A stretch of 64,000 nucleotides of DNA, taken from assembly GCF_001677475.2 (NCBI RefSeq), contig NZ_CP015229.1; one strand, written 5' to 3'. A program made the translations under genes and the position numbers. This document shows positions 1-64,000 of this stretch, piece after piece. Source of the DNA: Escherichia coli. GTDB lineage: Bacteria > Pseudomonadota > Gammaproteobacteria > Enterobacterales > Enterobacteriaceae. The notes beneath the pieces are model-generated. The model saw nothing but the letters and a program-made list of their open reading frames with translations, made no database searches and had not been told where the DNA came from. Numbering within the stretch: position 1 is the first letter of the stretch; each line of letters starts with the position of its first letter.

Positions 1-555
1 TTCTTCCCAGGCGGACGCGCCGGAAACCACCAGATTGGGGCGGAATTGCTCCATTTTTACACTGGCCGGACAACGTTGTTGGAGATCACGTAACGAGGCT
101 TCGTTAGCAAGAAGGTAAGGATAGCCATCAGCAAATGACAGGGGTACAGTGTTGTGGCGTTTCACGCGCCGCGTCATTTGTGGCCCCACCCAGCGCAACT
201 GCACTTCGCGGGAGAAAAATCCACTTAGCCATTTGTTGATCGCGTCTGGCGCAATTCGCGCGGTAAAATGTGTGCCCCAAACTTCGGTTGGTGCGTCTTG
301 TGTGGCGAAATCAGCAAAACGAACATATGCGCTACTGCCATCTGGTGCGGTGAGATGCAAGCCATCATGCACAGGTGAAGGAGTAAACCGTACCATCTGG
401 GGAAACTGGCGAGCGGTAATAAACGTACCGTCAGGTTCCGTGATCATAAAGATGCGATCGAAGGCCAGACCACTGACATCTGCCAGGGCATGTGTAAGAC
501 CAATGCCGCGCATCGATTTAACAGGATGAATAAAAAGCCGGGTTAATGTCGCCAC
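1..555 (-). CDS. ycbX: YcbX (2Fe-2S/MOSC domain protein), N-terminal part; gene runs off window start
   Basis: Reverse-strand translation from ~555 gives [20 protein letters not shown]...; divergent from rlmL as in K-12; not in ORF track because it is truncated by the window edge. Confidence 0.8.
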
Positions 556-798
556 GGTGCGGTCCTCAAATGAAAATAAGCCCTCAACTTTATGACATGA
601 CGCGCTTATTAGCTATAATGCGCAACAATTTTCTTAGCGCCTGTCCCATTAGGCTATTTTATTTGTCAGTTTGGCCCAGGGAAGTGCTCGAAATCCTCAC
701 GTACTTGTGTACGCTCCGGTTTCTCCGCGCTGTCCATGTCCAGACTGACTGCAACAATTACGCCTACTGCGGTAGGCTCTTAGAGTAAAAGTGACGAT

Positions 799-2907
799 AT
801 GAATTCTCTGTTTGCCAGTACGGCCCGTGGGCTGGAAGAGCTGTTAAAAACTGAACTGGAAAACCTGGGGGCCGTTGAATGCCAGGTGGTTCAGGGTGGG
901 GTCCATTTCAAGGGCGACACACGGCTTGTTTACCAGAGCCTGATGTGGAGCCGCCTGGCCTCGCGTATTATGTTGCCGCTGGGCGAGTGTAAGGTTTACA
1001 GCGATTTAGACCTCTATCTCGGTGTTCAGGCGATCAACTGGACAGAGATGTTTAATCCTGGCGCGACCTTCGCTGTCCACTTCAGTGGTTTGAATGACAC
1101 CATCCGCAACAGTCAGTACGGTGCGATGAAAGTGAAAGACGCGATTGTCGATGCTTTCACGCGGAAAAATCTGCCGCGTCCAAATGTTGATCGCGATGCG
1201 CCGGATATCCGCGTTAACGTCTGGCTGCATAAAGAAACTGCCAGTATCGCCCTTGATCTCAGTGGTGATGGTTTACATCTGCGTGGCTATCGCGATCGTG
1301 CTGGTATTGCGCCGATCAAAGAAACCCTGGCAGCCGCGATTGTTATGCGATCCGGCTGGCAGCCAGGAACACCGCTGCTCGATCCGATGTGTGGTTCCGG
1401 TACGTTGCTGATTGAAGCGGCGATGCTGGCGACCGATCGCGCACCAGGCTTGCACCGTGGGCGTTGGGGCTTTAGCGGCTGGGCGCAGCATGATGAAGCT
1501 ATCTGGCAGGAAGTGAAAGCGGAAGCGCAAACTCGCGCCCGCAAAGGCCTGGCTGAGTATAGCTCTCATTTTTACGGTTCGGACAGCGACGCACGGGTGA
1601 TTCAACGTGCGCGCACTAACGCCCGTCTTGCGGGGATTGGTGAACTGATCACCTTTGAGGTGAAAGATGTCGCGCAACTGACCAATCCGCTGCCGAAAGG
1701 GCCGTACGGTACAGTGTTGAGTAACCCGCCATACGGTGAACGTCTGGACAGCGAACCGGCGCTGATTGCGCTGCATAGTCTGCTGGGCCGAATCATGAAA
1801 AACCAGTTCGGTGGCTGGAATCTCTCTTTGTTTAGTGCCTCGCCGGATCTGCTCAGCTGCCTGCAGCTGCGTGCAGACAAACAGTACAAGGCGAAAAACG
1901 GCCCGCTGGACTGCGTACAGAAAAATTACCACGTTGCCGAAAGCACACCAGACAGCAAACCGGCAATGGTAGCGGAAGACTACGCCAACCGCCTGCGTAA
2001 GAACCTCAAAAAATTCGAGAAGTGGGCTCGCCAGGAAGGGATTGAATGTTACCGCCTGTATGACGCCGATCTGCCGGAATATAATGTTGCCGTTGACCGT
2101 TATGCCGACTGGGTGGTGGTGCAGGAGTATGCGCCGCCAAAAACTATTGATGCGCACAAAGCGCGTCAGCGTCTGTTCGATATTATCGCTGCAACCATTT
2201 CGGTACTGGGGATTGCGCCAAACAAACTGGTACTGAAAACCCGCGAACGCCAGAAGGGCAAAAACCAGTACCAGAAACTGGGCGAGAAGGGCGAGTTTCT
2301 TGAAGTTACCGAATATAACGCTCACTTGTGGGTGAACCTGACGGATTATCTCGATACTGGTCTGTTCCTCGATCACCGTATCGCCCGCCGTATGCTCGGT
2401 CAGATGAGCAAAGGCAAAGATTTCCTCAACCTGTTCTCTTATACCGGCAGTGCCACCGTGCATGCGGGATTAGGCGGTGCACGCAGCACCACCACCGTGG
2501 ATATGTCACGTACTTATCTGGAGTGGGCAGAACGCAACCTGCGTCTGAATGGCCTAACCGGGCGTGCGCATCGCCTGATTCAGGCCGATTGCCTGGCGTG
2601 GCTGCGTGAGGCAAATGAACAGTTCGATCTGATCTTTATCGATCCGCCAACCTTCTCTAACTCAAAACGAATGGAAGATGCGTTTGATGTTCAGCGCGAT
2701 CATCTGGCGCTGATGAAAGATTTGAAACGTCTGCTGCGTGCAGGCGGGACGATCATGTTCTCGAACAACAAACGTGGCTTCCGTATGGATCTCGACGGCC
2801 TGGCAAAACTGGGACTGAAAGCACAAGAAATTACGCAAAAAACGCTCTCCCAGGATTTCGCCCGTAACCGCCAGATCCACAACTGCTGGCTGATTACCGC
2901 AGCCTGA
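799..2907 (+). CDS. rlmL: 23S rRNA m2G2445/m7G2069 methyltransferase RlmKL
   Basis: 702 aa ORF, THUMP plus two SAM-MTase regions ([16 protein letters not shown]), K-12 synteny. Confidence 0.93.
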
Positions 2908-2918
2908 AAGGAATAGTA

Positions 2919-4826
2919 ATGTCATTAATCAGTATGCATGGCGCATGGCTGTCGTTCAGCGACGCGCCGCTTCTCGATAACGCAGAACTGCATATCGAAG
3001 ATAACGAACGTGTTTGTCTGGTGGGCCGCAACGGCGCAGGCAAATCGACGTTAATGAAAATCCTCAACCGTGAACAAGGGCTGGATGACGGTCGCATTAT
3101 TTACGAGCAAGATTTGATTGTAGCTCGTCTGCAACAGGATCCGCCGCGTAACGTTGAGGGGAGTGTTTATGATTTCGTTGCCGAAGGCATTGAAGAACAA
3201 GCGGAATACCTGAAACGCTATCACGATATTTCGCGCCTGGTGATGAACGACCCGAGCGAGAAAAATCTCAACGAACTGGCGAAGGTTCAGGAACAGCTGG
3301 ATCACCACAACCTGTGGCAGCTGGAAAACCGCATCAACGAAGTGCTGGCGCAACTGGGGTTAGATCCTAACGTTGCGCTGTCGTCGCTTTCCGGCGGCTG
3401 GTTGCGTAAAGCGGCATTAGGACGCGCGCTGGTGAGCAATCCGCGCGTATTGCTGCTCGACGAACCGACTAACCACCTGGATATCGAAACCATCGACTGG
3501 CTGGAAGGATTCCTTAAAACCTTCAATGGGACGATAATTTTCATCTCCCACGACCGTTCGTTTATCCGCAATATGGCGACGCGCATTGTTGATCTCGATC
3601 GCGGCAAGCTTGTGACCTATCCTGGGAATTACGACCAGTACCTGCTGGAAAAAGAAGAAGCCCTGCGCGTGGAAGAACTACAAAATGCCGAGTTCGATCG
3701 CAAACTGGCGCAGGAAGAGGTGTGGATCCGCCAGGGGATCAAAGCACGCCGTACCCGTAATGAAGGCCGCGTACGCGCCCTGAAAGCAATGCGTCGCGAG
3801 CGTGGCGAACGTCGCGAAGTGATGGGTACCGCAAAGATGCAGGTGGAAGAGGCCAGCCGTTCCGGTAAGATCGTTTTCGAAATGGAAGACGTTTGCTACC
3901 AGGTCGACGGTAAGCAACTGGTGAAAGATTTTTCGGCCCAGGTTCTACGTGGCGACAAAATTGCCCTGATTGGTCCGAATGGATGCGGCAAAACCACGCT
4001 GCTGAAACTGATGCTCGGTCAGCTTCAGGCGGACAGCGGGCGTATTCACGTTGGCACCAAACTGGAAGTGGCTTATTTCGATCAGCACCGTGCGGAACTG
4101 GATCCCGATAAAACGGTGATGGATAACCTTGCTGAAGGTAAGCAAGAGGTGATGGTTAACGGCAAGCCACGCCATGTTTTGGGCTATTTGCAGGACTTCC
4201 TGTTCCATCCGAAACGGGCGATGACGCCGGTACGTGCGCTTTCTGGCGGTGAGCGTAACCGCTTGTTGTTGGCGCGTTTGTTCCTCAAACCAAGCAACTT
4301 ATTGATTCTTGACGAACCGACCAACGATCTTGATGTTGAAACGCTGGAACTGCTGGAAGAACTGATCGACAGCTACCAGGGCACGGTATTGCTGGTGAGC
4401 CACGATCGTCAGTTTGTCGATAACACCGTTACAGAATGCTGGATCTTCGAAGGCGGCGGTAAAATTGGTCGTTATGTCGGCGGTTATCATGATGCCCGTG
4501 GTCAGCAAGAACAGTATGTGGCGCTCAAACAGCCTGCGGTGAAAAAAATCGAAGAAGCCGCCGCGCCAAAAGCAGAAACTGTAAAACGCAGCAGTAGCAA
4601 ACTAAGCTATAAATTGCAGCGCGAACTGGAGCAGCTACCGCAATTGCTCGAAGATCTGGAGGCGAAGCTGGAAGCCCTACAGACGCAGGTGGCGGATGCT
4701 TCCTTCTTCAGTCAGCCGCATGAGCAGACACAAAAAGTGCTCGCTGATATGGCTGCTGCAGAGCAGGAGCTGGAGCAAGCCTTTGAACGCTGGGAGTATC
4801 TTGAAGCGTTAAAAAATGGTGGCTGA
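2919..4826 (+). CDS. uup: ABC-F family ATPase Uup
   Basis: 635 aa, two ABC cassettes (GRNGAGKST / GPNGCGKTT, LSGGE signatures), C-terminal coiled coil. Confidence 0.93.
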   Translation: MSLISMHGAWLSFSDAPLLDNAELHIEDNERVCLVGRNGAGKSTLMKILNREQGLDDGRIIYEQDLIVARLQQDPPRNVEGSVYDFVAEGIEEQAEYLKRYHDISRLVMNDPSEKNLNELAKVQEQLDHHNLWQLENRINEVLAQLGLDPNVALSSLSGGWLRKAALGRALVSNPRVLLLDEPTNHLDIETIDWLEGFLKTFNGTIIFISHDRSFIRNMATRIVDLDRGKLVTYPGNYDQYLLEKEEALRVEELQNAEFDRKLAQEEVWIRQGIKARRTRNEGRVRALKAMRRERGERREVMGTAKMQVEEASRSGKIVFEMEDVCYQVDGKQLVKDFSAQVLRGDKIALIGPNGCGKTTLLKLMLGQLQADSGRIHVGTKLEVAYFDQHRAELDPDKTVMDNLAEGKQEVMVNGKPRHVLGYLQDFLFHPKRAMTPVRALSGGERNRLLLARLFLKPSNLLILDEPTNDLDVETLELLEELIDSYQGTVLLVSHDRQFVDNTVTECWIFEGGGKIGRYVGGYHDARGQQEQYVALKQPAVKKIEEAAAPKAETVKRSSSKLSYKLQRELEQLPQLLEDLEAKLEALQTQVADASFFSQPHEQTQKVLADMAAAEQELEQAFERWEYLEALKNGG

Positions 4827-4955
4827 TCGCAAAATAGTCGATTTAAACAGAGACAGCTGACAACGGTAAAATTGCCTGATGAATTGGGTTTATCAGGCAT
4901 GAAAACCAACACTTTGTTCGTCATCTGTAAAATAGCGCATCATTAAGGAGTACCA

Positions 4956-6209
4956 ATGTGCGAACATCATCATGCCGCGAAGCACATCCTGTGCTCGCAG
5001 TGTGACATGCTGGTGGCGTTACCGCGCCTTGAGCATGGTCAGAAAGCGGCATGTCCCCGGTGTGGCACAACGTTAACCGTGGCGTGGGATGCCCCTCGGC
5101 AGCGTCCCACCGCCTATGCGTTGGCTGCACTGTTCATGCTGTTGCTGTCCAACTTGTTTCCTTTTGTGAATATGAACGTTGCAGGAGTTACCAGTGAAAT
5201 TACATTACTGGAAATTCCCGGCGTGCTTTTTTCTGAGGACTACGCCAGCCTCGGCACCTTTTTCCTGTTGTTTGTGCAACTGGTTCCCGCGTTTTGTCTG
5301 ATAACCATTCTGTTACTGGTGAATCGCGCGGAATTACCGGTCCGTTTAAAAGAGCAACTGGCACGGGTGCTTTTTCAACTCAAAACCTGGGGAATGGCGG
5401 AGATTTTCCTTGCGGGTGTGCTGGTCAGTTTCGTTAAACTGATGGCCTACGGCAGCATTGGTGTCGGCAGCAGCTTTCTCCCCTGGTGTTTATTTTGTGT
5501 CCTGCAACTGCGCGCCTTTCAGTGCGTTGATCGTCGCTGGTTGTGGGACGATATCGCCCCGATGCCAGAACTGCGCCAGCCGCTAAAACCTGGCGTCACG
5601 GGGATACGTCAGGGGCTGCGTTCTTGCTCCTGTTGTACGGCAATCCTTCCTGCTGATGAACCCGTATGCCCGCGCTGTGGTACTAAAGGGTACGTTCGGC
5701 GTAGAAACAGCCTGCAATGGACACTCGCGCTGCTTGTAACGTCCATCATGCTGTATCTTCCGGCTAATATTTTGCCCATCATGGTGACGGATTTATTAGG
5801 CTCGAAGATGCCATCGACGATTCTCGCTGGGGTCATCCTGTTATGGAGCGAAGGATCTTATCCCGTCGCTGCGGTTATCTTTCTGGCCAGTATTATGGTG
5901 CCAACGTTAAAGATGATCGCCATAGCGTGGTTGTGTTGGGATGCCAAAGGGCATGGCAAGCGCGACAGTGAAAGAATGCATTTGATTTATGAAGTTGTTG
6001 AGTTTGTAGGCCGCTGGTCGATGATTGACGTTTTCGTTATCGCGGTGCTCTCGGCGCTGGTGCGTATGGGAGGTTTAATGAGTATTTATCCGGCAATGGG
6101 TGCATTAATGTTTGCTTTAGTCGTCATAATGACAATGTTTTCTGCTATGACGTTTGACCCGCGTTTGTCGTGGGATCGTCAACCTGAATCAGAGCATGAG
6201 GAGTCCTGA
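4956..6209 (+). CDS. pqiA: Paraquat-inducible membrane protein A
   Basis: 417 aa, N-terminal Cys clusters, polytopic membrane protein, followed by pqiB and pqiC. Confidence 0.9.
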   Translation: MCEHHHAAKHILCSQCDMLVALPRLEHGQKAACPRCGTTLTVAWDAPRQRPTAYALAALFMLLLSNLFPFVNMNVAGVTSEITLLEIPGVLFSEDYASLGTFFLLFVQLVPAFCLITILLLVNRAELPVRLKEQLARVLFQLKTWGMAEIFLAGVLVSFVKLMAYGSIGVGSSFLPWCLFCVLQLRAFQCVDRRWLWDDIAPMPELRQPLKPGVTGIRQGLRSCSCCTAILPADEPVCPRCGTKGYVRRRNSLQWTLALLVTSIMLYLPANILPIMVTDLLGSKMPSTILAGVILLWSEGSYPVAAVIFLASIMVPTLKMIAIAWLCWDAKGHGKRDSERMHLIYEVVEFVGRWSMIDVFVIAVLSALVRMGGLMSIYPAMGALMFALVVIMTMFSAMTFDPRLSWDRQPESEHEES

Positions 6210-6213
6210 CAGT

Positions 6214-7854
6214 ATGGAATCTAATAATGGGGAAGCCAAAATCCAGAAAGTGAAGAACTGGTCTCCCGTGTGGATATTTCCTATCGTCACGGCGCTCATT
6301 GGGGCCTGGGTTCTTTTTTATCATTACAGCCATCAGGGGCCGGAAGTGACCCTGATCACCGCGAATGCGGAAGGAATAGAAGGTGGTAAAACCACCATTA
6401 AAAGCCGTAGCGTTGACGTCGGCGTGGTTGAAAGCGCCACACTGGCTGATGATTTGACGCACGTTGAAATCAAAGCGCGGCTGAATTCCGGTATGGAAAA
6501 ATTGCTGCATAAAGATACCGTCTTTTGGGTGGTGAAACCGCAGATTGGTCGAGAAGGGATTAGCGGCCTGGGAACTCTGCTGTCTGGTGTTTATATCGAA
6601 CTGCAGCCAGGCGCGAAAGGCAGCAAAATGGATAAATACGATTTGCTGGACTCACCACCGTTGGCCCCGCCTGATGCGAAAGGTATCCGTGTGATTCTCG
6701 ATAGCAAAAAAGCCGGGCAGCTCTCGCCAGGAGATCCCGTGCTGTTCCGTGGCTATCGGGTAGGTTCGGTTGAAACCAGCACCTTCGATACGCAAAAACG
6801 CAATATCAGCTATCAACTGTTCATCAATGCACCTTATGACCGACTGGTGACCAGCAATGTTCGCTTCTGGAAAGATAGTGGCATTGCGGTTGATTTGACG
6901 TCAGCGGGAATGCGTGTGGAGATGGGCTCATTGACAACGCTGCTTAGTGGCGGTGTCAGCTTTGATGTGCCGGAAGGTCTGGATTTAGGGCAGCCAGTGG
7001 CACCGAAAACAGCTTTCGTTTTGTATGATGATCAGAAGAGCATTCAGGATTCGTTGTATACCGATCACATTGATTATCTGATGTTCTTTAAAGATTCGGT
7101 ACGCGGTCTGCAACCGGGAGCTCCGGTAGAATTCCGGGGTATTCGCCTGGGTACCGTAAGCAAAGTGCCATTCTTTGCGCCGAATATGCGTCAGACATTT
7201 AACGATGATTACCGTATTCCGGTACTGATTCGTATCGAGCCAGAGCGGCTGAAAATGCAGCTTGGCGAAAATGCGGATGTTGTTGAGCACCTTGGCGAAT
7301 TGTTGAAACGTGGTTTACGCGGATCGCTGAAAACCGGAAACCTGGTCACTGGCGCACTGTATGTTGATCTCGATTTCTATCCAAATACGCCTGCAATAAC
7401 CGGTATTCGTGAATTTAATGGTTATCAGATTATCCCGACCGTTAGCGGCGGTCTGGCGCAAATCCAGCAACGACTGATGGAAGCGTTAGATAAGATCAAC
7501 AAACTGCCATTGAATCCGATGATTGAACAGGCAACCAGTACGCTTTCTGAAAGTCAGCGCACAATGAAAAACCTGCAAACGACGCTGGATAGCATGAACA
7601 AGATCCTCGCCAGCCAGTCGATGCAGCAGTTACCGACGGATATGCAGTCAACGTTGCGTGAATTGAATCGCAGTATGCAGGGCTTCCAGCCTGGCTCCGC
7701 AGCCTACAACAAGATGGTGGCGGATATGCAGCGACTTGATCAGGTGTTGCGAGAACTGCAACCGGTGCTGAAAACGCTCAACGAGAAGAGTAACGCGCTG
7801 GTATTTGAAGCGAAGGACAAAAAAGATCCAGAGCCGAAGAGGGCTAAACAATGA
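6214..7854 (+). CDS. pqiB: MCE-domain lipid transport protein PqiB
   Basis: ORF 6154-7854; likely start at ATG 6214 (MESNNGEAKIQ...), 546 aa. Confidence 0.9.
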   Translation: MESNNGEAKIQKVKNWSPVWIFPIVTALIGAWVLFYHYSHQGPEVTLITANAEGIEGGKTTIKSRSVDVGVVESATLADDLTHVEIKARLNSGMEKLLHKDTVFWVVKPQIGREGISGLGTLLSGVYIELQPGAKGSKMDKYDLLDSPPLAPPDAKGIRVILDSKKAGQLSPGDPVLFRGYRVGSVETSTFDTQKRNISYQLFINAPYDRLVTSNVRFWKDSGIAVDLTSAGMRVEMGSLTTLLSGGVSFDVPEGLDLGQPVAPKTAFVLYDDQKSIQDSLYTDHIDYLMFFKDSVRGLQPGAPVEFRGIRLGTVSKVPFFAPNMRQTFNDDYRIPVLIRIEPERLKMQLGENADVVEHLGELLKRGLRGSLKTGNLVTGALYVDLDFYPNTPAITGIREFNGYQIIPTVSGGLAQIQQRLMEALDKINKLPLNPMIEQATSTLSESQRTMKNLQTTLDSMNKILASQSMQQLPTDMQSTLRELNRSMQGFQPGSAAYNKMVADMQRLDQVLRELQPVLKTLNEKSNALVFEAKDKKDPEPKRAKQ

Positions 7855-8414
7855 AAAAGTGGCTAGTGACAATTGCAGCACTGTGGCTGGCCGGATGCAG
7901 CTCCGGCGAAATTAATAAAAACTATTACCAGTTACCTGTGGTGCAGAGCGGTACACAAAGTACCGCCAGCCAGGGCAATCGCCTGTTATGGGTAGAGCAG
8001 GTCGCTGTACCTGACTATCTGGCGGGGAATGGTGTGGTTTATCAAACCAGTGATGTGAAGTATGTGATTGCCAACAACAACTTGTGGGCCAGCCCGTTGG
8101 ATCAACAGTTGCGCAACACCCTGGTAGCCAACCTGAGCACGCAACTGCCCGGCTGGGTGGTTGCCTCCCAGCCTCTGGGAAGCGCCCAGGATACGCTCAA
8201 TGTTACCGTAACGGAGTTTAACGGGCGCTATGATGGCAAGGTCATTGTCAGTGGTGAGTGGTTGTTGAACCACCAGGGACAACTGATCAAACGTCCGTTC
8301 CGTCTGGAAGGGGTGCAAACTCAGGATGGTTACGATGAAATGGTTAAAGTGCTGGCCAGTGTCTGGAGTCAGGAAGCCGCTTCTATTGCGCAAGAGATAA
8401 AGCGTCTACCGTAA
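7851..8414 (+). CDS. pqiC: Lipoprotein PqiC (YmbA)
   Basis: 187 aa, lipobox LAGCSS, overlaps pqiB stop. Confidence 0.88.
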   Translation: MKKWLVTIAALWLAGCSSGEINKNYYQLPVVQSGTQSTASQGNRLLWVEQVAVPDYLAGNGVVYQTSDVKYVIANNNLWASPLDQQLRNTLVANLSTQLPGWVVASQPLGSAQDTLNVTVTEFNGRYDGKVIVSGEWLLNHQGQLIKRPFRLEGVQTQDGYDEMVKVLASVWSQEAASIAQEIKRLP

Positions 8415-8669
8415 TCATAAAGATTTGTAAATATAACCGTCTCCGGTATGTTGCCTGAGGCGGTTTTTTTGTTTCTAACTTGCGGAAAAAGTTGTTCCTC
8501 TTCACATTTTTTGTACAACCGACATGCCCGTGTAGCTCACAAATATGACAGTGGCGTGAATTTTGCGCATTGACGGCAGTTATGATTCGCGGTATTGCTT
8601 AACTGTGATTGCACATTTAGTAATCACTGTTTTCTTTTCCACCAGAAACCAGTATGAGGGAAACGAGGC

Positions 8670-8837
8670 ATGAAGAGACAAAAACGAGATCGCCTGGAAC
8701 GGGCACATCAACGTGGTTATCAGGCCGGCATCGCCGGACGCTCAAAAGAAATGTGTCCCTATCAGACGCTGAATCAAAGGTCACAATGGCTGGGAGGCTG
8801 GCGAGAAGCCATGGCGGACAGGGTAGTAATGGCCTGA
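8670..8837 (+). CDS. rmf: Ribosome modulation factor
   Basis: 55-aa ORF MKRQKRDRLERAHQRGYQAGIAGRSKEMCPYQTLNQRSQWLGGWREAMADRVVMA; below the 60-aa track threshold. Confidence 0.9.
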   Translation: MKRQKRDRLERAHQRGYQAGIAGRSKEMCPYQTLNQRSQWLGGWREAMADRVVMA

Positions 8838-8854
8838 TTCTGTCTCTTTAAAAA

Positions 8855-8887
8855 GAAACCTCCGCATTGCGGAGGTTTCGCCTTTTG
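8855..8887. terminator. Hairpin terminator between convergent rmf and fabA
   Basis: aaacctccgcattgcggaggttt stem-loop followed by T-run. Confidence 0.7.
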
Positions 8888-8906
8888 ATACTCTGTCTGA
8901 TTATAA

Positions 8907-9425
8907 TCAGAAGGCAGACGTATCCTGGAACAGACCGACTTTCAGGTCGCTGGCGGTATAGATCAGACGACCATCAACCAACACTTCGCCATCTGCCAGA
9001 CCCATAATCAGACGACGATTAACAATGCGTTTAAAGTGAATACGGTAGGTCACTTTTTTCGCTGTCGGCAGTACCTGACCAGTGAATTTCACTTCGCCAA
9101 CGCCCAGCGCGCGGCCTTTACCTTCGCCGCCCAGCCAGCCGAGGTAGAACCCTACCAGCTGCCACATTGCATCCAGGCCCAGGCATCCCGGCATAACCGG
9201 ATCGCCAATGAAGTGGCATCCGAAGAACCACAGATCCGGATTGATATCCAGTTCTGCTTCAACATACCCTTTGTCGAAGTTACCACCCGTTTCGGTCATT
9301 TTGACCACACGGTCCATCATCAGCATGTTCGGTGCTGGCAATTGCGGGCCTTTAGCGCCAAACAGTTCACCGCGACCAGAGGCAAGAAGGTCTTCTTTTG
9401 TATAGGATTCGCGTTTATCTACCAT
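8907..9425 (-). CDS. fabA: 3-hydroxydecanoyl-ACP dehydratase/isomerase FabA
   Basis: ORF 8907-9623; real start at [14 protein letters not shown] (172 aa). Confidence 0.93.
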
Positions 9426-9493
9426 GTTCTCTGTAAGCCTTATTTTATTGAAGCACGCAGGATAGCTAACACGTGTACGCTGAACAAGTCCGA

Positions 9494-11254
9494 TCAGTTC
9501 GGAATAAACCAGTTCAGCCAACGTAATGGCCATGGAAAACGGTGACGTCCTTCCTGTTGCGATGCTTGCGCGATACGTTCCTGGATGGTTTGCATCAGCG
9601 TCGTTTGGCCTTCGCCATCCCACACCAGATTTAATAATAACGGCAGTGCGTCAGTCACATCGTCTACTGCCCAGATGGTGAATTTGCCTTCTTCTACCGC
9701 TTTCACCAGTTCACTGTGAAGACTTAAATGGCGAACGTTAGCTGTGGGGATAATGACACCTTGTTTCCCGGTTAACTCACGTTGCTGGCAAATAGCAAAG
9801 AAGCCTTCGATTTTCTCATTTAAACCACCGACCGGCTGGGCGCGACCGAACTGATCGACTGAACCTGTGATAGCGATACTCTGATTCACCGGCACATCGG
9901 CGAGGGCGCTTATCAGGGCGCAGAGTTCAGCCATCGAGGCACTATCGCCATCCACTTCACTGTATGACTGCTCAAATGTCAGCGATGCTGAGAAGGGGAT
10001 CTGTTGCTCAAGCTGTAGTTCCGACATCAGGAACGCCTGCATGATCATCATCCCTTTCGCATGGATATTGCCGCCAAGCTCCGCTTTGCGTTCGATGTCG
10101 GTGAATTCACCATCGCCAATATGCACAACGCAGCTAATGCGAGAAGGTTCGCCAAAAGCGCGTGGATGACCCGGAAATTCAATGACCGAAAGGGCGTTAA
10201 TTTGCCCGATGCGTTCGCCTTCGGTTTCAATCAGGATTTGCTCCTGAAGGATCTCATCCTGCATGCGTTCAGCGAGGAAACCTTCACGCCATTCACGCTG
10301 CTGCAGCATTAAGTTTAGCTGCTCGCCGGAGAAGGTGTCGCCATCGCACAGGGAGGCGACCTCTTTACACTGGCGGAGGATCCACTGCGGGCTAAGCGGA
10401 AGTGTTTCTTGTTCACCGGTGTAGCGGGCTGCTTCGCGGATAAGTACCGGCCAGGCATCCGCTCCCGGTGCAGGTAAGTGATTATGTCTTGCGGTCAATG
10501 TTACCCAGCGACACCACTGACTTACTGACTCCGCATCGACAATCTGCAGAGTATCTTCAAATTCGCTATAAATAGCCTGCTCTGAAAGCTCTGGTTCCAT
10601 CTCCTGGAAATCAGCCAATGATTCGCGTTCGCCTACCAGAATGACTTTCAGCTTCAATGGCATCGAAGGCACAGAGACGGGGAGAGGGCGCGACTCATCA
10701 AACGCAACCCAGTCAAAACGCTCGCGGTTAACGATATTTTTCAGCCGCATCCACAGCAGAGGTTGCGCCAGCAGTGTACGCAAAGAGATGATGAGAATAC
10801 CGCCATTTGCCTGATGCACCAGACCTGGCTGCAGGGTAATGTCGCCATTAAACTGGCGCAGGCAGCCAAAGAGTTGTTCCGCTTCTACCCAGTCGGCAGC
10901 GACAACTTGCGTTAAAGTCGCAAAATTATCATCTGCACTCACTGCGTTACGTAAGCGGATGGTGTGCCCGGAAACCTCATAGTGACCGCCCACCAGTTGG
11001 CCTGCATCGCTTTGTAGCGCACGCGCGGCATCGGCAATAAGATTCAGATACTCAGACTCTTCCGGGGCCTTCGCCAGCATAAAAGAGGAGGATGCTCGCG
11101 TATGCAGCAGCTGCTCCAGCGCAAATTGCAGCCGCGGTTGAGTATCACTGAATAAAGGATCGTTTTCGTCAATCAAATGTGGCTGAGCAAATATTTCCTG
11201 ATAGCTATCGGTATCAGGAACCAGGTCACGCCATGCAAGTTTCGTAATGGTCAA
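9494..11254 (-). CDS. ycbZ: Lon-like protease YcbZ
   Basis: 586 aa, Lon C-terminal proteolytic-domain-like region, K-12 synteny. Confidence 0.88.
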
Positions 11255-11439
11255 AGTTGATGTTTTTTAGTCTGTTGTCAAAGCCGCGATTATACCGTAA
11301 CCGGCACTGCAGCACACGTATAAAGCACCGACAATACTCCTGGCATGGGCGTTAAAGCTCACAGGATGGAGATTCTTTTCTTCACTGGCCTAAAAAGCTG
11401 ATATTCTGTAAAGAGTTACACGGTAACATTGAGATCGCT

Positions 11440-11892
11440 ATGAAATATCAACAACTTGAAAATCTTGAAAGCGGTTGGAAATGGAAGTATCTGGTGAAGA
11501 AGCATCGCGAAGGGGAGTTAATCACCCGTTACATAGAAGCCAGTGCCGCCCAGGAAGCCGTCGATGTGTTGCTCTCGCTGGAAAATGAACCCGTGCTGGT
11601 CAATGGCTGGATTGACAAGCATATGAATCCGGAACTGGTCAATCGCATGAAGCAAACCATTCGGGCCAGACGGAAGCGCCATTTTAATGCGGAACACCAG
11701 CATACGCGCAAAAAATCGATCGATCTGGAATTTATTGTCTGGCAACGTCTGGCTGGTCTTGCGCAGCGTCGCGGTAAAACGCTTTCTGAAACGATTGTTC
11801 AGCTGATTGAAGATGCGGAAAACAAAGAGAAATACGCGAATAAAATGTCTTCTTTGAAGCAGGATCTGCAGGCATTGCTGGGTAAGGAATAA
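11440..11892 (+). CDS. matP: Macrodomain Ter protein MatP
   Basis: 150 aa [26 protein letters not shown]... Confidence 0.93.
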
Positions 11893-11923
11893 CTGACGAA
11901 AGTCAGTTCAATTTTCTAAAGAC

Positions 11924-11953
11924 GAAAAAAAACCCCGCAGCAGCGGGGTTTTT
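11924..11953. terminator. Bidirectional terminator between matP and ompA
   Basis: aaaaaaaaccccgcagcagcggggtttttt. Confidence 0.75.
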
Positions 11954-11967
11954 TACCAGACGAGAAC

Positions 11968-13020
11968 TTAAGCCTGCGGCTGAGTTACAACGTCTTTGAT
12001 GCCTTTAACTTCGATCTCTACGCGACGATCCGGAGCCAGGCAGTCGATCAGTGCAGCACGCTGTTTCACGTTGTCACAGGTGTTGCCAGTAACCGGGTTG
12101 GATTCGCCCATACCACGTGCGGAGATCTTGTCTGCCGGGATACCTTTGGAGATCAGGTAATCAACAACAGACTGAGCACGGCGCTCGGACAGACCCTGGT
12201 TGTAAGCGTCAGAACCGATGCGGTCAGTGTAACCCAGAACAACTACGGAACCGTCTTTCGGATCCAGGTTGCTCAGCTGGCTGTACAGCTGATCCAGAGC
12301 AGCCTGACCTTCCGGTTTCAGGGTTGCTTTGTTGAAGGTGAACAGAACGTCAGACTTCAGAGTGAAGTGCTTGGTCTGTACTTCCGGTGCCGGAGCTGGA
12401 GCCGGAGCAACTACTGGAGCTGCTTCGCCCTGACCGAAACGGTAGGAAACACCCAGGCTCAGCATGCCGTTGTCCGGACGAGTACCGATGGTGTGTGCGT
12501 CACCGATGTTGTTGGTCCACTGGTATTCCAGACGGGTAGCGATTTCAGGAGTGATCGCGTACTCAACACCGCCAGCGAAAACCGGAGAAACGCCGGTGTC
12601 GTGGTCTTTAAAAGATGCGCCACCAGGTACGTTAGCCTTGGTGTCTGCACGCCATACCATACCACCCAGACGAGTGTAGATGTCCAGATCGTCAGTGATT
12701 GGGTAACCCAGTTTAGCGGTCAGCTGAACGCCCTGAGCTTTGTATGCGCCGTTGATGTTGTCGCCTTTGTACGGCATACGACCTAACCAGTCGTAACCCA
12801 TTTCAAAGCCAACATACGGGTTAACCTGGTAACCACCAAAAGCACCTGCACCCAGTTGGTTTTCGTGGGTCGGACCATTGTTAGGAATAAAACCAGTGTC
12901 ATGGTACTGGGACCAGCCCAGTTTAGCACCAGTGTACCAGGTGTTATCTTTCGGAGCGGCCTGCGCTACGGTAGCGAAACCAGCCAGTGCCACTGCAATC
13001 GCGATAGCTGTCTTTTTCAT
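11968..13020 (-). CDS. ompA: Outer membrane protein A
   Basis: ORF 11968-13092; start at [21 protein letters not shown] signal peptide; 350 aa, slightly longer than the 346 aa I recall for K-12. Confidence 0.93.
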
Positions 13021-13376
13021 TTTTTGCGCCTCGTTATCATCCAAAATACGCCATGAATATCTCCAACGAGATAACACGGTTAAATCCTTCACCGGGGGAT
13101 CTGCTCAATATTAACTCTACCGATATCTTCGGCTTATGCCGAGCACCCCTGGCGATGTAAAGTCTACAACGTAGTTGAAAACTTACAAGTGTGAACTCCG
13201 TCAGGCATATGAAAAAAAAGTCTTGTATAAGGTACGTTTAATCTTTTTTGTCAGCGACAATTTACAGAAGAAAATCGCGGAAACCGCTTCAGACAAGCCT
13301 CTGCAAGGAAAATTAGTCACGACTGAAAGCATTGGCTGGGCGACAAAAAAAGTTCCAGGATTAATCCTAAATTTAC

Positions 13377-13886
13377 TTAATGATACAAATTAGAGTGAAT
13401 TTTTAGCCCGGAAAGTTGTCTCGTTGCGTGAGAGGATGCGCTTACCGGACGCATAATAAACCCCATAGCGTTACCTTCATTTGCCGCATCAACAAGTTCA
13501 GCATGCTCTTCTTCAGTCAAATCATCTGCCAACCAACCGATCACCACACTGTAATTGCCCGTGCGTAAAGCGCGAACCATTGACTCCACGGTGTGGCAAG
13601 GGGAGAGCTGGTTAATCTGCATTACTTTCGTTAAGGGTAGCCCAGATGCCTGAACCCATTCCCGACTCAGTTTTTGTTGCGGTGTTAACCAGAGTTGCCA
13701 GCGCGATTGCTGACCGAGTTGCTGTAACAATGGCAACAGTAGAAGTTGCGTCATCATGGGCTGATCTTCGCGATAGACAACTTCACTGATAAGCCCGGCT
13801 GTAGTGTTTTCCGTAGAGACACGCGCAATTTTACTTGCTGCGGATGAGAACGACGAAGAACGATGTGCATAGCCTGAAGTGTACAT
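13377..13886 (-). CDS. sulA: SOS cell-division inhibitor SulA
   Basis: 169 aa from [15 protein letters not shown]... Confidence 0.93.
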
Positions 13887-13908
13887 AATCAATCCAGCCC
13901 CTGTGAGT

Positions 13909-13928
13909 TACTGTATGGATGTACAGTA
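13909..13928. promoter_or_regulatory. LexA (SOS) box of sulA
   Basis: TACTGTATGGATGTACAGTA, CTGT-N8-ACAG consensus, directly upstream of sulA. Confidence 0.85.
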
Positions 13929-14104
13929 CATCCAGTGACGACAAAGATCAACCCTATTTTCGGAAAGAGCCTCGCAAATTTTGTCGTTGGTGACGGGAAA
14001 ACATAAATTAATCTTGCCCCTTAAGAATAAGTTGCCTATTTTCGTAGTTAACGGATCCGTTAATGTGAATCATTCTTTTACGTTATGATTTTAAAAGGAA
14101 TTTT

Positions 14105-14734
14105 ATGAAAAGCCTCTCCTATAAGCGGATCTATAAATCACAAGAATACCTGGCAACGTTGGGCACAATTGAATACCGATCATTGTTTGGTAGTTACAGC
14201 CTGACCGTTGACGACACGGTGTTTGCGATGGTTTCTGATGGTGAGTTGTATCTTCGGGCTTGTGAGCAAAGTGCACAGTACTGTGTAAAACATCCGCCTG
14301 TCTGGCTGACATATAAAAAGTGTGGCCGATCCGTTACCCTCAATTACTATCGGGTTGATGAAAGTCTATGGCGAAATCAACTGAAGCTGGTGCGTCTGTC
14401 GAAATATTCTCTCGATGCTGCGCTGAAAGAGAAAAGCACGCGCAATACCCGGGAAAGACTGAAAGATTTGCCCAATATGTCTTTTCATCTGGAAGCGATT
14501 CTCGGGGAGGTGGGGATTAAGGATGTACGGGCGTTACGTATACTTGGGGCAAAAATGTGTTGGTTGCGACTGCGGCAGCAAAACAGTCTGGTGACAGAAA
14601 AGATTCTGTTTATGCTTGAAGGGGCCATTATCGGCATTCATGAAGCTGCGCTCCCGGTGGCACGCCGCCAGGAGCTTGCAGAATGGGCTGACTCTCTTAC
14701 GCCGAAACAGGAGTTTCCTGCGGAACTTGAGTAA
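14105..14734 (+). CDS. sxy: Competence regulator Sxy/TfoX
   Basis: 209 aa MKSLSYKRIYKSQEYLATLG... Confidence 0.9.
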   Translation: MKSLSYKRIYKSQEYLATLGTIEYRSLFGSYSLTVDDTVFAMVSDGELYLRACEQSAQYCVKHPPVWLTYKKCGRSVTLNYYRVDESLWRNQLKLVRLSKYSLDAALKEKSTRNTRERLKDLPNMSFHLEAILGEVGIKDVRALRILGAKMCWLRLRQQNSLVTEKILFMLEGAIIGIHEAALPVARRQELAEWADSLTPKQEFPAELE

Positions 14735-16859
14735 TCTGGCGTTGCAGACGACCAATCTCTGGCAGTAATGCAATCAATAACCCAACTTGTTGTACGACCA
14801 GAGGTTCTTTGCTGTCTGCCCGTGGTTCAAGTTGCTGCATCCGCTGTTTCAGGCCAGCTAATGCCTGATTGACGCGTTCTTCATCAGCAGGTTGATGATG
14901 TAACGCGTCATCAACATAGCAAACTGCGTCATCAAGAAACGCCAGAATTTCAGGATTAGTTAACTGCTCCCGGTGAGCACCGAGGGCTGAGATATAGCTG
15001 GTAAACGTATGGTTAAGGCACAGCAACCGAAACGCGGCCTCACTAATTTGCGGGGTAACGTTCGGCTCGCTGGACATATTTGATACCACCGACGCCAGTT
15101 CAGCATCACGGTTGTGTGCATCGCGGCGGGCAATACGATACGCCAGACGGTTATCACGCCCCTGATGGTATTGCTCCAGTATGGCATCGAGATAGCGACA
15201 GTTGGCCTCGGTGGCGCGTTCGAGCATGCGCGGCAGATTGCGAAACTTCCAGTCAGGCCAGATGTAGCTCACCGCCGCCCACGCAATGGCACAACCAATC
15301 AGCGTATCGATTACGCGAGGTAACGCCACTTCAAAACCTTCACCCAGCAAGTTAAAACAAAGTAGCACCAAAAGTGTGATGAACATCGTTGCATGGGCAT
15401 ATTGCACGTTACGGAAGGCAAAAAAGAGCACGCCGGTAATAACCAGTAGCACCAGCTGCCCTTCCAGTGACGGCACAAACCACAGCACAGGAATGCCAAT
15501 GGCGATACCTACCAGCGTCCCAATAATCCTTAACTTCAGGCGGTGGCGAGTGGCGTTATAGTTTGGCTGGCAGACAAACAAACTTGTCAGCAAGATCCAA
15601 TACCCGTGATGCATTCCGGTTATCTGAATGATGGCGTAGCCGAAGCACAACACCAGCGACATTCTTACCGCATGACGGAAGAGGGCGGATTCCGGCGTGA
15701 AGTGACGGCTAAGACGCAGCCAGATATCACTCAATCCGTGCGGGCTGTCATCAGCGAGCTCATTTTCGTCATTATTATGGGGCAGTGCCTGGGCCTGTTC
15801 TGATTCAATTGTTGCCAGTTGGGCATCAATAGCGCGTAAATTGTTCAGCAAAAATCCCAGTGTTTTGAGTAAATCGGCAGGCGCGCCGTTATCGCGCATC
15901 CGCTCCAGCGCAGCATCAATATGCGTAAAAGCGCGCTCAAAATGCGGATCATGTTGATAAGGCTGGCGCAGCAAAATACAGCGTGACAGTTGCTGGCACG
16001 CCTGGCCCTGCATCGACATCAGCCGCTGAAAACGGAACAGCACGTCGCTGTGGCGAAAATGTTCACGCAATGTTTGATACTGAATATGAGAAGAGCTGGC
16101 ACGCTCGTGAATATCCTGCGCGACGAAGTAATAATGCAGCGTGCGACGCGTTCCCCGTTGACCACGATCGCCACGTAAGCGGGTCAGCAGCGAGAGTTTC
16201 GTCTGATTCAATGTCGCCATCAGCTGACCGTTGGCGAGAGCCAAATCGTACAGCGGTGCCTGGCTTTCATCTTCAATATCAGGATCAAACATGCGCGACT
16301 TGAGCTCAAGATAACGCGCCAGTTGTTCATAGCAACGCGCCAGGTTGTCCTGCAGCGGGCGGACCGGGAACAGCAGATGACCAATAAGTGTCAGGACGTT
16401 GTACCAGACGGCACCGGCCAGCAGATACATCGGCTGCTGATACCAGTGCTCATACAGTGATGTTCCCAACATAGTGTAAATGGCGATCAGCAATGCACCG
16501 AAGGCAATTGTTGCATAGCGTTGACCCAGACCGCCGAGCAAAATGAAGCCGCTGGTAGAGAGCGTTAAGCCAATCGCAAATAGCCAGGGCCAGGGAAACA
16601 GCAATTCTACTGAGGCCGAGGCGATAAAAAAGCAGAACAGCGTAATGATGAGGTTACGCAAACGTCCCGCCAGTCGGTCATCGAGATCGGTCAGCGCCGC
16701 TGCCACCATCCCCAGCGTTAGCGGAATCGTCAGTTTTACATCACCCAGCCACCACGGAAACGCTGTGGTTCCACAAAGCGCAATAAAAATACGCGCGTAA
16801 TACAGCCAGGCGCTGTTCCAGGTATAGCGTTTGAGCAAAGGACTTAGCATAAAGGCCAT
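14697..16859 (-). CDS. yccS: Inner membrane protein YccS (FUSC-like)
   Basis: 720 aa polytopic membrane protein, K-12 synteny. Confidence 0.85.
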   Translation of the reverse strand: MAFMLSPLLKRYTWNSAWLYYARIFIALCGTTAFPWWLGDVKLTIPLTLGMVAAALTDLDDRLAGRLRNLIITLFCFFIASASVELLFPWPWLFAIGLTLSTSGFILLGGLGQRYATIAFGALLIAIYTMLGTSLYEHWYQQPMYLLAGAVWYNVLTLIGHLLFPVRPLQDNLARCYEQLARYLELKSRMFDPDIEDESQAPLYDLALANGQLMATLNQTKLSLLTRLRGDRGQRGTRRTLHYYFVAQDIHERASSSHIQYQTLREHFRHSDVLFRFQRLMSMQGQACQQLSRCILLRQPYQHDPHFERAFTHIDAALERMRDNGAPADLLKTLGFLLNNLRAIDAQLATIESEQAQALPHNNDENELADDSPHGLSDIWLRLSRHFTPESALFRHAVRMSLVLCFGYAIIQITGMHHGYWILLTSLFVCQPNYNATRHRLKLRIIGTLVGIAIGIPVLWFVPSLEGQLVLLVITGVLFFAFRNVQYAHATMFITLLVLLCFNLLGEGFEVALPRVIDTLIGCAIAWAAVSYIWPDWKFRNLPRMLERATEANCRYLDAILEQYHQGRDNRLAYRIARRDAHNRDAELASVVSNMSSEPNVTPQISEAAFRLLCLNHTFTSYISALGAHREQLTNPEILAFLDDAVCYVDDALHHQPADEERVNQALAGLKQRMQQLEPRADSKEPLVVQQVGLLIALLPEIGRLQRQITQVPQETPVSA

Positions 16860-16868
16860 ATTAGTGGA

Positions 16869-17315
16869 TTATTGGAAACGACGACGTGCATTGGCTTCAC
16901 GCGCAGCTTGCGCTGTTTCTACCGATACCACGCGACGACCAACCGGCCATAGTGCAATAGCGGCAATTTTAAAGTTCGCAATGCCGACAGGAATGCCAAT
17001 GATTGAAATACATTGTGCGATGCCCGTTGCAATGTGCATCAGGCATAACCACCAGCCAAAGAAAATCAGCCAGAAAATATTCAATACCGTACCGCCAGTA
17101 TTTAGCAGCACATTTTTGCCAGCCGGGTTCAGTTCATCGACATGAATAGCTTCATTGCCATAAGGCACCAGAGACAGTTTAGTGATCTCCCAGCAGGATC
17201 GTGTCAGCGGTAAGGTAAAAATCAGCACAATACTGACCAGAGTCGCCAACAGCCAGCCCAGAGTGGTGGCAAATCCGCCAAGCACAAAGTTCAGAATGTT
17301 CAAAACGGTACGCAT
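16869..17315 (-). CDS. yccF: Inner membrane protein YccF
   Basis: 148 aa hydrophobic, K-12 synteny. Confidence 0.85.
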   Translation of the reverse strand: MRTVLNILNFVLGGFATTLGWLLATLVSIVLIFTLPLTRSCWEITKLSLVPYGNEAIHVDELNPAGKNVLLNTGGTVLNIFWLIFFGWWLCLMHIATGIAQCISIIGIPVGIANFKIAAIALWPVGRRVVSVETAQAAREANARRRFQ

Positions 17316-17437
17316 AAAACCTCGCTTTACTGTGGTTTTCAGTAATGGGCGGCAATTGTAACGTTTTTTTGGGCTGGAGCACGTTTTCTCTGACGGTTAC
17401 ACTGATAAGAAATCATTTCGTGTGGATCTACAGAGTC

Positions 17438-19492
17438 ATGGAACTGAAAGCGACAACGCTTGGAAAACGTCTGGCACAGCACCCTTACGATCGGGCGGTG
17501 ATCCTCAATGCCGGGATTAAAGTCTCCGGCGATCGCCACGAATACCTTATTCCTTTCAATCAATTACTGGCGATTCACTGTAAGCGCGGTCTGGTATGGG
17601 GCGAGCTGGAATTTGTACTGCCGGGCGAAAAAGTGGTGCGTCTGCACGGTACCGAATGGGGCGAGACGCAGCGTTTTTACCATCATCTTGATGCTCACTG
17701 GCGGCGGTGGAGTAGCGAGATGAGCGAAATTGCATCTGGTGTTTTACAGCAGCAACTGGATTTAATTGCCACGCGCACCGGAGAAAATAAATGGCTGACG
17801 CGTGAGCAAACCTCTGGCGTGCAGCAACAAATCCGCCAGGCTTTGTCGGCGTTGCCGTTGCCGGTTAACCGACTGGAAGAATTCGATAACTGCCGTGAGG
17901 CGTGGCGTAAATGTCAGGCCTGGTTGAAAGATATTGAAAGCGCTCGGTTGCAGCATAATCAGGCGTATACCGAAGCCATGCTTACCGAGTATGCGGATTT
18001 TTTCCGCCAGGTCGAGTCTTCACCGCTGAATCCGGCGCAGGCCCGGGCAGTCGTTAATGGCGAGCATTCTTTGTTAGTGCTGGCTGGTGCAGGAAGCGGA
18101 AAAACGTCGGTGCTGGTGGCCCGTGCAGGCTGGTTGCTGGCGCGTGGTGAAGCGTCCCCTGAGCAAATTTTATTGCTGGCGTTTGGTCGCAAAGCCGCTG
18201 AAGAGATGGACGAGCGTATTCGCGAACGGCTACATACCGAAGACATTACCGCACGCACGTTTCATGCGCTGGCGCTGCATATTATTCAGCAGGGCAGCAA
18301 AAAAGTTCCGATAGTCAGCAAACTGGAAAATGATACCGCTGCCCGTCATGAACTCTTTATTGCTGAGTGGCGCAAGCAATGCAGCGAAAAGAAAGCGCAG
18401 GCGAAGGGCTGGCGGCAATGGCTGACGGAAGAAATGCAGTGGTCAGTGCCAGAAGGTAACTTCTGGGATGATGAAAAATTACAGCGTCGTCTTGCCTCAC
18501 GCCTCGATCGTTGGGTAAGTCTGATGCGGATGCACGGTGGTGCACAGGCAGAAATGATTGCCAGTGCACCCGAAGAGATTCGCGATCTGTTCAGTAAACG
18601 TATCAAGTTGATGGCTCCGTTATTAAAAGCCTGGAAAGGTGCGCTGAAGGCAGAAAACGCTGTCGATTTTTCGGGCCTTATTCACCAGGCGATTGTGATT
18701 CTGGAGAAAGGTCGCTTTATCAGCCCGTGGAAGCATATTCTGGTTGATGAATTTCAGGATATCTCGCCGCAGCGCGCAGCGTTGTTAGCGGCATTACGCA
18801 AGCAAAATAGTCAAACGACGTTGTTCGCTGTTGGTGATGACTGGCAGGCGATTTACCGTTTCAGCGGTGCGCAAATGTCGCTCACCACCGCTTTCCATGA
18901 AAACTTTGGTGAAGGCGATCGCTGTGATTTAGACACGACTTACCGTTTTAACAGTCGTATCGGTGAGGTGGCAAACCGTTTTATTCAGCAGAACCCAGGC
19001 CAGCTGAAAAAGCCGCTAAACAGCTTAACCAATGGAGACAAAAAAGCCGTCACGTTATTGGATGAGAGTCAACTTGACGCTTTGCTGGATAAGCTCTCTG
19101 GTTATGCCAAACCGGAAGAGCGCATTCTGATCCTGGCGCGTTATCATCACATGAGGCCTGCCAGCCTGGAAAAAGCGGCAACACGCTGGCCGAAGTTGCA
19201 AATCGACTTTATGACCATTCATGCCAGCAAAGGGCAACAGGCGGATTACGTCATCATCGTTGGCTTGCAGGAGGGGAGTGATGGTTTTCCGGCTGCGGCG
19301 CGGGAGTCGATTATGGAAGAGGCGCTACTACCCCCGGTTGAGGATTTCCCGGACGCTGAAGAACGGCGGTTAATGTACGTGGCGCTGACCCGGGCACGCC
19401 ATCGGGTATGGGCATTATTTAACAAAGAGAATCCCTCTCCCTTTGTCGAAATACTGAAAAATCTGGATGTGCCGGTGGCGAGAAAACCGTAG
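17438..19492 (+). CDS. helD: DNA helicase IV (HelD)
   Basis: ORF 17345-19492; start at MELKATTLGKRLAQ; UvrD-like Walker A AGAGSGKTS; 684 aa. Confidence 0.92.
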   Translation: MELKATTLGKRLAQHPYDRAVILNAGIKVSGDRHEYLIPFNQLLAIHCKRGLVWGELEFVLPGEKVVRLHGTEWGETQRFYHHLDAHWRRWSSEMSEIASGVLQQQLDLIATRTGENKWLTREQTSGVQQQIRQALSALPLPVNRLEEFDNCREAWRKCQAWLKDIESARLQHNQAYTEAMLTEYADFFRQVESSPLNPAQARAVVNGEHSLLVLAGAGSGKTSVLVARAGWLLARGEASPEQILLLAFGRKAAEEMDERIRERLHTEDITARTFHALALHIIQQGSKKVPIVSKLENDTAARHELFIAEWRKQCSEKKAQAKGWRQWLTEEMQWSVPEGNFWDDEKLQRRLASRLDRWVSLMRMHGGAQAEMIASAPEEIRDLFSKRIKLMAPLLKAWKGALKAENAVDFSGLIHQAIVILEKGRFISPWKHILVDEFQDISPQRAALLAALRKQNSQTTLFAVGDDWQAIYRFSGAQMSLTTAFHENFGEGDRCDLDTTYRFNSRIGEVANRFIQQNPGQLKKPLNSLTNGDKKAVTLLDESQLDALLDKLSGYAKPEERILILARYHHMRPASLEKAATRWPKLQIDFMTIHASKGQQADYVIIVGLQEGSDGFPAAARESIMEEALLPPVEDFPDAEERRLMYVALTRARHRVWALFNKENPSPFVEILKNLDVPVARKP

Positions 19493-19523
19493 GAAACAGG
19501 TGGCGTTTGCCACCTGTGCAATA

Positions 19524-19982
19524 TTACTTCAGACGGTCCGCGAGATAACGTTGATAATCGGGGATCAGAATATCGACCGCGTCGTTGAAATGCGGTGACT
19601 GGATAATGAAGTCTGCCGTTGCCACGTTGGTGGCGACCGGAATGTTCCATACCGTCGCCAGACGCAGCAAGGCTTTCACGTCAGGATCGTGCGGCACGGC
19701 ATTTAGTGGATCCCAGAAGAAAATCAATACATCAATTTTCCCTTCTGAGATCAATGCGCCAACCTGCTGGTCACCCCCCATTGGGCCACTCAACATCGCG
19801 TTGACGTTCATGCCGGTCGCGCGGGAAATTAAGTTACCGGTAGTGCCTGTTGCATACAGTACGTGTTGTTCCAGTAACGGTTGATGCCGTTCCACCCAGC
19901 TCATCAGCATTTGTTTGCAGTGATCGTGTGCCACCAGCGCAATATGTTTCCGCGCAGGTAAAGTGCGTGTCGTCAGTTCCAT
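19524..19982 (-). CDS. mgsA: Methylglyoxal synthase
   Basis: 152 aa from [23 protein letters not shown]. Confidence 0.93.
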
Positions 19983-20077
19983 AATGTACATCCGTAGTTA
20001 ACTTTCCTACAGATTACTGTAAGCACTTATCGCTGCAAGATAAAGACCGAAAAAGCCTGCGCACAGGCACAAAAATC

Positions 20078-20740
20078 TCAGGAAGATGGTTGTTTTTCCG
20101 CCCATTGCAGAAAAGTATTTCGCGTTTGTGGGTCAGCCAGTTTAAACCAATACTTCAGCCGTTGTTCTGTGAGCACCTGAGACTGCGGTGGAATAGCATC
20201 CAGCTCGGAAACACCCGAAAGCAGCGTACTGTCATCTGCCATCATCGTGGCAAATTGCGGTAGTGAAGCGCGTTTCGCGGATTTGTTATAGCGTTCAACC
20301 TCGACCTCATAATCAATCGTTTTTGCCGTTGAGGTAATGGCGAGAATATCCAGCTTTACCGGAATCGGCGTCGCATCGCCATCCAACAATTCAAGGCGCG
20401 GCGCGGCATCAAAATGGTTAGCTTCCCGCTCATTCTCCAGGCGAGGCAGGCGAAAATTGACCTGGTTGATGAGCTGGGTATTAAAACTGACCACCAGCGG
20501 TGGGGAGATATACAGCCGTTCTTCACTATTGGAAAGATGAATCGTCTTCTCAACGCGAAACACTAACTGATGCGGTCCGTTATCCAGTTCAATGCTGTCC
20601 GCACCGCGCAGCAGAGAGCTGGAAACCTTCTTGCCGTCGAGTACCAGAAGATCGACATCGGTTGAAAGCCGCAGCGTGGTGGCAAAAACGGATACCGGCA
20701 AACATAATGCAATCAAGGTGGTCACGATGCCGGTTTTCAT
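20078..20740 (-). CDS. yccT: Periplasmic protein YccT
   Basis: 220 aa with signal peptide, K-12 synteny. Confidence 0.85.
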
Positions 20741-20912
20741 AGATAGCTCCTGTCAAAAGACCGCCCGAATAATAATGTGTCAAATTTTTTCTTTAATCAT
20801 ACTTACTAACATATAGACATATTTCCCGCTTTTGCTCTCATTCATTCGTATTAGCTGCATGGTTGGCATGTCGGCTTTGTCGTACACTTTGTTAAACAGT
20901 CTGGAGGAAATA

Positions 20913-21326
20913 ATGAAAGAAACCGATATTGCAGGCATTTTAACGTCCACTCACACCATTGCGCTGGTGGGGGCAAGCGACAAACCCGATCGTCCCAGCT
21001 ATCGCGTGATGAAATATCTACTCGACCAGGGGTATCACGTCATTCCGGTTTCACCAAAAGTTGCCGGCAAAACGCTGCTGGGCCAGCAGGGGTATGGCAC
21101 GCTGGCAGACGTTCCGGAAAAGGTCGATATGGTCGATGTTTTCCGTAATTCAGAAGCAGCGTGGGGCGTGGCGCAGGAAGCGATCGCCATAGGCGCGAAA
21201 ACCCTCTGGATGCAACTGGGGGTGATTAATGAGCAAGCGGCAGTACTGGCACGGGATGCCGGATTAAATGTGGTGATGGATCGCTGCCCGGCTATTGAGA
21301 TCCCTCGCCTGGGCCTGGCCAAATAA
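20913..21326 (+). CDS. yccU: CoA-binding protein YccU
   Basis: ORF 20832-21326; start at [11 protein letters not shown] (137 aa). Confidence 0.85.
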
Positions 21327-21365
21327 AAAATCCCCGGAAGGCTAAAACCTTCCGGGGATTTGTTC
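21325..21365. terminator. Bidirectional terminator between yccU and hspQ
   Basis: aaaaaatccccggaaggctaaaaccttccggggattt. Confidence 0.75.
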
Positions 21366-21370
21366 AGGGA

Positions 21371-21745
<375 letters not shown>

Positions 21746-22936
21746 TTACATGACGCGACAGGCAAACCCTTTCAGATATAGCCCTTCCGGATAGGTAGCG
21801 ATCACCGGATGATCGGCTGCCTGACGGAACTGCTCTATAAATTGTACATCACGACCGGCATCAATTGCGGCATCCGCGATGATTTTCTGAAATAAATCGC
21901 TGGTCATCAGACCGGAACAGGAGAAAGTCAGGAGAATACCGCCTTCATTCAGCAGCTGAATCGCCAGCATGTTGATATCTTTATAACCACGACACGCGCC
22001 CATCAACTGGCTTTTATTCTCAACAAACTTCGGCGGGTCCATCACGATAACGTCAAATTTTTCACCGCGATCGCGATAGGTACGCAGCAATTTAAAGACA
22101 TCATCACGGACAAACTCAGCCTTGCTCAGATCCAGTTTGTTCAGCTCAACGTTCTGCCGTGCAATATCCAGGGCTTCCTGGGAGGTATCAACGCTGACAA
22201 CCTGGCTGCAACCGCCCATCAGTGCCGATACGGCGAAACCACCGGTATAGGAGAAACAGTTCAGTACGCGTTTATTTTCAACGTAGCGGCGGGTAGCCAG
22301 GCGGCTATCACGCTGATCCAGGTAGTAGCCCGTTTTGTGTCCGTGCTGAATATCCACCAGCAGCTTCATGCCGTGTTCTTCAATCGGCAGCAGGGCAGGC
22401 GGCAACTCGCCGGTGACGGGGCCCTGGGTCAGCTCCATCCCTTCTTTTTTACGTACCGCAACATCGCTGCGATCGTAAATCGCACATTCCGGGTACAGCG
22501 TTTGCAGGGCGCTAATTAATGCCGCGCGCTGATATTCTGCGCCAGCACTCAGTAGTTGCAGTACCAGAAAATTACCGAAACGATCGATAGTAATACCCGG
22601 CAGGCCATCAGATTCTCCGGCGATTAAACGATAGCTGTCGAGGCCATCTTTTTGTGCCAGCCAGTCACGCCATTTTTGCGCTTGTTGCAAACGGCGGGTA
22701 AAAAAAGCAATGTCGATAGACTCAGACGGGTCAAACGTCCAGACGCGCGCCCGGATTTGCGAAGCTGGCGAATAAGCGCCGCGTGCTAACCATTTTCCCT
22801 GATGATCAACAATATCGATGGTTTCACCGAGGCTGGCTTTACCTTCCATGCGGGCAACGGCCCCGGAAAAGACCCACGGATGGCGACGAAGTAATGATTT
22901 TTCGCGCCCTTTGGCTAACACTAAACGTACACTCAT
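21746..22936 (-). CDS. rlmI: 23S rRNA m5C1962 methyltransferase RlmI
   Basis: 396 aa, PUA plus SAM-MTase. Confidence 0.92.
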
Positions 22937-23030
22937 AATTTACTTTTCTGTCGATGCAAAGAAATGGGCGTCATTGTCCGGAGTTTTCCATGGATTTGCA
23001 ACGCGTCCATTAAGGATAAGGAGAGCAGCA

Positions 23031-23309
23031 ATGTCGAAAGTCTGCATAATTGCCTGGGTTTACGGGCGAGTTCAGGGCGTAGGATTTCGCTACACCACGC
23101 AGTACGAAGCGAAAAAACTGGGCTTAACCGGGTATGCCAAAAATCTTGACGATGGCAGCGTGGAAGTGGTTGCCAGCGGTGAAGAAGGGCAGGTGGAAAA
23201 ATTAATGCAGTGGTTAAAAAGTGGCGGCCCGCGTTCTGCGCGTGTAGAACGGGTGCTTAGCGAGCCGCATCATCCCTCGGGGGAATTAACCGATTTTCGT
23301 ATCCGTTAA
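23031..23309 (+). CDS. yccX: Acylphosphatase
   Basis: 92 aa [21 protein letters not shown] acylphosphatase signature. Confidence 0.9.
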
Positions 23310-23635
23310 ATACATTTTACCGGTTTAGGCAGGCCAGCAATTTTGGTGGCTTGCTTTGCCGGACCTTTCGGAAACAGTCGGTATAAATAGCGGCTGTTAC
23401 CTTTTTCTTCGCCAAATTTATTCGCCATCGCTTTTACCAGCATACGAATCGCCGGAGAAGTATTGAATTCCAGATAGAAATCACGCACAAAACGCACCAC
23501 TTCCCAGTGTTCTGGCGACAGCGAAATCCCTTCGTTCTCTGCAATCACCACTGCCAGCGGCTCACTCCACTGGCTGCTTTCTTTGAGATAGCCTTCGGTA
23601 TCCGTTTCTATCTCTTTACCTTCGAAGATCAGCAT
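23306..23635 (-). CDS. tusE: Sulfurtransferase TusE
   Basis: 109 aa from [17 protein letters not shown], DsrC-like C-terminal Cys. Confidence 0.9.
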
Positions 23636-23725
23636 AATTATTACTACCTTAATCAGACTGGCGGCAGTGTAACAAAAAACAAAGCCCCGCATAAAGCGAG
23701 GCTCGGTAAGTAACCCTGGGCGAGA

Positions 23726-24385
23726 TTAATCGCGGCTGGCGAAGCCCAGAATGCTCAGCAGGCTGACGAAGATGTTGTACAGCGAAACATACAGGCTAAC
23801 CGTGGCACGAATATAGTTCGTTTCACCGCCATGAATGATGTTGCTGGTTTCAAACAAAATAGCGCCAGAGGAGATCAGAATGAAGACCGCGCTGATCGCC
23901 AGATGCAGAGCAGGCAGTTGCAGGAAGATATTCGCAACCATACCAATCAGCACCACCACAATACCCGCCATCAGCATACCGCCGAGGAACGACATATCTT
24001 TGCGGGTGGTCAGCACATATGCAGAGCAGCAGAAGAACACTAACGCCGTTCCGCCCAGTGCCATCGCGATTACGTCACCCATTCCGGCAGACAGATAGGT
24101 ATTCAGAATTGGTCCGAGGATATAACCCAGAAAACCGGTAAAGGCGAATGCGGAGATAATCCCGGTCGGCTTATTCGCCGTTTTATAGGTCAGGAACATC
24201 AAACCATACATACCCACCAGCGTCAGAATCAGACCCGGAGATGGCAGCATCAGCACCGTACTGGCAGTTGCGGTAATCGCCGAAAAGGCCAGCGTCAGGC
24301 TCAGCAGAAAATAGGTATTACGCAGCACCTTATGGGTGCTAAGCAGTGATGTACGGTCATGTGAAGAACTAACAATACGATCCAT
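23726..24385 (-). CDS. yccA: BAX-inhibitor family membrane protein YccA
   Basis: 219 aa, 7-TM, K-12 synteny. Confidence 0.9.
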
Positions 24386-24554
24386 TGAGTCACTCTCTAT
24401 GACAGATGTAATTAATTAAGCAGCATAATGATAATGCGTAAGGGCACCCAGAAGTTTTACCCATCTTTACGCATTTGATCTGGAACAGGTTTAACAGCGG
24501 ATTATCAGGTCATTAAGCAAATATAACGCCCTGAGAATTTCGACAGGCAAAAGA

Positions 24555-24590
24555 AAAAGGGGTTAGCATTTAGCTAACCCCTTATCTTAT
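24555..24590. terminator. Hairpin downstream of the serT 3' end
   Basis: ggggttagcatttagctaacccc stem-loop. Confidence 0.6.
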
Positions 24591-24591
24591 T

Positions 24592-24651
24592 TGGCGGAAG
24601 CGCAGAGATTCGAACTCTGGAACCCTTTCGGGTCGCCGGTTTTCAAGACCG
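24592..24651 (-). tRNA. serT: 3'-terminal ~60 nt of tRNA-Ser (serT), truncated at the anticodon stem; prophage attachment junction
   Basis: Reverse complement reads CGGTCTTGAAAACCGGCGACCCGAAAGGGTTCCAGAGTTCGAATCTCTGCGCTTCCGCCA; the 5' half (D-arm, acceptor) is absent and replaced by phage DNA. Confidence 0.85.
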
Positions 24652-24792
24652 AAGAAAAATAAAGAAAAATCAGTATAATACGCAAAATAGCCGAAAAGTT
24701 AATCAGACTTAACACCAAGAAAAATCAAGATGTTAGGGAGTTATTCAGAGTTAATATACCAGGTCTTTTTGCCAGAAAATTTTCTGGATTGT

Positions 24793-25812
24793 CTACTTAC
24801 TGACCACAAGCGGCAAATCCAGTGTTGGCGTGATTTTGGTTTTACGATCGTAAATCAACACCTGATTTTCTGTTTTGTGTCCACTGAAAATTTGTTTGTC
24901 GCGACTGCTGCCTTCGTAATCTGAAATCCCTTTGGCTTTTATGTCATGGAAGTTGCACCCAAACGGAACGCCGGCTTTTTGCTCGGCTGCACGTTTAGCC
25001 TGATTCCACCAGTTGTTCAGCGTCTTGGCTATTACCTTCCCGCCTTTGGTTGTGTTGATCACATACTCGCATGTGCCGGAAGATACATTTCGGGCTAACT
25101 GGATCGCCGTACGTAATCGCGGAGACCATTCCTTGATTTGTTTAGTGCCAGTCTTGTTTTGCTCAATGTAAATCCCTTTATCCATAATATCCTGCCATTT
25201 CAGCTCGAGTACATCACCGAGCCTTGCCGCACAAAGATAGGATATCTCCATTGCAATACGTAACTGTGGAATTGCTTCCGCATATATTGCTGCATACTGT
25301 TCATCGGTGATGTAAACAGTACGGGCTTTAAGTGTGAATTTTCTGACACCTTTGCATGGATTATTTTTCACATACCCACGCTCATATCCCCATCCGTATA
25401 CACGGCTCAGACTTGCCAGTTCATGGTTTGCCTGGGTCTTGCTCTCAAGTCCTCGCTTATCCATGAAAATTCTTACCTGTTCAATTTTTACATTATCAGC
25501 AAGCACTTTTCCGAATACTGCCAACAATGCCCTTTGATGTTGCCGATAATCTTTTTGGGTTCGGGGGGCCAGTTCTGTAAATGCAGGGGAGTCCATAAAC
25601 ATGTGCCATAATTTAGCTACTGTCATTATGTTGTGGAGTTTTGCTTTTTCCAGCTCATAATTTTGCCAGACTTTAGCTACGCTGGTTTCCCGCACTCTTC
25701 CGAGCCCTATAGTTCTTGTGCTTCCTTCGGGTTTCCATACGTAACTGTAACCGTTCGATCTAACACGCGGTGGTAGTGCATTATCTTTTTTGTTTTTTCT
25801 TGGTCTTCCCAT
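24793..25812 (-). CDS. int: Prophage tyrosine integrase
   Basis: 339 aa, adjacent to tRNA junction, C-terminal H-x-x-K...GH...Y catalytic pattern. Confidence 0.85.
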   Translation of the reverse strand: MGRPRKNKKDNALPPRVRSNGYSYVWKPEGSTRTIGLGRVRETSVAKVWQNYELEKAKLHNIMTVAKLWHMFMDSPAFTELAPRTQKDYRQHQRALLAVFGKVLADNVKIEQVRIFMDKRGLESKTQANHELASLSRVYGWGYERGYVKNNPCKGVRKFTLKARTVYITDEQYAAIYAEAIPQLRIAMEISYLCAARLGDVLELKWQDIMDKGIYIEQNKTGTKQIKEWSPRLRTAIQLARNVSSGTCEYVINTTKGGKVIAKTLNNWWNQAKRAAEQKAGVPFGCNFHDIKAKGISDYEGSSRDKQIFSGHKTENQVLIYDRKTKITPTLDLPLVVSK

Positions 25813-26032
25813 TGTTCAGCGCCTCAAAATCGGGTTCAGCGGAAACCAGCTCAGGTGCTTTTGGCATCGTTGTCAGTCCGTGTGGAATATCCCTGCGAAG
25901 AACTATTGGTTCGTTTTTAGGACCGATTACAAATGGGATGCCGTGCAGCCTTAACTGGTGTTGCTGTTTTGTGTATCGCTCGTATTTCGTGATCTCTTGA
26001 ATCTCTGCTGGCGATAGAGTTAATTCGTACAT
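25781..26032 (-). CDS. xis: Putative excisionase
   Basis: 83 aa basic protein overlapping the int start; call by position. Confidence 0.5.
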   Translation of the reverse strand: MYELTLSPAEIQEITKYERYTKQQHQLRLHGIPFVIGPKNEPIVLRRDIPHGLTTMPKAPELVSAEPDFEALNNGKTKKKQKR

Positions 26033-26098
26033 GTGGTCACGTGCCTTACAGCATGACCGCCGCCAATATAATTCGGAGACGGCGATCAGGGGTGAACA

Positions 26099-28549
26099 TT
26101 AAAAATCAACCGGATTCGGGATCAGTTTTTGCCAGATTGCTGAAACGTATTTTGCCTGGTAACGAGCGTCATCAAGTGCATTATGGCGCTCACCTTCGAA
26201 TGGGATAGCTGTTCTGGCATCGAAGTCTATGGCTTTCCCCAGCTCAACGATTGTGCGTACATCGCGATCGTTGCAGTAGCGCCAAGGGCAGGGGATACCC
26301 TGTCGTTCGTATGAACGGCGTAAAATCACGTTGTCGAAGTTGGCCCCATTACCCCAGACCTGAACAAAAAATTCACCGGAGTTTTCGTCGATAAATTCCC
26401 GCAATTGCAGCAGTGCATCATCTAACGGGATTTCATCGGTCAGAATGGCAGATTGCGCCTCGCGTGATTGCTTAAGCCACCATTTTATGGTGTCACGATT
26501 AATGACTCCGCCAGCAGTTTCCAGATCGATGGTCTTACTAAATTCCGGCCCCATATCTCCGGTTTGCGGATCGAAAAATATTGCACCTATTGAGATAATC
26601 GGGGCATCGGGATTTTTTCCCATGGTTTCAAGGTCGATCATAAGATGGTCACATGACCTGCTTGTGGATGTGATATTGTGATAACCGTTCACCTTAATTA
26701 AGGGATCTGTTGCTTCGCCAGTTTCATTATCGCTGGCGTGATGCTGATTGCCTCCAGTGTTCTCCTTGTGTGGATGTTCAGCGCCTTCCATTTCCTCCGG
26801 ATCATTCTCCTGAGCTTCAACCTGATTCTCTTCATCGAATGTTTCCTGGTATGTTGCGTTTCCCATGACCGCGCCACAGTCAGGACAGTTGCCGCCGCTG
26901 CTCTGACCGCAGACGGTGCAGACTTTTTCCGGTTCCTGTTGCACTACTGGTTCGGATTGTTTCGTTTCTGGTTCGTTTTGTTGCGCATTTGGGCTGTTTT
27001 GTTCCGCTTTCTGGTCGTTCTGTGCCGTTTCTTGCTGGTTCTGGTTCACAGAATCGCGGGTTTCAATCCCCTTCACCCATTTCGGATCATTCGGGTCGCT
27101 AATCCCTGCAACAAATTCACCACGTGATGCAGCGAGCAACTGACTGGCGTCAGGCAGGCTGATATTGGCTGCCTGCATAATTTTGTTTACTTCGTCAGCG
27201 GTAACTTTTACCTGATTAACCGGATCTATCTGTGCCTGAGTATCCAGCGATTGCGTGTCCTGGCGAAGTTCAGTTGTATCCGGCTCCATTGCTTCAGTCG
27301 TTGCCTGTTCATCTGCCATTGCGTCAGACGGTTGTGATTTTTCATCATTATTTTTTTCTTCTTCTGTTTCGCGTTTAGCAGCCAGTTCGCGGTTAACTTC
27401 TTCCTGGATATCTTTTTCCGGTGTATGTCGTGCAGCAGCGAGAGTTTCTTCGGTAGGGTTCTCGTGATCAGTCTCCGTTAAGTGGGCGTTGATATACTCC
27501 TGAAGGCGTCCCGGGTAGAGATAAAGTTCAGGGTGAGCACTTCGGATAAGTGCAAAAATAGCGGCACGGGAATAATCCAGAATACCAGGGGTTGCGCGAA
27601 GTGCTGCGGACCATTCTTTGAACGGACTTTCTTTCTTCCGGACGACTTCTTTTGCGCGACGATAAACGCTGCCCGGAATTTCATAAATATTAAAATCCAT
27701 CGGAAGTGTGGCCGCTGCAATCTCCACATCCAGCGTATCGAAGGTGTGTACTAAATTCGGATTGCGATCGGTTTTGTTCCCGCCGCCAGCATTAGCACCG
27801 GAAGCCGTGCGGATGATGCGTGAAACACGATTCCCCTTCATCCACTCTTTTGTAAGCAGACCGCGATCGGTGTAGTCAGCGCCCAGGTATGCTTCGAAAA
27901 AAGCAGTCATCAGTCCCAGGTCTGAATTGCCAGGATTAGGGAAAACTTTGTCAGTGTCACGAACCAGTTTGTGGAGATCGCGAATTTCCAGCGGTTCGAG
28001 TTGCGCTGCTTTATTTGAGATGGCCAGCGCGGTAACGGCGGGAAGTTTTTCATCCTGTGCGTTATGTAATGCGCGCAGTTCGCCCCGCGAAACGTGAGTG
28101 ATCGGTTTTTCGCTGCCGTGCTGAGCAAGCCAGCGAATGGGAAGTATCTGGCCAGAAACCGGGAGTAGCATATTCTCCTCAATATCAGTCATGTCTTCGC
28201 CGTTGACGTTGGTATTGTCAGTGCTGGCTGGTTTATCCTGAACAGAGGGCGCGATAAATACCATTGTGATACCATCTTCCCCGCCTTTTTCGTATCGGTT
28301 GCAGAATTCGGTATCAAACACACCTTCCGGAGGCAGGTCATTCACAACGGGTAAATGGACGCGGACGGGTTTTTTAAAGTCGTCTTCATCATAATCGTTG
28401 TCATCCATTGCGGTAATACAACGGGAGATGGCAACAGATAATTTTTTTGCTGTGGTCCAGTAAAAACCACCTTTAATTCCCAGGCGTTTTCTGACTTTGT
28501 CATTTTTTGCTTCGCAATATAGCGCAAATTCTTCTTTTTCAGTGCTCAT
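26099..28549 (-). CDS. Large prophage exonuclease with C-terminal DnaQ-like (DEDDh) 3'-5' exonuclease domain and central acidic/Q-rich region
   Basis: 816 aa; C-terminus LMIDLETMGKN...HNALDDARYQA; CxxC...CxxC zinc ribbon; low-complexity E/Q/N-rich segment. Confidence 0.6.
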   Translation of the reverse strand: MSTEKEEFALYCEAKNDKVRKRLGIKGGFYWTTAKKLSVAISRCITAMDDNDYDEDDFKKPVRVHLPVVNDLPPEGVFDTEFCNRYEKGGEDGITMVFIAPSVQDKPASTDNTNVNGEDMTDIEENMLLPVSGQILPIRWLAQHGSEKPITHVSRGELRALHNAQDEKLPAVTALAISNKAAQLEPLEIRDLHKLVRDTDKVFPNPGNSDLGLMTAFFEAYLGADYTDRGLLTKEWMKGNRVSRIIRTASGANAGGGNKTDRNPNLVHTFDTLDVEIAAATLPMDFNIYEIPGSVYRRAKEVVRKKESPFKEWSAALRATPGILDYSRAAIFALIRSAHPELYLYPGRLQEYINAHLTETDHENPTEETLAAARHTPEKDIQEEVNRELAAKRETEEEKNNDEKSQPSDAMADEQATTEAMEPDTTELRQDTQSLDTQAQIDPVNQVKVTADEVNKIMQAANISLPDASQLLAASRGEFVAGISDPNDPKWVKGIETRDSVNQNQQETAQNDQKAEQNSPNAQQNEPETKQSEPVVQQEPEKVCTVCGQSSGGNCPDCGAVMGNATYQETFDEENQVEAQENDPEEMEGAEHPHKENTGGNQHHASDNETGEATDPLIKVNGYHNITSTSRSCDHLMIDLETMGKNPDAPIISIGAIFFDPQTGDMGPEFSKTIDLETAGGVINRDTIKWWLKQSREAQSAILTDEIPLDDALLQLREFIDENSGEFFVQVWGNGANFDNVILRRSYERQGIPCPWRYCNDRDVRTIVELGKAIDFDARTAIPFEGERHNALDDARYQAKYVSAIWQKLIPNPVDF

Positions 28550-28639
28550 TGATAAACCTCATTACAGATTTAAGGGTGAACAAATCCCTGCCATTGCTGG
28601 CATATAAAAATGAAACCGGATATTTATTACTGTGCTGTT

Positions 28640-28831
28640 TTAAAGTCCTGCCGGGACTTCGTTATTATCCATGCGAATAACTTTATCGACCGGATAACAG
28701 TTACCGGGAATTTTTTGTTCTGCTGCGGCAGCCATGCATTCTTTCATTGAACCGTATAAGCCAGTCACCAGCTCAAGAGATTCGCCGGAAACAAGATAAA
28801 CTGTCAGAACGAGTGCAAATGTTGTATTCAT
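28640..28831 (-). CDS. YdfD-like small protein
   Basis: 63 aa immediately downstream of the dicB-like gene, as in the Qin dicB-ydfD arrangement. Confidence 0.45.
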   Translation of the reverse strand: MNTTFALVLTVYLVSGESLELVTGLYGSMKECMAAAAEQKIPGNCYPVDKVIRMDNNEVPAGL

Positions 28832-29016
28832 TGTTTATATCCTTTTTGCCGCAGGTCCAGACGAGCCAGCATTGAAGGAATGCATACTTCATTTAACAGG
28901 TCCTGCTCGAGTGTTCTCTGCTTAATGGCGTCTTCAATAAATGTTTTGTCTCCGGTGATAACGCCAATTTCGAAACGAAGTTCAGACGTACTGGCATTGC
29001 ATGATAACTTTTCCAT
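28828..29016 (-). CDS. dicB: DicB-like cell division inhibitor
   Basis: 62 aa; FEIGV...EDAI..R...LLN..CI.SMLARL pattern matches DicB as recalled. Confidence 0.75.
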   Translation of the reverse strand: MEKLSCNASTSELRFEIGVITGDKTFIEDAIKQRTLEQDLLNEVCIPSMLARLDLRQKGYKQ

Positions 29017-29190
29017 TATCGCGTCCTCAACAATGAATTTTGTGATGCGGTGCCTGGTGCCTCCAGGTGACGTTAACCAGTTAACAATTAACGCCGGAGT
29101 ATTTCACGTTACGCCAGTAAAGGACCGCTTTACTGTTTTAACTGTTCCGCGTGCGCTTAGCCGCATTCACCGCATCACAAAATTCACTTT

Positions 29191-29245
29191 AAAAAGGGCG
29201 GACATCAGCCAGCAATGAAAACTGATGCCGCCAAAGGTACCAATC
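29191..29245 (-). ncRNA. dicF: DicF-like small RNA with intrinsic terminator
   Basis: Reverse strand reads TTTGGCGGCATCAGTTTTCATTGCTGGCTGATGTCCGCCCTTTTT, close to the recalled DicF sequence, immediately upstream of dicB. Confidence 0.5.
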
Positions 29246-29784
29246 AACATGGAGTGTTGCGGCGGGGTTGTCACTCAGGCGTATGGTCAACCTGACAACC
29301 CGGTGTCACCAGTGGGGGTAAGGAAAACCCCGCCATACTTACCGCCGCGCCATTTCGCGGAGTGCCACAACCGGAAGCGCACGGTCGACGAAAATTTAAC
29401 GACAGGCTATCTATGAACCATAAACCTCGCCGTGCGCTTTCGCGTTATGCCCTGACTTTTCAGGGAAATATCCTTTCAGTAAACTGTCAGTGCCGGATGT
29501 TCACCCGTGTCCGGCGCACGCACTCCACCTCACCCGTGGAGAACCCCTTAATTACCAACCCTCAGGAGAGTGAATGTTAAAATCAACTCTTATTGCTAAA
29601 TGCCTTTATCAAAATCGCATGGTAAGCAGCATTTCAATAGGCGAGTCTGCAGTTAAAAGTATTTTCGAAGAGTTCTTTCCCGGGCATGATTTTAATAAAT
29701 GGAATACCAAATTACCGCCAGCAGTTTCAACGCGTATTCTGAAAGCAACTGAAAGAGCAAGTACAATTCGCGTTAACTATTTCA

Positions 29785-30204
29785 TTAAAGATTTGTGGGA
29801 TCTTTGATATCCACAGAGCCTAAAGTATGTGCATATGGATGTGCTATTGTGCGCCCTCGCAGATTTGCATCATTTTCTAAATTCACTGAACGAAACAGGG
29901 CATCAACAAGGCTCTGTACAATGCAAAGGCAATCGAAGACTGTCGCTGTTTCTGTTTTGATTGATGAAAGAACATGGCCATTCACGCAAACAGAAATTAC
30001 CCGTTCATTAACATCGCTTTCCTGCTTTTGATTATCAGAACTATATAGCCCAGAAAAAGCATTGCGCACATTATGAACCATATTATCGATGGTTTCTTTT
30101 TCTACGGTACTCAGGTCAAGAGTCGCCAGTTGAGAACGAACTATATTCGCTGCCATTTCCTGGAATGGTACTGGTAAATCTTTAAATTCCATCGTCAACC
30201 TCAT
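29785..30204 (-). CDS. Hypothetical prophage early protein
   Basis: 139-aa ORF in the leftward early operon. Confidence 0.4.
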   Translation of the reverse strand: MRLTMEFKDLPVPFQEMAANIVRSQLATLDLSTVEKETIDNMVHNVRNAFSGLYSSDNQKQESDVNERVISVCVNGHVLSSIKTETATVFDCLCIVQSLVDALFRSVNLENDANLRGRTIAHPYAHTLGSVDIKDPTNL

Positions 30205-30207
30205 CAG

Positions 30208-30462
30208 TCAGTGGTTTTCAATCTCTCGTGAAACGTTTAATGCCGCGCTTTTTGCCAGAGTGGTAATATCCAGCTCCGCTGACGCCAGTTCTTTAGAGAG
30301 GTGCTCTTTGTTGTTAGCAGCCTGTTTCAGGTCATTAATGGCGCGTATCTTCCCGAACATCCATTCGTAAATTTCATCATCGGTATAGCCTGGTGCGATG
30401 ATGGTGGGTTCTGGTTTCTGCATGTCAGCTCCTTGTGGTTCGCATTGCCTGCTTTTAACCAC
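30208..30462 (-). CDS. Hypothetical prophage early protein
   Basis: 84-aa ORF; start may be the internal Met (MQKPEPTII). Confidence 0.4.
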   Translation of the reverse strand: MVKSRQCEPQGADMQKPEPTIIAPGYTDDEIYEWMFGKIRAINDLKQAANNKEHLSKELASAELDITTLAKSAALNVSREIENH

Positions 30463-30515
30463 GTCAGGCGAGGTGGTATCCTCTGAGGGGTCTGTTACTC
30501 GAGAGGAAATTGGTT

Positions 30516-30716
30516 ATGAATACAATCAAGTTTTCTTGCCCAGAATGTGGTGGCGAAGTCTTTGACACATCCTTTAAGCCGCAGGGCTCTGACAGTTTCG
30601 CGGGAGCCATCTGCAAAAATTGTGGTCACCTTGTAACTGAAGATGAGTCCTCGCAGTTCGATGACGAAATCGTTGATAATATCTTCGGCGCACTCACCAG
30701 AGATTTCCTGAAGTAA
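30516..30716 (+). CDS. Hypothetical zinc-ribbon protein
   Basis: CPECGG...CKNCGH pattern and GAGAGGAAA RBS; conflicts with antisense ORF 30495-30851. Confidence 0.35.
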   Translation: MNTIKFSCPECGGEVFDTSFKPQGSDSFAGAICKNCGHLVTEDESSQFDDEIVDNIFGALTRDFLK

Positions 30717-31116
30717 AAGCGCATGCCGTTTAGTTACCGCTCTGATCATTCTTACTTGTCCGGTAATGGCGCTGACATCAGTATAAAGCGCCATTGCTGC
30801 TTCTTTGCCGATCCCAGGATGCCTTCCATTCTGATGTTTGACTTCGCCCACTGAGAAATCCTCTGTTTCCCCTTAACGCCGGGGTAGCGGAACAAAAACC
30901 TGCTGCATAGTTAAAGTTGAACCCTGCCGTCATGTTCTTACGCCTCGGGCTGGCTACTTAACCCCTGACCACTGCCTGGTAACTCGAAGTATTGCCCTGC
31001 GTTTTGTGGGGCGGGGTGGGTTAGTAAAAATAGTTTATACAAAAATAAACTAAACAGTCAATATGCAACTTAACTCTTTGGCGAGGATAACCCCTGTTGA
31101 GAGGGGCTTCGGGGGA

Positions 31117-31404
31117 TTAAGGTGTTACAGGGAACTGTCGGCGGGCGTGAACTACGCTAACAATTTCAATGCCTGAAATTGTCACGCGGTATAGAATTAT
31201 GTAATTGGGGTGAGCAACAATTTCACGCAAACCCGGAACTCTGTCGCTTGGCGGGTATAAATACGGATGCTCAGATAATGGCAGGACGCAAGTCCTTAAG
31301 CGTTTCCACAAACGTTCTGCCGCATCTATATCAAAACGAGCAATATAGCTAGTTATATCATCCAAGTCGGCATCTGCGCTTTCGAGCCATAAAACCGGTA
31401 ACAT
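31117..31404 (-). CDS. RelE/ParE-family toxin
   Basis: 95 aa, small basic protein immediately downstream of a small antitoxin-like ORF. Confidence 0.6.
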   Translation of the reverse strand: MLPVLWLESADADLDDITSYIARFDIDAAERLWKRLRTCVLPLSEHPYLYPPSDRVPGLREIVAHPNYIILYRVTISGIEIVSVVHARRQFPVTP

Positions 31405-31596
31405 TTACTGCTTGCTCCGTTCCTTGCGCATGTTAGCAAAGCGTTCAGCCATTCTGCGTTCAACTTCGTCATGTGGGATGGCTGGACGTGGATCAGCAAG
31501 GCTTGCGGCCACTTTTGCACGCAGCCATTCGTTATAACTATTTTCTTGCTCGATGGTTTCAAATTCAGAAACCATTGGTGAAAGGGCTGTGTTCAT
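31405..31596 (-). CDS. Cognate antitoxin (small acidic DNA-binding protein)
   Basis: 63 aa from MNTALSPMVSEFE...; abuts the toxin start. Confidence 0.5.
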   Translation of the reverse strand: MNTALSPMVSEFETIEQENSYNEWLRAKVAASLADPRPAIPHDEVERRMAERFANMRKERSKQ

Positions 31597-31631
31597 GGCG
31601 AACCTCGTTTTGTAAGTGCTGGTAATTCTGC

Positions 31632-32027
31632 CTAGGTAACTTTTTGTTGTGCTGCTAGCCACCTTGCAACTATACGATCCATTGTCTCTTTTTTTTCCTT
31701 CATATCTTTAAGTATTTGCTGTTGATCTTCCTCTGGAAATGCCTCAAATGTTTGAAGTAGCTCCTTTTGCTTAGGAGATATTTTTAATATATCCTGTGTT
31801 TTGTCTTCTTTTTCTTCATTTAATGGTAAGAAAAACCAATGTTGGGGAAAACCCGTTACTTCAGATAGTTTATCTAGATTAGCTGCTGTAGGGCTTGATA
31901 TACCACAAACCCACCTTTGGACGGATTGTTGAGCAATACCAATTCTGCGCGCAAGCTCTGCTTGACTCCAGCCTTTTTCTAATAGAAGCATCTTAATTCT
32001 AAGAGCACTAATTTCGAGTACGCCCAT
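31632..32027 (-). CDS. XRE-family HTH repressor (CI/RacR-like), paralog A
   Basis: N-terminal HTH LRIKMLLLEKGWSQAELARRIGIAQQSVQRW; C-terminal domain shared with the next ORF. Confidence 0.65.
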   Translation of the reverse strand: MGVLEISALRIKMLLLEKGWSQAELARRIGIAQQSVQRWVCGISSPTAANLDKLSEVTGFPQHWFFLPLNEEKEDKTQDILKISPKQKELLQTFEAFPEEDQQQILKDMKEKKETMDRIVARWLAAQQKVT

Positions 32028-32057
32028 CTGATATCTCTTGTTCCAGTATGTATCCCG

Positions 32058-32429
32058 TCAGGCTCGGCGACCTTGTCGCGCCAACCAACGTGCAACAAGA
32101 TCTTCCATTGCCTCTTTTTTATTTCTTAGTTCTTTTATGATCTCCTGCTGTTCATTATCAGGAAAAGCACTAAATATTTGTAGTAATTCCAATTGGTTAG
32201 GGGTTAATGCCATAGATCTTGATGACGAAGATTCTGTTGTGTCTTCAGGTTCCATATCAAGATAACCCCCAGGCATCCCATATGTTTGCTCAATACGTCT
32301 AGCTGCCTTTTCGCCAAACGTAGATTTACCGCTCATTAACTGAGATAAGTAACTTTTCTCTTTAGGCGGCAAAGTCCTGTCTTTGAACCACTCTTTGAGG
32401 CGTAAACGCCGAATCTCTTTTGTTTCCAT
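32058..32429 (-). CDS. HTH repressor, paralog B, divergent from cro-like gene
   Basis: C-terminus LTPNQLELLQIFSAFPDNEQQEIIKELRNKKEAMEDLVARWLA parallels paralog A. Confidence 0.6.
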   Translation of the reverse strand: METKEIRRLRLKEWFKDRTLPPKEKSYLSQLMSGKSTFGEKAARRIEQTYGMPGGYLDMEPEDTTESSSSRSMALTPNQLELLQIFSAFPDNEQQEIIKELRNKKEAMEDLVARWLARQGRRA

Positions 32430-32531
32430 ACATTCATTATCTTTAGTAATTGCAAAACAAGCAAATACTTGACTGGTTTATTTAGTTGCGTATAAACTTT
32501 CGCTTGTTCTAAATGTGCTGAGATAAAAATT
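32430..32531. promoter_or_regulatory. Divergent promoter/operator region of the immunity switch
   Basis: AT-rich intergenic region between divergent repressor and cro-like genes; AACAAGC/GCTTGTT inverted half-sites. Confidence 0.4.
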
Positions 32532-32819
32532 ATGACGCTAAAGGAATTCATCAAATCATTAAAAATTGGAGAAGCAAAAAAATTTGCGACCAACCTTGGT
32601 GTGTCTCCATCCTTCTTGTCCCAAATGGCATCTGGAACTTCACCTGTGTCTCCTGTTCGTGCGTTGATGATAGAAGCAGAAACTGGAGGACACGTTACAA
32701 GACGCGAATTGAGACCTAATGACTGGGAGCTTATATGGCCCGAATACACTGGAATCACGTCCCCTTCACGTCACAAATATGAACTTAACACCAAAAAGGC
32801 TGATGGGGTTGACTCATGA
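32532..32819 (+). CDS. Cro/YdaS-like HTH protein
   Basis: 95 aa; position and HTH as for Rac YdaS. Confidence 0.55.
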   Translation: MTLKEFIKSLKIGEAKKFATNLGVSPSFLSQMASGTSPVSPVRALMIEAETGGHVTRRELRPNDWELIWPEYTGITSPSRHKYELNTKKADGVDS

Positions 32820-33241
32820 TAATCAAGCATGAACACATCCGCATGGCGATGAATGCATGGGCGCATCCGGACGGTGAAAAAGTTCCGGCAGCTGAAATAA
32901 CCCGGGCTTATTTTGAGCTGGGTATGACGTTCCCGGAGCTATATGACGACAGGCATCCGGAAGCGCTGGCTCGTAATACCCAGAAAATTTTCCGCTGGCT
33001 GGATAAAGACACCCCTGATGCGGTTAAAAAAATTCAGGCGTTGTTACCAGCTATCGAAAAAGCAATGCCGCCTCTGCTGGTGGCCCGAATGCGCAGCCAC
33101 AGTTCAGCCTATTTTCGGGAACTGGTGGAGACGCGGGAACGACTGGTGAGAGACGCTGATGATTTTGTCGCAGTGGCGATCGCTGGTTTCAATCAGATGA
33201 ATCGTGGTGGTCCGGCGGGAAATGCCGTGGTGATGCACTAA
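32816..33241 (+). CDS. YdaT-like / CII-position protein
   Basis: 141 aa immediately after the cro-like gene. Confidence 0.4.
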   Translation: MIIKHEHIRMAMNAWAHPDGEKVPAAEITRAYFELGMTFPELYDDRHPEALARNTQKIFRWLDKDTPDAVKKIQALLPAIEKAMPPLLVARMRSHSSAYFRELVETRERLVRDADDFVAVAIAGFNQMNRGGPAGNAVVMH

Positions 33242-33248
33242 AAGCACG

Positions 33249-34232
33249 GTGTTCGGGGGTTTTATGAGCAGCAAGCTTCATGGTCTTGTCTGGGAAGGGT
33301 GCGCCTTCACTGGCATGATCTTATCCAGGGTGGCGGTTATGGCCCGTCTTGCAGACTACAGCAATGACGAGGGCGTGTCATGGCCTGCCATTGAAACTAT
33401 CCGGCGTCAGATCGGTGCAAGAAGTGAATCCACCGTGAAATCTGCTATTGCAGAACTGGCGAAAGAGGGCTGGCTGACGAAGGAAGAGCGTAAGGTCGGT
33501 GGGCGTAACGTAAGCAATATCTATCGGCTTAATGTGGAAAAACTCGAAGCAGCTGCAGCGGCGGCGCGTGAGGCATATAAACCGAAAAGAAAAATTAGCC
33601 CGGCAAAAAATGACCAGTTAACAGTTGACCAGTCAAATATTGCCCCATCAATGGTTGGCCCGTCAAATTTTGATGGATCAACTGTTGATAAAAAACTGCC
33701 GATTAGGGGGACGATGATTGACCCCGATCAGTCATTATTAAAACCTGATCCGTCAGATGAAAGATCTTCTTGTCCTGACGTTTCACTGCCGGACAAAAAA
33801 CAATCATCACCAGTTGAGCGATTTCTGGAGAAACACCCGGATGCGCATACCTGGAATGTGCAGAAGCGACAGTGGGGTACCCGTGAGGATGTCGCCTGTG
33901 CGCAGTGGATTTGGGGACGGGTTGTTGCGTTGTATGAACAGGCCGCCAGTGATGATGGTGAGGTATCACGCCCCAGAGAACCTAACTGGACGACCTGGGC
34001 GAATGATGTGCGCATGATGCGTATGCTGGATGGACGTAGTCACCGGCAGATTTGTGAAATGTTTGGGCGTGTCCAGCGGGATTCGTTCTGGGTAAAAAAC
34101 ATCATGAGTCCGGCAAAACTCCGGGAAAAATGGGATGAGCTGGTTATTCGTCTGGGGCGTTCGCCTGTACAGCGTTGCGTGAATCACATTTCTGAACCGG
34201 ATACCGAAATTCCGCCGGGGTTCAGGGGGTAA
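33249..34232 (+). CDS. Putative replication initiation protein (YdaU-like, N-terminal winged HTH)
   Basis: 327 aa; position in early-right operon. Confidence 0.45.
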   Translation: MFGGFMSSKLHGLVWEGCAFTGMILSRVAVMARLADYSNDEGVSWPAIETIRRQIGARSESTVKSAIAELAKEGWLTKEERKVGGRNVSNIYRLNVEKLEAAAAAAREAYKPKRKISPAKNDQLTVDQSNIAPSMVGPSNFDGSTVDKKLPIRGTMIDPDQSLLKPDPSDERSSCPDVSLPDKKQSSPVERFLEKHPDAHTWNVQKRQWGTREDVACAQWIWGRVVALYEQAASDDGEVSRPREPNWTTWANDVRMMRMLDGRSHRQICEMFGRVQRDSFWVKNIMSPAKLREKWDELVIRLGRSPVQRCVNHISEPDTEIPPGFRG

Positions 34233-34274
34233 GTGCTGATTTGAGGTCATGAAGTTATTTTCTCAGGAGAGTTT

Positions 34275-34676
34275 ATGGGGGCTATTTATACCGAAGAACA
34301 GCGGGAAAGGTTACAGCGTCACATCGTTGACCTTGTACGTAAAAACGGGCGTATGACAATGCCACAACTGGCATCGGCAACATATGCTTCACATGATTCC
34401 ATTCGCCGGTACCTGAAGATGCTGGTGAGCCAGGGCGAAGTGTATGTTGTCAGCGGAAAAGGGGTATTCCTTTCAGAGAGAGTTTACCGTGAATGGCTGG
34501 CAAGTTCGGCAAAAAAATCAAGGGTTATCCGCAAACCAGCACAAAAACAGGGTAAGGCCGGAGTACAACCCTACGACCGGCACCAGAACGTAATTTGCCG
34601 GGAATGTCGTAACAGCGAATCAATGCAGCGGGTACTGGCTTTTTACAGGGGTGGATTTCAGGAGCTCGTATCGTGA
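34275..34676 (+). CDS. Hypothetical protein
   Basis: 133-aa ORF. Confidence 0.4.
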   Translation: MGAIYTEEQRERLQRHIVDLVRKNGRMTMPQLASATYASHDSIRRYLKMLVSQGEVYVVSGKGVFLSERVYREWLASSAKKSRVIRKPAQKQGKAGVQPYDRHQNVICRECRNSESMQRVLAFYRGGFQELVS

Positions 34677-34981
34677 AAAAGTGGGTGCGTGCCGAGATAC
34701 TGATTCTACGGCAGTGTGCGGGAACAATGACGGTGGAATGCATCGGGATGCTTATTGGTCGTAGTGAGGCTGCGGTCAGAACGAAAGCGCGGGAACTGGG
34801 TATTAGTATGATGTTACGGGGTGATTATCACCAGTCAGCAAAATATCCGCAGAGTGATATTGAGCTGGCGCGACAGCTGCATCAGCGTGGCGTGTCCAGG
34901 AGAGAAATCGCCAGAAAATTTGGAATGCCGCTGCGCACAGTGAATAACTACGTTTATTTCGACAGGAGGGTGTCTGCGTGA
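34673..34981 (+). CDS. Hypothetical HTH protein
   Basis: 102-aa ORF, overlapping stop/start. Confidence 0.4.
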   Translation: MKKWVRAEILILRQCAGTMTVECIGMLIGRSEAAVRTKARELGISMMLRGDYHQSAKYPQSDIELARQLHQRGVSRREIARKFGMPLRTVNNYVYFDRRVSA

Positions 34982-35223
34982 AAATCCTGTATCAGGATTA
35001 CGGCCCGGTGGGACAGGTGGTTATCAGCAGTACTGTAATGGAGTTCCGGAAGCATAACCGTGTGGTGGATGCAGTGCTGTTAGCCTGTCCGGGGATATCG
35101 GCGAGCCGTGCAGGTGTGTTTTTTATGAAGACGAAGTTATATGGCAGTACAGCGTGGATAAAGAAGGCGTACCGGGTAGCGTTGCAGGAGGTAAACAGTG
35201 AGCGAATCGGCAACCATTCTTGA
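34978..35223 (+). CDS. Hypothetical protein
   Basis: 81-aa ORF. Confidence 0.35.
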   Translation: MKILYQDYGPVGQVVISSTVMEFRKHNRVVDAVLLACPGISASRAGVFFMKTKLYGSTAWIKKAYRVALQEVNSERIGNHS

Positions 35224-35686
35224 TATGTCCTGTGGCAGTCGTATGTTCTGGTTCGATAAGAATGACGACCGGGCGATATTTAGCGATATCAGAAAAGAAG
35301 AGCACACATTATGTGATGGACGACGCCTGATAATTAGCCCTGACCTGATAGCAGATTTTCGTGCATTACCATTTGCAGACGCATCGTTTCCGGTTGTTGT
35401 ATTCGACCCTCCGCATCTTGAGCGTGTTGGTGATAACGCCTGGATGGGAAAGAAATATGGACGGCTGAATAAAGATACCTGGCGTGATGATTTGCGGCAG
35501 GGATTTAAAGAAGCCTTTCGTGTGTTGTGGCCACACGGTGTTCTGATTTTTAAATGGAATGAAACGCAAATACCTGTCCGCCAGATATTGGCACTAACCG
35601 ACGCGAAACCAATCATCAGCCAGCGCACCGGTAAGAACGATAAAACACATTGGATTATTTTTGTGAAGGAAGCGACCAGTGGGTAA
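35198..35686 (+). CDS. Small orphan DNA methyltransferase (DPPH motif)
   Basis: 162 aa; VVVFDPPHLER motif IV-like; no adjacent restriction gene. Confidence 0.55.
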   Translation: MSESATILDMSCGSRMFWFDKNDDRAIFSDIRKEEHTLCDGRRLIISPDLIADFRALPFADASFPVVVFDPPHLERVGDNAWMGKKYGRLNKDTWRDDLRQGFKEAFRVLWPHGVLIFKWNETQIPVRQILALTDAKPIISQRTGKNDKTHWIIFVKEATSG

Positions 35687-35933
35687 ATCAAAATGCCAGG
35701 TTTATGGCAACAAGATAGAACCGAGTACGGCACTGGCAAACTCCCTTGAGCATGATGCTGAATACACGACGCGAAAAGGTCTGCTGATATACAAAATCTG
35801 GAATGAGAGTTTAACTCGCGACCCTGATTTGGTGATGTTGCGTTCCGGTGAATTTTCTAAATCACCAGTGCGGGTTTCATTTTGTCCGTTCTGTGGTGAA
35901 AGTCTGAAAACGTGGGAGAACAGAAATGAATGA
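35679..35933 (+). CDS. Hypothetical protein (CxxC)
   Basis: 84-aa ORF. Confidence 0.35.
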   Translation: MGKSKCQVYGNKIEPSTALANSLEHDAEYTTRKGLLIYKIWNESLTRDPDLVMLRSGEFSKSPVRVSFCPFCGESLKTWENRNE

Positions 35934-36237
35934 AATTAAAGAAATACCAGTAGTACGTGATGAATATGGCTGCTGGACGCATCCTGAATATGAAAAATTC
36001 TGTGATGGTAGAGAACATATTTCAACGGAAGAGTTTAACGCCTGGATGGAGGAAAATAATCTTCAATGGACCATCAGAACTATGGATGAAGATGATTTTA
36101 ATCTGGACGCAGATGGTCCCGATATTGCCTCCTGGAAACCGGAGCGCCCGGAAGGTGAAGGCTGGTTCATTGGTTCAATTCATGACACTGAAGATGGTCC
36201 GGTTTGTGTATGGCTGAGAAATAAGGTTGAAGCATAA
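35926..36237 (+). CDS. Hypothetical acidic protein
   Basis: 103-aa ORF. Confidence 0.35.
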   Translation: MNEIKEIPVVRDEYGCWTHPEYEKFCDGREHISTEEFNAWMEENNLQWTIRTMDEDDFNLDADGPDIASWKPERPEGEGWFIGSIHDTEDGPVCVWLRNKVEA

Positions 36238-36368
36238 AGGCGATAAACCACCTGACAACAAAACACTGAAAAATTTAAATCAGAAGTGAATTTTATTAAA
36301 TCCTTAACCGGAGGGATTCCTGCACTCTCAGAACATCAGGAGACCGCCCGAAAGGGCGGTAATGAAAA

Positions 36369-36836
36369 ATGGCTGAATTAACCAAATGGCTACAAAACAC
36401 GATTACCGGAATTGAAACGGTAGTAGACGATAAATCGTTTGTATGTGATGAAATAGTATTCAAAATCGATGTGGTTAAAAACGTACTTACCGCATTTAAA
36501 GTCGCGCTGGCATCGCTGGAAGCCGAACCGGTGACATGGCGATATCGCTACGTGAGAAAAGGCGTTACGAACTTTCAGGAGAAGCCGTGGGTTGGTGACT
36601 GGAAATATGTACCGACAAAAGAGGATTGCAACGACAGACCGAACTATGAAATTCAGGCGTTATTCACGGCCCAGCCTGTGCCACTGACACCCGAAGGATT
36701 GATTAAAGCGGTGCGCTTCTATGAACAGGTTAAGAGTGAAAATCCGCCAGTCGAAACCGGAGCATGGAAAGACGCTGTTGACTGGGTGCTCAAAGAGGCT
36801 TGTCAGGCTGTAAACATTGGCATCAAAGGAGAGTGA
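36369..36836 (+). CDS. Hypothetical protein
   Basis: 155-aa ORF; N-terminal WLQNTIT motif shared with ORF 37032. Confidence 0.4.
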   Translation: MAELTKWLQNTITGIETVVDDKSFVCDEIVFKIDVVKNVLTAFKVALASLEAEPVTWRYRYVRKGVTNFQEKPWVGDWKYVPTKEDCNDRPNYEIQALFTAQPVPLTPEGLIKAVRFYEQVKSENPPVETGAWKDAVDWVLKEACQAVNIGIKGE

Positions 36837-36837
36837 G

Positions 36838-37029
36838 ATGAACGGACAAATATCAATTGTTCGACCGGGAGCATGTGACGATCGCGAGATACGAATGATT
36901 ATTCGTCTGGCGATGGGGAAAACAATAACTGCTCTCATTACTCCTGAAAATCTCGCATTAGCATTAACAGGAAAGTCAGACCTGCCAATAGAGCTAAAGC
37001 TGCGAAATGTTGAGATTAAGGTGAAATAG
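36838..37029 (+). CDS. Hypothetical small protein
   Basis: ORF 36817-37029, start at MNGQISIV. Confidence 0.3.
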   Translation: MNGQISIVRPGACDDREIRMIIRLAMGKTITALITPENLALALTGKSDLPIELKLRNVEIKVK

Positions 37030-37031
37030 TT

Positions 37032-37244
37032 ATGAATACTCTTACCAAAGAATGGTTACAGAACACGATTACCAGCATTGAGTCAGCACGGGATGAAATA
37101 CCATTCGGACTCGATGAAGATCAAAGCAACATGCTTACCGCATTTACATTCCGGCGAGGAGAAGCAACGATTAAGCCGGGTAATGGTATTGAGCAGGCAA
37201 CTCACAGGATGAAATTACCGGAACCGCCGCAGGAGGTGAACTGA
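37032..37244 (+). CDS. Hypothetical protein
   Basis: 70-aa ORF; N-terminus paralogous to ORF 36369. Confidence 0.35.
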   Translation: MNTLTKEWLQNTITSIESARDEIPFGLDEDQSNMLTAFTFRRGEATIKPGNGIEQATHRMKLPEPPQEVN

Positions 37245-37639
37245 TGAAAGATGAAGTCGACAATGTTATCACCCTGGTACAGCCAAAATCAGAGGAGGAA
37301 GGACTCCTCAACGTTGTGATAACCGACAGAAAAAGCGGCGAGCAAAAATGCTGTCAGCATATCCGTACAACAATTTCAGAAGTGAATCGTACGATTACCT
37401 GCAACCGGTGTGGATTAGCTTTAGAGCCATTCGAGTTTATTCTCGATCGTGCGAGAAACGGTGAAAACATCGTGTCTGAGATTAAATCACTCTATGCAAA
37501 GCGGGATGCTCTTCGTGAAGCTGTGGCAAAACTTGAACGTGAAGAGAAAAACGCCAAAGCCCGGTTACGAGCAGCCAGGACAGCAATACTGTATGCGGAA
37601 AATGACCTTAAAAATATTGAGCAGGAGGTGAATCGATGA
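37244..37639 (+). CDS. Hypothetical protein with CxxC zinc motif and coiled coil
   Basis: 131-aa ORF. Confidence 0.4.
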   Translation: MKDEVDNVITLVQPKSEEEGLLNVVITDRKSGEQKCCQHIRTTISEVNRTITCNRCGLALEPFEFILDRARNGENIVSEIKSLYAKRDALREAVAKLEREEKNAKARLRAARTAILYAENDLKNIEQEVNR

Positions 37640-37719
37640 CCTGGCCTGAGGCATTCACCACGGTAGGAATTGCGATGGCGGTGGCGCTGGTGGTGTATTC
37701 GATTTGCCGCTGGGGATAA
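37636..37719 (+). CDS. Possible 27-aa hydrophobic peptide
   Basis: MTWPEAFTTVGIAMAVALVVYSICRWG, ATGA overlap with upstream gene. Confidence 0.25.
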   Translation: MTWPEAFTTVGIAMAVALVVYSICRWG

Positions 37720-37843
37720 ATCGCCGAAAAAAGATCCCGACACAAACATGAGCCGGGATCTTTGATTTATATAGCCTACGAATCCGCCAGTAAGAGAGGG
37801 GGCGGATGGTTTATTCTACCACCGGAATGATGTGGGTAAAAAT

Positions 37844-38143
37844 TTATAAGAAATCGGTTTCATAACTTTGCCCACCATGATAGATACCGACAATAAAGAC
37901 TTTTCTGCCATCAACGGCAAAAGCAATAATCGTTCTGTGGCGGAAATGAGTTACCCGCATCCCCTGGCGAATATCATCGCGTTTATTGCCCCGATGCGGG
38001 AATGTAGAAAACCCATCAAGATAATCAAGAAGCGCATTGGCATAATTGTCAGCAATGACGTTCCCTGCTTTCTCCGTTATATATCTGTGCAGGTTGATTA
38101 TTTGTTGTTCGGCCTCAGGAGTAATGATGACTTCATATGTCAT
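37844..38143 (-). CDS. ParE/RelE-family toxin
   Basis: 99 aa; paired with upstream ParD-like gene. Confidence 0.65.
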   Translation of the reverse strand: MTYEVIITPEAEQQIINLHRYITEKAGNVIADNYANALLDYLDGFSTFPHRGNKRDDIRQGMRVTHFRHRTIIAFAVDGRKVFIVGIYHGGQSYETDFL

Positions 38144-38148
38144 GCAGA

Positions 38149-38406
38149 TTACTTCCCGGATCGAATCGCGGCGCGAACCTGTGAAATGGAGCGTCCGTTG
38201 TTTGGATTTTCGCGGATAGAATCAAGAGAGGGGGCGGCTGAATGCGTTAACCACGCTTCGATTGCTTTATCGCGCTCATTCAGTGCGCGAAGCCCTTCAC
38301 GAATGACCTCGCTTTCTGAAGCATAGGCACCGGAAGCCACACGGGCGCGCACCATGTCAGCCATCTCGTTAGTTAATGTAATGCTGAATTGTTGGGTTGT
38401 ACGCAT
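38149..38406 (-). CDS. ParD-like ribbon-helix-helix antitoxin
   Basis: From MRTTQQFSITLTNEMADMVRARVASGAYASESEVIREGLRAL. Confidence 0.65.
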   Translation of the reverse strand: MRTTQQFSITLTNEMADMVRARVASGAYASESEVIREGLRALNERDKAIEAWLTHSAAPSLDSIRENPNNGRSISQVRAAIRSGK

Positions 38407-38487
38407 GGTAAACCTCACGGAGTAGGATAGAACACCATTCGATGATAGCACGTTGCCTGTTGACGACAACAGAAATCAGAGACAATA

Positions 38488-38820
38488 TTGCCGCACGCCA
38501 GCCTGAACAACTGGCACCTGCTGCGCCAGCAGAGACAACCGATGGCGCACGATACCAAATTACACAATTCTGATGATTCTGCCGTCTTTGCCAGCAGGCA
38601 CGGGCGGCGTTCCTGCACTTTCAAATCTGACTGGTTCCAGCATGACCCATGCACTGAAGAACAGGCCGAGTGGCTGATTCAGTGCTACCGCAGACACGGA
38701 TACGAGATTAAGAAAGCCCTCAGCCTCGATTATCGTCACTGGATAATCTCCGTCAGGCTTCCTTACTCTGAACGCCCACCACGTCCATCCCGCACATTCC
38801 AGCAACGCATCTGGAGGTAA
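38488..38820 (+). CDS. Hypothetical protein
   Basis: 110-aa ORF. Confidence 0.35.
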   Translation: MPHASLNNWHLLRQQRQPMAHDTKLHNSDDSAVFASRHGRRSCTFKSDWFQHDPCTEEQAEWLIQCYRRHGYEIKKALSLDYRHWIISVRLPYSERPPRPSRTFQQRIWR

Positions 38821-38821
38821 C

Positions 38822-39880
38822 ATGCGGGTATTGCTTCGACCTGTTCTGGTACCGGAACTCGGACTGGTTATCGTTAAGCCAGGCCGTGAATCCATGCAGG
38901 TATTCCATAACGGCAGAGTACTGGTGGAACCGGAACCGAAAAGTATGCGCGGTCTGCCGTCCGGAGTCGTTCCTGCCGTTCGCCAGCCGCTGGAGGAGGA
39001 TAAATCATTACTGCCGTTTTTCAGTAACGCACGGGTGATTCGTGCTGCTGGTGGTGCTGGTGCATTGTCTGACTGGCTGTTGCGCCATATTAAATCCTGC
39101 CAGTGGCCACACGGCGATTATCACCACAGTGAAACCGTCATTCACCGTTATGGCGCTGGCGCGATGGTGTTGTGCTGGCACTGCGACAACCAGTTGCGTG
39201 ACCAGACAGCCGAATCACTCGAGCAACTTGCTCATCAAAACCTGTCAGCATGGATGATTGACGTCATCCGTCACGCAATGAATGGCACACAGGAGCGGGA
39301 ATTATCGCTGGCTGAATTATCCTGGTGGGCAGTCTGCAATCAGGTGGCGGACGCGCTACCGGAGACAGTATTACGTCGTTCTCTGAGGTTACGTGCGGAA
39401 AAAATCCGCTCGGTGTATCGCGAAAGCGACATCGTACCGGGAGAGCAGACCGCCACCAGCATACTAAAGCAGCGCACAAAAAATCTTGCGCCGTTGCCTC
39501 ACTCTCATCAGCAACAGAACCCGCCACAGGAAAAGACGGTGGTCAGCATTGCCGTTGATCCGGAGTCACCGGCTCAGTATCTCCAGCGCCAGAAACCACA
39601 ACGGGAAGAGATGCCCGTATACACGCGCTGGGTAAAAACGCAGAAATGCATGACGTGCGGTAATCAGGCAGATGATCCGCATCACATCATTGGTCATGGA
39701 CTGGGAGGGATGGGAACAAAGGCTGATGATTTGTTTGTTATTCCGCTGTGCCGTAAATGTCATAACGAACTGCACGCCGGGGTAAAAGATTTTGAAGAAA
39801 AACACGGCAGCCAGCTGTTGTTGCTGATTCGTTTTTTAATGCACGCGAGAAATTCGGGTGTCCTGAAGTGGAAAGCATGA
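38822..39880 (+). CDS. YdfU-like (DUF968-type) protein with C-terminal Cys/His zinc motif
   Basis: 352 aa; CMTCGN...HHIIGHG...CRKCHNELH. Confidence 0.5.
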   Translation: MRVLLRPVLVPELGLVIVKPGRESMQVFHNGRVLVEPEPKSMRGLPSGVVPAVRQPLEEDKSLLPFFSNARVIRAAGGAGALSDWLLRHIKSCQWPHGDYHHSETVIHRYGAGAMVLCWHCDNQLRDQTAESLEQLAHQNLSAWMIDVIRHAMNGTQERELSLAELSWWAVCNQVADALPETVLRRSLRLRAEKIRSVYRESDIVPGEQTATSILKQRTKNLAPLPHSHQQQNPPQEKTVVSIAVDPESPAQYLQRQKPQREEMPVYTRWVKTQKCMTCGNQADDPHHIIGHGLGGMGTKADDLFVIPLCRKCHNELHAGVKDFEEKHGSQLLLLIRFLMHARNSGVLKWKA

Positions 39881-40261
39881 ATGACTGAACGCATAGAATT
39901 TGTTTTGCCTTACCCGCCGACGGTAAACACCTACTGGAGACGTCATGGCAATACGTATTTCATCTCGGAAGTCGGAAAGCGTTATCGCCGTGATGTGGCT
40001 CTAATTGTTCGCCAGCAGCGACTGAAATTAAACCTGTCCGGAAGGCTGGCGATAAAGATTATTGCAGAGCCACCGGATAAGCGCCGTCGTGACCTGGACA
40101 ATATCCTGAAAGCACCGCTGGATGCGTTGACGCATGCGGGACTGCTTATCGACGACGAGCAGTTTGATGAAATCAATATTGTGCGCGGTCAGCTTGTTCC
40201 TGGTGGTCGGCTGGGCGTGAAGATTGACGAAATAATGCATGACGGGCAGGTCCAAAAATGA
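39881..40261 (+). CDS. rusA: Holliday junction resolvase RusA
   Basis: 126 aa; PPTVNTYWRRHGN...RRRDLDNILKAPLDALTHAGLLIDDEQ. Confidence 0.85.
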   Translation: MTERIEFVLPYPPTVNTYWRRHGNTYFISEVGKRYRRDVALIVRQQRLKLNLSGRLAIKIIAEPPDKRRRDLDNILKAPLDALTHAGLLIDDEQFDEINIVRGQLVPGGRLGVKIDEIMHDGQVQK

Positions 40262-41079
40262 AACTGGAAGATTTACCGAAATACTATTCCCCAAAATCGC
40301 CAGGCCTGACTGATGCATCCGCCTCGACGTCAAAAGATGCGCTGAGTATCACTGATGTGATGGCTGCGCAGGGTATGACACAGAACCGGGCTGAGATGGG
40401 ATTTTCTGCGTTCCTGGGGAAAATGGGCATTAGTATGAATGACAGGGCGCGGGCAACAGAATTACTGGCAGATTATGCATTAAGTCAGTGCGGTCGTGTG
40501 GCTGCGTTAAGAAAACTTCCGGCAGAGATAAAACCGGCAGTGATGCGCATTATGGCTTCGTACGCTTTTGAGGATTATGCCCGCAGCGCAGCGAGTAAAA
40601 AGCAATGCCCTTGTTGCCGAGGGGAAAAATTTATTGAAAGCGAGGTTTTTACAAACAAGGTTCAGTATCCGGATGGTAAGCCGCCAGTATGGGCAAAGTG
40701 TACAAAAGGCGTGTATCCGTCTTACTGGGAAGAATGGAAAAAAATCCGGGAGGTGGTGAAGGTTTCCTGTCCTGAATGTAAAGGGAAGGGAGAGATTTCG
40801 ACCGCCTGTAAAGACTGCCGTGGGCGTGGTGTAGCCATTCATCGTGAAGAGTCAGAAAAACGGGGTATGCCTGTTATCAGGGACTGCCAGCGTTGTGGCG
40901 GTCGTGGCTATGAAAGACAGCCGTCGACGGAGGCATTTAATGCCATATGTGAGGTGACAAATCAAATAACACGCGCGTCATGGGAAAAAACGGTTAAGCA
41001 ATTCTATGACACTCTGGTGGTTCGGTTTGACATTGAAGAGGCATGGGCGGAGCGGCAGTTAAAAAAGGTAACCAGATAA
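40258..41079 (+). CDS. Putative late-gene antiterminator (Q-like) with zinc-finger cysteines
   Basis: 273 aa; position after rusA and before tR'-like terminator and lysis genes. Confidence 0.5.
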   Translation: MKLEDLPKYYSPKSPGLTDASASTSKDALSITDVMAAQGMTQNRAEMGFSAFLGKMGISMNDRARATELLADYALSQCGRVAALRKLPAEIKPAVMRIMASYAFEDYARSAASKKQCPCCRGEKFIESEVFTNKVQYPDGKPPVWAKCTKGVYPSYWEEWKKIREVVKVSCPECKGKGEISTACKDCRGRGVAIHREESEKRGMPVIRDCQRCGGRGYERQPSTEAFNAICEVTNQITRASWEKTVKQFYDTLVVRFDIEEAWAERQLKKVTR

Positions 41080-41084
41080 CAAGG

Positions 41085-41186
41085 TTGATTTTTCCGGAAT
41101 CTGTGGTAAATTTTCCCTAACGATGGGCGTTTTATGCCTGACGTTAGGATGATTTTTACAACCCGCCGTTGAGCGGGTTTTTTATT
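41085..41186 (+). promoter_or_regulatory. Candidate late promoter with tR'-like terminator
   Basis: TTGATT-N17-TAAATT-like promoter, then hairpin aacccgccgttgagcgggtttttta ~60 nt downstream. Confidence 0.4.
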
Positions 41187-41305
41187 GCCCGAAAAACGGT
41201 ACAGGACGTTAAACGCCCTGGTGGTTATGAATACAGTCTTTCAGCTTGCTGGCTTTTTCGACAAGAGTTATTGGTGTGTCACGTTAACCAGAAAAGGGAA
41301 AAGGC

Positions 41306-41503
41306 ATGCTAAAACAGCAGGATATGACCGAAACCGCCAGAGCCGTGTTTAATGAATTAAGCGTCACCGAACCGGCGACAGTCGGGGAGATTGCTCAGAA
41401 TACTTACCTTTCACGCGAACGCTGTCAGTTAATACTGACCCAGCTTGTTATGGCGGGTCTGGCAGATTATCAGTTCGGTTGTTACAGACGCCTTCCGCAG
41501 TGA
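41306..41503 (+). CDS. Hypothetical small protein
   Basis: 65-aa ORF. Confidence 0.35.
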   Translation: MLKQQDMTETARAVFNELSVTEPATVGEIAQNTYLSRERCQLILTQLVMAGLADYQFGCYRRLPQ

Positions 41504-41639
41504 AGGCTTTTTTATTTGTGGTAATGGGCGGCTGGTGGGTGTTAGCGGCACCTGTCAGTCATGCTCTTATGTGTTGATGAGAATTTACCTTTTGGGGCTA
41601 TAATTGAGCCAACCAATTGCTAATTAAAGTAAAATTATA

Positions 41640-42353
41640 ATGGCTGTTGTCTGTTCAGTTATCATGGTTTGCTCCCCAATTAATATTTTTCTTGAAAAGG
41701 ATAAGTTGTCACTTAAGCCCGGCTCAGTCGTTCTGGCCACCAAATGCATCAGGGAGCTGTTCCTTATGCATTATGGCAAAGTTAAAATTGTCGATATAAA
41801 CCATTCCATAGTAAGTCAATATCTGGAAAGTCAGCATAAGCTGACGAGGACTCGTCTGACTGACATTCCGCTTTACCTGTTCCTGGAACCCAACAATCCT
41901 GCGTTGGCTGCGGCTTTAATTACCAGCCAGAGATTTTACGGAGATACCACGGATATGTTTCTTATGATGGCCTGCCTGTCGCTGTTTGAATCAGATGAAC
42001 GGATGTCATTATTTTTAAGTGGATGTTTATCCAGTATAAGTGCCAAAGTCAGAGCGATAATTCAAACAGATATATCTGCAAACTGGATGCTCGGTGCGAT
42101 TGCGTTACGCCTGCATATGAGTGAGAGTTTGTTAAAGATAAAACTGAAAAATGAAGGGCATATGTTCAGTCGCTTGTTGCTGGAAGAGCGGATGCGGGTT
42201 GCTGTAAATATGTTATGTTCCCGGGATGGGTATGGACAGACAGTGGCAGAAAAATGCGGTTATTCAAGTAGGTCCTATTTTATCTCTGTATTTCACCGCT
42301 ATTATGGCTTCCCGCCAGACAGATATGTATCTATGCAAGGGCTTGATTTTTGA
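41640..42353 (+). CDS. AraC-family transcriptional regulator (prophage cargo)
   Basis: C-terminal AraC HTH (...GYSSRSYFISVFHRYYGFPPDRY); AT-rich; start may be internal Met. Confidence 0.6.
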   Translation: MAVVCSVIMVCSPINIFLEKDKLSLKPGSVVLATKCIRELFLMHYGKVKIVDINHSIVSQYLESQHKLTRTRLTDIPLYLFLEPNNPALAAALITSQRFYGDTTDMFLMMACLSLFESDERMSLFLSGCLSSISAKVRAIIQTDISANWMLGAIALRLHMSESLLKIKLKNEGHMFSRLLLEERMRVAVNMLCSRDGYGQTVAEKCGYSSRSYFISVFHRYYGFPPDRYVSMQGLDF

Positions 42354-42379
42354 TTTCATCTGATTATTATTTTCGGCCC

Positions 42380-42455
42380 GGCCCTTTAGCTCAGTGGTGA
42401 GAGCGAGCGACTCATAATCGCCAGGTCGCTGGTTCAAATCCAGCAAGGGCCACCA
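42380..42455 (+). tRNA. tRNA with CAT anticodon (Met or Ile2-lysidine; ileZ-like)
   Basis: 76 nt cloverleaf, anticodon loop CTCATAA, terminal CCA. Confidence 0.8.
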
Positions 42456-42460
42456 CCTTA

Positions 42461-42541
42461 CCGCCATTAGCTCATCGGGAAGAGCAAATGACATGATAAC
42501 AGGGTTGTTGGTGCGGGGTTCGAGTCCTCGATGGCGGTCCA
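42461..42541 (+). tRNA. tRNA-like sequence (argN-like; non-canonical anticodon arm)
   Basis: Acceptor stem CCGCCAT/ATGGCGG, D-arm and T-arm (GGTTCGAGTCC) present, terminal CCA; anticodon stem does not fold canonically. Confidence 0.5.
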
Positions 42542-42554
42542 TTATCTGCATCAT

Positions 42555-42631
42555 GCGTTGTTAGCTCAGTCGGACAGAGCAATTGCCTTCTAAGCAATCG
42601 GTCACTGGTTCGAATCCAGTACAACGCGCCA
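42555..42631 (+). tRNA. tRNA-Arg (anticodon TCT; argO-like)
   Basis: 77 nt, anticodon loop CTTCTAA, GGTTCGAATCC T-loop, terminal CCA. Confidence 0.8.
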
Positions 42632-42804
42632 TACTTATTTTCCTGGCTCGCTTTTGCGGGCCTTTTTTGTATCCGCGCCACGCCCGGCGCATATCAAAAA
42701 CCACAGAGCCTTTCAGGGGTGAGCTTACGGGATGGTCAGTGTGACTTTCTCTGTGGGCTGGTCACCCCCGGGCGCAGGCTCACCCACTAAAAGGAAAAGT
42801 CACG

Positions 42805-43230
42805 ATGTTTGGTATTTTTAAAAAGAAAACCCGCAAGGCCATTACCGAAGTGAAGAAGATGGAGAACCGCGACGCAGTGGAGGCGACCGTCTGGGGTGCG
42901 TATTCCATTGCATACGCTGACGGCACCTGTGACGCGAAAGAAATCGCAGTGCTGGAGAAAACCATTGCAGCACTTCCTGCCTTTGCGCCGTTCTCCGGTG
43001 AGATTGCACAAATGAGTGCAAATATCCGCGCCCGTTATGAAGCGTCACCGCGTTCTGCCAATGCCGAAGCCCTTCGTCAGCTGGCTGATGTTGCCGGTAC
43101 TGATGATGCAGTTAATGTGCTGTGCCTGTGTCTGGATATCGCTGACCAGGACGGCATTGGCCCGGATGAAGAAGCGCAGCTCAAGAAAATTGCTCAGGCG
43201 CTGCAGTTGCCGCTGGAGCAGTACCTGTGA
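42805..43230 (+). CDS. TerB-like domain protein
   Basis: 141-aa acidic helical protein between tRNA cluster and holin; family assignment is tentative. Confidence 0.4.
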   Translation: MFGIFKKKTRKAITEVKKMENRDAVEATVWGAYSIAYADGTCDAKEIAVLEKTIAALPAFAPFSGEIAQMSANIRARYEASPRSANAEALRQLADVAGTDDAVNVLCLCLDIADQDGIGPDEEAQLKKIAQALQLPLEQYL

Positions 43231-43491
43231 AAAGTGCGCGCCTTGTGCTGGCTGCCATCCTGCTGTTTCTGGTAGTGGTGGTGGATTTTACCGGACGGCT
43301 GATGTCGGTACTGGCAGATGGTGTGCTGGTGGTGATGGTGCTGGTCGTGCTCCGGCCTTTACTGCGCAAATCTGAATAACACCACGCAAAAGGCATCTGC
43401 GGGTGCCTTTGATTGGGTGTTGTTTTTACGGGCCGCTGGTGGCCTTTTTTTGTTTCCATTACACAACGCCCGCATCTGCGAGGTGGGGGTT

Positions 43492-43707
43492 ATGAAATCC
43501 ATGGACAAAATTTCAACGGGCATTGCCTATGGCACCTCCGCAGGCAGTGCTGGCTACTGGTTTTTACAGTGGCTTGATCAGGTCAGTCCGTCACAGTGGG
43601 CTGCGATTGGTGTATTGGGGAGTCTGGTTCTGGGCTTCCTGACTTATCTGACAAATCTGTACTTCAAAATCAGAGAAGACAGAAGAAAGGCTGCGAGAGG
43701 TGAATAA
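43492..43707 (+). CDS. Pinholin (phage 21 S-like) with dual-start motif
   Basis: [29 protein letters not shown]...; two Met codons three residues apart. Confidence 0.8.
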
Positions 43708-44204
43708 TGCCTCCATCATTACGAAAAGCCGTTGCTGCTGCTATTGGTGGCGGGGCTATTGCTATAGCATCTGTGTTAATCACTGGCCCAGGTGGTAACG
43801 ATGGTCTGGAAGGTGTCAGTTACATACCATACAAAGATATTGTTGGTGTATGGACTGTATGCCACGGACACACCGGAAAAGACATCATGCTCGGTAAAAC
43901 GTATACCGAAGCAGAATGCAAAGCCCTCCTGAATAAAGACCTTTCCACGGTCGCCAGACAAATTAACCCGTACATCAAAGTCGATATACCGGAAACAATG
44001 CGCGGCGCTCTTTACTCGTTCGTTTACAACGTGGGTGCTGGCAATTTCAGAACATCGACTCTTCTTCGCAAAATAAACCAGGGTGATATCAAAGGCGCAT
44101 GTGATCAGCTACGGCGCTGGACATACGCTGGCGGTAAGCAATGGAAAGGGCTGATGACCCGTCGTGATATTGAGCGTGAAGTCTGTTTGTGGGGGCAGCA
44201 ATGA
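43707..44204 (+). CDS. SAR endolysin (T4-lysozyme fold)
   Basis: 165 aa; N-terminal Gly/Ala-rich SAR segment [18 protein letters not shown]. Confidence 0.8.
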
Positions 44205-44665
44205 GCAGGGTAACCGCGATTATCTCCGCTCTGGTTATCTGCATCATTGTCTGCCTGTCGTGGGCGGTCAATCATTACCGTGATAACGCCATCGCCTACA
44301 AAGAACAGCGTGATAAAAAAGTCAGTGAGCTGAAGCAGGCAATCGCCACCATCGCTGACATGCAGCAGCGTCAGCGTGATGTTGCTGCGCTCGATGCAAA
44401 GTACTCGAGAGAATTAGCCAATGCGAAAGCTGAAAATGAAACTCTGCGCGCTGATGTTGCCGCTGGTCGTCGTCGGTTGCACATCAAAGCAGTCTGTCAG
44501 TCAGTGCGTGAAGCCACCACCGCCTCCGGCGTGGATAATGCAACCAGCCCCCGACTGGCAGACACCGCTGAACGGGATTATTTCACCCTCAGAGAGCGGC
44601 TGATGACGATGCAGATGCAACTGGAAGGGGCACAGGAGTATATCCGCACTCAGTGCATTAAGTAG
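44201..44665 (+). CDS. Spanin inner-membrane subunit Rz
   Basis: N-terminal TM, coiled coil, overlaps endolysin stop. Confidence 0.75.
44421..44603 (+). CDS. Spanin outer-membrane lipoprotein Rz1, embedded in Rz
   Basis: 60 aa in +1 frame inside Rz; lipobox VVGC; PPPPP tract. Confidence 0.75.
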
Positions 44666-44707
44666 CCTTTTTATCGTGGTAAACATTTCGCAGGGTATGA
44701 GGTATTT

Positions 44708-45058
44708 ATGCCATCACGAATCCCACGCGCCTGCCGTAAGCGTGGATGTGCAGGTACAACCACAGACAGTTCTGGTTACTGCGATAAACATCGTGGCGAA
44801 GGATGGGTACAGCATCAACGCGGACTGAGCCGCCACCAGCGTGGCTATGGCTCGAAATGGGATGCCATACGTGCGCGCATACTGAAGCGTGATAATCATC
44901 TGTGTCAGAACTGCCTGCGCAATGGGAGAGCCGTTGAAGCCAGAACTGTGGACCACATCATTCCGAAAGCTCATGGTGGCACGGATGCAGACAGTAACCT
45001 GCAGAGTCTGTGCTGGCCCTGTCATAAAGCAAAAACAGCGCGCGAACGCATCAATTGA
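44708..45058 (+). CDS. HNH endonuclease (terminase-associated)
   Basis: 116 aa; HIIPKAHGG...CWPCH motif; directly upstream of terS. Confidence 0.75.
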   Translation: MPSRIPRACRKRGCAGTTTDSSGYCDKHRGEGWVQHQRGLSRHQRGYGSKWDAIRARILKRDNHLCQNCLRNGRAVEARTVDHIIPKAHGGTDADSNLQSLCWPCHKAKTARERIN

Positions 45059-45206
45059 TAACAGTTCCCATCTGTAGGGGAGGGGCGGGTCAAATCTCTG
45101 CAACCCTGGCTGCTCAGTACCGCCGCCTGACCCTTCTTCACATCGCCGCAGGTTCGAAAACTTTTTTTTGGAAATGTGAACAAACGATTGATAGGTAAGG
45201 CCGATT

Positions 45207-45689
45207 ATGTCAGGACCTCCGAAAACCCCGCCACGCCTGCATTTGATACGAGGCAACCCCTCAAAGCGCCCCGTTAAAGACCACAAAAAAACCGCTAAAA
45301 AGGATGAAAAAGGTCTTCCTAAAATTCCGCAGCATTTAGGGGCTCAGGGGAAGTACTGGTTCAGGCGAATGGCGGAAGAGCTGAATGCGGAAGGGATCAT
45401 TTCTCAGCTTGATGCGCGTGCACTCGAGTTGCTGGTGGAAGCCTACACCGAATATCGGCATCACTGCGAAACACTCGATGTTGAGGGGTATACCTACCGC
45501 ACGGAAACGCAGAGCGGTGATGTACTGATTAAGGCGCACCCCGCGGCGGCAATGAAAGCGGATGCCTGGAAGCGGATCCGGGCAATGCTTGCAGAGTTTG
45601 GTATGTCACCGGCAAGCCGGGCTAAAGTAAATATCGCCGGACCGGATGATGTTGATCCGCTGGCGGAGCTTTTAAAAGCGAGAGACTGA
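45207..45689 (+). CDS. Terminase small subunit (P27-family-like)
   Basis: 160 aa; homologous to the satellite TerS at 59601. Confidence 0.7.
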   Translation: MSGPPKTPPRLHLIRGNPSKRPVKDHKKTAKKDEKGLPKIPQHLGAQGKYWFRRMAEELNAEGIISQLDARALELLVEAYTEYRHHCETLDVEGYTYRTETQSGDVLIKAHPAAAMKADAWKRIRAMLAEFGMSPASRAKVNIAGPDDVDPLAELLKARD

Positions 45690-46716
45690 TGGCAAAAGTG
45701 GCTGACGGGATCCGCTACGCCGAACGTGTTGTTGCAGGAGAAATTGTTGCTGGCGAATTTGTCCGCCTGGCCTGCCAGCGTTTTCTTGATGATCTGAAGT
45801 ACGGCGAAGAGCGGGGGATTTATTTCAGTGAACCCCGTGCGCAGCACATCCTGAATTTCTACAAATTTGTGCCTCATGTAAAAGGGGCGCTGGCAGGCCA
45901 GCCCATTGAGTTGATGGACTGGCATGTATTTATTCTCATTAATATTTTTGGTTTTGTCATTCCGCTGGTCAATGAAGAGACCGGGGAAGTTGTCATGCGC
46001 AGCGATGGCAGTGGACGTCCGGTGATGGTGCGCCGGTTCCGGACGGCGTACAACGAAGTCGCTCGTAAAAACGCAAAATCAACTCTGTCATCGGGTATCG
46101 GCCTGTATATGACGGGGGCAGATGGTGAAGGCGGAGCTGAGGTGTATTCAGCCGCAACCACGCGTGACCAGGCCAGAATCGTGTTTGAAGACGCCAAAAA
46201 TATGGTCAGAAAAGCCCGGTCGACACTCGGGCGGTTGTTTGATTTCAACAAGCTGGCGATTTACCAGGAGCAGAGCGCATCAAAATTTGAACCGCTTTCT
46301 TCGGATGCAAACAACCTAGACGGTCTGAACATCCACTGCGCCATTATTGATGAGCTGCATGCACATAAAACCCGCGACGTGTGGGACGTTCTGGAAACGG
46401 CAACCGGTGCCCGTCTGCAGTCCCTGTTATTTGGTATCACCACGGCGGGCTTTAACAAGGAAGGGATTTGTTACGAGCAACGCGATTACGCCATCAAGGT
46501 ATTGCGAGGCTATAACAGCGACGTGGAGGGCGCGGTAAAAGACGACTCCTACTTTGCGATTATTTACACGCTCGATGAGGGAGATGATCCGTTTGATGAA
46601 ACGGTCTGGCAGAAAGCGAATCCGGGCCTGGGCATCTGTAAACGCTGGGATGATCTGCGTCGTCTGGCGAAAAAAGCGAAGGAGCAGGTCTCGGCGCGGG
46701 TGAATTTTTTCACGAA
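45689..46716 (+). pseudogene. Prophage terminase large subunit, N-terminal ~343 codons, interrupted by satellite insertion
   Basis: Aligns with satellite TerL N-terminus (PHVKGA..G.PIEL..W); frame runs into unrelated satellite DNA and stops at 46882. Confidence 0.8.
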
Positions 46717-46845
46717 GAAAGTAACATCACGCCGTAACAACAGTGCAGTCTGTCCTGATTTTTTTAGTAACCAAATGAAAGAAAAAGATTTTTTCTTGTT
46801 CGTCGTTTTTGTTTTTTCTGGATGGTTCTGGCTGTTTTCATCATT

Positions 46846-46867
46846 TGTGTATTGCACTGTGTATTGC
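46846..46867. repeat. Tandem GTGTATTGC repeats near satellite left end
   Basis: tgtgtattgcactgtgtattgc; near-identical copy at 62023-62043. Confidence 0.6.
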
Positions 46868-46887
46868 AAAAACGGGTTATAAATCAC

Positions 46888-48111
46888 ATGGCGCTAAACA
46901 AACTGAGCGATAAAAAACTTCGTTCCCTGCTTGGACGCAGGAGTGAGAGACAGGAAACCATCGCTGATGGTAACGGGCTTTCGGTACGGGTCAGTAAATA
47001 CGGATGTGTTAGTTTTGTTTTCTTTTACAGACTGGCGGGAAGGGGAACCGCGCCCATCTGGCTGACACTTGGAAAATATCCTGATCTGAGTCTCAAATCA
47101 GCGAGAGAGATGCGCGATCAGTGTCGAACCTGGCTTGCGGAGGGCAGAGATCCACGGATTCAGATAAAAATTGAACGGGAAGCCACCTTGCAACCTGTTA
47201 CCGTTCGTGAGGCACTTGAATACTGGCTTGATAATTATGCAATGGATAAGCGTAGGGGAGCAGAACATATCAGGCAGTGCTTTGGTAAACATATTTATCC
47301 GGTGATTGGTCATGTACCACTTAGTGATTGCTCTATATCTATGTGGATTAAGTGTTTTGACAAAATAAAAAAAGTAGCACCTGTACAGGCCGGAGCTTTG
47401 TTGCGTATATCAAAACAGGCGCTTAAATTTTGTAGGGTAAGAAAATACGCGATTAGTCATGAAATTGATGATCTTGAGGTCTGTGATGTGGGAAAAAAGT
47501 CTGCGCGAAGAAGCAGGGTTTTAACAGATGATGAAATCAGAGATTTATGGCGAAGTATTAATACTGATTATGACAATCACGAATTATCATATGAAAACCG
47601 AATTATTTTACGTTTCCTGGTAGTTTTTGGTTGCCGACTGTCAGAAGTATTACTGTCGTCCTGGGGAGAGTGGGATTTTGATAAGAAATTATGGCGCGTT
47701 CCCGCTGAACATAGCAAAAATGGCAGGGAAATAATCAGACCGATTCCTGATGGCATGTTTAACTGGTTAGTTACGTTAAAAAAAATAACAGGTAACAAAG
47801 AAAATGTGATTGGGTTTGATATGCGTCAGTGTACGGCAAGCGTAACTATCGGTAAGACATGGAAAAGGATGAAACACTCGGAGAAATGGACGGCGCATGA
47901 TATGCGAAGAGTGTTTGCCACAAAACTAAGTGATCATGGTTTTGAACATAATGTGGTTGAACAGTTGCTTGGGCACACATTAGGCGGTGTTGCCGGGGTT
48001 TATAACAGAAGCCAGTATATGGACAGAAAAAAAGAAGCTATGAACTGGTGGTACGACTATCTGAATAAGCAAATTAGTGGTGACGGTAATGATTCAAATA
48101 GTTACGCGTGA
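46888..48111 (+). CDS. int: P4-type tyrosine integrase
   Basis: 407 aa from MALNKLSDKKLRSLLGRR..GLSVRVSKYG (typical P4-family N-terminus); HDMRRVFAT...LGH...Y. Confidence 0.85.
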   Translation: MALNKLSDKKLRSLLGRRSERQETIADGNGLSVRVSKYGCVSFVFFYRLAGRGTAPIWLTLGKYPDLSLKSAREMRDQCRTWLAEGRDPRIQIKIEREATLQPVTVREALEYWLDNYAMDKRRGAEHIRQCFGKHIYPVIGHVPLSDCSISMWIKCFDKIKKVAPVQAGALLRISKQALKFCRVRKYAISHEIDDLEVCDVGKKSARRSRVLTDDEIRDLWRSINTDYDNHELSYENRIILRFLVVFGCRLSEVLLSSWGEWDFDKKLWRVPAEHSKNGREIIRPIPDGMFNWLVTLKKITGNKENVIGFDMRQCTASVTIGKTWKRMKHSEKWTAHDMRRVFATKLSDHGFEHNVVEQLLGHTLGGVAGVYNRSQYMDRKKEAMNWWYDYLNKQISGDGNDSNSYA

Positions 48112-48142
48112 AGAACTTGAAAATGATAAAACAATCGACAGG

Positions 48143-48310
48143 ATGATTAAGGAAGATGAATGTGCATGGTTAACCGCTCTTGGCAGGAGACACAGATCGT
48201 TACTTGAAAAGGAAGGAAAATTTCCACGAAAAATATGTATTGGTCCACAAACAAAAGTCTGGCGCTTATCTGAGGTGCTGGAATGGGTAAAAGGTGAATG
48301 GAAACCCTGA
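48143..48310 (+). CDS. AlpA-family DNA-binding protein, copy 1
   Basis: ORF 48077-48310; start at the internal Met (MIKEDECAWLTALG...); LSEVLEWV. Confidence 0.6.
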   Translation: MIKEDECAWLTALGRRHRSLLEKEGKFPRKICIGPQTKVWRLSEVLEWVKGEWKP

Positions 48311-48333
48311 GCTAAATTAAATGAGATATAATC

Positions 48334-48357
48334 AACCCGTCTTTTGGCGGGTTTTTT
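48334..48357 (+). terminator. Intrinsic terminator
   Basis: aacccgtcttttggcgggttttttt. Confidence 0.6.
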
Positions 48358-48373
48358 TATAGGTGATATTTTT

Positions 48374-48652
48374 ATGCAAAAATTTATTTATCCTACACCC
48401 GAAGAACGCATTCAGATTCTGAAAGATCATGGCGAACCGTATGATCGCCGTATACGCGAACATGAGTGTGCCAATCGTACCGGGCTTTCAAGAAGCAGAC
48501 GTTGGGTACTTGAACAGGAGGGAGCATTTCCTGCTCGTGCTCATTTAGGGAAAGTGTCTGTTTCCTGGTTGCTCTCTGATGTGCTCTGGTGGGTTATGCA
48601 TCCGCCAGGAGTAAAGGAAGTAAACAGCCCATACAAAAACGCCAATAAGTAA
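48374..48652 (+). CDS. AlpA-family DNA-binding protein, copy 2
   Basis: From MQKFIYPTPEER; ECANRTGLSRSRRWVLEQEGAFPA. Confidence 0.6.
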   Translation: MQKFIYPTPEERIQILKDHGEPYDRRIREHECANRTGLSRSRRWVLEQEGAFPARAHLGKVSVSWLLSDVLWWVMHPPGVKEVNSPYKNANK

Positions 48653-48660
48653 TTACCGAC

Positions 48661-48690
48661 AACCCCGCACCACGCAATGCGGGGTTTTTT
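48661..48690 (+). terminator. Intrinsic terminator
   Basis: aaccccgcaccacgcaatgcggggtttttt. Confidence 0.65.
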
Positions 48691-48706
48691 GTATGTGAGG
48701 TAGAAA

Positions 48707-49303
48707 GTGATGAATAAAAATATTGCCGTGACGGGCAAGGGTGACGCACGTCATGTGAAAAAATTCTGTGATATTCGTGATCTGGTCGTTCTGCGCTTTG
48801 ATAGTGTGAACGTTCGCGTGGTGTATCTGAACGGCGATCCGTGGTTTGTTGGCGCTGATGTGTGTGCGGCGCTGGAAATTAGCAACGTTACCGATGCTGT
48901 TTCAGTTCTGGATAACGATGAGGTAATGACCCTAGCTTTAACCGAGGGTCATTCAGGTAAGCGTGGTGGTGCCAGAAGTTGGAATGTTGTATCAGAATCA
49001 GGTTTTTACAAGTTGATCGCCAGAAGTCGCAAAGCTGTTAATCCTGGCACGTTCGCCCATCGTTTCAGTAATTGGGTATTCAGAAATGTGATACCGGGTA
49101 TCAGAAAAACGGGGGCTTATGGTATCCCGTGGGGCGCATTACAGGATTTTTCCCGCCGCAAAGAGCAATATCAGGTAAGTGCCAGCGAGAAGGGGAGGGA
49201 GCTACAGGCATGTAAGCGCAAAAAGCGTGAGCTAGAGGAAGAAGAAAAAAGGCTGATACGTGAATATCAGCCTGAGTTTTACTTTGGTGAGCGTATTCAG
49301 TAA
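48707..49303 (+). CDS. Bro-N domain protein (antirepressor-like)
   Basis: 198 aa; N-terminal ...VYLNGDPWFVGADVCAALEISNVTDAVSVLDNDE. Confidence 0.6.
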   Translation: MMNKNIAVTGKGDARHVKKFCDIRDLVVLRFDSVNVRVVYLNGDPWFVGADVCAALEISNVTDAVSVLDNDEVMTLALTEGHSGKRGGARSWNVVSESGFYKLIARSRKAVNPGTFAHRFSNWVFRNVIPGIRKTGAYGIPWGALQDFSRRKEQYQVSASEKGRELQACKRKKRELEEEEKRLIREYQPEFYFGERIQ

Positions 49304-49915
49304 CCACACGCGGTGCTGATTATACGGTACATCGTGTTAACCGAGAAGCTACCCACCAGCAAGGCAAAATCTTCTGCTAAAAAATGACATATGGCCAGTC
49401 GTCTGGAAAGCATGAAATTTTACAAAAATGGAAAATGAAGATTTTTATTGTGCTGGTGGGTAAAAACAAAAAGCGCCCCGTTGCCGGAGCGCCCTTGCGA
49501 ACAATTAACCTACTGCGCAAAAAAATGAATCTGTGCAGGGGGATTATATCAACCGTGTGACGAAGCGCCACAATTGCCGGATAACAGGCAAAGAAAAGGC
49601 CACCCGCTACGGTGGCCCTTCGACACAAGCTACACGTTATCCCCAACGCATGAGCGTCGCCAACAATGCCACATTTGCGGCTGGTGGGCAATGTGATCAG
49701 TGTGCTGGCTTGCTGGTGGGCTATTCCTGCTCTTTGGCCTTGCGTTGCTTTAGTGCTGCACGAGCTAATCAATCATTGTATATGAGGCGTGGAATCTTTT
49801 TTTCATCACTCCTGCATACACGCTCATTACTGACGTGTTCATTGCTGATGCAATTTCCCAGGAGGAAAGCAAATAAAAACAAAGAGCCAAGCCAGTATAG
49901 TACTTGCTGCATAAG

Positions 49916-50101
49916 TTATTCCTTATCTGATTCTTTGGTTTTTTTCCGTTGGCGGCGTTTGATCTCGCCACGCATGGCTGCGCTTATAAACTGCCCTGTA
50001 CTTTCGCCATCTTCTTTCACGTTTTCCATGCCTTCAATAATTTCATGGGCAATACGTGCAGTTACAGATTGTGATTTTGCATTCTTTGGACCTGTTGCCA
50101 T
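49916..50101 (-). CDS. Small putative ribbon-helix-helix regulator
   Basis: 61 aa from MATGPKNAKSQSVTARIAHEIIEG; GAGGGG RBS; divergent from rightward operon. Confidence 0.4.
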   Translation of the reverse strand: MATGPKNAKSQSVTARIAHEIIEGMENVKEDGESTGQFISAAMRGEIKRRQRKKTKESDKE

Positions 50102-50122
50102 GTCTAACCCCTCATGTTTTTG

Positions 50123-50204
50123 GTGTAAGACAATATACACGAAAAAAAACTATTTTAAAGGGTTGACGTGTAAGACACTGTTGTTTTATGTTGTGTCTTA
50201 CACC
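50123..50204. promoter_or_regulatory. Candidate operator array: three GTGTAAGACA(C) sites
   Basis: Sites at 50123-50132, 50168-50178 and inverted 50194-50204 (11-bp palindrome, 15-bp spacer) overlapping a TTGACG -35-like hexamer. Confidence 0.5.
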
Positions 50205-50300
50205 TTGAGTGTTCAAGGTTCAGAAACTGCGAAGCCCGTAGGTGCCGCTAACACCCACAGGCTTCTAACCACCAACGATAGTAATAGTATCGAGGCAGCT

Positions 50301-50504
50301 ATGAGAAATCATACCACACACCCGCAAGGGCGGGACTCGCACAACCTGAATAAATACATCTGGCGTTTTATCGCCCTGAGCACGGCACAACCGCGCGTAA
50401 TTCACATCGTGGCCACCAGCGAACAGGAAGCGCGTCAGCAATCTCCTGATGGCTGCGTGATGGTATTCGCCGCCCGTATTCGTCAGGGGTCACATCATGC
50501 GTAA
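50301..50504 (+). CDS. Small Icd-like/Ash-family-like protein, copy 1 (tentative)
   Basis: C-terminal WRF...ATSEQEARQQ...VFAARIRQG motif shared with the next ORF. Confidence 0.35.
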   Translation: MRNHTTHPQGRDSHNLNKYIWRFIALSTAQPRVIHIVATSEQEARQQSPDGCVMVFAARIRQGSHHA

Positions 50505-50790
50505 AAACCGCTTGCAAAAAATTATCACGGGACTGTATGCTTCCCGCGTCACCCACATGGTGACCGGGTTTGACAGCCTGAATACTACAGCGGACAGCCG
50601 CTTACATTCCGATATGCGGTTTTTTTGTGTCCGTAAACCTACCCATACCCGCATTATGGCGGGGCGTAACGGGGGAGCCTTTGCGCTCGCTGGTTCCTGT
50701 AGTGCCAGTCTGTCAACCCTGTTACGTCTCGCCACCATGTTTGACAGCGTAGTAGCGAGACTCCTTAATTTCACTACAGGAGCCTTTCAC

Positions 50791-50964
50791 ATGGCTGTAT
50801 CCACACGCCCTTATTTTGTCTGGCGCTTCATGCAGTGCCATGAAAAACAAACCTCACTCTTTACCGTCACGGCTGCCACTGAGCGCGAAGCACGCGCGCA
50901 GCTGCCGCACGCACATCTGATTTTTGTCGCCCGTATCCGTCAGGGGGTAAACCATGTTCAGTAA
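50791..50964 (+). CDS. Small Icd-like/Ash-family-like protein, copy 2 (tentative; may extend upstream to 50497)
   Basis: C-terminal VWRF...AATEREARAQ...IFVARIRQG. Confidence 0.35.
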   Translation: MAVSTRPYFVWRFMQCHEKQTSLFTVTAATEREARAQLPHAHLIFVARIRQGVNHVQ

Positions 50965-51175
50965 CAACACACCGGACGCAGCCGCAAAAGCGTTAACCAC
51001 GCTGATGCACGCGCTGATTGATATTGAATGCACGGCAGAGCTTGCGCAGAACAAAGGGAAGGAAGATTACACCGCGTTCTGCCTGGAATGTATCCGCTAT
51101 ATTTCTTCCCGCTCTCTGGATGAGGCTAAAAATATTCTTATTGCTGATTGTGAAAATGGGGGGGGTTATGCGTGA
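50954..51175 (+). CDS. Hypothetical protein
   Basis: 73-aa ORF. Confidence 0.3.
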   Translation: MFSNNTPDAAAKALTTLMHALIDIECTAELAQNKGKEDYTAFCLECIRYISSRSLDEAKNILIADCENGGGYA

Positions 51176-51391
51176 TGATCGTTTTAATTCCCTGAAACAG
51201 GAATTTTCCGGCGTGCCTGATGATGCGGCTGATGCGCTTTCGTCAATATCTGAAATAATGAGGGCGGCTTTTTTTCTTTCTTTGCACTGATGAGCACAGG
51301 GATACAGGGTTAAATATTCTTGATATCGCCGCTAACTATGCTGACTTCGTAACGGAAGCAGCGTCAAGAAAAACAACGGGTGGGGATTAAT

Positions 51392-51625
51392 ATGCGTGAT
51401 ATTTACATTGAAACAATAGACCGCGTATTTCTTGCACTTTCTCACAGTGAAAACATGCTGGAAATATTACGCATATGGCTTGAAACGCTTGGAGATAATG
51501 AACGTGATAAACAGAAATCCAGAATTGCCACGGCATTAATAACGCTTCTTGAGCCTGTAATAAATGAGTTACAGGAAATAGAGACATTACACGACAGATA
51601 TAAAGAACAGCACACCGGAGAATAA
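51392..51625 (+). CDS. Hypothetical protein
   Basis: ORF 51380-51625, start at MRDIYIETID. Confidence 0.35.
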   Translation: MRDIYIETIDRVFLALSHSENMLEILRIWLETLGDNERDKQKSRIATALITLLEPVINELQEIETLHDRYKEQHTGE

Positions 51626-51630
51626 AAATA

Positions 51631-51930
51631 ATGAAACTTAAATATTCTGGCTTAACTGCCAGCGGCCCCGCTCGGCCTGAAATCCGTAACGGCGATATTT
51701 ACCGCGACCAGTACGGTGGCACGGTAATGATTAAGGGCGTGGCGGGACGGTGCGTTACCTACCGCCGTGAAGGTTACGAATATGACTGCGTGATGCCTGT
51801 TTATCAGTTCCGGCGTGATTTTTCTCTGGTACAGGCAGCGCAACGCGGTAAGCCCACCAGCAACGCCAGGGCACGTGCAAACATCCAGAAACTGAAAACC
51901 ATGATTAACGGATTCAGGGGTAAAAAATGA
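51631..51930 (+). CDS. Hypothetical protein
   Basis: 99-aa ORF upstream of the rep gene. Confidence 0.35.
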   Translation: MKLKYSGLTASGPARPEIRNGDIYRDQYGGTVMIKGVAGRCVTYRREGYEYDCVMPVYQFRRDFSLVQAAQRGKPTSNARARANIQKLKTMINGFRGKK

Positions 51931-53336
51931 AACTGGCACCGAACGTAAAACTATTACCGAAAGATAAGCACACAGAAGCGATTATTTTCGCGGGTGTTGA
52001 TGCTCACTCATTTGCAGAGCACTACATCATTGCACAGGCCAAAAAGGCGGGAGACCCGACGCCTCCCGTTTACCTGGGCCGTTATCAGTTAAGCGAACTG
52101 GATAACTTGCAGATTGTTGATGAGGGGCGGTACAGGGCGACAGTGATACGCGCCGGAAATATTGACGAAGCGCAGCTGCTAACCATCGCGACGAAACTGG
52201 CGATCGCCGGAGTCCAGGAAGCGCGGCTGCTTTCTGAAAATTTCGAATTGCTGGAGAAATGGACCGACCAGCTACCACGGTTGCGGGAGACATGGGAGAG
52301 AGGGGAAAGCCTGGTAATGGCAAAAAACCCCCAACGAAACACCACGCTACCGATGAGCGTTGGATCTGCCGGATACGACACGCAGCTGGATTACGTGGTT
52401 AAGGGCATTATTCCGGCGTCGTCGCTGTGCAGCATATACGGGGCGAGCGGTTCCTATAAATCATTCCTTGCGGGTTCGTGGGCGTGTCACGTTTCCACGG
52501 GCCGCCAGTGGGGAGGCCGCAGGGTTGCGCATGGTGCCGTTCTCTATGTGGTTGGTGAAGGCGGTATTGGTGTACCACGTCGTGTAAAAGCCTGGGAGGT
52601 TGTGCACGATGTACAGGTGAAAAATCTGTACCTGGTAAACCGCCCCGTCTTTCCGGCGGTCCCGCTTGATGTTGATGAAATGGTTATCGCTGCCCGTCAG
52701 GTGGAGCGGGAAACGGGTAAACCTGTACGCATGATTATTCTGGATACGCTGGCGCGTTGCTTTGGCGGCAATGATGAAAATGATTCCCGTGATATGGGGG
52801 CGTTTATCCGTGGGTGTGACGAACTGAAACGACGCACAGGGGCTACGGTGCTGGTGGTTCACCATTCCGGCAAGGATGAGACGAAAGGCGCGCGAGGTTC
52901 CAGTGCATTCCGTGCGTCACTGGATGCCGAATACCGGATACGCAGAGAGGACGCAGGAAGCGAGGCGCTGGTAATCTCATGTACCAAAATGAAGGACGCG
53001 GAGGAACTTAAAGAAGCCGCCTACGATTTGCGGGTGGTGGAGCTATTTACCGACGCTGACGGCGAATTAATTACGTCGCTGGTGGTGGTGGATAAGCCGC
53101 GTCCTCCCGTTGAACTGGAGCGCATCGAGGAGGCAGGCAACAAGACGGAAAACCATACCGCGTTATGGGGGTGCATCCGGTCGCGCACACAGAACGGTGA
53201 TAAGTGCACTATTGCGCTGTTACGTGACGATATGAAAAAGCTGGGGTATGAGATGAAGCACTTCAGCCGCTGGTTACGCAAGCTGGAAAAAGACGGGGTT
53301 ATTTATATCGACGGTGATGACGTAGGCACGCTGTAA
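51927..53336 (+). CDS. Replication protein: RepA-like RecA-fold helicase/ATPase with C-terminal DNA-binding region
   Basis: 469 aa; Walker A GASGSYKS, Walker B MIILD, HHSGKDETKGARGSSA; iterons immediately downstream. Confidence 0.7.
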   Translation: MKLAPNVKLLPKDKHTEAIIFAGVDAHSFAEHYIIAQAKKAGDPTPPVYLGRYQLSELDNLQIVDEGRYRATVIRAGNIDEAQLLTIATKLAIAGVQEARLLSENFELLEKWTDQLPRLRETWERGESLVMAKNPQRNTTLPMSVGSAGYDTQLDYVVKGIIPASSLCSIYGASGSYKSFLAGSWACHVSTGRQWGGRRVAHGAVLYVVGEGGIGVPRRVKAWEVVHDVQVKNLYLVNRPVFPAVPLDVDEMVIAARQVERETGKPVRMIILDTLARCFGGNDENDSRDMGAFIRGCDELKRRTGATVLVVHHSGKDETKGARGSSAFRASLDAEYRIRREDAGSEALVISCTKMKDAEELKEAAYDLRVVELFTDADGELITSLVVVDKPRPPVELERIEEAGNKTENHTALWGCIRSRTQNGDKCTIALLRDDMKKLGYEMKHFSRWLRKLEKDGVIYIDGDDVGTL

Positions 53337-53530
53337 AAAGTGGGGTGCAAAAGTGGGGAGAGTGAGCAAAACGCCCGAAAAACGCCATTATTCCCCACTT
53401 TTCAACGTATATATACCCAAAAAAGTGGGGAGTAAAAAAATCTTTATGAAACAGCACGATAAAAATCAAAAACTCCCCACCTGTAACGAGGTGGGGAAGT
53501 GTAAAAAGTGGGGCGCAAAAGTGGGGAGTG
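53336..53530. repeat. Iteron array, candidate satellite replication origin
   Basis: Eight or more copies of AAAGTGGGG / CCCCACTTT in both orientations within ~195 bp. Confidence 0.7.
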
Positions 53531-53786
53531 ATGGGGAAATGACCAGAATACGCAGAGACAGAACAGAGCCGAAATATAAAGCGTTAGACATGACAGAGCT
53601 TTCCTTAACGGTGGCAATCAAAGCGATAGACCGCCACACGCGGGAAGGATACGCGAAGGAACATCCCGAACTGATAAGCGCATTCATGGCCGCAGCGGCT
53701 GCAAACTTTGCCACGCTGACAGAACGGGAGACAGCCGAGGCAGAACAGGTAACAACCATCAACGTTAAAACCGGAGGGGTGGAATC

Positions 53787-54212
53787 ATGACGGCACAGAT
53801 AGCAGCTTACGGGCGGCTGGTGGAGGACCCGCAGGTAAAACAGACCAGCAAGGGAACACCCATGACGCTGGCGAGTATGGCGGTTCCCCTGCCATGCAGC
53901 CAGGCAGATGACGGAACGGCGACGATGTGGTTATCCGTCCTGGCGTTTGGCAGACAGGCCGACGCACTGGCAAAACACCGCAAAGGCGAACTGGTGAGCG
54001 TGGCGGGTAACATGCAGGTAAGCCAGTGGACAGGGCAGAACGGCGAAACGCGGCAGGGCTGGCAGGTTATTGCAGACAGCGTAATCAGTGCGCGAACGGC
54101 GCGACCGGGCGGCAAAAAAGGCCAACAGGGGCAGGCCACTGACGCACTGAACAGGGCAAAACAACAGACAGGCCAGCACGATGATCCGTACGGGGACGGG
54201 ATACCGTTTTAA
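53787..54212 (+). CDS. ssb: Single-stranded DNA-binding protein
   Basis: 141 aa; OB-fold-like N-terminus, Gly/Gln-rich linker, acidic tail ending DDPYGDGIPF. Confidence 0.7.
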   Translation: MTAQIAAYGRLVEDPQVKQTSKGTPMTLASMAVPLPCSQADDGTATMWLSVLAFGRQADALAKHRKGELVSVAGNMQVSQWTGQNGETRQGWQVIADSVISARTARPGGKKGQQGQATDALNRAKQQTGQHDDPYGDGIPF

Positions 54213-54227
54213 GCAGTGAGGTACAGC

Positions 54228-54509
54228 ATGATTAAAGACAGCAAAGCGGAAGAACTGGAGGCTAAAGGGCTGTACCGGAGAGCGGCGGCACGTTGGGCTG
54301 ATGTTATGTGGCTGGTGAGCACTGACAAGGAGCGCGAACAAGTGGCAAAGCGTCGCGCGGAATGTATCCGTAAGGCAGCACGCCCACCAGTCATACCGGA
54401 TAATTTCGGAATACTGAAAGAGGCCATAAACCGCACACATACCGGGATGGGCTTACAGAAGCCTGGCGGTGAGATGTTCAGGAACTACCCGAAAAAAGGG
54501 GATAATTGA
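54228..54509 (+). CDS. Hypothetical small basic protein (possibly PerC-like regulator; tentative)
   Basis: ORF 54216-54509; KGLYRRAAARWADVMW motif. Confidence 0.3.
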   Translation: MIKDSKAEELEAKGLYRRAAARWADVMWLVSTDKEREQVAKRRAECIRKAARPPVIPDNFGILKEAINRTHTGMGLQKPGGEMFRNYPKKGDN

Positions 54510-54554
54510 TAACGGTTGTTAACTGTTTCTGGTATCGTGGTAGCAGGAGGAAAC

Positions 54555-54803
54555 ATGCCAGTGACATTTGAAGAAGTCCAGCAACATAAAAAGCTTCATG
54601 GTTTTGATGATCTGGAAACCACGACAGCAAAAAAATATCGCCGGCTGCTTTCTTCCGATGCGTTATTTTTTGTGGATCATCATGATTTTCTGCGTAGCTC
54701 ACTGACCGGGGAAATTTTCGCAACCAACCGTGAGCAGGTGGAAGCGATGATCGAATATCTGTGGAAAATAAGGCGCAGAATGCGTGATCCCGTGAAACGG
54801 TAG
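54555..54803 (+). CDS. Hypothetical protein
   Basis: ORF 54516-54803, start at MPVTFEEVQQ. Confidence 0.35.
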   Translation: MPVTFEEVQQHKKLHGFDDLETTTAKKYRRLLSSDALFFVDHHDFLRSSLTGEIFATNREQVEAMIEYLWKIRRRMRDPVKR

Positions 54804-54811
54804 AATAATAA

Positions 54812-54842
54812 TGGCCTGGTATTTTCCAGGCCATTTTTTTTT
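54812..54842 (+). terminator. Intrinsic terminator
   Basis: ggcctggtattttccaggcc followed by T-run. Confidence 0.7.
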
Positions 54843-55314
54843 AGAAGTCGATCTCTGTATCGCGATTAAATTCATCGCTAAGGTAAAGTGCTTCGCTTGG
54901 GCATTTTCCGTTTTCCAGTAATGTTTCCCAGAAATCTTTATCGAAACACCCCTCAAGATACAGATAGCGGCAGATGTGAAGTAAATCACTTCGTGTCCAT
55001 CCGTGCATGCTGCTACTTGTTACACCATATTCACTTTCTAGTTTATAGAATGTGAGCGCCTCCCGGTCGTGCCAGGCTTTGCACAGACGATCGTATATCT
55101 TTTTAGCTTTGTTTTTAGATGTGCCGAAAAACTCTTCGTAAATTTCATGTGGGCGAGTAGGAATACTTCCGTCGCCATCCTGCAAGAAAGGATAAACATC
55201 TGCCTCCCAGGCATACACGTAAGAATCGCTGAACTCATCATAGTGTTTACCAAGGTGGAGAATCTGCAATCGTTGCTGAATGAACATTGCTTTTTTCAGT
55301 TCATTTTCTGACAT
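54841..55314 (-). CDS. Hypothetical 157-aa protein on the opposite strand (candidate accessory/cargo gene)
   Basis: Only minus-strand gene within the replication-packaging span; no family recognised. Confidence 0.5.
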   Translation of the reverse strand: MSENELKKAMFIQQRLQILHLGKHYDEFSDSYVYAWEADVYPFLQDGDGSIPTRPHEIYEEFFGTSKNKAKKIYDRLCKAWHDREALTFYKLESEYGVTSSSMHGWTRSDLLHICRYLYLEGCFDKDFWETLLENGKCPSEALYLSDEFNRDTEIDF

Positions 55315-55608
55315 AGTTCGTTCCTCCTGATTAACGAGCAGAAAATGTACGGAACAGCTTATTTATTTTTTCAGGTTTTGTAAGTTATTTGTTCGTGGTT
55401 GTTCCAGGTTGTTCGGTGATTCTGGCTGATGTTTACATACTGATTTTTATGTATATGTTGGCGTGTGGCACTCAGACGTGAGCCGCCACAATGCCGCCTG
55501 ACCCCCTGCGCGATGCCGGGTTGATCTGCGAGATGCCGAGAGTGTCGGGCGGCGCTCCCTCCGTGTTGGTTTCACGTCCTGAATCTTAACCAATACGAGA
55601 AAACCTTC

Positions 55609-56754
55609 ATGAAGAAATTAATCGAACTCCGCCAGCAAAAAACCGCCCTGAAAAACCAGATGCGATCCCTGCTGGAAAAAGCCGACAGTGAAAACCGCAG
55701 CCTGAACGATGACGAAGGCAAACAGTTTGATGAACTGCGTGCAAAAGCCGATTCCCTCGACACAGAAATCTCCCGTCTTGAAGCTGTTGCGGATGAAGAA
55801 CGTAACCAGCCAGGTGTTTGCGTCGAAGAGAAAATTACCAAAGACGAACTGCGCTCTTACATTCTGACCGGGGAAACCCGCAACCTGTCCGGCAGTGTTC
55901 CGGCTGATGGTGGTTATACGGTTATCCCGGAACTGAACAGAGAAATTATGCGTCAGCTTTCTGATGAATCGGTGATGCGTAAAATCTGTACTGTTAAAAC
56001 CATTCACAGCAATGAATTTAAGCAACTGGTTTCTGCCGGGGGCGCGGTCGTTGAACACGGTGAAGAAGGCACTACACGTAACCAGACGGCAACCCCAAAA
56101 CTGAATGAAGTCAGTATCCGCCTGTATCCGATCTACGCTTACCCGAAAACCACTCAGGAAATTATCGATTTTTCCGAAGTCGATATTATGGGCTGGTTAT
56201 CTTCTGAAATTGGCGACACTTTCGTTGATACCGAAGAAACGGATCTGGTTTCTGGTGATGGCGAGAAAAAAGCTAAAGGTTTCCTGGCTTTTCCGCGCAC
56301 TGAGGATAACGACAAAACCCGTCCTTTCGGTACGCTCCAGACGAAAAAAGTTACTGGCAGTCTTAGCGCCGACATGCTGATTGACCTGAAATTTACGCTG
56401 CGCAATAAGTACCGCAAAAAAGCTGTATGGGTGATGAACTCAAATACAGCCGCCTCCGCACAAAAACTGAAAAATGCCACTGGTGATTACATCTGGCGCG
56501 ATCGTTTACAGGCTGGTGATCCTGATTCTCTGCTGGGGCTTCCGGTTGAATATCTGGAATTTATGCCGGACGGTGTGATTGCAGTAGGTGACTTTAAGCG
56601 CGGTTATTTCATCGTTGACCATGAAACCGGTACGCGTACCCGTCCGGATTTCAGCGAACCTGGATTCATTAACATCTATACCCAGAAATATCTGGGCGGT
56701 GGTGTGGTGGATTCGAACGCCATCAAGATTCTGGAAATTCAGGCTGGCAAGTAA
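55609..56754 (+). CDS. Major capsid protein (HK97 fold)
   Basis: 381 aa; N-terminal coiled-coil delta region; hairpin after stop. Confidence 0.8.
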   Translation: MKKLIELRQQKTALKNQMRSLLEKADSENRSLNDDEGKQFDELRAKADSLDTEISRLEAVADEERNQPGVCVEEKITKDELRSYILTGETRNLSGSVPADGGYTVIPELNREIMRQLSDESVMRKICTVKTIHSNEFKQLVSAGGAVVEHGEEGTTRNQTATPKLNEVSIRLYPIYAYPKTTQEIIDFSEVDIMGWLSSEIGDTFVDTEETDLVSGDGEKKAKGFLAFPRTEDNDKTRPFGTLQTKKVTGSLSADMLIDLKFTLRNKYRKKAVWVMNSNTAASAQKLKNATGDYIWRDRLQAGDPDSLLGLPVEYLEFMPDGVIAVGDFKRGYFIVDHETGTRTRPDFSEPGFINIYTQKYLGGGVVDSNAIKILEIQAGK

Positions 56755-56803
56755 TGAGCAAAGGGGGCTTCGGCCTCCTTTTTCAGCTTTATGGAGTACA
56801 CCG

Positions 56804-57364
56804 ATGAAAAACACCGATTTTGAAATCCGTACATCTGAACTGACCGCCAGCGATAAAAAACTGGTGGGTTATGCCGTTCGCTGGAACAGCCTTTCAGAAA
56901 TTATTTGGGACGAATTCCGCGAACAGTTCACGCCGGGGGCTTTTGCTGACTATCTGGCGGCGGGTAATGATGTGCGCTGCCTGTATGAGCATGACTATAC
57001 CCGACTGCTGGGGCGCACCAAATCCGGAACACTGGTACTGACTGAGGACAACACCGGGCTACGTTTTGAACTGACACCGCCTGATACCCAGCTTGGAAAA
57101 GATGTGCTTACGCTGGTGGAGCGTGGCGACATTACAGGAATGAGCTTTGGCTTTCGCGCATTATGCGAAGAGTGGAATATCGCGCAAAAACCGTATCTGC
57201 GCACTGTTACCGCCGCAGAACTCCGTGAAATCACGATAACGTCGATGCCTGCTTATCCCGAATCTGGCGTGGAGATTGCCCACCGTTCGTTGTTTGCACA
57301 GCACCCTGAATTACGCCCGGCAGGAAATAATCGTCATCGCTGGGCTGAACTGGCGGGGTTGTGA
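56804..57364 (+). CDS. Prohead maturation protease (HK97 family)
   Basis: 186 aa from MKNTDFEIRTSELTASDKKLVGYAVRWNS. Confidence 0.75.
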   Translation: MKNTDFEIRTSELTASDKKLVGYAVRWNSLSEIIWDEFREQFTPGAFADYLAAGNDVRCLYEHDYTRLLGRTKSGTLVLTEDNTGLRFELTPPDTQLGKDVLTLVERGDITGMSFGFRALCEEWNIAQKPYLRTVTAAELREITITSMPAYPESGVEIAHRSLFAQHPELRPAGNNRHRWAELAGL

Positions 57365-57365
57365 T

Positions 57366-58580
57366 ATGTGGTGGCCTTTTAGTCGTAAAAAAAGCGATCT
57401 GCGTAACCTGTCCATTGATGATTTTCTGGCGCTGTCCGGCGTACCGAATACCGGATCCGGAGAATATGTTTCTGCCGGGACGGCTGAATCATTGCCTGCT
57501 GTGATGAACGCGGTTTCTGTCATCGCTGAGGCGGTGGCCACGATGCCGTGTTATCTGTATCTGGTACGCAATGATAAGGGCAGGGAGGCGCGGGAGTGGC
57601 TGGACAGTCATCCGGTCGATATTCTGCTGAATGAGCAGCCTAATTCGTGCCAGACACCTTACCAGTTTAAACGCACAATGATGCGTCACTGCCTGCTGAA
57701 CGGTAACGCCTATGCGGTTATTGAGTGGGGGCGGGACGGTCAGCCAAAATCACTTCATCCTTATGCGCCGGGGTGTGTTGTACCGGAACGCACTGGCGCG
57801 CACAAATACCGCTATACCATCACCGAACCCTATACAGGAACGGTGCGCACGTATTTACAGGAAGAAGTCCTGCATCTCCGCTATGCCTCGGATGATGGCT
57901 TTCTGGGACGTTCCCCCGTCACGATTTGCCGTGAGGCGCTGGGGCTTGGCCTTGCTCAACAGCGTCACGGAGCCAGCATTATGAAAGATGGCATGATGGC
58001 GGCAGGGATTATCACGTCAGGCGAATGGCTGGACGGTGTGAAAGGTAAACAGGCATTAGACGCCCTGGAACGCTACAAGGGGGCGAAAAATGCCGGAAAA
58101 ACGCCAATCCTTGAAGGGGGCATGGATTACAAGCAACTGGGGATGAGTAACCAGGATGCGGAATGGCTGGCCTCCCGTCGCTTCTCCATTGAAGACATCG
58201 CCCGGATGTTCAACGTGTCGCCGATTTTTCTTCAGGAATACAGCAACAGCACCTACAGCAATTTCAGTGAGGCAAGCCGCGCGTTTCTGACCATGACAAT
58301 GCGCCCATGGCTGGCGAACTTCGAACAGCAAATTAAGGCCGCTTTGCTGGTGGCTTCTCCCGTACCTGGTACCCGTTATCTGGTTGAGTTTGATTCAGCC
58401 GATTTACTGCGCGCTACTCCAACCGAGCGTTACGCCACGTATGAGAAAGGGATTAAGAACGGGATCATGAATCCGAACGAAGCCCGCGAACGTGAGGGGA
58501 TGCCGCCGCGTGAAGGTGGCGACGAATTCAGCCAGGCATGGAAGCAGACGGTGGAAATTAAAGGTGAAAAAGATGAGTGA
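57366..58580 (+). CDS. Portal protein (HK97 family)
   Basis: 404 aa from MWWPFSRKK; homologous to the prophage portal at 63049. Confidence 0.8.
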   Translation: MWWPFSRKKSDLRNLSIDDFLALSGVPNTGSGEYVSAGTAESLPAVMNAVSVIAEAVATMPCYLYLVRNDKGREAREWLDSHPVDILLNEQPNSCQTPYQFKRTMMRHCLLNGNAYAVIEWGRDGQPKSLHPYAPGCVVPERTGAHKYRYTITEPYTGTVRTYLQEEVLHLRYASDDGFLGRSPVTICREALGLGLAQQRHGASIMKDGMMAAGIITSGEWLDGVKGKQALDALERYKGAKNAGKTPILEGGMDYKQLGMSNQDAEWLASRRFSIEDIARMFNVSPIFLQEYSNSTYSNFSEASRAFLTMTMRPWLANFEQQIKAALLVASPVPGTRYLVEFDSADLLRATPTERYATYEKGIKNGIMNPNEAREREGMPPREGGDEFSQAWKQTVEIKGEKDE

Positions 58581-58872
58581 AGAAAAAATTACACCTGATG
58601 AAGTCAGGGCACATCTTCGCCTTGATGACTTTTCCGGAGAGGGCGAACTTCTGAAAATGTATACCGATGCGGCGCTGGAAGCCTGCCAGAAGCATATCGG
58701 GAAACGTTTTGAAGACGGCCTGGAATTTACCCCGGCAATACGTGTTGGTTGCCTGATGTACATTGCTTTCCTGTACGAGAACAGGGAAGCGGTTTCACCT
58801 GTGGAGCAGTCTGAACTGCCTATGGCTATTTCTGCGCTCTGGTCGGTTTATCGTGATGTGGGGGTGTACTGA
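58573..58872 (+). CDS. Head-tail connector/adaptor (gp6-like)
   Basis: 99 aa from MSEEKITPDEVRAHLRLDDFSGEGELL. Confidence 0.6.
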   Translation: MSEEKITPDEVRAHLRLDDFSGEGELLKMYTDAALEACQKHIGKRFEDGLEFTPAIRVGCLMYIAFLYENREAVSPVEQSELPMAISALWSVYRDVGVY

Positions 58873-59312
58873 TGCCGTGGCAACCATTAAGGCGATGCAC
58901 TGAGCCGGGCTGTAATAAGCGCGTGAAGTCCGGCAAGTGTGAAGAGCACAGGCGGGCTGCATGGCGTGCAGAGGATGCCAGACGGGGACACCGCCGCGCG
59001 CGCGGGTATTCCCGACAGTGGGACAAATACCGCGCCCTGTACCTGAGCAAAAACCCGTTATGCGTGCGTTGTCTGGCTAAGGGGATTTATACGCCAGCTC
59101 TTGTGGTGGATCACATCATTCCCATCAATGGCGGCGGTGATGTTCTCTTCTGGCCTGAGTGGAACCACCAGGCATTGTGCCAGACGTGCCACAACCGTAA
59201 GACGACACGGGAAGACCCAGCCACGAAAGCGAACCGTAAGGCGGGCATGTATCGCGAGCAGGAAGAACGGGCGGCACACCGTAACGACTGGATGTATGGC
59301 GATGATGACTGA
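58872..59312 (+). CDS. HNH endonuclease (terminase-associated)
   Basis: 146 aa; CVRCL...VDHIIPINGGG...CQTCHNRKT. Confidence 0.75.
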   Translation: MPWQPLRRCTEPGCNKRVKSGKCEEHRRAAWRAEDARRGHRRARGYSRQWDKYRALYLSKNPLCVRCLAKGIYTPALVVDHIIPINGGGDVLFWPEWNHQALCQTCHNRKTTREDPATKANRKAGMYREQEERAAHRNDWMYGDDD

Positions 59313-59481
59313 ACATGAGCAAAACAGGCTGATACGTGGACTGATAAGGCAACGTGACTTATGGAAGACACAGGAGACAGGGCACAAAGCCAACAGGACA
59401 GGGCGCACAGAACGCACCACAGCGAAGCGATTAACCGACCGTGACCGCGAGGTCATGGAATGTTTTCGCAATCGCTGGTGA
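59302..59481 (+). CDS. Hypothetical small basic protein
   Basis: ~59 aa Arg-rich ORF between HNH and terS. Confidence 0.3.
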   Translation: MMTEHEQNRLIRGLIRQRDLWKTQETGHKANRTGRTERTTAKRLTDRDREVMECFRNRW

Positions 59482-59600
59482 GGCTGTCAGAGGGGGTGGG
59501 GGAGGTTTTCAGGACGAAACCGTCCCTGCCGGACACCGACCGCCTCCTCAAATTTTTGTGCACGGTAATTTTTTTGAAAATAATTGGGCGAAAAAAGAAC

Positions 59601-59957
59601 ATGGCAAGACCACCAAAAGCCCCCGCTTACCTGGATGAAATCGCGGTCAGGCAGTGGAAGGAAAAATCGCGCCAGCTTTCCGTGCGGGAAGACCTTACCC
59701 CCGCCGACTGGAGCAATCTGGAACTGTATTGTGTTAACTACTCCATATACCGCAAAGCCGTCGAAGACCTTGCGACGCGCGGGTTCAGCATTGTTAACAG
59801 TCAGGGCAGCGAGAGCAGAAACCCCGCCCTGAGCGCAAAGGCTGACGCGGAAAGAATAATGATCAAAATGGCTTCTTTGCTGGGTTTTGACCCGGTAAGC
59901 CGCCGCAGAAATCCACCGGAAACAGAGGAAGAGGACGAGCTTGACCGCCTGGCATGA
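59601..59957 (+). CDS. Terminase small subunit (P27-family-like)
   Basis: From MARPPKAPAYLDEIAV; same M-x-x-PPK-xP start as prophage TerS. Confidence 0.7.
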   Translation: MARPPKAPAYLDEIAVRQWKEKSRQLSVREDLTPADWSNLELYCVNYSIYRKAVEDLATRGFSIVNSQGSESRNPALSAKADAERIMIKMASLLGFDPVSRRRNPPETEEEDELDRLA

Positions 59958-61602
59958 GTACGCAGAAGGCGTAAAAAACGGCAAAATTACGGCCTGTAAA
60001 CGACTGAAACAGGCCGTTAAACGGTATTTTTCTGACCTTGAAAACCCCCTTTACACGTTCGAGCCGGAGGTCGTGGAGCGGTTTATTGCCTTTTCCAGGG
60101 TGTGTCCGCACGTAAAAGGCGCAATGCGCGGTAGCCCCATTGAGCTGGAGCCGTGGCAGCAGTTCGCCTTTGCGTGCATCCTGGGCTTTAAGGTTAAGGC
60201 CACCGGACGGCGCAAATACACCAGCGCATTCATTGAAGTACCGCGTAAAAATGCCAAATCCACGGTCGCCGCTATCCTGGCTAACTGGTTTCTGGTTATG
60301 GAAAACGGGCAGCAGGATATTTACACCGCCGCCGTGAGTCGTGATCAGGCGCGGATCGTGTTTGATGATGCGCGTCAGATGTGCCTTTTATCCCGACCGT
60401 TACGAAAGCGGGTAAATATTCAGGCACACAAGGTGATACACCCGAAAACCAACAGCCTGTTAAAGCCACTGGCAGCAAAAGCGGCAACCATTGAAGGTAC
60501 AAACCCGAGTCTTGCTATTGTGGATGAATATCACCTGCACCCTGACAACGGGGTTTATTCCGCGCTTGAACTGGGAATGGGGGCGCGTCCGGAGGGGTTA
60601 TTATTTGCCATCACCACATCGGGGAGCAACGTTGTTTCAGCCTGTAAACAACACTACGACTATTGCTGCCAGATACTGGATGGTGAAGAGGTGAACGAAT
60701 CCATGTTCGTGCTGATTTACGAGCTGGATGATGAAAGCGAGGTTGACGATCCGGCGATGTGGATAAAGGCGAATCCCAATATCGATGTTTCCGTCGATCG
60801 TGAAAAACTGGCCTCAACCATCCAGAAAGCGCGGGGTATTCCGTCGCAGTGGGTGGAGATGCTCACCAAGCGATTCAATATCTGGTGTCAGGGGGCTACG
60901 CCGTGGATGGGTAACGGTGCATGGGCGGAGTGCGCCGGAACGTTCGCGGAGGCGGATTTATACGGGCAGGAGTGCTACGCGGGGCTGGACTTATCATCAA
61001 CCAGCGATATTTCCAGCGTGTGCTATGCCTTTCCGGTCGGTAAAAAGATTATGCTGGTTTCCCGTCACTATCTGCCGGAATTTCAGCTACAGAACCCCGC
61101 CAATAAAAACCGCGCCATCTATCGCCAGTGGGTAAAGGCGGGCTGGATACGCACAACACCGGGTGACTGCATTGATTATGACCGTATCCGTGATGACATC
61201 ATGGCGGATGCAGAGAATTTCAATATCAGGCTGGTGGGCTTCGATACATGGAACGCCACGCACCTGAGGACGCAGCTACAGGGCGCAGGATTTGAGGTGG
61301 AGCCGTTCCCGCAAACATACCTTCGTTTCAGTCCGGCGGCGAAATCGTTCGAAGTTTTTGTTAACCGGAAGGTGATTGTGCATCGTGGTGATCCGGTGCT
61401 GGCCTGGTCAATGAGTAATGTTGTGATGCAGAGTGACGCGAACGCCAATATCAAGCCGAACAAGAAAAAATCATCCAACAAGATAGACCCGAGCGTTGCG
61501 GCGCTGATGGCGTTTGGCACATTCCAGGCAGAGCATGAGGAATTTGCATTCGATATGAGCGACAGCCACAAAGAGCGGCTTGCGGCGTTTGATGGTGTGT
61601 AA
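59941..61602 (+). CDS. Terminase large subunit (intact, satellite-encoded)
   Basis: 553 aa; collinear homolog of the two prophage terL fragments. Confidence 0.85.
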   Translation: MTAWHEYAEGVKNGKITACKRLKQAVKRYFSDLENPLYTFEPEVVERFIAFSRVCPHVKGAMRGSPIELEPWQQFAFACILGFKVKATGRRKYTSAFIEVPRKNAKSTVAAILANWFLVMENGQQDIYTAAVSRDQARIVFDDARQMCLLSRPLRKRVNIQAHKVIHPKTNSLLKPLAAKAATIEGTNPSLAIVDEYHLHPDNGVYSALELGMGARPEGLLFAITTSGSNVVSACKQHYDYCCQILDGEEVNESMFVLIYELDDESEVDDPAMWIKANPNIDVSVDREKLASTIQKARGIPSQWVEMLTKRFNIWCQGATPWMGNGAWAECAGTFAEADLYGQECYAGLDLSSTSDISSVCYAFPVGKKIMLVSRHYLPEFQLQNPANKNRAIYRQWVKAGWIRTTPGDCIDYDRIRDDIMADAENFNIRLVGFDTWNATHLRTQLQGAGFEVEPFPQTYLRFSPAAKSFEVFVNRKVIVHRGDPVLAWSMSNVVMQSDANANIKPNKKKSSNKIDPSVAALMAFGTFQAEHEEFAFDMSDSHKERLAAFDGV

Positions 61603-61681
61603 CGGAATGGATGAGAGAGGACAATGCTCATTTAATGGAATAAATTTTCAGTATTACCGGCACCCACTTTCAGGGATGTTT

Positions 61682-61837
61682 TTGCGGGTTATTTGAGGGG
61701 TGTTTGCGGGTTATTTTGAATGTCTTGCGGGTTACATTCTGGCTGATATTTAAATACGTTGTTTTTTTAACGTATTGATATTAAAGAGTAAAAGATAATT
61801 AGCACGCGAAGATAACCCGCTAACCCGCATAACCCGC
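61682..61837. repeat. Symmetric repeat array near satellite right end
   Basis: Three direct TTGCGGGTTA and three inverted TAACCCGC copies flanking an AT-rich palindrome (aatacgtt...aacgtatt). Confidence 0.6.
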
Positions 61838-62022
61838 ACTGTTTTGTATATATATACGAAAAATTGCATTCAGGGGGGATCGAAATTTCTACTGCCTCTT
61901 ATCTCTTTGAGTGCTCACCTCGTCAGATTGTTACACACAAGAAATAAAAAATGCTTCGCGATGGTAGGTCGAATCACTGTATCAAAAAACGGTGTGTATC
62001 AGCATTAAAACAATACAGATAC

Positions 62023-62043
62023 GTGTATTGCGCTGTGTATTGC
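62023..62043. repeat. Tandem GTGTATTGC repeats near satellite right end
   Basis: gtgtattgcgctgtgtattgc, matching 46846-46867. Confidence 0.6.
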
Positions 62044-62118
62044 TCGATGATTTATAAAGACTGTTTTTTCATGTTAAACGATTGATATACAGACGATTTT
62101 AAAAAGCTTGAAATATTC

Positions 62119-62855
62119 TCACGAAACACATGAATGTGTGGGTCACTGCCGAATCGGCCTGGATGGACATGATTAAGTGGGAGAAGTGCGAATACATCGC
62201 TCCACAGCATGAGCTGAAAACGTATCCCATGTGGGTCGGCGTCGACCTTGCACATAAGATTGATATCTGTGCGGCGGCAAAACTCTGGCGAACGGATAAC
62301 GGGCATGTTCATGCCGATTTTAAATTCTGGCTTCCGGAAGGGCGACTGGAACGGTGTTCACGGCAGCAGGCAGAACTTTACCGGAAGTGGGCGGAGATGG
62401 ATAAGCTCATCCTGACGGATGGTGATGTTATCGATCATGCTCAGATAAAAAGTGACTTACTGGAATGGATTGGTGGTGAAAACCTCAGGGAACTGGGATT
62501 TGACCCGTGGAGCGCGATGCAGTTCAGCCTGGCACTGGCTGAAGAAGGGATACCGCTGGTGGAGGTTCCGCAGACGGTCCGCAATCTGTCAGAGGCCATG
62601 AAGGAAACGGAATCACTGGTCTATGCCGGACGTTTCCACCACAGCAATCACCCGGTCATGAACTGGATGATGTCTAACGTTACGGTGAAACCGGACAAAA
62701 ACGACAATATCTTCCCGAATAAATCCACGCCGGAAGCCAAAATCGACGGCCCTGTTGCGATGTTTACAGCAATGAGCCGGATGCTGGTCAATGGCGGTGA
62801 ACCGGAGCCGGATCTGTCTGAACACCTGATCAGTGTTGGTATCCGCTCGCTTTAA
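62119..62855 (+). pseudogene. Prophage terminase large subunit, C-terminal ~245 codons (resumes after satellite)
   Basis: LTKHMNVWVTAESAWM aligns with satellite TerL LTKRFNIWCQGATPWM. Confidence 0.8.
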
Positions 62856-62866
62856 CTGAGGGCATT

Positions 62867-63049
62867 ATGTTTCTGATAATTCTCACGCCACTGGTGGGCG
62901 TGCTGGGGGCGCTTTTGCTGTCGTATGGCACATGGCTGATTTATCCCCCGGCAGGTTTTGTTGTTGCCGGGGGGCTGTGCCTGTGCTGGTCGTGGCTGGT
63001 TGCGCGATATCTCGACCGTACACAGCCGTCTGTCGGCGGAGGTAAATAG
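62867..63049 (+). CDS. Small hydrophobic protein
   Basis: 60 aa, two predicted TM segments, between terL and portal. Confidence 0.4.
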
Positions 63050-64000
63050 TGTTCTTTTCGGGATTATTTCAACGAAAAAGTGACGCGCCGGTGACCACGC
63101 CAGCAGAGCTGGCGGATGCCATCGGGTTGTCCTACGACACCTATACCGGAAAGCAGATCAGCAGTCAGCGGGCCATGCGACTGACGGCGGTGTATTCCTG
63201 TGTCAGGGTGCTGGCTGAGTCTGTTGGTATGCTGCCCTGCAGTCTCTACAAAATCAGCGGCACCCTTAAAACACGGGCGGTGGATGAACGACTGCATAAG
63301 CTGGTTTCGGCAAAACCTAATGGCTACATGACGCCGCAGGAATTCTGGGAACTGGTCATTGTCTGCCTGTGTCTGCGGGGGAATTTTTACGCCTACAAGG
63401 TAAAGGCACTGGGGGAAGTGGTGGAGCTTCTCCCGATAGATCCGGGCTGTGTGGAACCGAAGCTGAACAGCCAGTGGCAGCCGGTTTATCAGGTGACGTT
63501 TCCGGATGGTTCCGTGGATGTGTTGACCCAGGATGAAATCTGGCATGTGCGCACCCTGACGCTGGATGGACTTGTCGGTCTGAATCCCATTGCGTATGCG
63601 CGTGAGGCCATTTCACTGGCAGCGGCAACCGAGGAGCACGGCGCCAGGCTGTTTGGTAACGGCGCTGTGACATCCGGTGTGTTGCGTACAGAACAAAAGC
63701 TCACGCCGGATGCTTATGAGCGCATGAAGAGGGATTTTGAGGAGCGTCATCTTGGGCTGGGTAATGCGCACCGTCCGATGATTCTGGAAATGGGGCTGGA
63801 CTGGAAGCCGGTGGCACTGAATGCCGAGGACAGCCAGTTCCTGGAAACCCGCAAGTTTCAGCTGGAAGAAATCTGTCGCCTGTTCCGCGTTCCGCTGCAT
63901 ATGGTGCAGAACACTGATCGCGCCACCTTCAACAATATTGAAGAGCTGGGGCTTGGCTTCATTAACTATTCCCTTGTGCCGTATCTGACCCGTATTGAAC
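63049..64000 (+). CDS. Prophage portal protein (HK97 family), N-terminal part; runs off window end
   Basis: Open frame from GTG 63049 with GGAGG RBS; ...MRLTAVYSCVRVLAESVGMLPCSLYKI...; homologous to satellite portal. Confidence 0.8.
   Translation, partial: MFFSGLFQRKSDAPVTTPAELADAIGLSYDTYTGKQISSQRAMRLTAVYSCVRVLAESVGMLPCSLYKISGTLKTRAVDERLHKLVSAKPNGYMTPQEFWELVIVCLCLRGNFYAYKVKALGEVVELLPIDPGCVEPKLNSQWQPVYQVTFPDGSVDVLTQDEIWHVRTLTLDGLVGLNPIAYAREAISLAAATEEHGARLFGNGAVTSGVLRTEQKLTPDAYERMKRDFEERHLGLGNAHRPMILEMGLDWKPVALNAEDSQFLETRKFQLEEICRLFRVPLHMVQNTDRATFNNIEELGLGFINYSLVPYLTRIE

Follow-up and report, generated by a model that had tools for sequence, protein, structure and literature searches.

Organization of the locus

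The window analyzed here, the whole 64,000-nucleotide stretch of the Escherichia coli contig NZ_CP015229.1 (assembly GCF_001677475.2), carries a phage satellite of 15,409 bp, including one copy of its attachment core. It does not occupy a chromosomal site: it interrupts the large terminase gene (terL) of a lambdoid HNH-cos prophage adjoining yccA, referred to here as the helper. The features of both are collected in Table 1.

Table 1. Features of the satellite and of the surrounding helper prophage (window positions).
Feature	Position	Strand	Basis
Helper late region, upstream of and co-oriented with satellite	40258..45689	+	family searches
Helper Q antiterminator	40258..41079	+	
Helper tRNAs (two), listed after Q	within 40258..45689		
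Helper holin	43489..43707	+	
Helper endolysin	43707..44204	+	
Helper Rz spanin	44189..44665	+	
Helper HNH	44708..45058	+	
Helper TerS	45207..45689	+	
Helper terL, N-terminal part (ATPase domain), cut by satellite	45689..46716	+	joined-flank translation
attL crossover core TCACGAA	46710..46716	.	equals published att identity 'tcacgaa', HE-PICI group A_Terminase_1_246
Doubled motif tgTGTATTGCactgTGTATTGCa, putative integrase arm or AlpA site	46846..46868	+	2 window matches vs 0.01 expected
Tyrosine integrase	46888..48111	+	phrog_1, E 8.6e-58
AlpA-type excisionase/regulator 1	48077..48310	+	phrog_2790, E 2.5e-13
AlpA-type excisionase/regulator 2	48344..48652	+	phrog_2790, E 1.5e-34
Bro-N domain anti-repressor-like protein	48707..49303	+	phrog_2593, E 6.3e-78
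YlcI/YnfO family protein	49916..50140	-	64.5 bits, cutoff 30
Icd-like/repressor-like small gene 1, approximate start	50229..50504	+	phrog_6196, E 1.2e-51, residues 233-322 of ORF 49533-50504
a1/b1-type target of C4 RNA	50535..50584	+	42.1 bits, just under gathering 46.7
C4 antisense RNA, P4 CI-type immunity RNA	50652..50739	+	72.3 bits, gathering 45, E 1.4e-12
Icd-like small gene 2, approximate start	50749..50964	+	NF033153, 51.4 bits, cutoff 25
Small conserved protein	51631..51930	+	phrog_285; counterpart in related elements annotated DUF4222
RepA-family replicative helicase	51927..53336	+	phrog_2850, E 3e-224; helicase/primase families
Predicted replication origin, six AAAGTGGGG iterons, one inverted	53337..53526	.	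repeat count
Single-stranded DNA-binding protein (SSB)	53787..54212	+	TIGR00621, 63.6 bits, cutoff 53.95
PerC-like transcriptional activator	54216..54509	+	phrog_994, activator families
Orphan 157-aa gene in variable slot	54841..55314	-	ORF
HK97-fold major capsid protein	55609..56754	+	NCBIfam 293.8 bits, cutoff 27.5; PHROGs
HK97-family prohead protease	56804..57364	+	NCBIfam 134 bits, cutoff 59; PHROGs
HK97-family portal protein	57366..58580	+	NCBIfam 251 bits, cutoff 112; PHROGs
Head-tail connector (gp6-like, Ad1), sole neck protein encoded	58573..58872	+	70 bits, cutoff 24
HNH endonuclease of packaging system	58872..59312	+	phrog_144, E 3.6e-45
Candidate cos cleavage region	59496..59520	.	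homology to vB_KppS-Ant genome end
Small terminase TerS, P27 family	59601..59957	+	62.8 bits, cutoff 45.6
Satellite large terminase TerL	59941..61602	+	PHROGs; 31.6% identical to helper TerL
Second origin-like region: GCGGGTTA x3, AT-rich spacer, TAACCCGC x3	61681..61838	.	repeats
Doubled TGTATTGC motif, second copy	62022..62044	+	motif search
attR crossover core TCACGAA	62119..62125	.	7-bp direct repeat
Helper terL, C-terminal part (nuclease domain)	62126..62855	+	joined-flank translation
Helper portal gene, runs off window end	63049..64000	+	

A sequence-only reading of the window had proposed an element from 46717 to 62118 with, in order, an integrase, two AlpA proteins, a Bro-N protein, a regulator and small proteins, a Rep helicase with iterons, an SSB and a capsid-to-TerL set. 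PHROGs and NCBIfam searches of each protein return the same genes in the same order, confirming the int, both AlpA, Bro-N, helicase, SSB and capsid-to-TerL families, and the capsid and portal homologies on which that reading depended lie far above their cutoffs. The iterons are real, AAAGTGGGG being found nowhere in the window outside the predicted origin, with 0.57 occurrences expected by chance. The supposed absence of tail, holin and endolysin genes also stands, as no tail or lysis family was matched among the ~40 ORFs scanned on both strands of the satellite. The ends are correct within 7 bp, as judged from the direct repeat TCACGAA that bounds the satellite, while its location inside a prophage terL had been overlooked. 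Finally, the stretch labelled only as a regulator and small proteins now resolves into a minus-strand YlcI/YnfO gene, two Icd-like genes and a P4-type C4 RNA.

Integration, regulation and replication genes

The elements inserted at this site in E. coli 042 and 2014C-3075 have integrases 99% identical to that of the satellite. A terminator-like hairpin stands 3' of each alpA gene, and no terminator-like site was found in the stretch from the truncated terL to int. The C4-family RNA with its upstream a1/b1-type target, placed between the Bro and replication genes, recalls the CI/C4 RNA immunity of satellite P4. P4 differs in having neither capsid, portal nor terminase genes and in using P2 as helper.

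The small gene preceding the helicase gene shows an 82% nucleotide match to the DUF4222 gene of an element of O157:H7 strain TT12A, and the helicase has a homologue in locus L001 annotated as 'helicase RepA family protein'. The second origin-like region, downstream of the satellite terL, is 98% conserved in related elements and 79% identical to the stretch directly 3' of the primase gene of the O157:H7 element. The PerC-like gene is 99% identical to an E. coli 042 gene annotated as PerC family. The orphan gene, beside a two-way terminator (54810-54835), had no match in PHROGs, NCBIfam, PADLOC or Pfam. The int, AlpA, Bro-N, helicase, SSB and capsid-to-TerL genes are all carried by the plus strand, and the orphan and YlcI/YnfO genes by the minus strand.

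Insertion into the helper terminase gene

The split helper terL ORF continues for ~55 unrelated codons into the satellite. When the flanks (45689-46716 and 62126-62855) are joined in silico, the junction reads …GTGAATTTTTTCACGAAACACATGAATG… in a precise join and an intact TerL of 585 aa is obtained, with TerL_ATPase and TerL_nuclease domains. As expected for a helper-embedded PICI (HE-PICI), the attP bears no replacement sequence and the target gene, broken when occupied, is restored by this simulated excision. The insertion point corresponds to roughly position 62 of TerL_nuclease, consistent with ~245 in the numbering of the old Terminase_1 profile, a match that is approximate because Pfam later divided this profile. 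The position is also that of an HE-PICI: the satellite lies within a late gene in the same orientation, and Q, the lysis genes, HNH and TerS all precede it. The holin, endolysin and spanin genes (43489-44665), 2-3 kb upstream of the satellite, belong to the surrounding prophage.

The closest described group is A:Terminase_1:246, exemplified by Eco11232.16, Eco15324.15 and Eal51.16 (Tommasini, Mageeney & Williams 2023, PMC10111431). Its members share with the satellite a target codon within the nuclease-encoding half of a prophage terL, the 7-bp tcacgaa, ~100 bp on each side of the att core in nearly base-for-base agreement with the published alignments, and an Integration-Bro-Replication-Late layout that runs in the direction of the helper late genes. 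They also share the doubled TGTATTGC motif with equal spacing. Indeed, HE-PICIs carry the doubled motif tgTGTATTGCantgTGTATTGCa in two co-oriented copies, 81 and 132 bp from the attP centre (Tommasini et al. 2023, PMC10111431); exactly two co-oriented copies occur in the window, and across the rebuilt attP the gap from the end of one to the start of the other is 213 bp, the published 81+132. No difference of substance separates the satellite from this group; in the Bro, replication and accessory genes, it is a mosaic of its own.

When head and terminase genes occur twice within 20 kb, the result can mimic a mis-join or a tandem, and the locus might accordingly be taken for an assembly chimera or for a small defective prophage merely adjoining another one. 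This explanation is barely credible, as identical junctions (occupied attL) are present in 35 complete E. coli genomes, joining the flanks at the 7-bp direct repeat gives a single intact ORF, and the AlpA genes and inward-facing int are satellite signatures in an element that has no tail or lysis genes. Of 5426 complete E. coli genomes, 905 have the uninterrupted site, as do 11 sequenced phages. Among the complete E. coli genomes, the best match to the whole element covers 80% of it at 95.7% identity.

Head and packaging module

The satellite encodes its own major capsid protein, prohead protease and portal, all above curated NCBIfam cutoffs, followed by its own HNH, TerS and TerL. The resulting order, capsid-protease-portal-connector-hnh-terS-terL, is the published late-gene order of Proteobacterial capsid-forming PICIs (cf-PICIs). 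The same order is found in the O157:H7 strain TT12A element, 15.4 kb long and located between roxA and phoQ, whose size and layout resemble those of the satellite, including the PerC-like, SSB and DUF4222 genes. From its serotype, size and layout, we infer that this element is of the EcCIEDL933 type. EcCIEDL933 is the prototype cf-PICI (Alqurainy et al. 2023), and a late module of this kind has been demonstrated there to produce capsids of PICI size. The comparison of capsid and TerL with cf-PICI proteins suggested by the sequence-only reading was made through this element and gave 75% and 93% amino-acid identity, respectively; TerS (88%), HNH (84%) and portal (81%) are similarly close, the range with the connector included being 58-93%. 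The O157:H7 element differs by its chromosomal site, an integrase only 43% identical, a single AlpA, a DUF927 primase instead of the RepA helicase, and a head closure gene, placed between its portal and connector genes, that has no counterpart in the satellite.

A second relative, vB_KppS-Ant (LR881103), has a linear genome of 16.5 kb and came from a Klebsiella lysate obtained by induction. Its head and packaging proteins are 60-89% identical to those of the satellite, whereas it differs by a head closure gene (gp9), a primase, an integrase 47% identical and an extra 765-aa gene after terL. The right end of its packaged genome maps to ~59515/59516, in conserved sequence just upstream of terS, and a candidate cos of the satellite is therefore placed, by homology, near 59515. 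The packaging proteins of the satellite are only 27-41% identical to those of the helper, which suggests separate packaging specificities.

A different explanation would make the satellite a classical PICI, relying on helper capsids and helper terminase, with head genes recently captured from prophage late genes and no particles of its own. Tommasini et al. read long Late zones as prophage-captured clusters and cite a tolerated PICI capsid-gene knockout (PMC10111431). This explanation is nevertheless quite improbable: the capsid-to-TerL set is full, syntenic and in the cf-PICI-specific order, it is far closer to the O157:H7 locus than to the helper proteins, it has no DNA similarity to the remaining window, and a module of this kind makes capsids in EcCIEDL933.

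One cf-PICI-defining component is lacking. Characterised cf-PICIs pair a head-tail adaptor with a head-tail connector, the head-closure (adaptor) gene helping to set tail specificity, whereas the satellite encodes the gp6-like connector alone; tblastn with the vB_KppS-Ant and O157:H7 proteins found no head-closure (Phage_H_T_join) homologue in the window. The same one-connector module is present in 042, 2014C-3075 and a fis-site element, and under the counting rule of SatelliteFinder it would rank as a variant short of one core component. Owing to this absence, it is uncertain whether the satellite completes its capsids self-sufficiently. Use of the head-closure protein of the helper is a guess, since BLAST found no similarity between the satellite connector and the helper connectors.

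Class assignment and proposed working

The satellite is best described as a Gram-negative PICI with a late module of the cf-PICI type, embedded in the co-oriented terL of its helper prophage, a reading to which we give, together with the working proposed below, a probability of about 0.8. Indeed, an integrase, an AlpA-type regulation module and a replication module accompany the head genes, and the size falls within the published cf-PICI range of ~10-18 kb. The cf-PICI assignment of the sequence-only reading is thus upheld for gene order and homology; it did not hold for the adaptor component and had missed the helper-embedded setting. Capsid formation in this sub-lineage is predicted from its genes. 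The element is a clear but ordinary example, as both its features, own head genes and terL insertion, were already known and published in 2023. Because the satellite sits within a prophage terL, an induction logic different from that of a plain cf-PICI is expected.

It may also be asked whether the composite is inert, with an intact satellite stranded in a defective or non-inducible helper and the insertion a frozen scar permanently inactivating the prophage terminase. Only part of the helper is visible, its portal gene being cut off by the end of the window; many HE-PICI helpers look truncated (Tommasini et al. 2023, PMC10111431), and the resident prophages of EDL933 fail to induce its cf-PICI. 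An inert composite is still unlikely, given that every satellite ORF is open, that neither the att cores nor the arm motifs are damaged, that the late proteins are 98-100% identical among strains with differing prophage backgrounds and replication modules, a pattern that points to recent mobility, and that the visible early and late helper genes (int, CII, O, Q, lysis, HNH and TerS) are open. Helper tail genes were identified in the related 042 and 2014C-3075 loci.

For the helper-embedded satellite, the following working is proposed. In the lysogen, the satellite would be silent, partly through its P4-type C4 immunity RNA, with the helper terL split. It is probably helper late transcription that switches it on: upon SOS induction, the Q-antiterminated late transcript would cross the lysis genes, HNH, terS and the truncated terL into int and alpA of the satellite. 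Read-through past the alpA hairpins would depend on Q modification or on promoters of the satellite itself. Int and AlpA would then excise the satellite at TCACGAA, leaving the intact helper terL obtained in silico, and the RepA helicase and SSB would replicate the circle from the AAAGTGGGG origin. The late operon would build satellite proheads, into which the satellite HNH-TerS-TerL would package its DNA from the putative cos, while the helper would provide the tails, the lysis functions and probably the head-closure protein that the satellite lacks. Since no helper terminase could be made before the satellite excises, helper packaging would be delayed and the satellite would gain a head start.

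A precedent is given by the experimentally studied HE-PICI 11capE/50icd, which is likewise co-oriented within a helper late gene restored by excision. There, the composite excises and replicates, after which the satellite excises, a sequence shown for 11capE/50icd only. 11capE differs in lying in the capsid gene E, without terS, and is presumed to use the cos machinery of its helper, whereas the satellite of the window interrupts terL and encodes a complete set of packaging genes.

Insertion within the helper terminase gene

The satellite (46717-62118) lies within a lambdoid prophage adjoining yccA, its likely helper. The open reading frames on either side (45689-46882 on the left and 62130-62855 on the right) are the two halves of one large terminase. 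When 45689-46716 is joined to 62126-62855, across the 7-bp direct repeat TCACGAA (46710-46716 and 62119-62125), an uninterrupted 585-aa protein with TerL_ATPase and TerL_nuclease domains is restored. This site, at which the satellite splits the helper terL, had been overlooked by the sequence-only reading. Of 5426 complete E. coli genomes, 905 contain the rebuilt terL junction (800-bp query) unbroken at 95-99% identity, as do 11 sequenced phages, while the occupied left junction (terL' followed by int) is unbroken in 35 genomes. An assembly artefact as the source of the arrangement is excluded because the same junctions recur in 35 complete genomes. The satellite and the helper late operon share the same orientation, and no terminator-like hairpin was found between terL' and int. 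Nesting, co-orientation, exact att sites and the rebuilding of terL by precise excision are shown in silico. A tRNA was rejected as the target of the satellite, the only tRNAs (42380-42631) belonging to the helper late leader.

Such helper-embedded PICIs (HE-PICIs) were published in 2023 by Tommasini, Mageeney and Williams (PMC10111431). Their site group A:Terminase_1:246, with the att identity 'tcacgaa' and members including Eco15324.15, Eco11232.16 and Eal51.16 (PMC10111431), has attL and attR sequences that agree with the window at nearly every base for about 100 bp to either side. A doubled motif, tgTGTATTGCantgTGTATTGCa, is described as unique to HE-PICIs, its copies flanking the attP centre at distances of 81±2 bp (upstream) and 132±2 bp (downstream) (PMC10111431). 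The window contains exactly two (46846-46868 and 62022-62044; 0.01 expected), which are separated across the rebuilt attP by 213 bp from the end of one to the start of the other, that is, 81+132.

Related elements occupy the same terL site in the E. coli genomes 042 and 2014C-3075, the latter within an Stx1d prophage. Their integrase and late proteins, the capsid excepted, are 98-100% identical to those of the window, and their Bro and replication genes are unlike its own. The major capsid protein (55609-56754) exists as two alleles, with 98.7% identity to the window in 2014C-3075 and 68.5% in 042. Both helpers run on into head genes of the HK97 type, a gene for head closure and a tail module resembling that of lambda. 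Two att core variants are encountered, TCACGAA and TTACCAA, the latter forming attR of the 042 element (L004), and the published HE-PICI table lists both (PMC10111431).

The C-terminal part of the satellite integrase matches positions 690-811 of 812 of phrog_9 (terminase large subunit; E 5e-25), which suggests that the profile has taken up terL-int fusion mis-annotations from nested satellites such as this one. The HE-PICI table carries the remark 'reannotate terminase/int fusion' (PMC10111431). For annotation, a nested satellite is the usual meaning of a terL-int 'fusion' or of two terminase/head gene sets within a single 'prophage'.

Gene content of the satellite

PHROGs and NCBIfam searches with the satellite ORFs (46.7-62.1 kb) bear out the gene list and order of the sequence-only reading. 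In the HMM check that it had proposed, the capsid, protease, portal, connector and TerS each score above the NCBI curated cutoff (NCBIfam). No tail or lysis family was matched by the approximately 40 ORFs on both strands, in agreement with the absence claimed, and the iterons associated with Rep are real, as the window's six copies of AAAGTGGGG all fall within 53337-53526 (0.57 expected). With genes, iterons and absences all borne out, the initial observation is confirmed. Its 'regulator, small proteins' was incomplete, since the interval between Bro-N and the helicase includes a YlcI/YnfO gene, two Icd-like genes and a C4 RNA, the P4 CI-type immunity RNA.

Features of the satellite and of its helper prophage
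Feature	Position	Strand	Basis or remark
Satellite tyrosine integrase	46888-48111	+	PHROGs/NCBIfam scan
AlpA-type excisionase/regulator	48077-48310	+	PHROGs/NCBIfam scan
AlpA-type excisionase/regulator	48344-48652	+	PHROGs/NCBIfam scan
Bro-N protein	48707-49303	+	PHROGs/NCBIfam scan
YlcI/YnfO gene	between Bro-N and helicase	-	family search
a1/b1-type target of C4 RNA	50535-50584		
C4 immunity RNA, P4-type	50652-50739		72.3 bits (gathering score 45)
RepA-family helicase	51927-53336	+	PHROGs/NCBIfam scan
SSB	53787-54212	+	PHROGs/NCBIfam scan
PerC-like activator	54216-54509	+	PHROGs/NCBIfam scan
HK97 major capsid protein	55609-56754	+	PHROGs/NCBIfam scan
HK97 prohead protease	56804-57364	+	PHROGs/NCBIfam scan
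HK97 portal	57366-58580	+	PHROGs/NCBIfam scan
gp6-like head-tail connector, single gene	58573-58872	+	PHROGs/NCBIfam scan
HNH	58872-59312	+	PHROGs/NCBIfam scan
TerS, P27-family	59601-59957	+	PHROGs/NCBIfam scan
Satellite TerL	59941-61602	+	PHROGs/NCBIfam scan
Satellite attP			expected on excision: …AATATTCTCACGAAGAAAGTAAC…
Helper integrase	24793-25812	-	
Helper early genes			CII-like, O-like, RusA
Helper Q antiterminator	40258-41079		followed by two tRNAs
Helper holin	43489-43707		
Helper endolysin	43707-44204		
Helper Rz	44189-44665		
Helper HNH	44708-45058		
Helper TerS	45207-45689		
Helper portal gene	past split terL		cut by window end at 64000

The tandem Icd-like genes (50229-50964) flank the C4 RNA, and their 3' ends (50461-50499 and 50918-50956) are 77% identical. 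Coding sequence probably makes up just a part of each of the long ORFs 49533-50504 and 50497-50964.

A second origin-like region (61681-61838) follows TerL at the satellite's right end and is composed of three copies of GCGGGTTA, an AT-rich spacer and three copies of TAACCCGC. It shares 79% identity with the sequence directly 3' of the DUF927 primase at the O157:H7 cf-PICI locus and, at 98% conservation, recurs in the elements of 042 and 2014C-3075, regardless of the replication gene present. It may represent a relic origin, or one served by a primase supplied in trans.

The variable slot separating the replication module from the late module houses, in the window, an orphan 157-aa gene on the minus strand (54841-55314), behind a two-way terminator (54810-54835), and other minus-strand genes in related elements. 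Defence genes are what the cf-PICI authors expect at this position; the 157-aa ORF, considered as such, has no match in PADLOC, Pfam, PHROGs or NCBIfam.

Comparison with capsid-forming PICIs

The layout of Proteobacterial capsid-forming PICIs (cf-PICIs), capsid-protease-portal-head connectors followed by hnh-terS-terL, is also that of the late module of the window. Used as a query, its protease-to-TerL module was found in 527 genomes, including O157:H7 strains, which carry a 15.4 kb element between roxA and phoQ. From serotype, size and layout, this element (strain TT12A) is taken to be of the type of EcCIEDL933, the prototype cf-PICI (Alqurainy et al. 2023). The comparison with cf-PICI proteins suggested beforehand is favourable, with identities to the window of 93% for TerL, 88% for TerS, 84% for HNH, 81% for the portal, 75% for the capsid, 63% for the protease and 58% for the connector, whereas the integrase is merely 43% identical. 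OR845787 (host ATCC 43895) was rejected as EcCIEDL933, being of a different cf-PICI-like lineage absent from O157:H7 genomes.

The packaging proteins of the satellite are far from those of the helper (TerL 31.6%, TerS 26.9%, HNH 40.7% and portal 31.2% identity), which fits a packaging specificity independent of the helper's. Their genes have no DNA similarity to the remainder of the window. An origin of the head genes by duplication of the helper's was rejected, identities being just 27-41% with no DNA match elsewhere in the window. A classical PICI, relying on helper capsids, is unlikely as the capsid-to-TerL set is both complete and diverged.

The deposited sequence of a Klebsiella relative, vB_KppS-Ant (LR881103), is a linear genome of 16.5 kb that came from an induced lysate; its head and packaging proteins share 60-89% identity with those of the window. 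Its right-end sequence is conserved and falls at about 59515 in the window, some 85 bp before terS. Conservation also spans the join, making 59496-59520 a candidate cos cleavage site. In the long 'TerS' ORF, the 5' extension (59460-59600) probably does not encode protein.

A missing head closure gene

Both the O157:H7 element and vB_KppS-Ant include a head closure gene (Phage_H_T_join, or 'adaptor') between portal and connector, whereas the window has none, and their head closure proteins used as queries gave no match in the window. The satellite has its own capsid-to-TerL set in the published cf-PICI order, but one defining component, the adaptor, is absent. The sister HE-PICI group A:Terminase_1:132 has a head closure gene (PMC10111431). 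Recent work has shown that tail specificity is set jointly by adaptor and connector. Head closure loss was rejected as a trait peculiar to embedded elements, a 97% identical one-connector module being present in a fis-site element of strain N39.

Proposed mode of action

In the experimentally studied HE-PICI 11capE (11capE / 50icd), the composite is reported to excise and replicate before the satellite is released, the authors proposing read-through of helper late transcription into the satellite (PMC10111431). The EcCIEDL933 island builds PICI-sized capsids and is dependent on alpA. By the scheme proposed here, Q-modified late transcription of the helper would enter the satellite int and alpA genes, after which Int and AlpA would excise the satellite and repair terL. 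RepA and SSB would replicate the circle from the AAAGTGGGG origin, and the PerC-like and AlpA regulators would turn on the satellite late operon. Heads would be self-built and filled from the satellite's own cos site, tails, lysis and, probably, head closure being provided by the helper. The split terL should delay helper packaging: the helper terminase would be held hostage until satellite excision, while the satellite would package with its own.

The terL-embedded elements may form a distinct cf-PICI variant combining a Q-dependent switch-on in cis, a terminase hostage and, as the head closure gene is absent, a need for the helper's head closure protein besides its tails, a reading to which we give a probability of roughly 0.3. 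If true, these satellites would be tied to HK97-like helpers, in contrast to the promiscuous tail piracy of other cf-PICIs. An inert composite is improbable; the helper tail region does lie beyond the window, but the open reading frames, the intact att sites and the near-identity across strains point to recent activity.

The cf-PICI family and the HE-PICI configuration, at this exact site and core, are both already published, and the satellite modules are near-identical to modules in public genomes. The papers examined do not state outright that terL-site HE-PICIs are of the capsid-forming type or that this sub-lineage has no head closure gene, and within the literature searched the two fields are linked by citation only. 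These two observations constitute a modest synthesis and no new system. The locus is a clean, fully mapped meeting of two published ideas, a satellite with its own head and packaging genes lodged in its likely helper's terminase gene. It allows direct tests of whether the satellite is induced in cis by helper late transcription and whether the broken terL acts as a timed brake on helper packaging.

Features of the helper prophage

Among complete E. coli genomes, no end-to-end match was found for the helper or the satellite, the best coverages being 57% and 80%, respectively; the source thus represents another mosaic or else a close relative such as E. albertii. The junction of the helper with yccA (24400-24800 and 23726-24385) is, from K-12 gene order, what we take to be the serT tRNA-Ser site. 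As no tRNA was detected there, an intact serT copy presumably lies at the far end of the helper, beyond the window. The HE-PICI table includes helper names ending in '.S' (PMC10111431). In the region 3' of Q (42380-43230), a moron (42805-43230) matches a PHROG labelled 'tellurite resistance', and the two tRNAs are a tRNA-Arg(TCT) and one with a CAT anticodon, called Met, whose counterpart in E. coli 042 is annotated as tRNA-Ile.

Follow-up and report, generated by a model that had tools for sequence, protein, structure and literature searches.

A satellite in an Escherichia coli prophage probably controls its icd-primase operon through an autoregulated, dimeric ribbon-helix-helix (RHH) repressor, which would be the product of a 61-amino-acid (aa) gene of the YlcI/YnfO family and would carry the specificity of an immunity-type cassette. 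We infer binding and repression from sequence comparisons and structure models of a 64-kb stretch of DNA (the window). A sequence-only reading of the same DNA had suggested a divergent 61-aa RHH-like regulator with repeats as its operators, and the comparative and structural evidence presented here supports this suggestion. That reading also described E. coli PICIs as usually AlpA activated, so that a dedicated small repressor would add a control layer. Both the activation by AlpA and the lack of a known repressor agree with the literature: the 2018 founding paper on Gram-negative PICIs called the global repressor "unclear," and the view in the field is control by the activator AlpA. In the literature searched on YlcI/YnfO/DUF3950, on cf-PICI repressors, and on RHH proteins together with PICIs or AlpA, we found no description of this regulator.

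The module lies in a satellite inserted in a prophage late gene

The host element belongs to the capsid-forming/helper-embedded PICIs. Its PHROG matches include integrase, primase-helicase, SSB, major head, protease, portal, HNH, terS, terL, and AlpA-like proteins. The terL gene of the prophage is split (45689 to ~46750 and 62130 to 62855), indicating that the satellite is inserted in a late gene. Judged by the list of open reading frames (ORFs) alone, there are no tail or lysis genes in the satellite, and a search for the att repeat of the embedded satellite gave only 10- to 11-nt matches. The integrase gene int (46822 to 48111, plus strand) lies on the strand opposite to the ylcI-like gene, here called ylcI, both in the window and in the prototype PICI EcCICFT073. 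Hence, ylcI is divergent from the replication operon yet not cooriented with int, which differs from the Stl/Rpr-type arrangement. The module and its neighborhood comprise the following features.

49469 to 49912, minus strand: rest of the leftward unit, with a 47-aa hydrophobic ORF (49769 to 49912) and an intrinsic terminator (49496 to 49469)
49916 to 50101, minus strand: ylcI-like gene for a 61-aa predicted RHH DNA-binding protein (MATGPKNAKSQSVTARIAHEI...), the proposed repressor; ATG at 50101, stop at 49916 to 49918
50123 to 50133, plus strand: box O1 (GTGTAAGACAA), directly 3' of the leftward -10 and over the expected ylcI transcription start
50132 to 50159, minus strand: leftward promoter P_L (ylcI); -35 TTTAAA (50159 to 50154), 16 nt, -10 TATATT (50137 to 50132)
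50163 to 50192, plus strand: rightward promoter P_R (icd-primase operon); -35 TTGACG (50163 to 50168), 18 nt, -10 TATGTT (50187 to 50192)
50168 to 50178, plus strand: box O2 (GTGTAAGACAC), inside the P_R spacer
50193 to 50203, minus strand: box O3 (GTGTAAGACAC on the minus strand), over the expected P_R start
50231 to 50292, plus strand: structured icd 5' leader with a hairpin (50231 to 50265), the motif TCTAACCACCAA, and a small hairpin (50276 to 50292) beside the Shine-Dalgarno sequence
50301 to 50504, plus strand: icd1, Icd-like 67-aa ORF (NCBIfam NF033153, 71.8 bits), first gene of the rightward operon
50535 to 50739, plus strand: C4-type antisense-RNA immunity module with a1/b1 targets (50535 to 50584), an isrK-like terminator (50548 to 50626), and C4 RNA (50652 to 50739)

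The 61-aa protein is predicted to form an RHH dimer

The ylcI gene has the Shine-Dalgarno sequence GAGGGG. A 74-aa version with a GTG start, given in the ORF list, would start upstream of the promoter, and the ATG is where nearly all homologues start, with MATG or a close variant, which points to the 61-aa form. This protein matches NCBIfam NF041551 (YlcI/YnfO family) over residues 9 to 50 with 65.3 bits against a cutoff of 30, and RefSeq labels identical and related proteins as "YlcI/YnfO family protein." A Pfam-A scan returned only a chance match to SspO (E = 0.016) and no match to DUF3950.

In the AF2 monomer model (pLDDT 84), residues 8 to 18 are extended and are followed by two helices, corresponding to the strand-helix-helix topology of about 45 residues of the RHH (Arc/MetJ/CopG) superfamily. 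The predicted dimer, modeled in AF2 with a tandem linker as a surrogate for a true dimer prediction, is an intertwined homodimer with an antiparallel ribbon of N-terminal strands. Helix B opens with a Gly-X-Ser/Thr/Asn turn (G32-E33-S34-T35, between the helices) that aligns with the G-R-S of Arc; all 36 homologues compared have E33, S34, and T35. Single-chain Arc was one of the top structural matches of the dimer model, and the Omega repressor was also found; Foldseek with the monomer against the PDB gave zero matches, probably because of the small size of the model. Neither Pfam nor a search of PDB sequences with the family profile, which yielded chance matches only, detected homology to a curated RHH family. 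An hhalign comparison with Arc, at 5% probability, gave the expected register, with residues 10 to 16 on Arc residues 7 to 13 and the invariant Arg16 on Arc Arg13. The assignment of the 61-aa protein to the RHH dimers is therefore a prediction that rests on the modeled fold.

A tblastn search of 50,697 phage records, which should include P4, gave zero relatives of the YlcI-like gene, so that none of the deposited records searched yielded a member of this subfamily. In the helper prophage, the only candidate for a second YlcI-like gene was a spurious match within a 352-aa ORF.

The 47-aa ORF begins 3 nt past the ylcI stop codon, and no conservation of it was found in other genera. This bears on a type II toxin-antitoxin reading, in which the 61-aa protein would serve as the RHH antitoxin, autoregulating its own operon, and the small ORF after it would encode the toxin. 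We consider this extremely improbable and rejected it because the conserved downstream ORF is missing: there is none in 48 other loci, most of which have no ORF of at least 25 aa at all, and EcCICFT073 has an unrelated 57-aa ORF downstream of ylcI. Moreover, the protein carries one basic helix at its C terminus, without a toxin-binding extension, and only one of the three boxes is on the promoter of ylcI, the other two being on the divergent one.

Three matching boxes overlap two divergent predicted promoters

An exact-match scan of the 64 kb found three copies of the 10-mer GTGTAAGACA, at 50123 to 50132 (+), 50168 to 50177 (+), and 50194 to 50203 (-), together spanning 81 bp (50123 to 50203). 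These are the three repeat sites that had been noticed from the sequence. Allowing one mismatch added three matches in the window, all distant from the boxes, and within the satellite (46.8 to 62.1 kb), zero sites beyond the boxes have one mismatch or fewer to the 11-mer. The inverted repeat formed by 50168 to 50178 and 50193 to 50203 has 11-nt arms that are 100% complementary, so that the 11-bp palindrome reported earlier was correct, but its spacer is 14 bp instead of 15 bp. Box O3 with its flanks reads GGTGT-AAG-ACACC, a 13-bp imperfect palindrome.

P_L and P_R are matches to the promoter consensus, and they are conserved across genera. In P_L, the -10 (TATATT) abuts box O1; this hexamer, mostly TATACT, is at least 90% conserved among 43 unique sequences from many genera, and the -35 is weak and T-rich. 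In P_R, the -35 (TTGACG) shares one base with box O2, which bears out the overlap with a -35-like hexamer described before, and the -10 (TATGTT) abuts box O3. The TTGA of P_R is present in 49/49 sequences, at one fixed offset in 45 and shifted by one base in 4, and nearly all 49 have a TAnnnT hexamer 17 to 18 nt 3' of it. With TTGACG/TTGACA and good -10 hexamers, P_R looks strong and constitutive, and something must therefore hold it off in the integrated state. The offset of box O1 from the start codon, 24 to 26 nt, is constant in 50/50 loci, and we propose that this box is the autoregulatory operator of ylcI.

On the other side, an Icd-like ORF occupies the icd1 position in 48/49 sequences. 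Its leader (50231 to 50292) had zero matches in Rfam, and an alignment of 28 loci showed compensatory changes in 9 of the 12 predicted pairs. The C4-type module scored 72.3 bits with RF01695 (gathering threshold, 45), whereas its scores with RF03163 (42.1 bits) and RF01394 (33.7 bits) were below gathering; a simple promoter scan found no promoter of its own for the C4 RNA. C4 and isrK matches in PICIs have already been noted (PMC10111431). The module lies just 3' in the same operon and had been missed by the sequence-only reading. It is a second control layer on the icd operon, specific to this element variant: it was absent from 12/12 other ylcI loci tested, which makes the RNA accessory and leaves the RHH cassette as the conserved layer.

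The boxes covary with the protein and are exchanged with it

The comparison covered EcCICFT073 and 48 related loci, which come from many genera of enterobacteria. The three-box layout on back-to-back promoters was found with the same offsets in 48/48 genome loci and in EcCICFT073, in which ylcI is C_RS30120 and received its annotation, as a small "YlcI/YnfO family protein," only recently. The module is spread across Enterobacterales, and by DNA similarity it occurs in roughly one in four complete E. coli genomes (1466/5426, some of the 1466 matches covering the icd part alone). The E. coli similarity block begins at ~49461 to 49465, beside the leftward terminator.

Boxes inside one locus agree at 9.3 of 10 positions, far above shuffled controls. 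Averaged across the 50 loci, the best two matches to box O1 differed from it at 1.44 of 20 positions, versus 7.63 in shuffled spacers, and the lowest value reached in 2,000 shuffles was 3. Because of this comparison with relatives, a chance origin of the boxes is excluded. The central bases of the boxes are constant within a locus and differ between loci, and the orientation of the boxes varies from locus to locus.

This variable orientation would also fit boxes without a role in transcription, bound by the YlcI protein or by a different one; they could be replication iterons, a site for recombination directionality, or a centromere-like or partition site (ParG/omega-type RHH). The structural matches include the Omega repressor, an RHH protein of partition and copy control that binds short repeats whichever way they point. 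We nevertheless regard such a role as very unlikely. There is no ParA-type ATPase adjacent to the module, and the boxes are at fixed positions relative to the conserved -35 and -10 in all loci. In one pair of loci (L022 and L037), the replication genes are within a right flank that is 94% identical over 3.9 kb and the cores differ, and PICI origins map downstream of pri (PMC10111431).

The specificity of the boxes follows the β-strand of the 61-aa protein. Residues 12 to 15 fall into 20 classes and the boxes into 15 distinct cores; locus pairs with identical residues 12 to 15 have a common core in 153/153 cases, and 955 of 975 pairs with different residues have different cores (permutation test, P ≤ 2e-4). 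Since only 25 bp separate the gene and the boxes, some covariation is expected from linkage alone, and the weight of the argument is therefore on the concerted identity of the boxes within each locus, three in number, and on the exchange boundaries described below. The covariation in all 153 pairs indirectly supports sequence-specific binding via the β-ribbon. Residues 12 to 15 are SVTA in the window protein, whose box is GTGTAAGACAC; other classes are MTTV and QLNA, and other boxes are GTGTATTTCAC and GTGCGATTCAC.

The same data bear on whether another factor (AlpA, Icd, or a helper or host protein) binds the boxes, or whether these are due to chance or structure, with the small ORF being unrelated. 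AlpA, a DNA-binding activator, is encoded nearby, and PHROG calls Icd-like families "transcriptional repressor." However, in the 33 pairs with Icd at least 80% identical and different β-strands, none has a common core, and all 113 pairs with Icd less than 50% identical and the same β-strand do. The box core is decoupled from Icd, which was therefore rejected as the box-binding protein. The core tracks the β-strand of the 61-aa protein without exception, independently of Icd identity and of the flanks, a host factor could not account for 15 different cores, and chance is excluded by the exact-match scan and the shuffles. Binding by another factor is thus exceedingly improbable.

The gene and its boxes are exchanged as a unit between otherwise near-identical elements. 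In two loci (L041 and L048), the identity is 97 to 100% on either side (about -410 to -200, and +190 to about +490) and mostly 44 to 80% across ylcI and the boxes. L022 and L037 show the same exchange pattern. The proposed repressor and its operators thus change specificity together and swap as a unit, and several operators lie over divergent promoters (consensus matches), including that of ylcI itself, as in immunity cassettes.

Proposed switch

We propose that one dimer would bind each box, of about 11 to 13 bp and of the form (G)GTG-N5-CAC(C). The invariant ends would be read by the N-terminal arm MATGxKNxKS and Arg16, and the variable center would be read by β-strand residues 12 to 15. Occupation of O2, in the P_R spacer, and of O3, at -10/+1, would silence the early/replication operon (icd-primase) while the satellite is integrated, and O1, over the start site of the weaker P_L, would provide negative autoregulation. 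The gene and its boxes would form a self-contained specificity cassette, swapped among satellites like lambdoid immunity regions. In this element, the C4-type antisense RNA may act as a second, postinitiation brake.

AlpA is an activator that is necessary for induction, and its overexpression alone leads to pri-dependent replication of EcCICFT073. Since the module is present in this island, the YlcI protein cannot be an unconditional block. Helper-triggered AlpA could drive rightward transcription through ylcI, in the antisense direction, into the operon; such read-through would bypass P_R and interfere with P_L. The adjacent Bro-N protein, previously put forward as an antirepressor, did not find support: a homologue was present in 6/50 loci and none is annotated in EcCICFT073, and we rejected it as a dedicated partner that would be a general feature.

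That AlpA is necessary, and when overexpressed sufficient, for EcCICFT073 induction despite the module also speaks for a related reading, in which the YlcI protein binds the boxes as a homeostatic damper (like Cro or CopG of pMV158) rather than as a master repressor. It would then limit early and replication gene dosage after induction, with quiescence being due to the absence of AlpA alone. It is well established that CopG-type RHH proteins act with an antisense RNA on replication operons, and an antisense RNA is found here too. We consider the damper unlikely. The ylcI gene points away from the controlled operon and has its own promoter and operator, which is the Mnt/CI/Stl layout, whereas Cro and CopG lie within the operons they regulate. 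In addition, P_R appears to need holding off in the integrated state, and a cassette that swaps specificity is typical of immunity functions.

Beyond the autoregulated repressor favored here, we tentatively envisage a wider role, which we hold with less than even confidence. YlcI-type RHH proteins might be the missing master or immunity repressors of Gram-negative PICIs and cf-PICIs, including EcCICFT073; their at least 15 swappable specificities might define immunity groups; antisense read-through from AlpA might flip a bistable switch; and the icd leader might be a further, undescribed RNA control element.

The picture based on AlpA only leaves open what silences the replication operon and what sets helper specificity. 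The cassette is present in the experimentally tractable model island EcCICFT073, for which a repressor had not been described. If our proposal is true, the logic of satellite quiescence and induction becomes directly testable, an uncharacterized family acquires a function and a recognition pattern that can be read off (residues 12 to 15 versus five central bp), and engineered PICIs ("antibacterial drones" and diagnostic platforms) gain orthogonal repressor-operator pairs.

Comparison with known systems

In the immI region of phage P22, the RHH repressors Mnt and Arc control Pant. As proposed for ylcI, mnt encodes a small RHH repressor divergent from the repressed operon, with an operator over promoters and autoregulation. 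Mnt and Arc read DNA with an N-terminal arm and β-ribbon, as proposed for the YlcI protein, the dimer model of which has single-chain Arc among its top structural matches, although sequence homology to Mnt/Arc was undetected. The P22 proteins act as tetramers on a single operator; the satellite instead has three separate boxes, spaced 25 and 45 bp apart and of variable orientation. The regulated operon encodes an antirepressor in P22, versus Icd and primase here, and the element is a phage there and a satellite here.

Omega of pSM19035 and CopG of pMV158 have the fold predicted for the YlcI protein. The short repeats of Omega work as direct or inverted repeats, and box orientation is likewise variable here; CopG works together with an antisense RNA to control a replication operon. 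Both lie within or are cooriented with the operons they control, and their contiguous repeats are bound cooperatively, unlike the boxes dispersed on two promoters here.

YlcI (DLP12) and YnfO (Qin) of K-12 are DUF3950 proteins of unknown function that belong to the same NCBIfam family as the window protein. K-12 YlcI has an RHH-like pattern (RNIRFPNQMIEQI...GSGNFS) and is also divergent from its neighbor, but the two proteins are not alignable by BLASTP, and the window protein scores below Pfam DUF3950. We rejected K-12 ylcI as a model of the module, since the DNA upstream of it, at the late end of a lambdoid prophage, is that of cos and nohD and lacks such boxes (no GTG-N5-CAC triplet).

The Stl/Rpr proteins of Gram-positive PICIs (SaPIs) are satellite repressors that keep quiescence until a helper phage acts (PMC6092414). 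Like them, ylcI is satellite encoded, divergent from an excision/replication operon, and a proposed keeper of quiescence. Stl, however, is a larger helix-turn-helix protein cooriented with int, while the YlcI protein is a 61-aa RHH protein encoded opposite to int. Stl is inactivated by direct binding of a helper protein; for YlcI, no antirepressor partner is evident, and the AlpA activator is also required.

Satellite P4, with its CI RNA immunity, has no protein immunity repressor, in contrast to what we propose here. In the immI region of P1/P7 (c4 RNA-icd-ant, with C1 at Op51), as in this module, the promoter is followed by an Icd-like first gene, and the same transcript contains a C4-family antisense RNA along with its upstream targets. 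The promoter-level repressor of P1, C1, is encoded elsewhere and is not an RHH protein, unlike the predicted fold of the ylcI product. Nevertheless, the logic of P1, with a protein repressor at the operon promoter and an RNA brake downstream, is the one that we propose for this satellite.

The YlcI protein and three boxes on divergent promoter-like elements

The 61-residue product of ylcI scores 65 bits with the NCBIfam model NF041551 (YlcI/YnfO family; cutoff 30) and also matches phrog_949, whose function is unassigned, but has no Pfam match and no sequence match in the PDB. A homologue search returned 109 clusters, apparently Enterobacterales throughout, and no relative was found in 50,697 deposited phage genomes. 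The turn G32-E-S-T between the helices, the counterpart of the G-X-S/T/N turn in the ribbon-helix-helix (RHH) superfamily, is conserved, and its residues E33, S34 and T35 do not vary. In a non-significant hhalign comparison with Arc, S10...R16 was aligned with M7...R13, so that the invariant Arg16 falls on Arg13 of Arc, residue 12 on Gln9 and residue 14 on Asn11. These last two are base-contacting residues in Arc. The protein is predicted to be an RHH dimer.

The three repeat sites proposed upstream of this gene in the sequence-only reading were borne out: GTGTAAGACA occurs there in three exact copies and nowhere else in the 64-kb window, and the satellite contains no additional site within one mismatch of the box. 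The 15-bp spacer given for the palindrome was wrong. The second and third copies lengthen to a perfect 11-nt inverted repeat with 14 nt between its arms. A consensus scan found two back-to-back promoter-like pairs in the same region.

Features of the ylcI upstream region
50101-49916, minus strand: ylcI, ATG to stop, 61 residues, ribosome-binding site GAGGGG
50123-50133: box O1 (exact copy 50123-50132, plus)
50159-50154 and 50137-50132, minus strand: leftward promoter-like pair P_L, TTTAAA, 16 nt, TATATT
50163-50168 and 50187-50192, plus strand: rightward promoter-like pair P_R, TTGACG, 18 nt, TATGTT
50168-50178: box O2, left arm (exact copy 50168-50177, plus)
50193-50203: box O3, right arm (exact copy 50194-50203, minus)

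O2 takes up the first half of the P_R spacer, with one base in common with the -35 element, and O3 starts directly after the -10 of P_R. O1 starts at the leftward -10 and spans the expected start site of ylcI. With its flanks, the box forms an imperfect 13-bp palindrome (GGTGT-AAG-ACACC).

The layout is conserved in related loci

Scanning one genome per species yielded 48 loci, from Escherichia relatives to Xenorhabdus, Proteus, Yersinia, Pectobacterium and Serratia, and three boxes were found at the same positions upstream of the homologue in all 48. The distance from start codon to box 1 is 24-26 nt; box 2 follows about 45 nt beyond box 1 and abuts an invariant TTGA, a few loci being off by a few bases; box 3 lies 20-39 nt past box 2. 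Indels are almost absent from the first 80 nt upstream of the homologues, and the TTGA anchor has a single offset in 45 of 49 sequences and is one base off in the remaining 4. Besides the boxes, strong conservation is confined to the -10 of the leftward promoter (TATACT) and the TTGA of the rightward -35, which is the appearance that functional promoters would be expected to have.

The general form of the box is GTG-N5-CA(C), again an imperfect 13-bp palindrome with its flanks. Boxes of one locus match one another at 9.3 of 10 positions. Per 20 positions, 1.44 mismatches separate box 1 from its two best matches, against 7.63 in shuffled spacers, none of which attained the observed median. Depending on the locus, box 3 is either inverted or direct, and both orientations can occur in a single specificity class, which suggests that one dimer binds per box, independently of the others.

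The same arrangement is present in EcCICFT073, the prototype Gram-negative PICI (NC_004431.1, between roxA and phoQ; module at 1380473-1381052, corresponding to 25473-26052 of locus L053). Its int, HTH (AlpA) gene and a small ORF are followed by the minus-strand 'YlcI/YnfO family protein' C_RS30120 and then by Icd-like, DUF4222, primase, SSB, PerC, capsid and decoration genes. O1 is GTGGGGGACAG, and O2 and O3 are both GTGGGCCACAC, in direct orientation; O2 lies directly after the -35 TTGACG, and O3 starts within a -10-like TATAGT 17 nt downstream of TTGACG. The beta-strand of the protein reads SQALKARV. Since C_RS30120 and C_RS30125, the locus tags of the two small genes of this island, are late additions, both genes were probably missing from the annotation behind the 2018 study. 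In a search of open-access papers and bioRxiv, we found no published description of a YlcI-type regulator in PICIs or cf-PICIs. Of 5426 complete E. coli genomes, 1466 contain part of 49300-50700 by DNA similarity, with some matches limited to the icd part.

Residues 12-15 covary with the box core

The five central bases of the box vary between loci and track residues 12-15 of the protein, with 20 residue classes and 15 cores in total.

Examples of residues 12-15 and the corresponding box core
SVTA, SVTV, SITV: TAAGA
MTTV: TAT(G/T)T
QLNA: CGATT
KMSA: GGTGC
QIVS: GCATT
QVNV: CTATT
Q(V/L)SV: GTGTT
KLEA: GC(T/A)GA

Where residues 12-15 were identical, the core was common (at most one mismatch) in 153/153 locus pairs; where they differed, it was not common in 955/975. 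Five loci from Xenorhabdus and Proteus (L040, L041, L043, L046, L047) have the N-terminal arm MTRDNVNNKS... instead of MATGxKNAKS..., and their box flanks are ACTGG...CCAGT in place of GGTG...CACC, an apparent second layer of protein-DNA covariation.

Because ylcI and the boxes adjoin, we used Icd, the other neighbour of the boxes, as a check. The core was common in 0 of 33 locus pairs with Icd at least 80% identical and different beta-strand residues, but in 113 of 113 pairs with Icd below 50% identity and equal beta-strand residues. Loci L041 and L048 have 100% identical Icd and the cores GGTGC and CGATT. In a sliding window, their identity is 97-100% on either side (about -410 to -200, and +190 to about +490), and mostly 44-80% in the stretch from about -200 to +190, which covers ylcI, the boxes and part of the leader. 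The pattern is alike in L022 and L037, whose right flank is 94% identical over 3.9 kb including replication genes, and the divergence between L012 and L033 extends from ylcI codon 43 to just beyond box 3. These boundaries indicate that the DNA-binding part of ylcI and its boxes move as one exchangeable cassette. Such exchange, together with the likeness of the boxes within a locus, would be hard to explain unless the 61-aa protein reads the boxes.

The host satellite and its insertion site

The satellite (about 46.8-62.1 kb) encodes an integrase, two AlpA-like proteins and a Bro-N protein, then the ylcI/boxes/icd module, DUF4222, primase-helicase, SSB, major head, protease, portal, HNH, terS and terL. 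This gene set is that of a capsid-forming PICI (PMC10085698; bioRxiv 10.1101/2022.09.08.507074). The satellite, which carries its own terL, splits a co-oriented prophage terL into an N-terminal part (45689 to about 46750) and a C-terminal part (62130-62855). It thus has the helper-embedded configuration described in PMC10111431, here in a satellite of the capsid-forming type; a search for its att repeat gave matches of only 10-11 nt.

The two AlpA-like genes (phrog_2790) lie in tandem after the integrase, at 48077-48310 and 48344-48652; typical E. coli PICIs have one (PMC11773190). No Rfam int-alpA RNA was found in the window, but three of the related loci carry one. The C-terminal third of the integrase (46885-48108) is matched by phrog_9, 'terminase large subunit', at profile positions 690-811, which suggests that this family contains terL-integrase chimeric ORFs born of such insertions and makes the match an annotation trap.

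Leader, RNA module and leftward unit

The icd 5' leader (50231-50292) is conserved and structured in an alignment of 28 loci (A3), with compensatory changes in 9 of 12 predicted pairs and no matching Rfam family. The motif TCTAACCAC(C)AA, loosely boxA-like, comes after a two-part hairpin (GAAGCCCG..AGGTG / CACC..CAGGCTTC) and before a small hairpin that flanks or presents the Shine-Dalgarno sequence. Further elements lie downstream of icd1, the first gene of the operon.

RNA elements and second Icd-like ORF of the icd operon
50535-50584: C4 target sequences (a1/b1), Rfam
50548-50626: isrK-like terminator, Rfam
50652-50739: C4 antisense RNA, Rfam, 72 bits (gathering score 45)
50791-50964: second Icd-like ORF, from its ATG, after the C4 RNA

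We read 50535-50964 as a P1/P4-type RNA immunity module inside the operon predicted to be controlled by the RHH boxes; no separate promoter for the C4 RNA was found. C4 and isrK matches have already been noted in some PICIs (PMC10111431). Since the module is absent in 12/12 other ylcI loci checked, the RHH cassette is the conserved layer and the C4 RNA an accessory layer of the window element.

The leftward unit closes at an intrinsic terminator (49496-49469, minus strand). It includes a 47-aa ORF (49769-49912, minus strand) that starts 3 nt past the ylcI stop, has a hydrophobic N-terminal half (MQQVLYWLGSLFLFAFLLGNC...) and could be cargo co-expressed with the repressor. Other genera lack a conserved counterpart, and the 57-aa ORF at this place in EcCICFT073 is unrelated. 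A toxin-antitoxin pair was rejected: most loci have no ORF of at least 25 aa after ylcI, and the existing ones are mutually unrelated. A partition system was also discarded, as no ParA-type gene adjoins ylcI. The Bro-N protein had been suggested as an antirepressor, but this tie found no support: Bro-N occurs in just 6 of 50 loci, and none is annotated in EcCICFT073.

Proposed mechanism and relation to known systems

We propose that dimers bound at O2 and O3 would keep RNA polymerase off P_R and the icd-primase operon silent, and that O1 would mediate negative autoregulation of P_L. Recognition of the conserved box ends would fall to the N-terminal arm and Arg16, and that of the centre to residues 12-15. 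AlpA is an activator, and its overexpression alone leads to runaway replication that needs pri and int (PMC6092414); it is needed in the capsid-forming prototype too (bioRxiv 10.1101/2022.09.08.507074). Because the interval between Bro-N and ylcI showed no rightward terminator, AlpA-activated transcription or, in an embedded element such as this one, late transcription from the helper could run antisense through ylcI into the operon. Such read-through would bypass P_R and suppress P_L, and a repressor would then be compatible with AlpA being sufficient.

At the sequence level, three matched boxes on conserved promoter-like elements, covariation and cassette exchange are established, and an RHH dimer is predicted; the main interpretation, an RHH regulator with the repeats as its operators, is supported. 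We consider it quite probable that the 61-aa protein binds the boxes and regulates both promoters; that it is the master maintenance repressor is a tentative proposal, which we hold with some doubt. In Gram-negative PICIs, the model island among them, a conserved cassette that swaps specificity appears not to have been described before. It bears on a point that the 2018 study (PMC6092414) calls 'unclear', a global repressor of these elements.

K-12 YlcI (DLP12; L051, 4252-4834) shares the NCBIfam family and shows a sequence pattern like that of RHH proteins, but gives no BLASTP alignment with the window protein. Its gene adjoins cos and nohD and is divergent from nohD across the cos region. 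No GTG-N5-CAC boxes were found upstream of it; other short palindromes (ATCAATTA...TAATTGAT and ATGATAATTATTATCAT) are present there. An RHH repressor whose operators lie on divergent promoters is a classical type of mechanism, with P22 Mnt/Arc as the closest analogue here. The immunity regions of lambdoid phages are exchanged in a like manner.

Follow-up and report, generated by a model that had tools for sequence, protein, structure and literature searches.

Genes and features of the region

The window, which is the whole stretch of 64,000 nucleotides of Escherichia coli DNA that was analysed, carries a helper-embedded, capsid-forming PICI that sits in the terL gene of a prophage. Two Icd-like genes with a C4-type antisense-RNA cassette between their domains were found in this element downstream of an integrase gene, two AlpA-family genes and a divergent promoter region. 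The following features were identified, with all positions given in window coordinates.

46888-48111, plus strand: tyrosine integrase gene of the satellite; start as called by PGAP in UMNF18, a relative
48089-48310, plus strand: alpA1, short AlpA-family paralog and candidate excisionase (RDF) gene; PF05930, 36 bits (cutoff 21)
48334-48360, plus strand: predicted terminator-like hairpin (48334-48353) and T-run 3′ of alpA1
48374-48652, plus strand: alpA2, canonical AlpA of the PICI/P4 Vis type, 92 aa; PF05930, 39.4 bits (cutoff 21)
48661-48692, plus strand: predicted terminator-like hairpin (48661-48686) and T-run 3′ of alpA2
48710-49303, plus strand: Bro-N domain gene; PF02498, 61 bits
49533-50504, plus strand: long open frame of 323 codons ending in icd-1, from the ORF list
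49916-50101, minus strand: divergent small gene of the YlcI/YnfO family, 61 aa; NF041551, 64.5 bits
50122-50203, both strands: predicted divergent promoter region
50159-50132, minus strand: predicted promoter P_L
50163-50168 (-35, TTGACG) and 50187-50192 (-10, TATGTT), plus strand: predicted promoter P_R, 9 of 12 consensus positions, carrying operators
50301-50504, plus strand: icd-1, 67 aa, with its own SD (GAGG); NF033153, 71.8 bits; predicted first cistron of P_R transcripts
50497-50964, plus strand: eta-like long ORF, 155 aa, continuing in frame across the entire C4 cassette into icd-2
50512-50541, plus strand: Pc4, candidate internal promoter; TTGCAA, 18-nt spacer, TATGCT (50536-50541)
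50535-50626, plus strand: leader with the targets a1 and b1, an isrK-like hairpin and a U7 run
50652-50739, plus strand: C4-type antisense immunity RNA; Rfam RF01695 (clan CL00128), 72.3 bits (gathering 45)
50741-50782, plus strand: downstream targets a2 and b2, inverted repeats
50791-50964, plus strand: icd-2, 57 aa, nested within the 3′ part of the 155-aa ORF; NF033153, 55 bits
50954-51175, plus strand: orf73, first cistron past icd-2; its ATG overlaps the icd-2 stop codon; SD GGGGG

The satellite and its integration site

A 7-bp core (TCACGAA) is present at positions 46710 and 62119, and joining the DNA there in silico restores terL; along its full length, the rejoined TerL of 585 aa shares 99.5% identity with TerL of phage phi467. 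When the test for HE-PICIs was applied, the element was found inside a prophage late gene and in the same orientation, and its precise excision could restore terL, as predicted from the sequence join. The integrase gene is located directly 3′ of the truncated prophage terL. Its counterpart in UMNF18, a relative with 99.5% identity that is likewise placed within a truncated terL, is annotated as ‘tyrosine-type recombinase/integrase’ with 407 aa. Besides int, alpA and rep, the element encodes the cf-PICI gene set with Pfam matches to Phage_capsid, Peptidase_S78, Phage_portal, HNH, Terminase_4 and TerL, and it is organized in the zones Integration, Bro, Replication and Late. Downstream of icd-2, orf73 opens a series of small, coupled ORFs continuing to DUF4222 (51631-51930) and a RepA-like helicase (51927-53336); orf73, orf81, DUF4222 and the helicase follow icd-2, with no Ant among them.

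The element of about 15.4 kb resembles EcCIEDL933 in its complement of int, alpA and rep together with capsid, protease, portal, HNH, TerS and TerL genes, but differs from it by its location in a prophage terL and by the possession of two alpA genes and a C4 cassette (10.1101/2022.09.08.507074). EDL933-type elements use chromosomal attB sites (10.1101/2022.09.08.507074). Co-orientation inside a prophage late gene is common to the window element and the HE-PICIs (Eco567.11capE, site group A:Terminase_1:245; PMC10111431), as are the Integration, Bro, Replication and Late zones, and according to that paper Rfam C4 and isrK match several elements of the HE-PICI type. The passages of it considered here contain no description of a tandem icd, of cassette stacking or of an a/b allele system, and the satellite-specific open frame and the tandem alpA of the window-type integrase are likewise absent from them.

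The two Icd-like genes

Both small genes were assigned to NF033153, the NCBIfam family ‘host cell division inhibitor Icd-like’ (cutoff 25 bits). The whole 155-aa ORF matched this model with 51.4 bits, the match being confined to its last 57 codons. That the two adjacent ORFs end in similar motifs, as noticed in the original prediction, was confirmed by their common family, by 40% identity of the Icd-1 and Icd-2 domains over 48 aa (BLASTP, E 8e-12) and by a 39-nt repeat at the 3′ ends of both genes (50461-50499 and 50918-50956) with 77% identity. P4 Kil also matches NF033153 (76.1 bits), and P1 Icd is annotated as a member of the same family. The synonymous fraction of 0.67 across 55 intact alleles indicates purifying selection on icd-1, and as judged from a synonymous fraction of 0.66, icd-2 is under purifying selection as well.

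The AlphaFold2 model of Icd-1 has a beta-beta-alpha-beta topology with a core pLDDT of about 90, and the predicted Icd fold is a small domain of this kind with neither an HTH nor an RHH motif; a PDB sequence search with Icd-1 as query returned no match. By family and predicted fold, Icd-1 and Icd-2 are members of the cell-division-inhibitor (Icd/Kil) family and not regulators, so that the original view of duplicated regulators does not apply to the small genes. P1 Icd is known as a cell-division inhibitor (P1 record note), and P4 Kil is a cell-killing protein according to the summary in PMC10111431; by analogy, Icd-1 and Icd-2 may themselves act as division inhibitors.

The C4 antisense-RNA cassette

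By its sequence context, icd-2 is part of a complete P1/P4-type RNA immunity cassette lying between the Icd domains. The RF01695 match spans the full model (1-87), and by homology to P1 the mature C4 RNA is predicted at about 50658-50736. The b′ loop (CCTGTAGTG) is located at 50696-50704 and the a′ segment (CTGTCAA) at 50710-50716. Their targets are a1 (TTGACAG, 50570-50576) and b1 (ACTACAG, 50584-50590) on the upstream side and a2 (TTGACAG, 50741-50747) and b2 (CACTACAGGA, 50772-50781) on the downstream side, where b2 overlaps the icd-2 SD (AGGAG, 50778-50782); the complementarity of a′ and b′ to the upstream and downstream targets is perfect at all sites. Additional C4 targets were sought across the window including the helper prophage, and the perfect matches obtained were b′ and b2 only. 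The leader was matched by Rfam c4-a1b1 (42.1 bits, E 1.9e-8) and isrK (33.7 bits), both below their gathering cutoffs of 46.7 and 50, respectively, and its predicted fold has a z of -3.97. Rfam E-value scans found no second C4-like RNA upstream of icd-1. Downstream of b2 no terminator was predicted, and a termination step at this position would therefore need Rho.

In the alignment with the annotated P1 promoter P1c4/P51b, the Pc4 hexamers are offset by 3 nt (-10) and 6 nt (-35). They are conserved in relatives and agree with the consensus at 8 of 12 positions, which is below the threshold of the promoter scan. Pc4 may thus be regarded as a putative promoter only, and C4 may be processed from a precursor to a stable RNA of about 77 nt that represses in trans.

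Complementarity is maintained in all 54 parsed distinct related cassettes, among which 19 b alleles and 2 a alleles were distinguished. In these cassettes b′ can pair with b1 as well as with b2 through 7 nt or more, apart from one case with 6 nt, and a′ can pair with a1 and a2 through 7 nt. The b alleles comprise 14 from satellites and five from phages, with none common to both groups.

Of 82 loci with a near-identical icd-1, the window included, seven have the cassette and 75 lack it; when icd-1 loci were clustered, 16 of the 17 representatives were without C4. At least 27 distinct variants among satellites share the architecture of the cassette, as do 123 complete E. coli genomes when a coverage of at least 80% is required. 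In E. coli A19, icd-1 is fused into a first cassette that is followed by a second one. Recombination junctions fall inside icd. Icd-2 is closer to P1 Icd (53% identity) than to Icd-1. Acquisition of the cassette is suggested by its presence in 7 of 82 loci, by this proximity and by the arrangement in E. coli A19, and the first two observations speak against the tandem duplication from which the small genes had originally been supposed to derive.

The C4 RNA between the Icd domains, which is the actual regulator, had been missed in the original prediction.

The 155-aa ORF spanning the cassette

The ATG at 50497 overlaps the icd-1 stop codon (ATGCGTAA) and is preceded by the SD sequence AGGGG at 50485-50489. 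The junction SD-N7-ATGnnTRA is kept in every icd-1 allele, and in 27 of 36 satellite cassettes the upstream icd stop codon overlaps the long-ORF ATG with the same 8-nt geometry as in the window. The long frame is open through the cassette in 35 of 36 distinct satellite cassettes compared with 1 of 35 P1-like phage cassettes, a contrast that overstates the statistical strength since related sequences are not independent samples. Control frames in the cassettes close within 12-90 nt. In relatives, a pair of +1/-1 indels about 20 nt apart restores the long frame, and the 14 satellite b alleles, each replaced at three sites, have introduced no stop codon into it. Proteins of 150-156 aa that resemble the long ORF form at least 120 clusters. 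Among 150 family representatives, the Icd domain is placed at the C-terminus of the predicted ORF in 128, the median ORF length being 234 aa.

The first 294 nt of the ORF contain the RNA gene and its target sites. The corresponding 98 codons have a synonymous fraction of 0.19-0.38, i.e. without selection at the amino-acid level, and gave no Pfam match. This lack of amino-acid selection fits a ribosome-transit role rather than a peptide role. P1-like phages use the same cassette without the long ORF, so C4 as such can function in the absence of this frame. The coupling junction with its SD, together with the missing amino-acid selection upstream, suggests that translation of the long ORF may prevent termination, and by analogy with P4 the long frame could serve as a translational override. 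The annotation of P1 icd describes it as ‘apparently required for expression of ant’.

A reading of the 155-aa ORF as a pure artefact over the RNA gene, as suggested by a ‘frameshifted’ PGAP call in SCU-171, was rejected because the frame is open in 35 of the 36 satellite cassettes and P4 eta has the same design. The support from SCU-171 was dropped, as RepA, SSB and PerC are also frameshifted in that assembly.

The upstream unit and its predicted divergent promoters

Three copies of the operator GTGTAAGACA(C) were located at 50122-50132, at 50168-50178 and, inverted, at 50193-50203. These are candidate targets of the YlcI-like protein, with the sequence GTGTAAGACAC. Across 80 loci, variants of the YlcI-like protein and operator sequences correspond one to one, and the YlcI/YnfO protein is likely a repressor of the ribbon-helix-helix type that acts on P_R and P_L.

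The open frame of 323 codons crosses P_R, the operators and the 5′-UTR and is antisense to the ylcI-like gene. It contains no stop codon over 750 nt in 46 of 68 distinct relatives, while both other frames are open in 0 of 68. In relatives with a single alpA, this frame opens with an SD and an ATG 9-10 nt past the alpA stop codon. No convincing start codon was found for it in the window, where the ATG of the relatives is replaced by ATA. The frame is a candidate for the eta-like ORF of a first unit.

Comparison with P1, P7, D6 and P4

Over the stretch from a1 to a2, comprising leader and C4, the cassette DNA shows about 80% identity to immI of P1, 82% to that of D6 and 75% to that of P7. The P1 features a1, C4 and a2 could be mapped cleanly to the window and b1 was mapped by position, whereas b2 was placed by complementarity because the P1 alignment is shifted there. 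The order a1, b1, C4, a2, b2/SD and icd is common to P1, P7, D6 and the window, P1 and D6 have the same a′ allele as the window, and the 3′ end of P1 icd likewise holds an SD and the overlapping start of the next gene. In contrast to the phages, the window has a b specificity of its own and a cassette that is spanned by the long in-frame ORF. Furthermore, the gated genes are those of satellite replication instead of a downstream antirepressor, icd-2 encodes 57 aa compared with 73 aa for the phage icd, and no C1 operator is present, the upstream operators co-varying with the YlcI-like protein. The module in the window works like immI but is not a P1 immI operon, which has the organization c4-icd-ant and is under C1 control.

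The immunity region of P4 consists of vis, eta/kil and a CI RNA with seqA, seqB and seqC, and has the promoters PLE and PLL. An AlpA-family gene lies upstream in P4 as in the window, and P4 eta is also a long ORF that runs over matches to c4-a1b1, isrK and a C4-family RNA and ends in a C-terminal Kil (NF033153). In P4 a constitutive internal promoter (PLE) is combined with a regulated upstream promoter (PLL), for which Pc4 and P_R are candidate counterparts in the window, and replication genes follow downstream in both regions. On this sequence basis, the 155-aa ORF corresponds to P4 eta, and icd-2, which is nested at its end as kil is in P4, is the positional counterpart of both P1 icd and P4 kil. 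Unlike P4, however, the window has a cassette of the P1 sequence type without a Phage_ASH match, an extra complete icd upstream that is coupled to the long ORF, where P4 couples directly to alpA, an upstream unit that is predicted to be controlled by a protein repressor with operators and not by RNA, and a RepA/AAA_25 replication protein in place of the alpha primase. In PMC10111431, the P4 immunity logic is summarised, the P4 immunity factor is given as an RNA and the nested eta/kil design is reported as experimentally established.

Proposed control mechanism and alternative readings

The region represents a known control switch of phage satellites in recombined form, since its small genes are Icd/Kil and icd-2 lies in an antisense-RNA cassette of the P1/P4 type. 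It is probably an immunity and early-control module of the PICI, in which two units of the P4 eta/kil type follow one another and a C4 block is combined with a translational override. This reading builds directly on the family memberships, the P1/P4 homology, the three-way RNA complementarity with its covariation, the maintained open frame and the coupling junctions.

In the proposed mechanism, unit 1 would consist of P_R with three operators for the YlcI-like protein, a structured leader and icd-1. Unit 2 would be a P1-type immI cassette that was recombined in at the icd 3′ end, with Pc4, the decoy a1/b1, a hairpin with U-run, C4, a2/b2 over the icd-2 RBS and icd-2 in this order. In the quiescent state, transcripts from Pc4 would yield the C4 RNA, whose b′ loop and a′ segment would pair with a2/b2 and stop icd-2 translation, so that polarity may keep the translationally coupled replication operon silent; an incoming satellite of matching a/b type would be silenced by the same RNA. 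Upon induction, upstream transcription would start from P_R, be driven by AlpA or result from late read-through of the helper. Ribosomes ending icd-1 would then re-initiate at the overlapping ATG at 50497 and translate in frame across the cassette into icd-2, as in P4 eta, thereby bypassing the C4 block and termination and switching on the replication operon. The Icd domains would hold back cell division during satellite replication. The layered control that had originally been deduced from duplicated regulators is retained in outline, with at least three layers, namely AlpA, the YlcI/YnfO protein with its operators and the C4 RNA.

Three other readings were weighed against this mechanism. If the 155-aa ORF were a chance frame, icd-2 alone would be translated, icd-1 would be unrelated and the cassette would work like immI with no override. 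This is consistent with the 98 upstream codons that lack protein-level selection and a Pfam match, with the absence of the long frame from the functional cassettes of P1, P7 and D6, and with the good SD of icd-2, which is the C4 target. It is nevertheless unlikely in view of the frame being open almost throughout the satellite cassettes and closed in nearly all phage cassettes despite about 80% DNA identity between the groups, the exchange of b alleles without creation of a stop, the compensated frameshift, the conserved ATGnnTAA overlap with its SD, the nested eta/kil design that PMC10111431 reports as experimentally established for P4, and the C-terminal position of the Icd domain in long ORFs of the family. 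That the small genes are tandemly duplicated regulators, which together with the AlpA pair exert redundant or helper-specific transcriptional control, was judged very unlikely. Although the PHROGs families that best match the Icd ORFs are labelled ‘transcriptional repressor’, the Icd genes lie in a regulatory zone beside operators and the AlpA family does include regulators, the label was most likely inherited from the former interpretation of the P4 cI RNA locus as protein-coding (the ‘cI gene product’ ORF), where the immunity factor is an RNA. Moreover, the operators co-vary with the YlcI-like protein and not with Icd, and the relation of Icd-2 to P1 Icd as well as the 75 icd-1 loci without a cassette argue against duplication. 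A functionless, decaying recombination scar from an encounter with a P1-like phage would explain why the cassette is found in a minority of icd-1 loci and why the junctions lie inside icd. This is likewise very unlikely for a cassette with a C4 score well above gathering, perfect a and b complementarity, purifying selection on icd-2, an architecture kept in numerous satellite variants and complete E. coli genomes, and diverse b alleles that are distinct from those of phage cassettes.

With the reading as a two-unit immunity module, an easy misreading is corrected, in that databases call such ORFs repressors or plain proteins while the immunity factor is an RNA inside one of them. The classical RNA-immunity logic of P4 and P1 appears to be widely reused in PICI-type satellites, and in the window it would guard the replication operon of a satellite living in the terminase gene of its helper. 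The a/b allele series represents a natural set of orthogonal antisense RNA/target pairs and a testable model for mutual exclusion among satellites, and the open frames specific to satellites allow a clean test of whether the act of translation can be the override signal for RNA-based immunity.

As a broader and more tentative possibility, Icd-like genes in enterobacterial satellites could be the 3′ ends of stackable ‘lock units’. In each of these, a long frame kept open purely for ribosome crossing would surround an internal promoter together with a single determinant of immunity, which could be a repressor gene embedded in antisense and accompanied by its operators, or else a C4 RNA accompanied by its targets. 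One unit would follow the next head to tail through SD-ATGnnTAA junctions that the conserved Icd C-terminus encodes, and recombination inside icd would add, remove or swap them, the window having two and E. coli A19 three. Such units could provide combinatorial immunity of 2 a alleles, at least 14 b alleles and at least 10 operator types, and translation from the AlpA-driven upstream transcript would open all locks at once.

The AlpA pair and the integration module

Both AlpA-like genes that had been noticed in tandem in the original prediction were confirmed by PF05930 at or near the positions given there, and a terminator-like hairpin with a T-run is predicted after each of them, in agreement with the claim of separate terminators. 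The start of alpA1 was moved from 48143 (48143-48310) to 48089 (73 aa) according to the PGAP call in the 99.5%-identical relative, by which the gene overlaps the int stop codon by 23 nt. AlpA1 and AlpA2 are 48% identical over 48 aa (E 1e-12), and the proposed alignment of the paralogs revealed similarity far beyond chance for this pair as well as for the Icd pair. As judged from sequence similarity, the AlpA proteins are true paralogs of the regulator or excisionase kind.

Against phrog_2790 (‘excisionase and transcriptional regulator’), alpA2 scored 118.5 bits over its full length and alpA1 50.8 bits in a partial match. AlpA2 shares 55-60% identity with the sole AlpA that other PICIs encode, and 32% identity with P4 Vis in a stretch of 71 aa; when AlpA2 was used to query PDB sequences, the search gave spurious haemagglutinin matches and nothing else. 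Induction of cf-PICIs requires alpA, as described for the model element EcCIEDL933 (10.1101/2022.09.08.507074). The roles of the two proteins can be suggested from linkage, as AlpA1 strictly accompanies the window-type integrase and AlpA2 is similar to the AlpA that occurs singly in other PICIs. In the integration module, alpA1 would probably encode the excisionase of the window-type integrase and alpA2 the canonical PICI activator, which would amount to a split of roles. Tandem alpA genes were present in 9 of 9 loci with the window-type integrase and with no other integrase type; loci with other integrases have one alpA (43 of 43) or none (28 of 28). The AlpA pair is linked to the integrase module and independent of the Icd pair, and the module int-alpA1-alpA2 is present in 35 complete E. 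coli genomes.

Icd-like genes and the units that they end

Two adjacent small ORFs with similar 3′ ends had been predicted and were found in the window at 50301-50504 (67 aa; icd-1) and 50497-50964 (155 aa). Both match the NCBIfam model NF033153, 'host cell division inhibitor Icd-like protein' (71.8 and 51.4 bits, respectively; cutoff 25 bits). In the 155-aa ORF the similarity is confined to the last 57 codons, a nested gene with its ATG at 50791 (icd-2; 55 bits to NF033153). The two Icd domains share 40% identity over 48 residues (E 8e-12), and repeat analysis revealed a 39-nt repeat, 77% identical, at the 3′ ends of both genes. An AlphaFold2 model of Icd-1 predicts a beta-beta-alpha-beta domain (mean pLDDT 77, core near 90), and a DNA-binding motif is absent from this model.

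The observation holds, whereas the reading given to it has to be replaced. Both small genes had been taken for duplicated regulators; they are instead Icd/Kil-type genes ending two units that resemble P4 eta/kil, a long ORF with a nested 3′ gene. The pair did not arise by local duplication: P1 Icd (53% identity) is a nearer match to Icd-2 than Icd-1 is, and icd-2, together with the cassette described below, occurs in only 7 of 82 loci whose Icd-1 shows 91% identity or more (80 from the search, the window and E. coli SCU-171). In the other icd-1 loci orf73, orf81, DUF4222 and repA follow directly after icd-1. The second of these units is, as judged from its sequence, an immunity cassette of the P1 type with a C4 antisense RNA, which would guard the replication operon of the satellite. 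All building blocks are already known from P4, P1 and HE-PICIs, whereas the additional coupled icd, the stacking of cassettes, the satellite-specific open frames and the series of a and b alleles appear to be undescribed in the accessible parts of the literature.

C4 antisense RNA and its targets

The original prediction left out a C4 antisense RNA (RF01695) that was detected by Rfam scan between both Icd domains at 50652-50739 (+), within the 155-aa ORF, with 72.3 bits at a gathering score of 45. In a permissive Rfam scan, an 'a1, b1 targets of C4' motif at 50535-50584 (42.1 bits, E 1.9e-8, below the gathering score of 46.7) and an isrK-like element at 50548-50626 were additionally found. By repeat analysis, recognition segment a′ (CTGTCAA) of the C4 RNA is complementary to the upstream target a1 and the downstream target a2 (both TTGACAG), and b′ (CCTGTAGTG), located in a hairpin loop, is complementary to b1 (ACTACAG) and b2 (CACTACAGGA). 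The b2 site overlaps the Shine-Dalgarno sequence of icd-2, AGGAG, which lies 8 nt ahead of the start codon. For the window's combination of b (CCTGTAGTG) and a (CTGTCAA), no further perfect target was present in the 64-kb window.

Cassette coordinates were mapped by alignment to the fully annotated P1 record. The a1 segment, the 77-nt C4 RNA and a2 of P1 map cleanly to the window and b1 maps by position, while b2 was placed by complementarity due to the fact that the alignment is shifted there. Window positions 50562-50749 are 80%, 82% and 75% identical to the c4 region DNA of P1, D6 and P7, respectively, and a candidate promoter TTGCAA-18-TATGCT (50512-50541) aligns within a few bases of the P1 promoter P1c4. 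The window, P1, D6 and P7 each carry one of two a alleles and a b allele of their own, the latter altered coherently at b1, b′ and b2.

The parsed set of 54 distinct cassettes comprised 19 b alleles (14 satellite and 5 phage alleles, none common to both) and 2 a alleles. In all 54, b′ is complementary to b1 and b2 over at least 7 nt (6 nt in one case), and a′ to a1 and a2 over 7 nt. This comparison is strong evidence that C4 recognises its targets by functional RNA-RNA pairing and that diversifying selection acts on this recognition.

The open frame across the cassette

In a first reading the 155-aa ORF was regarded as an artefact, which is argued against by comparative data. A pattern scan of IMG/VR with the conserved 5′ stem of C4 yielded 73 distinct P1-type cassettes. 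The icd frame has no stop codon over 290 nt or more upstream, across the whole cassette, in 35 of 36 satellite-type icd cassettes and in 1 of 35 cassettes of the P1/P7/D6 phage type; the two other frames close within 12-90 nt. In one satellite lineage +1 and -1 indels approximately 20 nt apart restore the frame, and over 120 clusters of proteins 150-156 aa long are present in public data. Within the 98 codons upstream of icd-2, substitutions are even over codon positions and the synonymous fraction is 0.19-0.38, compared with 0.66 in icd-2 (icd-1, 0.67); thus, the frame is kept open and the peptide is unconserved. This would be expected if the transit of ribosomes, not the product, mattered.

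P4 has the matching set of elements within one long ORF, eta (199 codons), the N-terminal part of which is Pfam Phage_ASH and the last 65 codons of which are Kil (76 bits to the Icd-like model). Translation of eta from an upstream promoter prevents immunity-dependent termination in P4 (Forti et al. 1999, cited after the summary in PMC10111431), and by analogy the pattern in the window matches this case.

As for annotation, the ORF over the CI RNA in the P4 record (NC_001609, 8168-8584) is still labelled 'cI gene product, transcriptional repressor'. The Icd-like families PHROGs 6196 and 1743 bear the same repressor label, probably inherited from P4 cI. In PGAP annotation the long ORFs appear as 'Icd-like' or 'ash family', and the RNA gene is left unmarked.

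Coupling junctions and stacked units

At 50497 the start codon (ATG) of the long ORF and the stop codon of icd-1 overlap (ATGCGTAA), and the conserved C-terminal codons of icd-1 (...RIRQG) furnish a Shine-Dalgarno sequence, AGGGG, 7 nt before this ATG. The same junction leads from icd-2 to orf73, the following cistron, and from orf73 to the next small ORF; P1 icd has the same type of 3′ end ahead of ant1. Because a Shine-Dalgarno sequence with an overlapping ATG recurs at all these ends, the near-identical 3′ motif is read from the sequence as a translational-coupling junction. All icd-1 alleles end in this junction, irrespective of the downstream gene.

An upstream icd in the same 8-nt overlap geometry precedes 27 of 36 satellite cassettes. 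In E. coli A19 (NZ_CP028756, 2886-3957) the tandem arrangement extends to three icd genes with two distinct C4 RNAs; there, icd-1 is truncated after ...EQEARQ and continues in frame into a P4-type (Phage_ASH) cassette, behind which lies a window-type cassette. In 128 of the top 150 family representatives the Icd domain stands at the extreme C-terminus of an extended ORF (median length, 234 aa), and 9 contain two Icd domains.

The upstream unit

The following elements were found before icd-1:

50163-50192, promoter-like site TTGACG-18-TATGTT, a candidate from the sequence
three copies of GTGTAAGACA(C), flanking and overlapping the promoter-like site, from repeat analysis
49916-50101, YlcI/YnfO-family gene (61 aa) by family match, divergent from the promoter-like site

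Across 80 loci with 28 variants of the YlcI/YnfO-like protein, each variant pairs with one operator sequence, and the protein is therefore likely the repressor of the icd-1 promoter region. The pairing suggests a family of small repressors whose specificity can be switched.

The icd-1 frame is open from 49509 to 50504. Upstream of the gene it thus extends for approximately 790 nt (ORF part 49533-50300, +), crossing promoter, operators and leader and running antisense to the ylcI-like gene. Over 750 nt this frame lacks stop codons in 46 of 68 distinct relatives; the same is true of the other two frames in none of the 68. In single-alpA PICIs a strong Shine-Dalgarno sequence precedes the start of this frame, an ATG located 9-10 nt beyond the alpA stop codon, as in P4 vis-eta. 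Due to an intervening bro gene the corresponding codon is ATA in the window, so that translation of the stretch upstream of icd-1 is uncertain there.

The icd-1 leader (50202-50298) folds into three hairpins (z -3.5) and has no Rfam family match; CTTCTAACCACCAACGATAG within it is kept in nearly all loci examined despite differing promoter modules. Downstream of the ylcI-like gene, a hydrophobic 47-aa ORF (49769-49912, -) without family match precedes a leftward terminator-like hairpin (~49623-49590).

The AlpA pair

The predicted tandem AlpA genes at 48143-48310 (alpA1) and 48374-48652 (alpA2) were confirmed: both match Pfam Phage_AlpA, their proteins are 48% identical (E 1e-12, so that the alignments are significant for this pair as well as for the Icd pair), and each gene is followed by a terminator-like hairpin with a T-run. 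The pair is a feature of the integration module, separate from the Icd units. Of 5,426 complete E. coli genomes, 35 carry the module int-alpA1-alpA2, in each case as a set and with 95% identity or more. In E. coli UMNF18 a truncated terL likewise surrounds the module, with a single icd and no C4. Two alpA genes accompany window-type integrases in 9 of 9 loci; integrases of 35-50% identity have one alpA, nearer to alpA2 (43 of 43 loci), and more distant ones have none (28 of 28). The PHROG 'excisionase and transcriptional regulator' matches alpA2 over its full length (118.5 bits) and alpA1 partially (50.8 bits), and alpA1 overlaps the int stop codon. We infer that alpA1 would encode the directionality factor of this integrase and alpA2 the activator for PICI induction; alpA is needed for induction of a capsid-forming PICI (10.1101/2022.09.08.507074).

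Setting of the satellite

The element (~46710-62125) codes for capsid, protease, portal, HNH, TerS and TerL and interrupts a prophage terL (halves at 45689-46716 and 62112-62855). Joined at the 7-bp core TCACGAA, the halves encode a TerL of 585 aa, with 99.5% identity over its full length to the TerL of phage phi467. Such an arrangement corresponds to the helper-embedded PICIs of PMC10111431, which names a Terminase_1 site for these elements and gives Rfam C4 and isrK matches in several of them.

Just downstream of the RepA-like gene, a 54-nt direct repeat (53332-53385 / 53500-53553; 78% identical, rich in AAAAGTGGGG) is a candidate for replication-origin iterons. Near the right end, GCGGGTTAT-type repeats and inverted ATAACCCGC repeats (61678-61716 and 61815-61840) are candidate integrase arm-type sites or a candidate packaging site. 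The prophage part carries two tRNA genes (42380-42452 and 42555-42628) upstream of its lysis and packaging genes.
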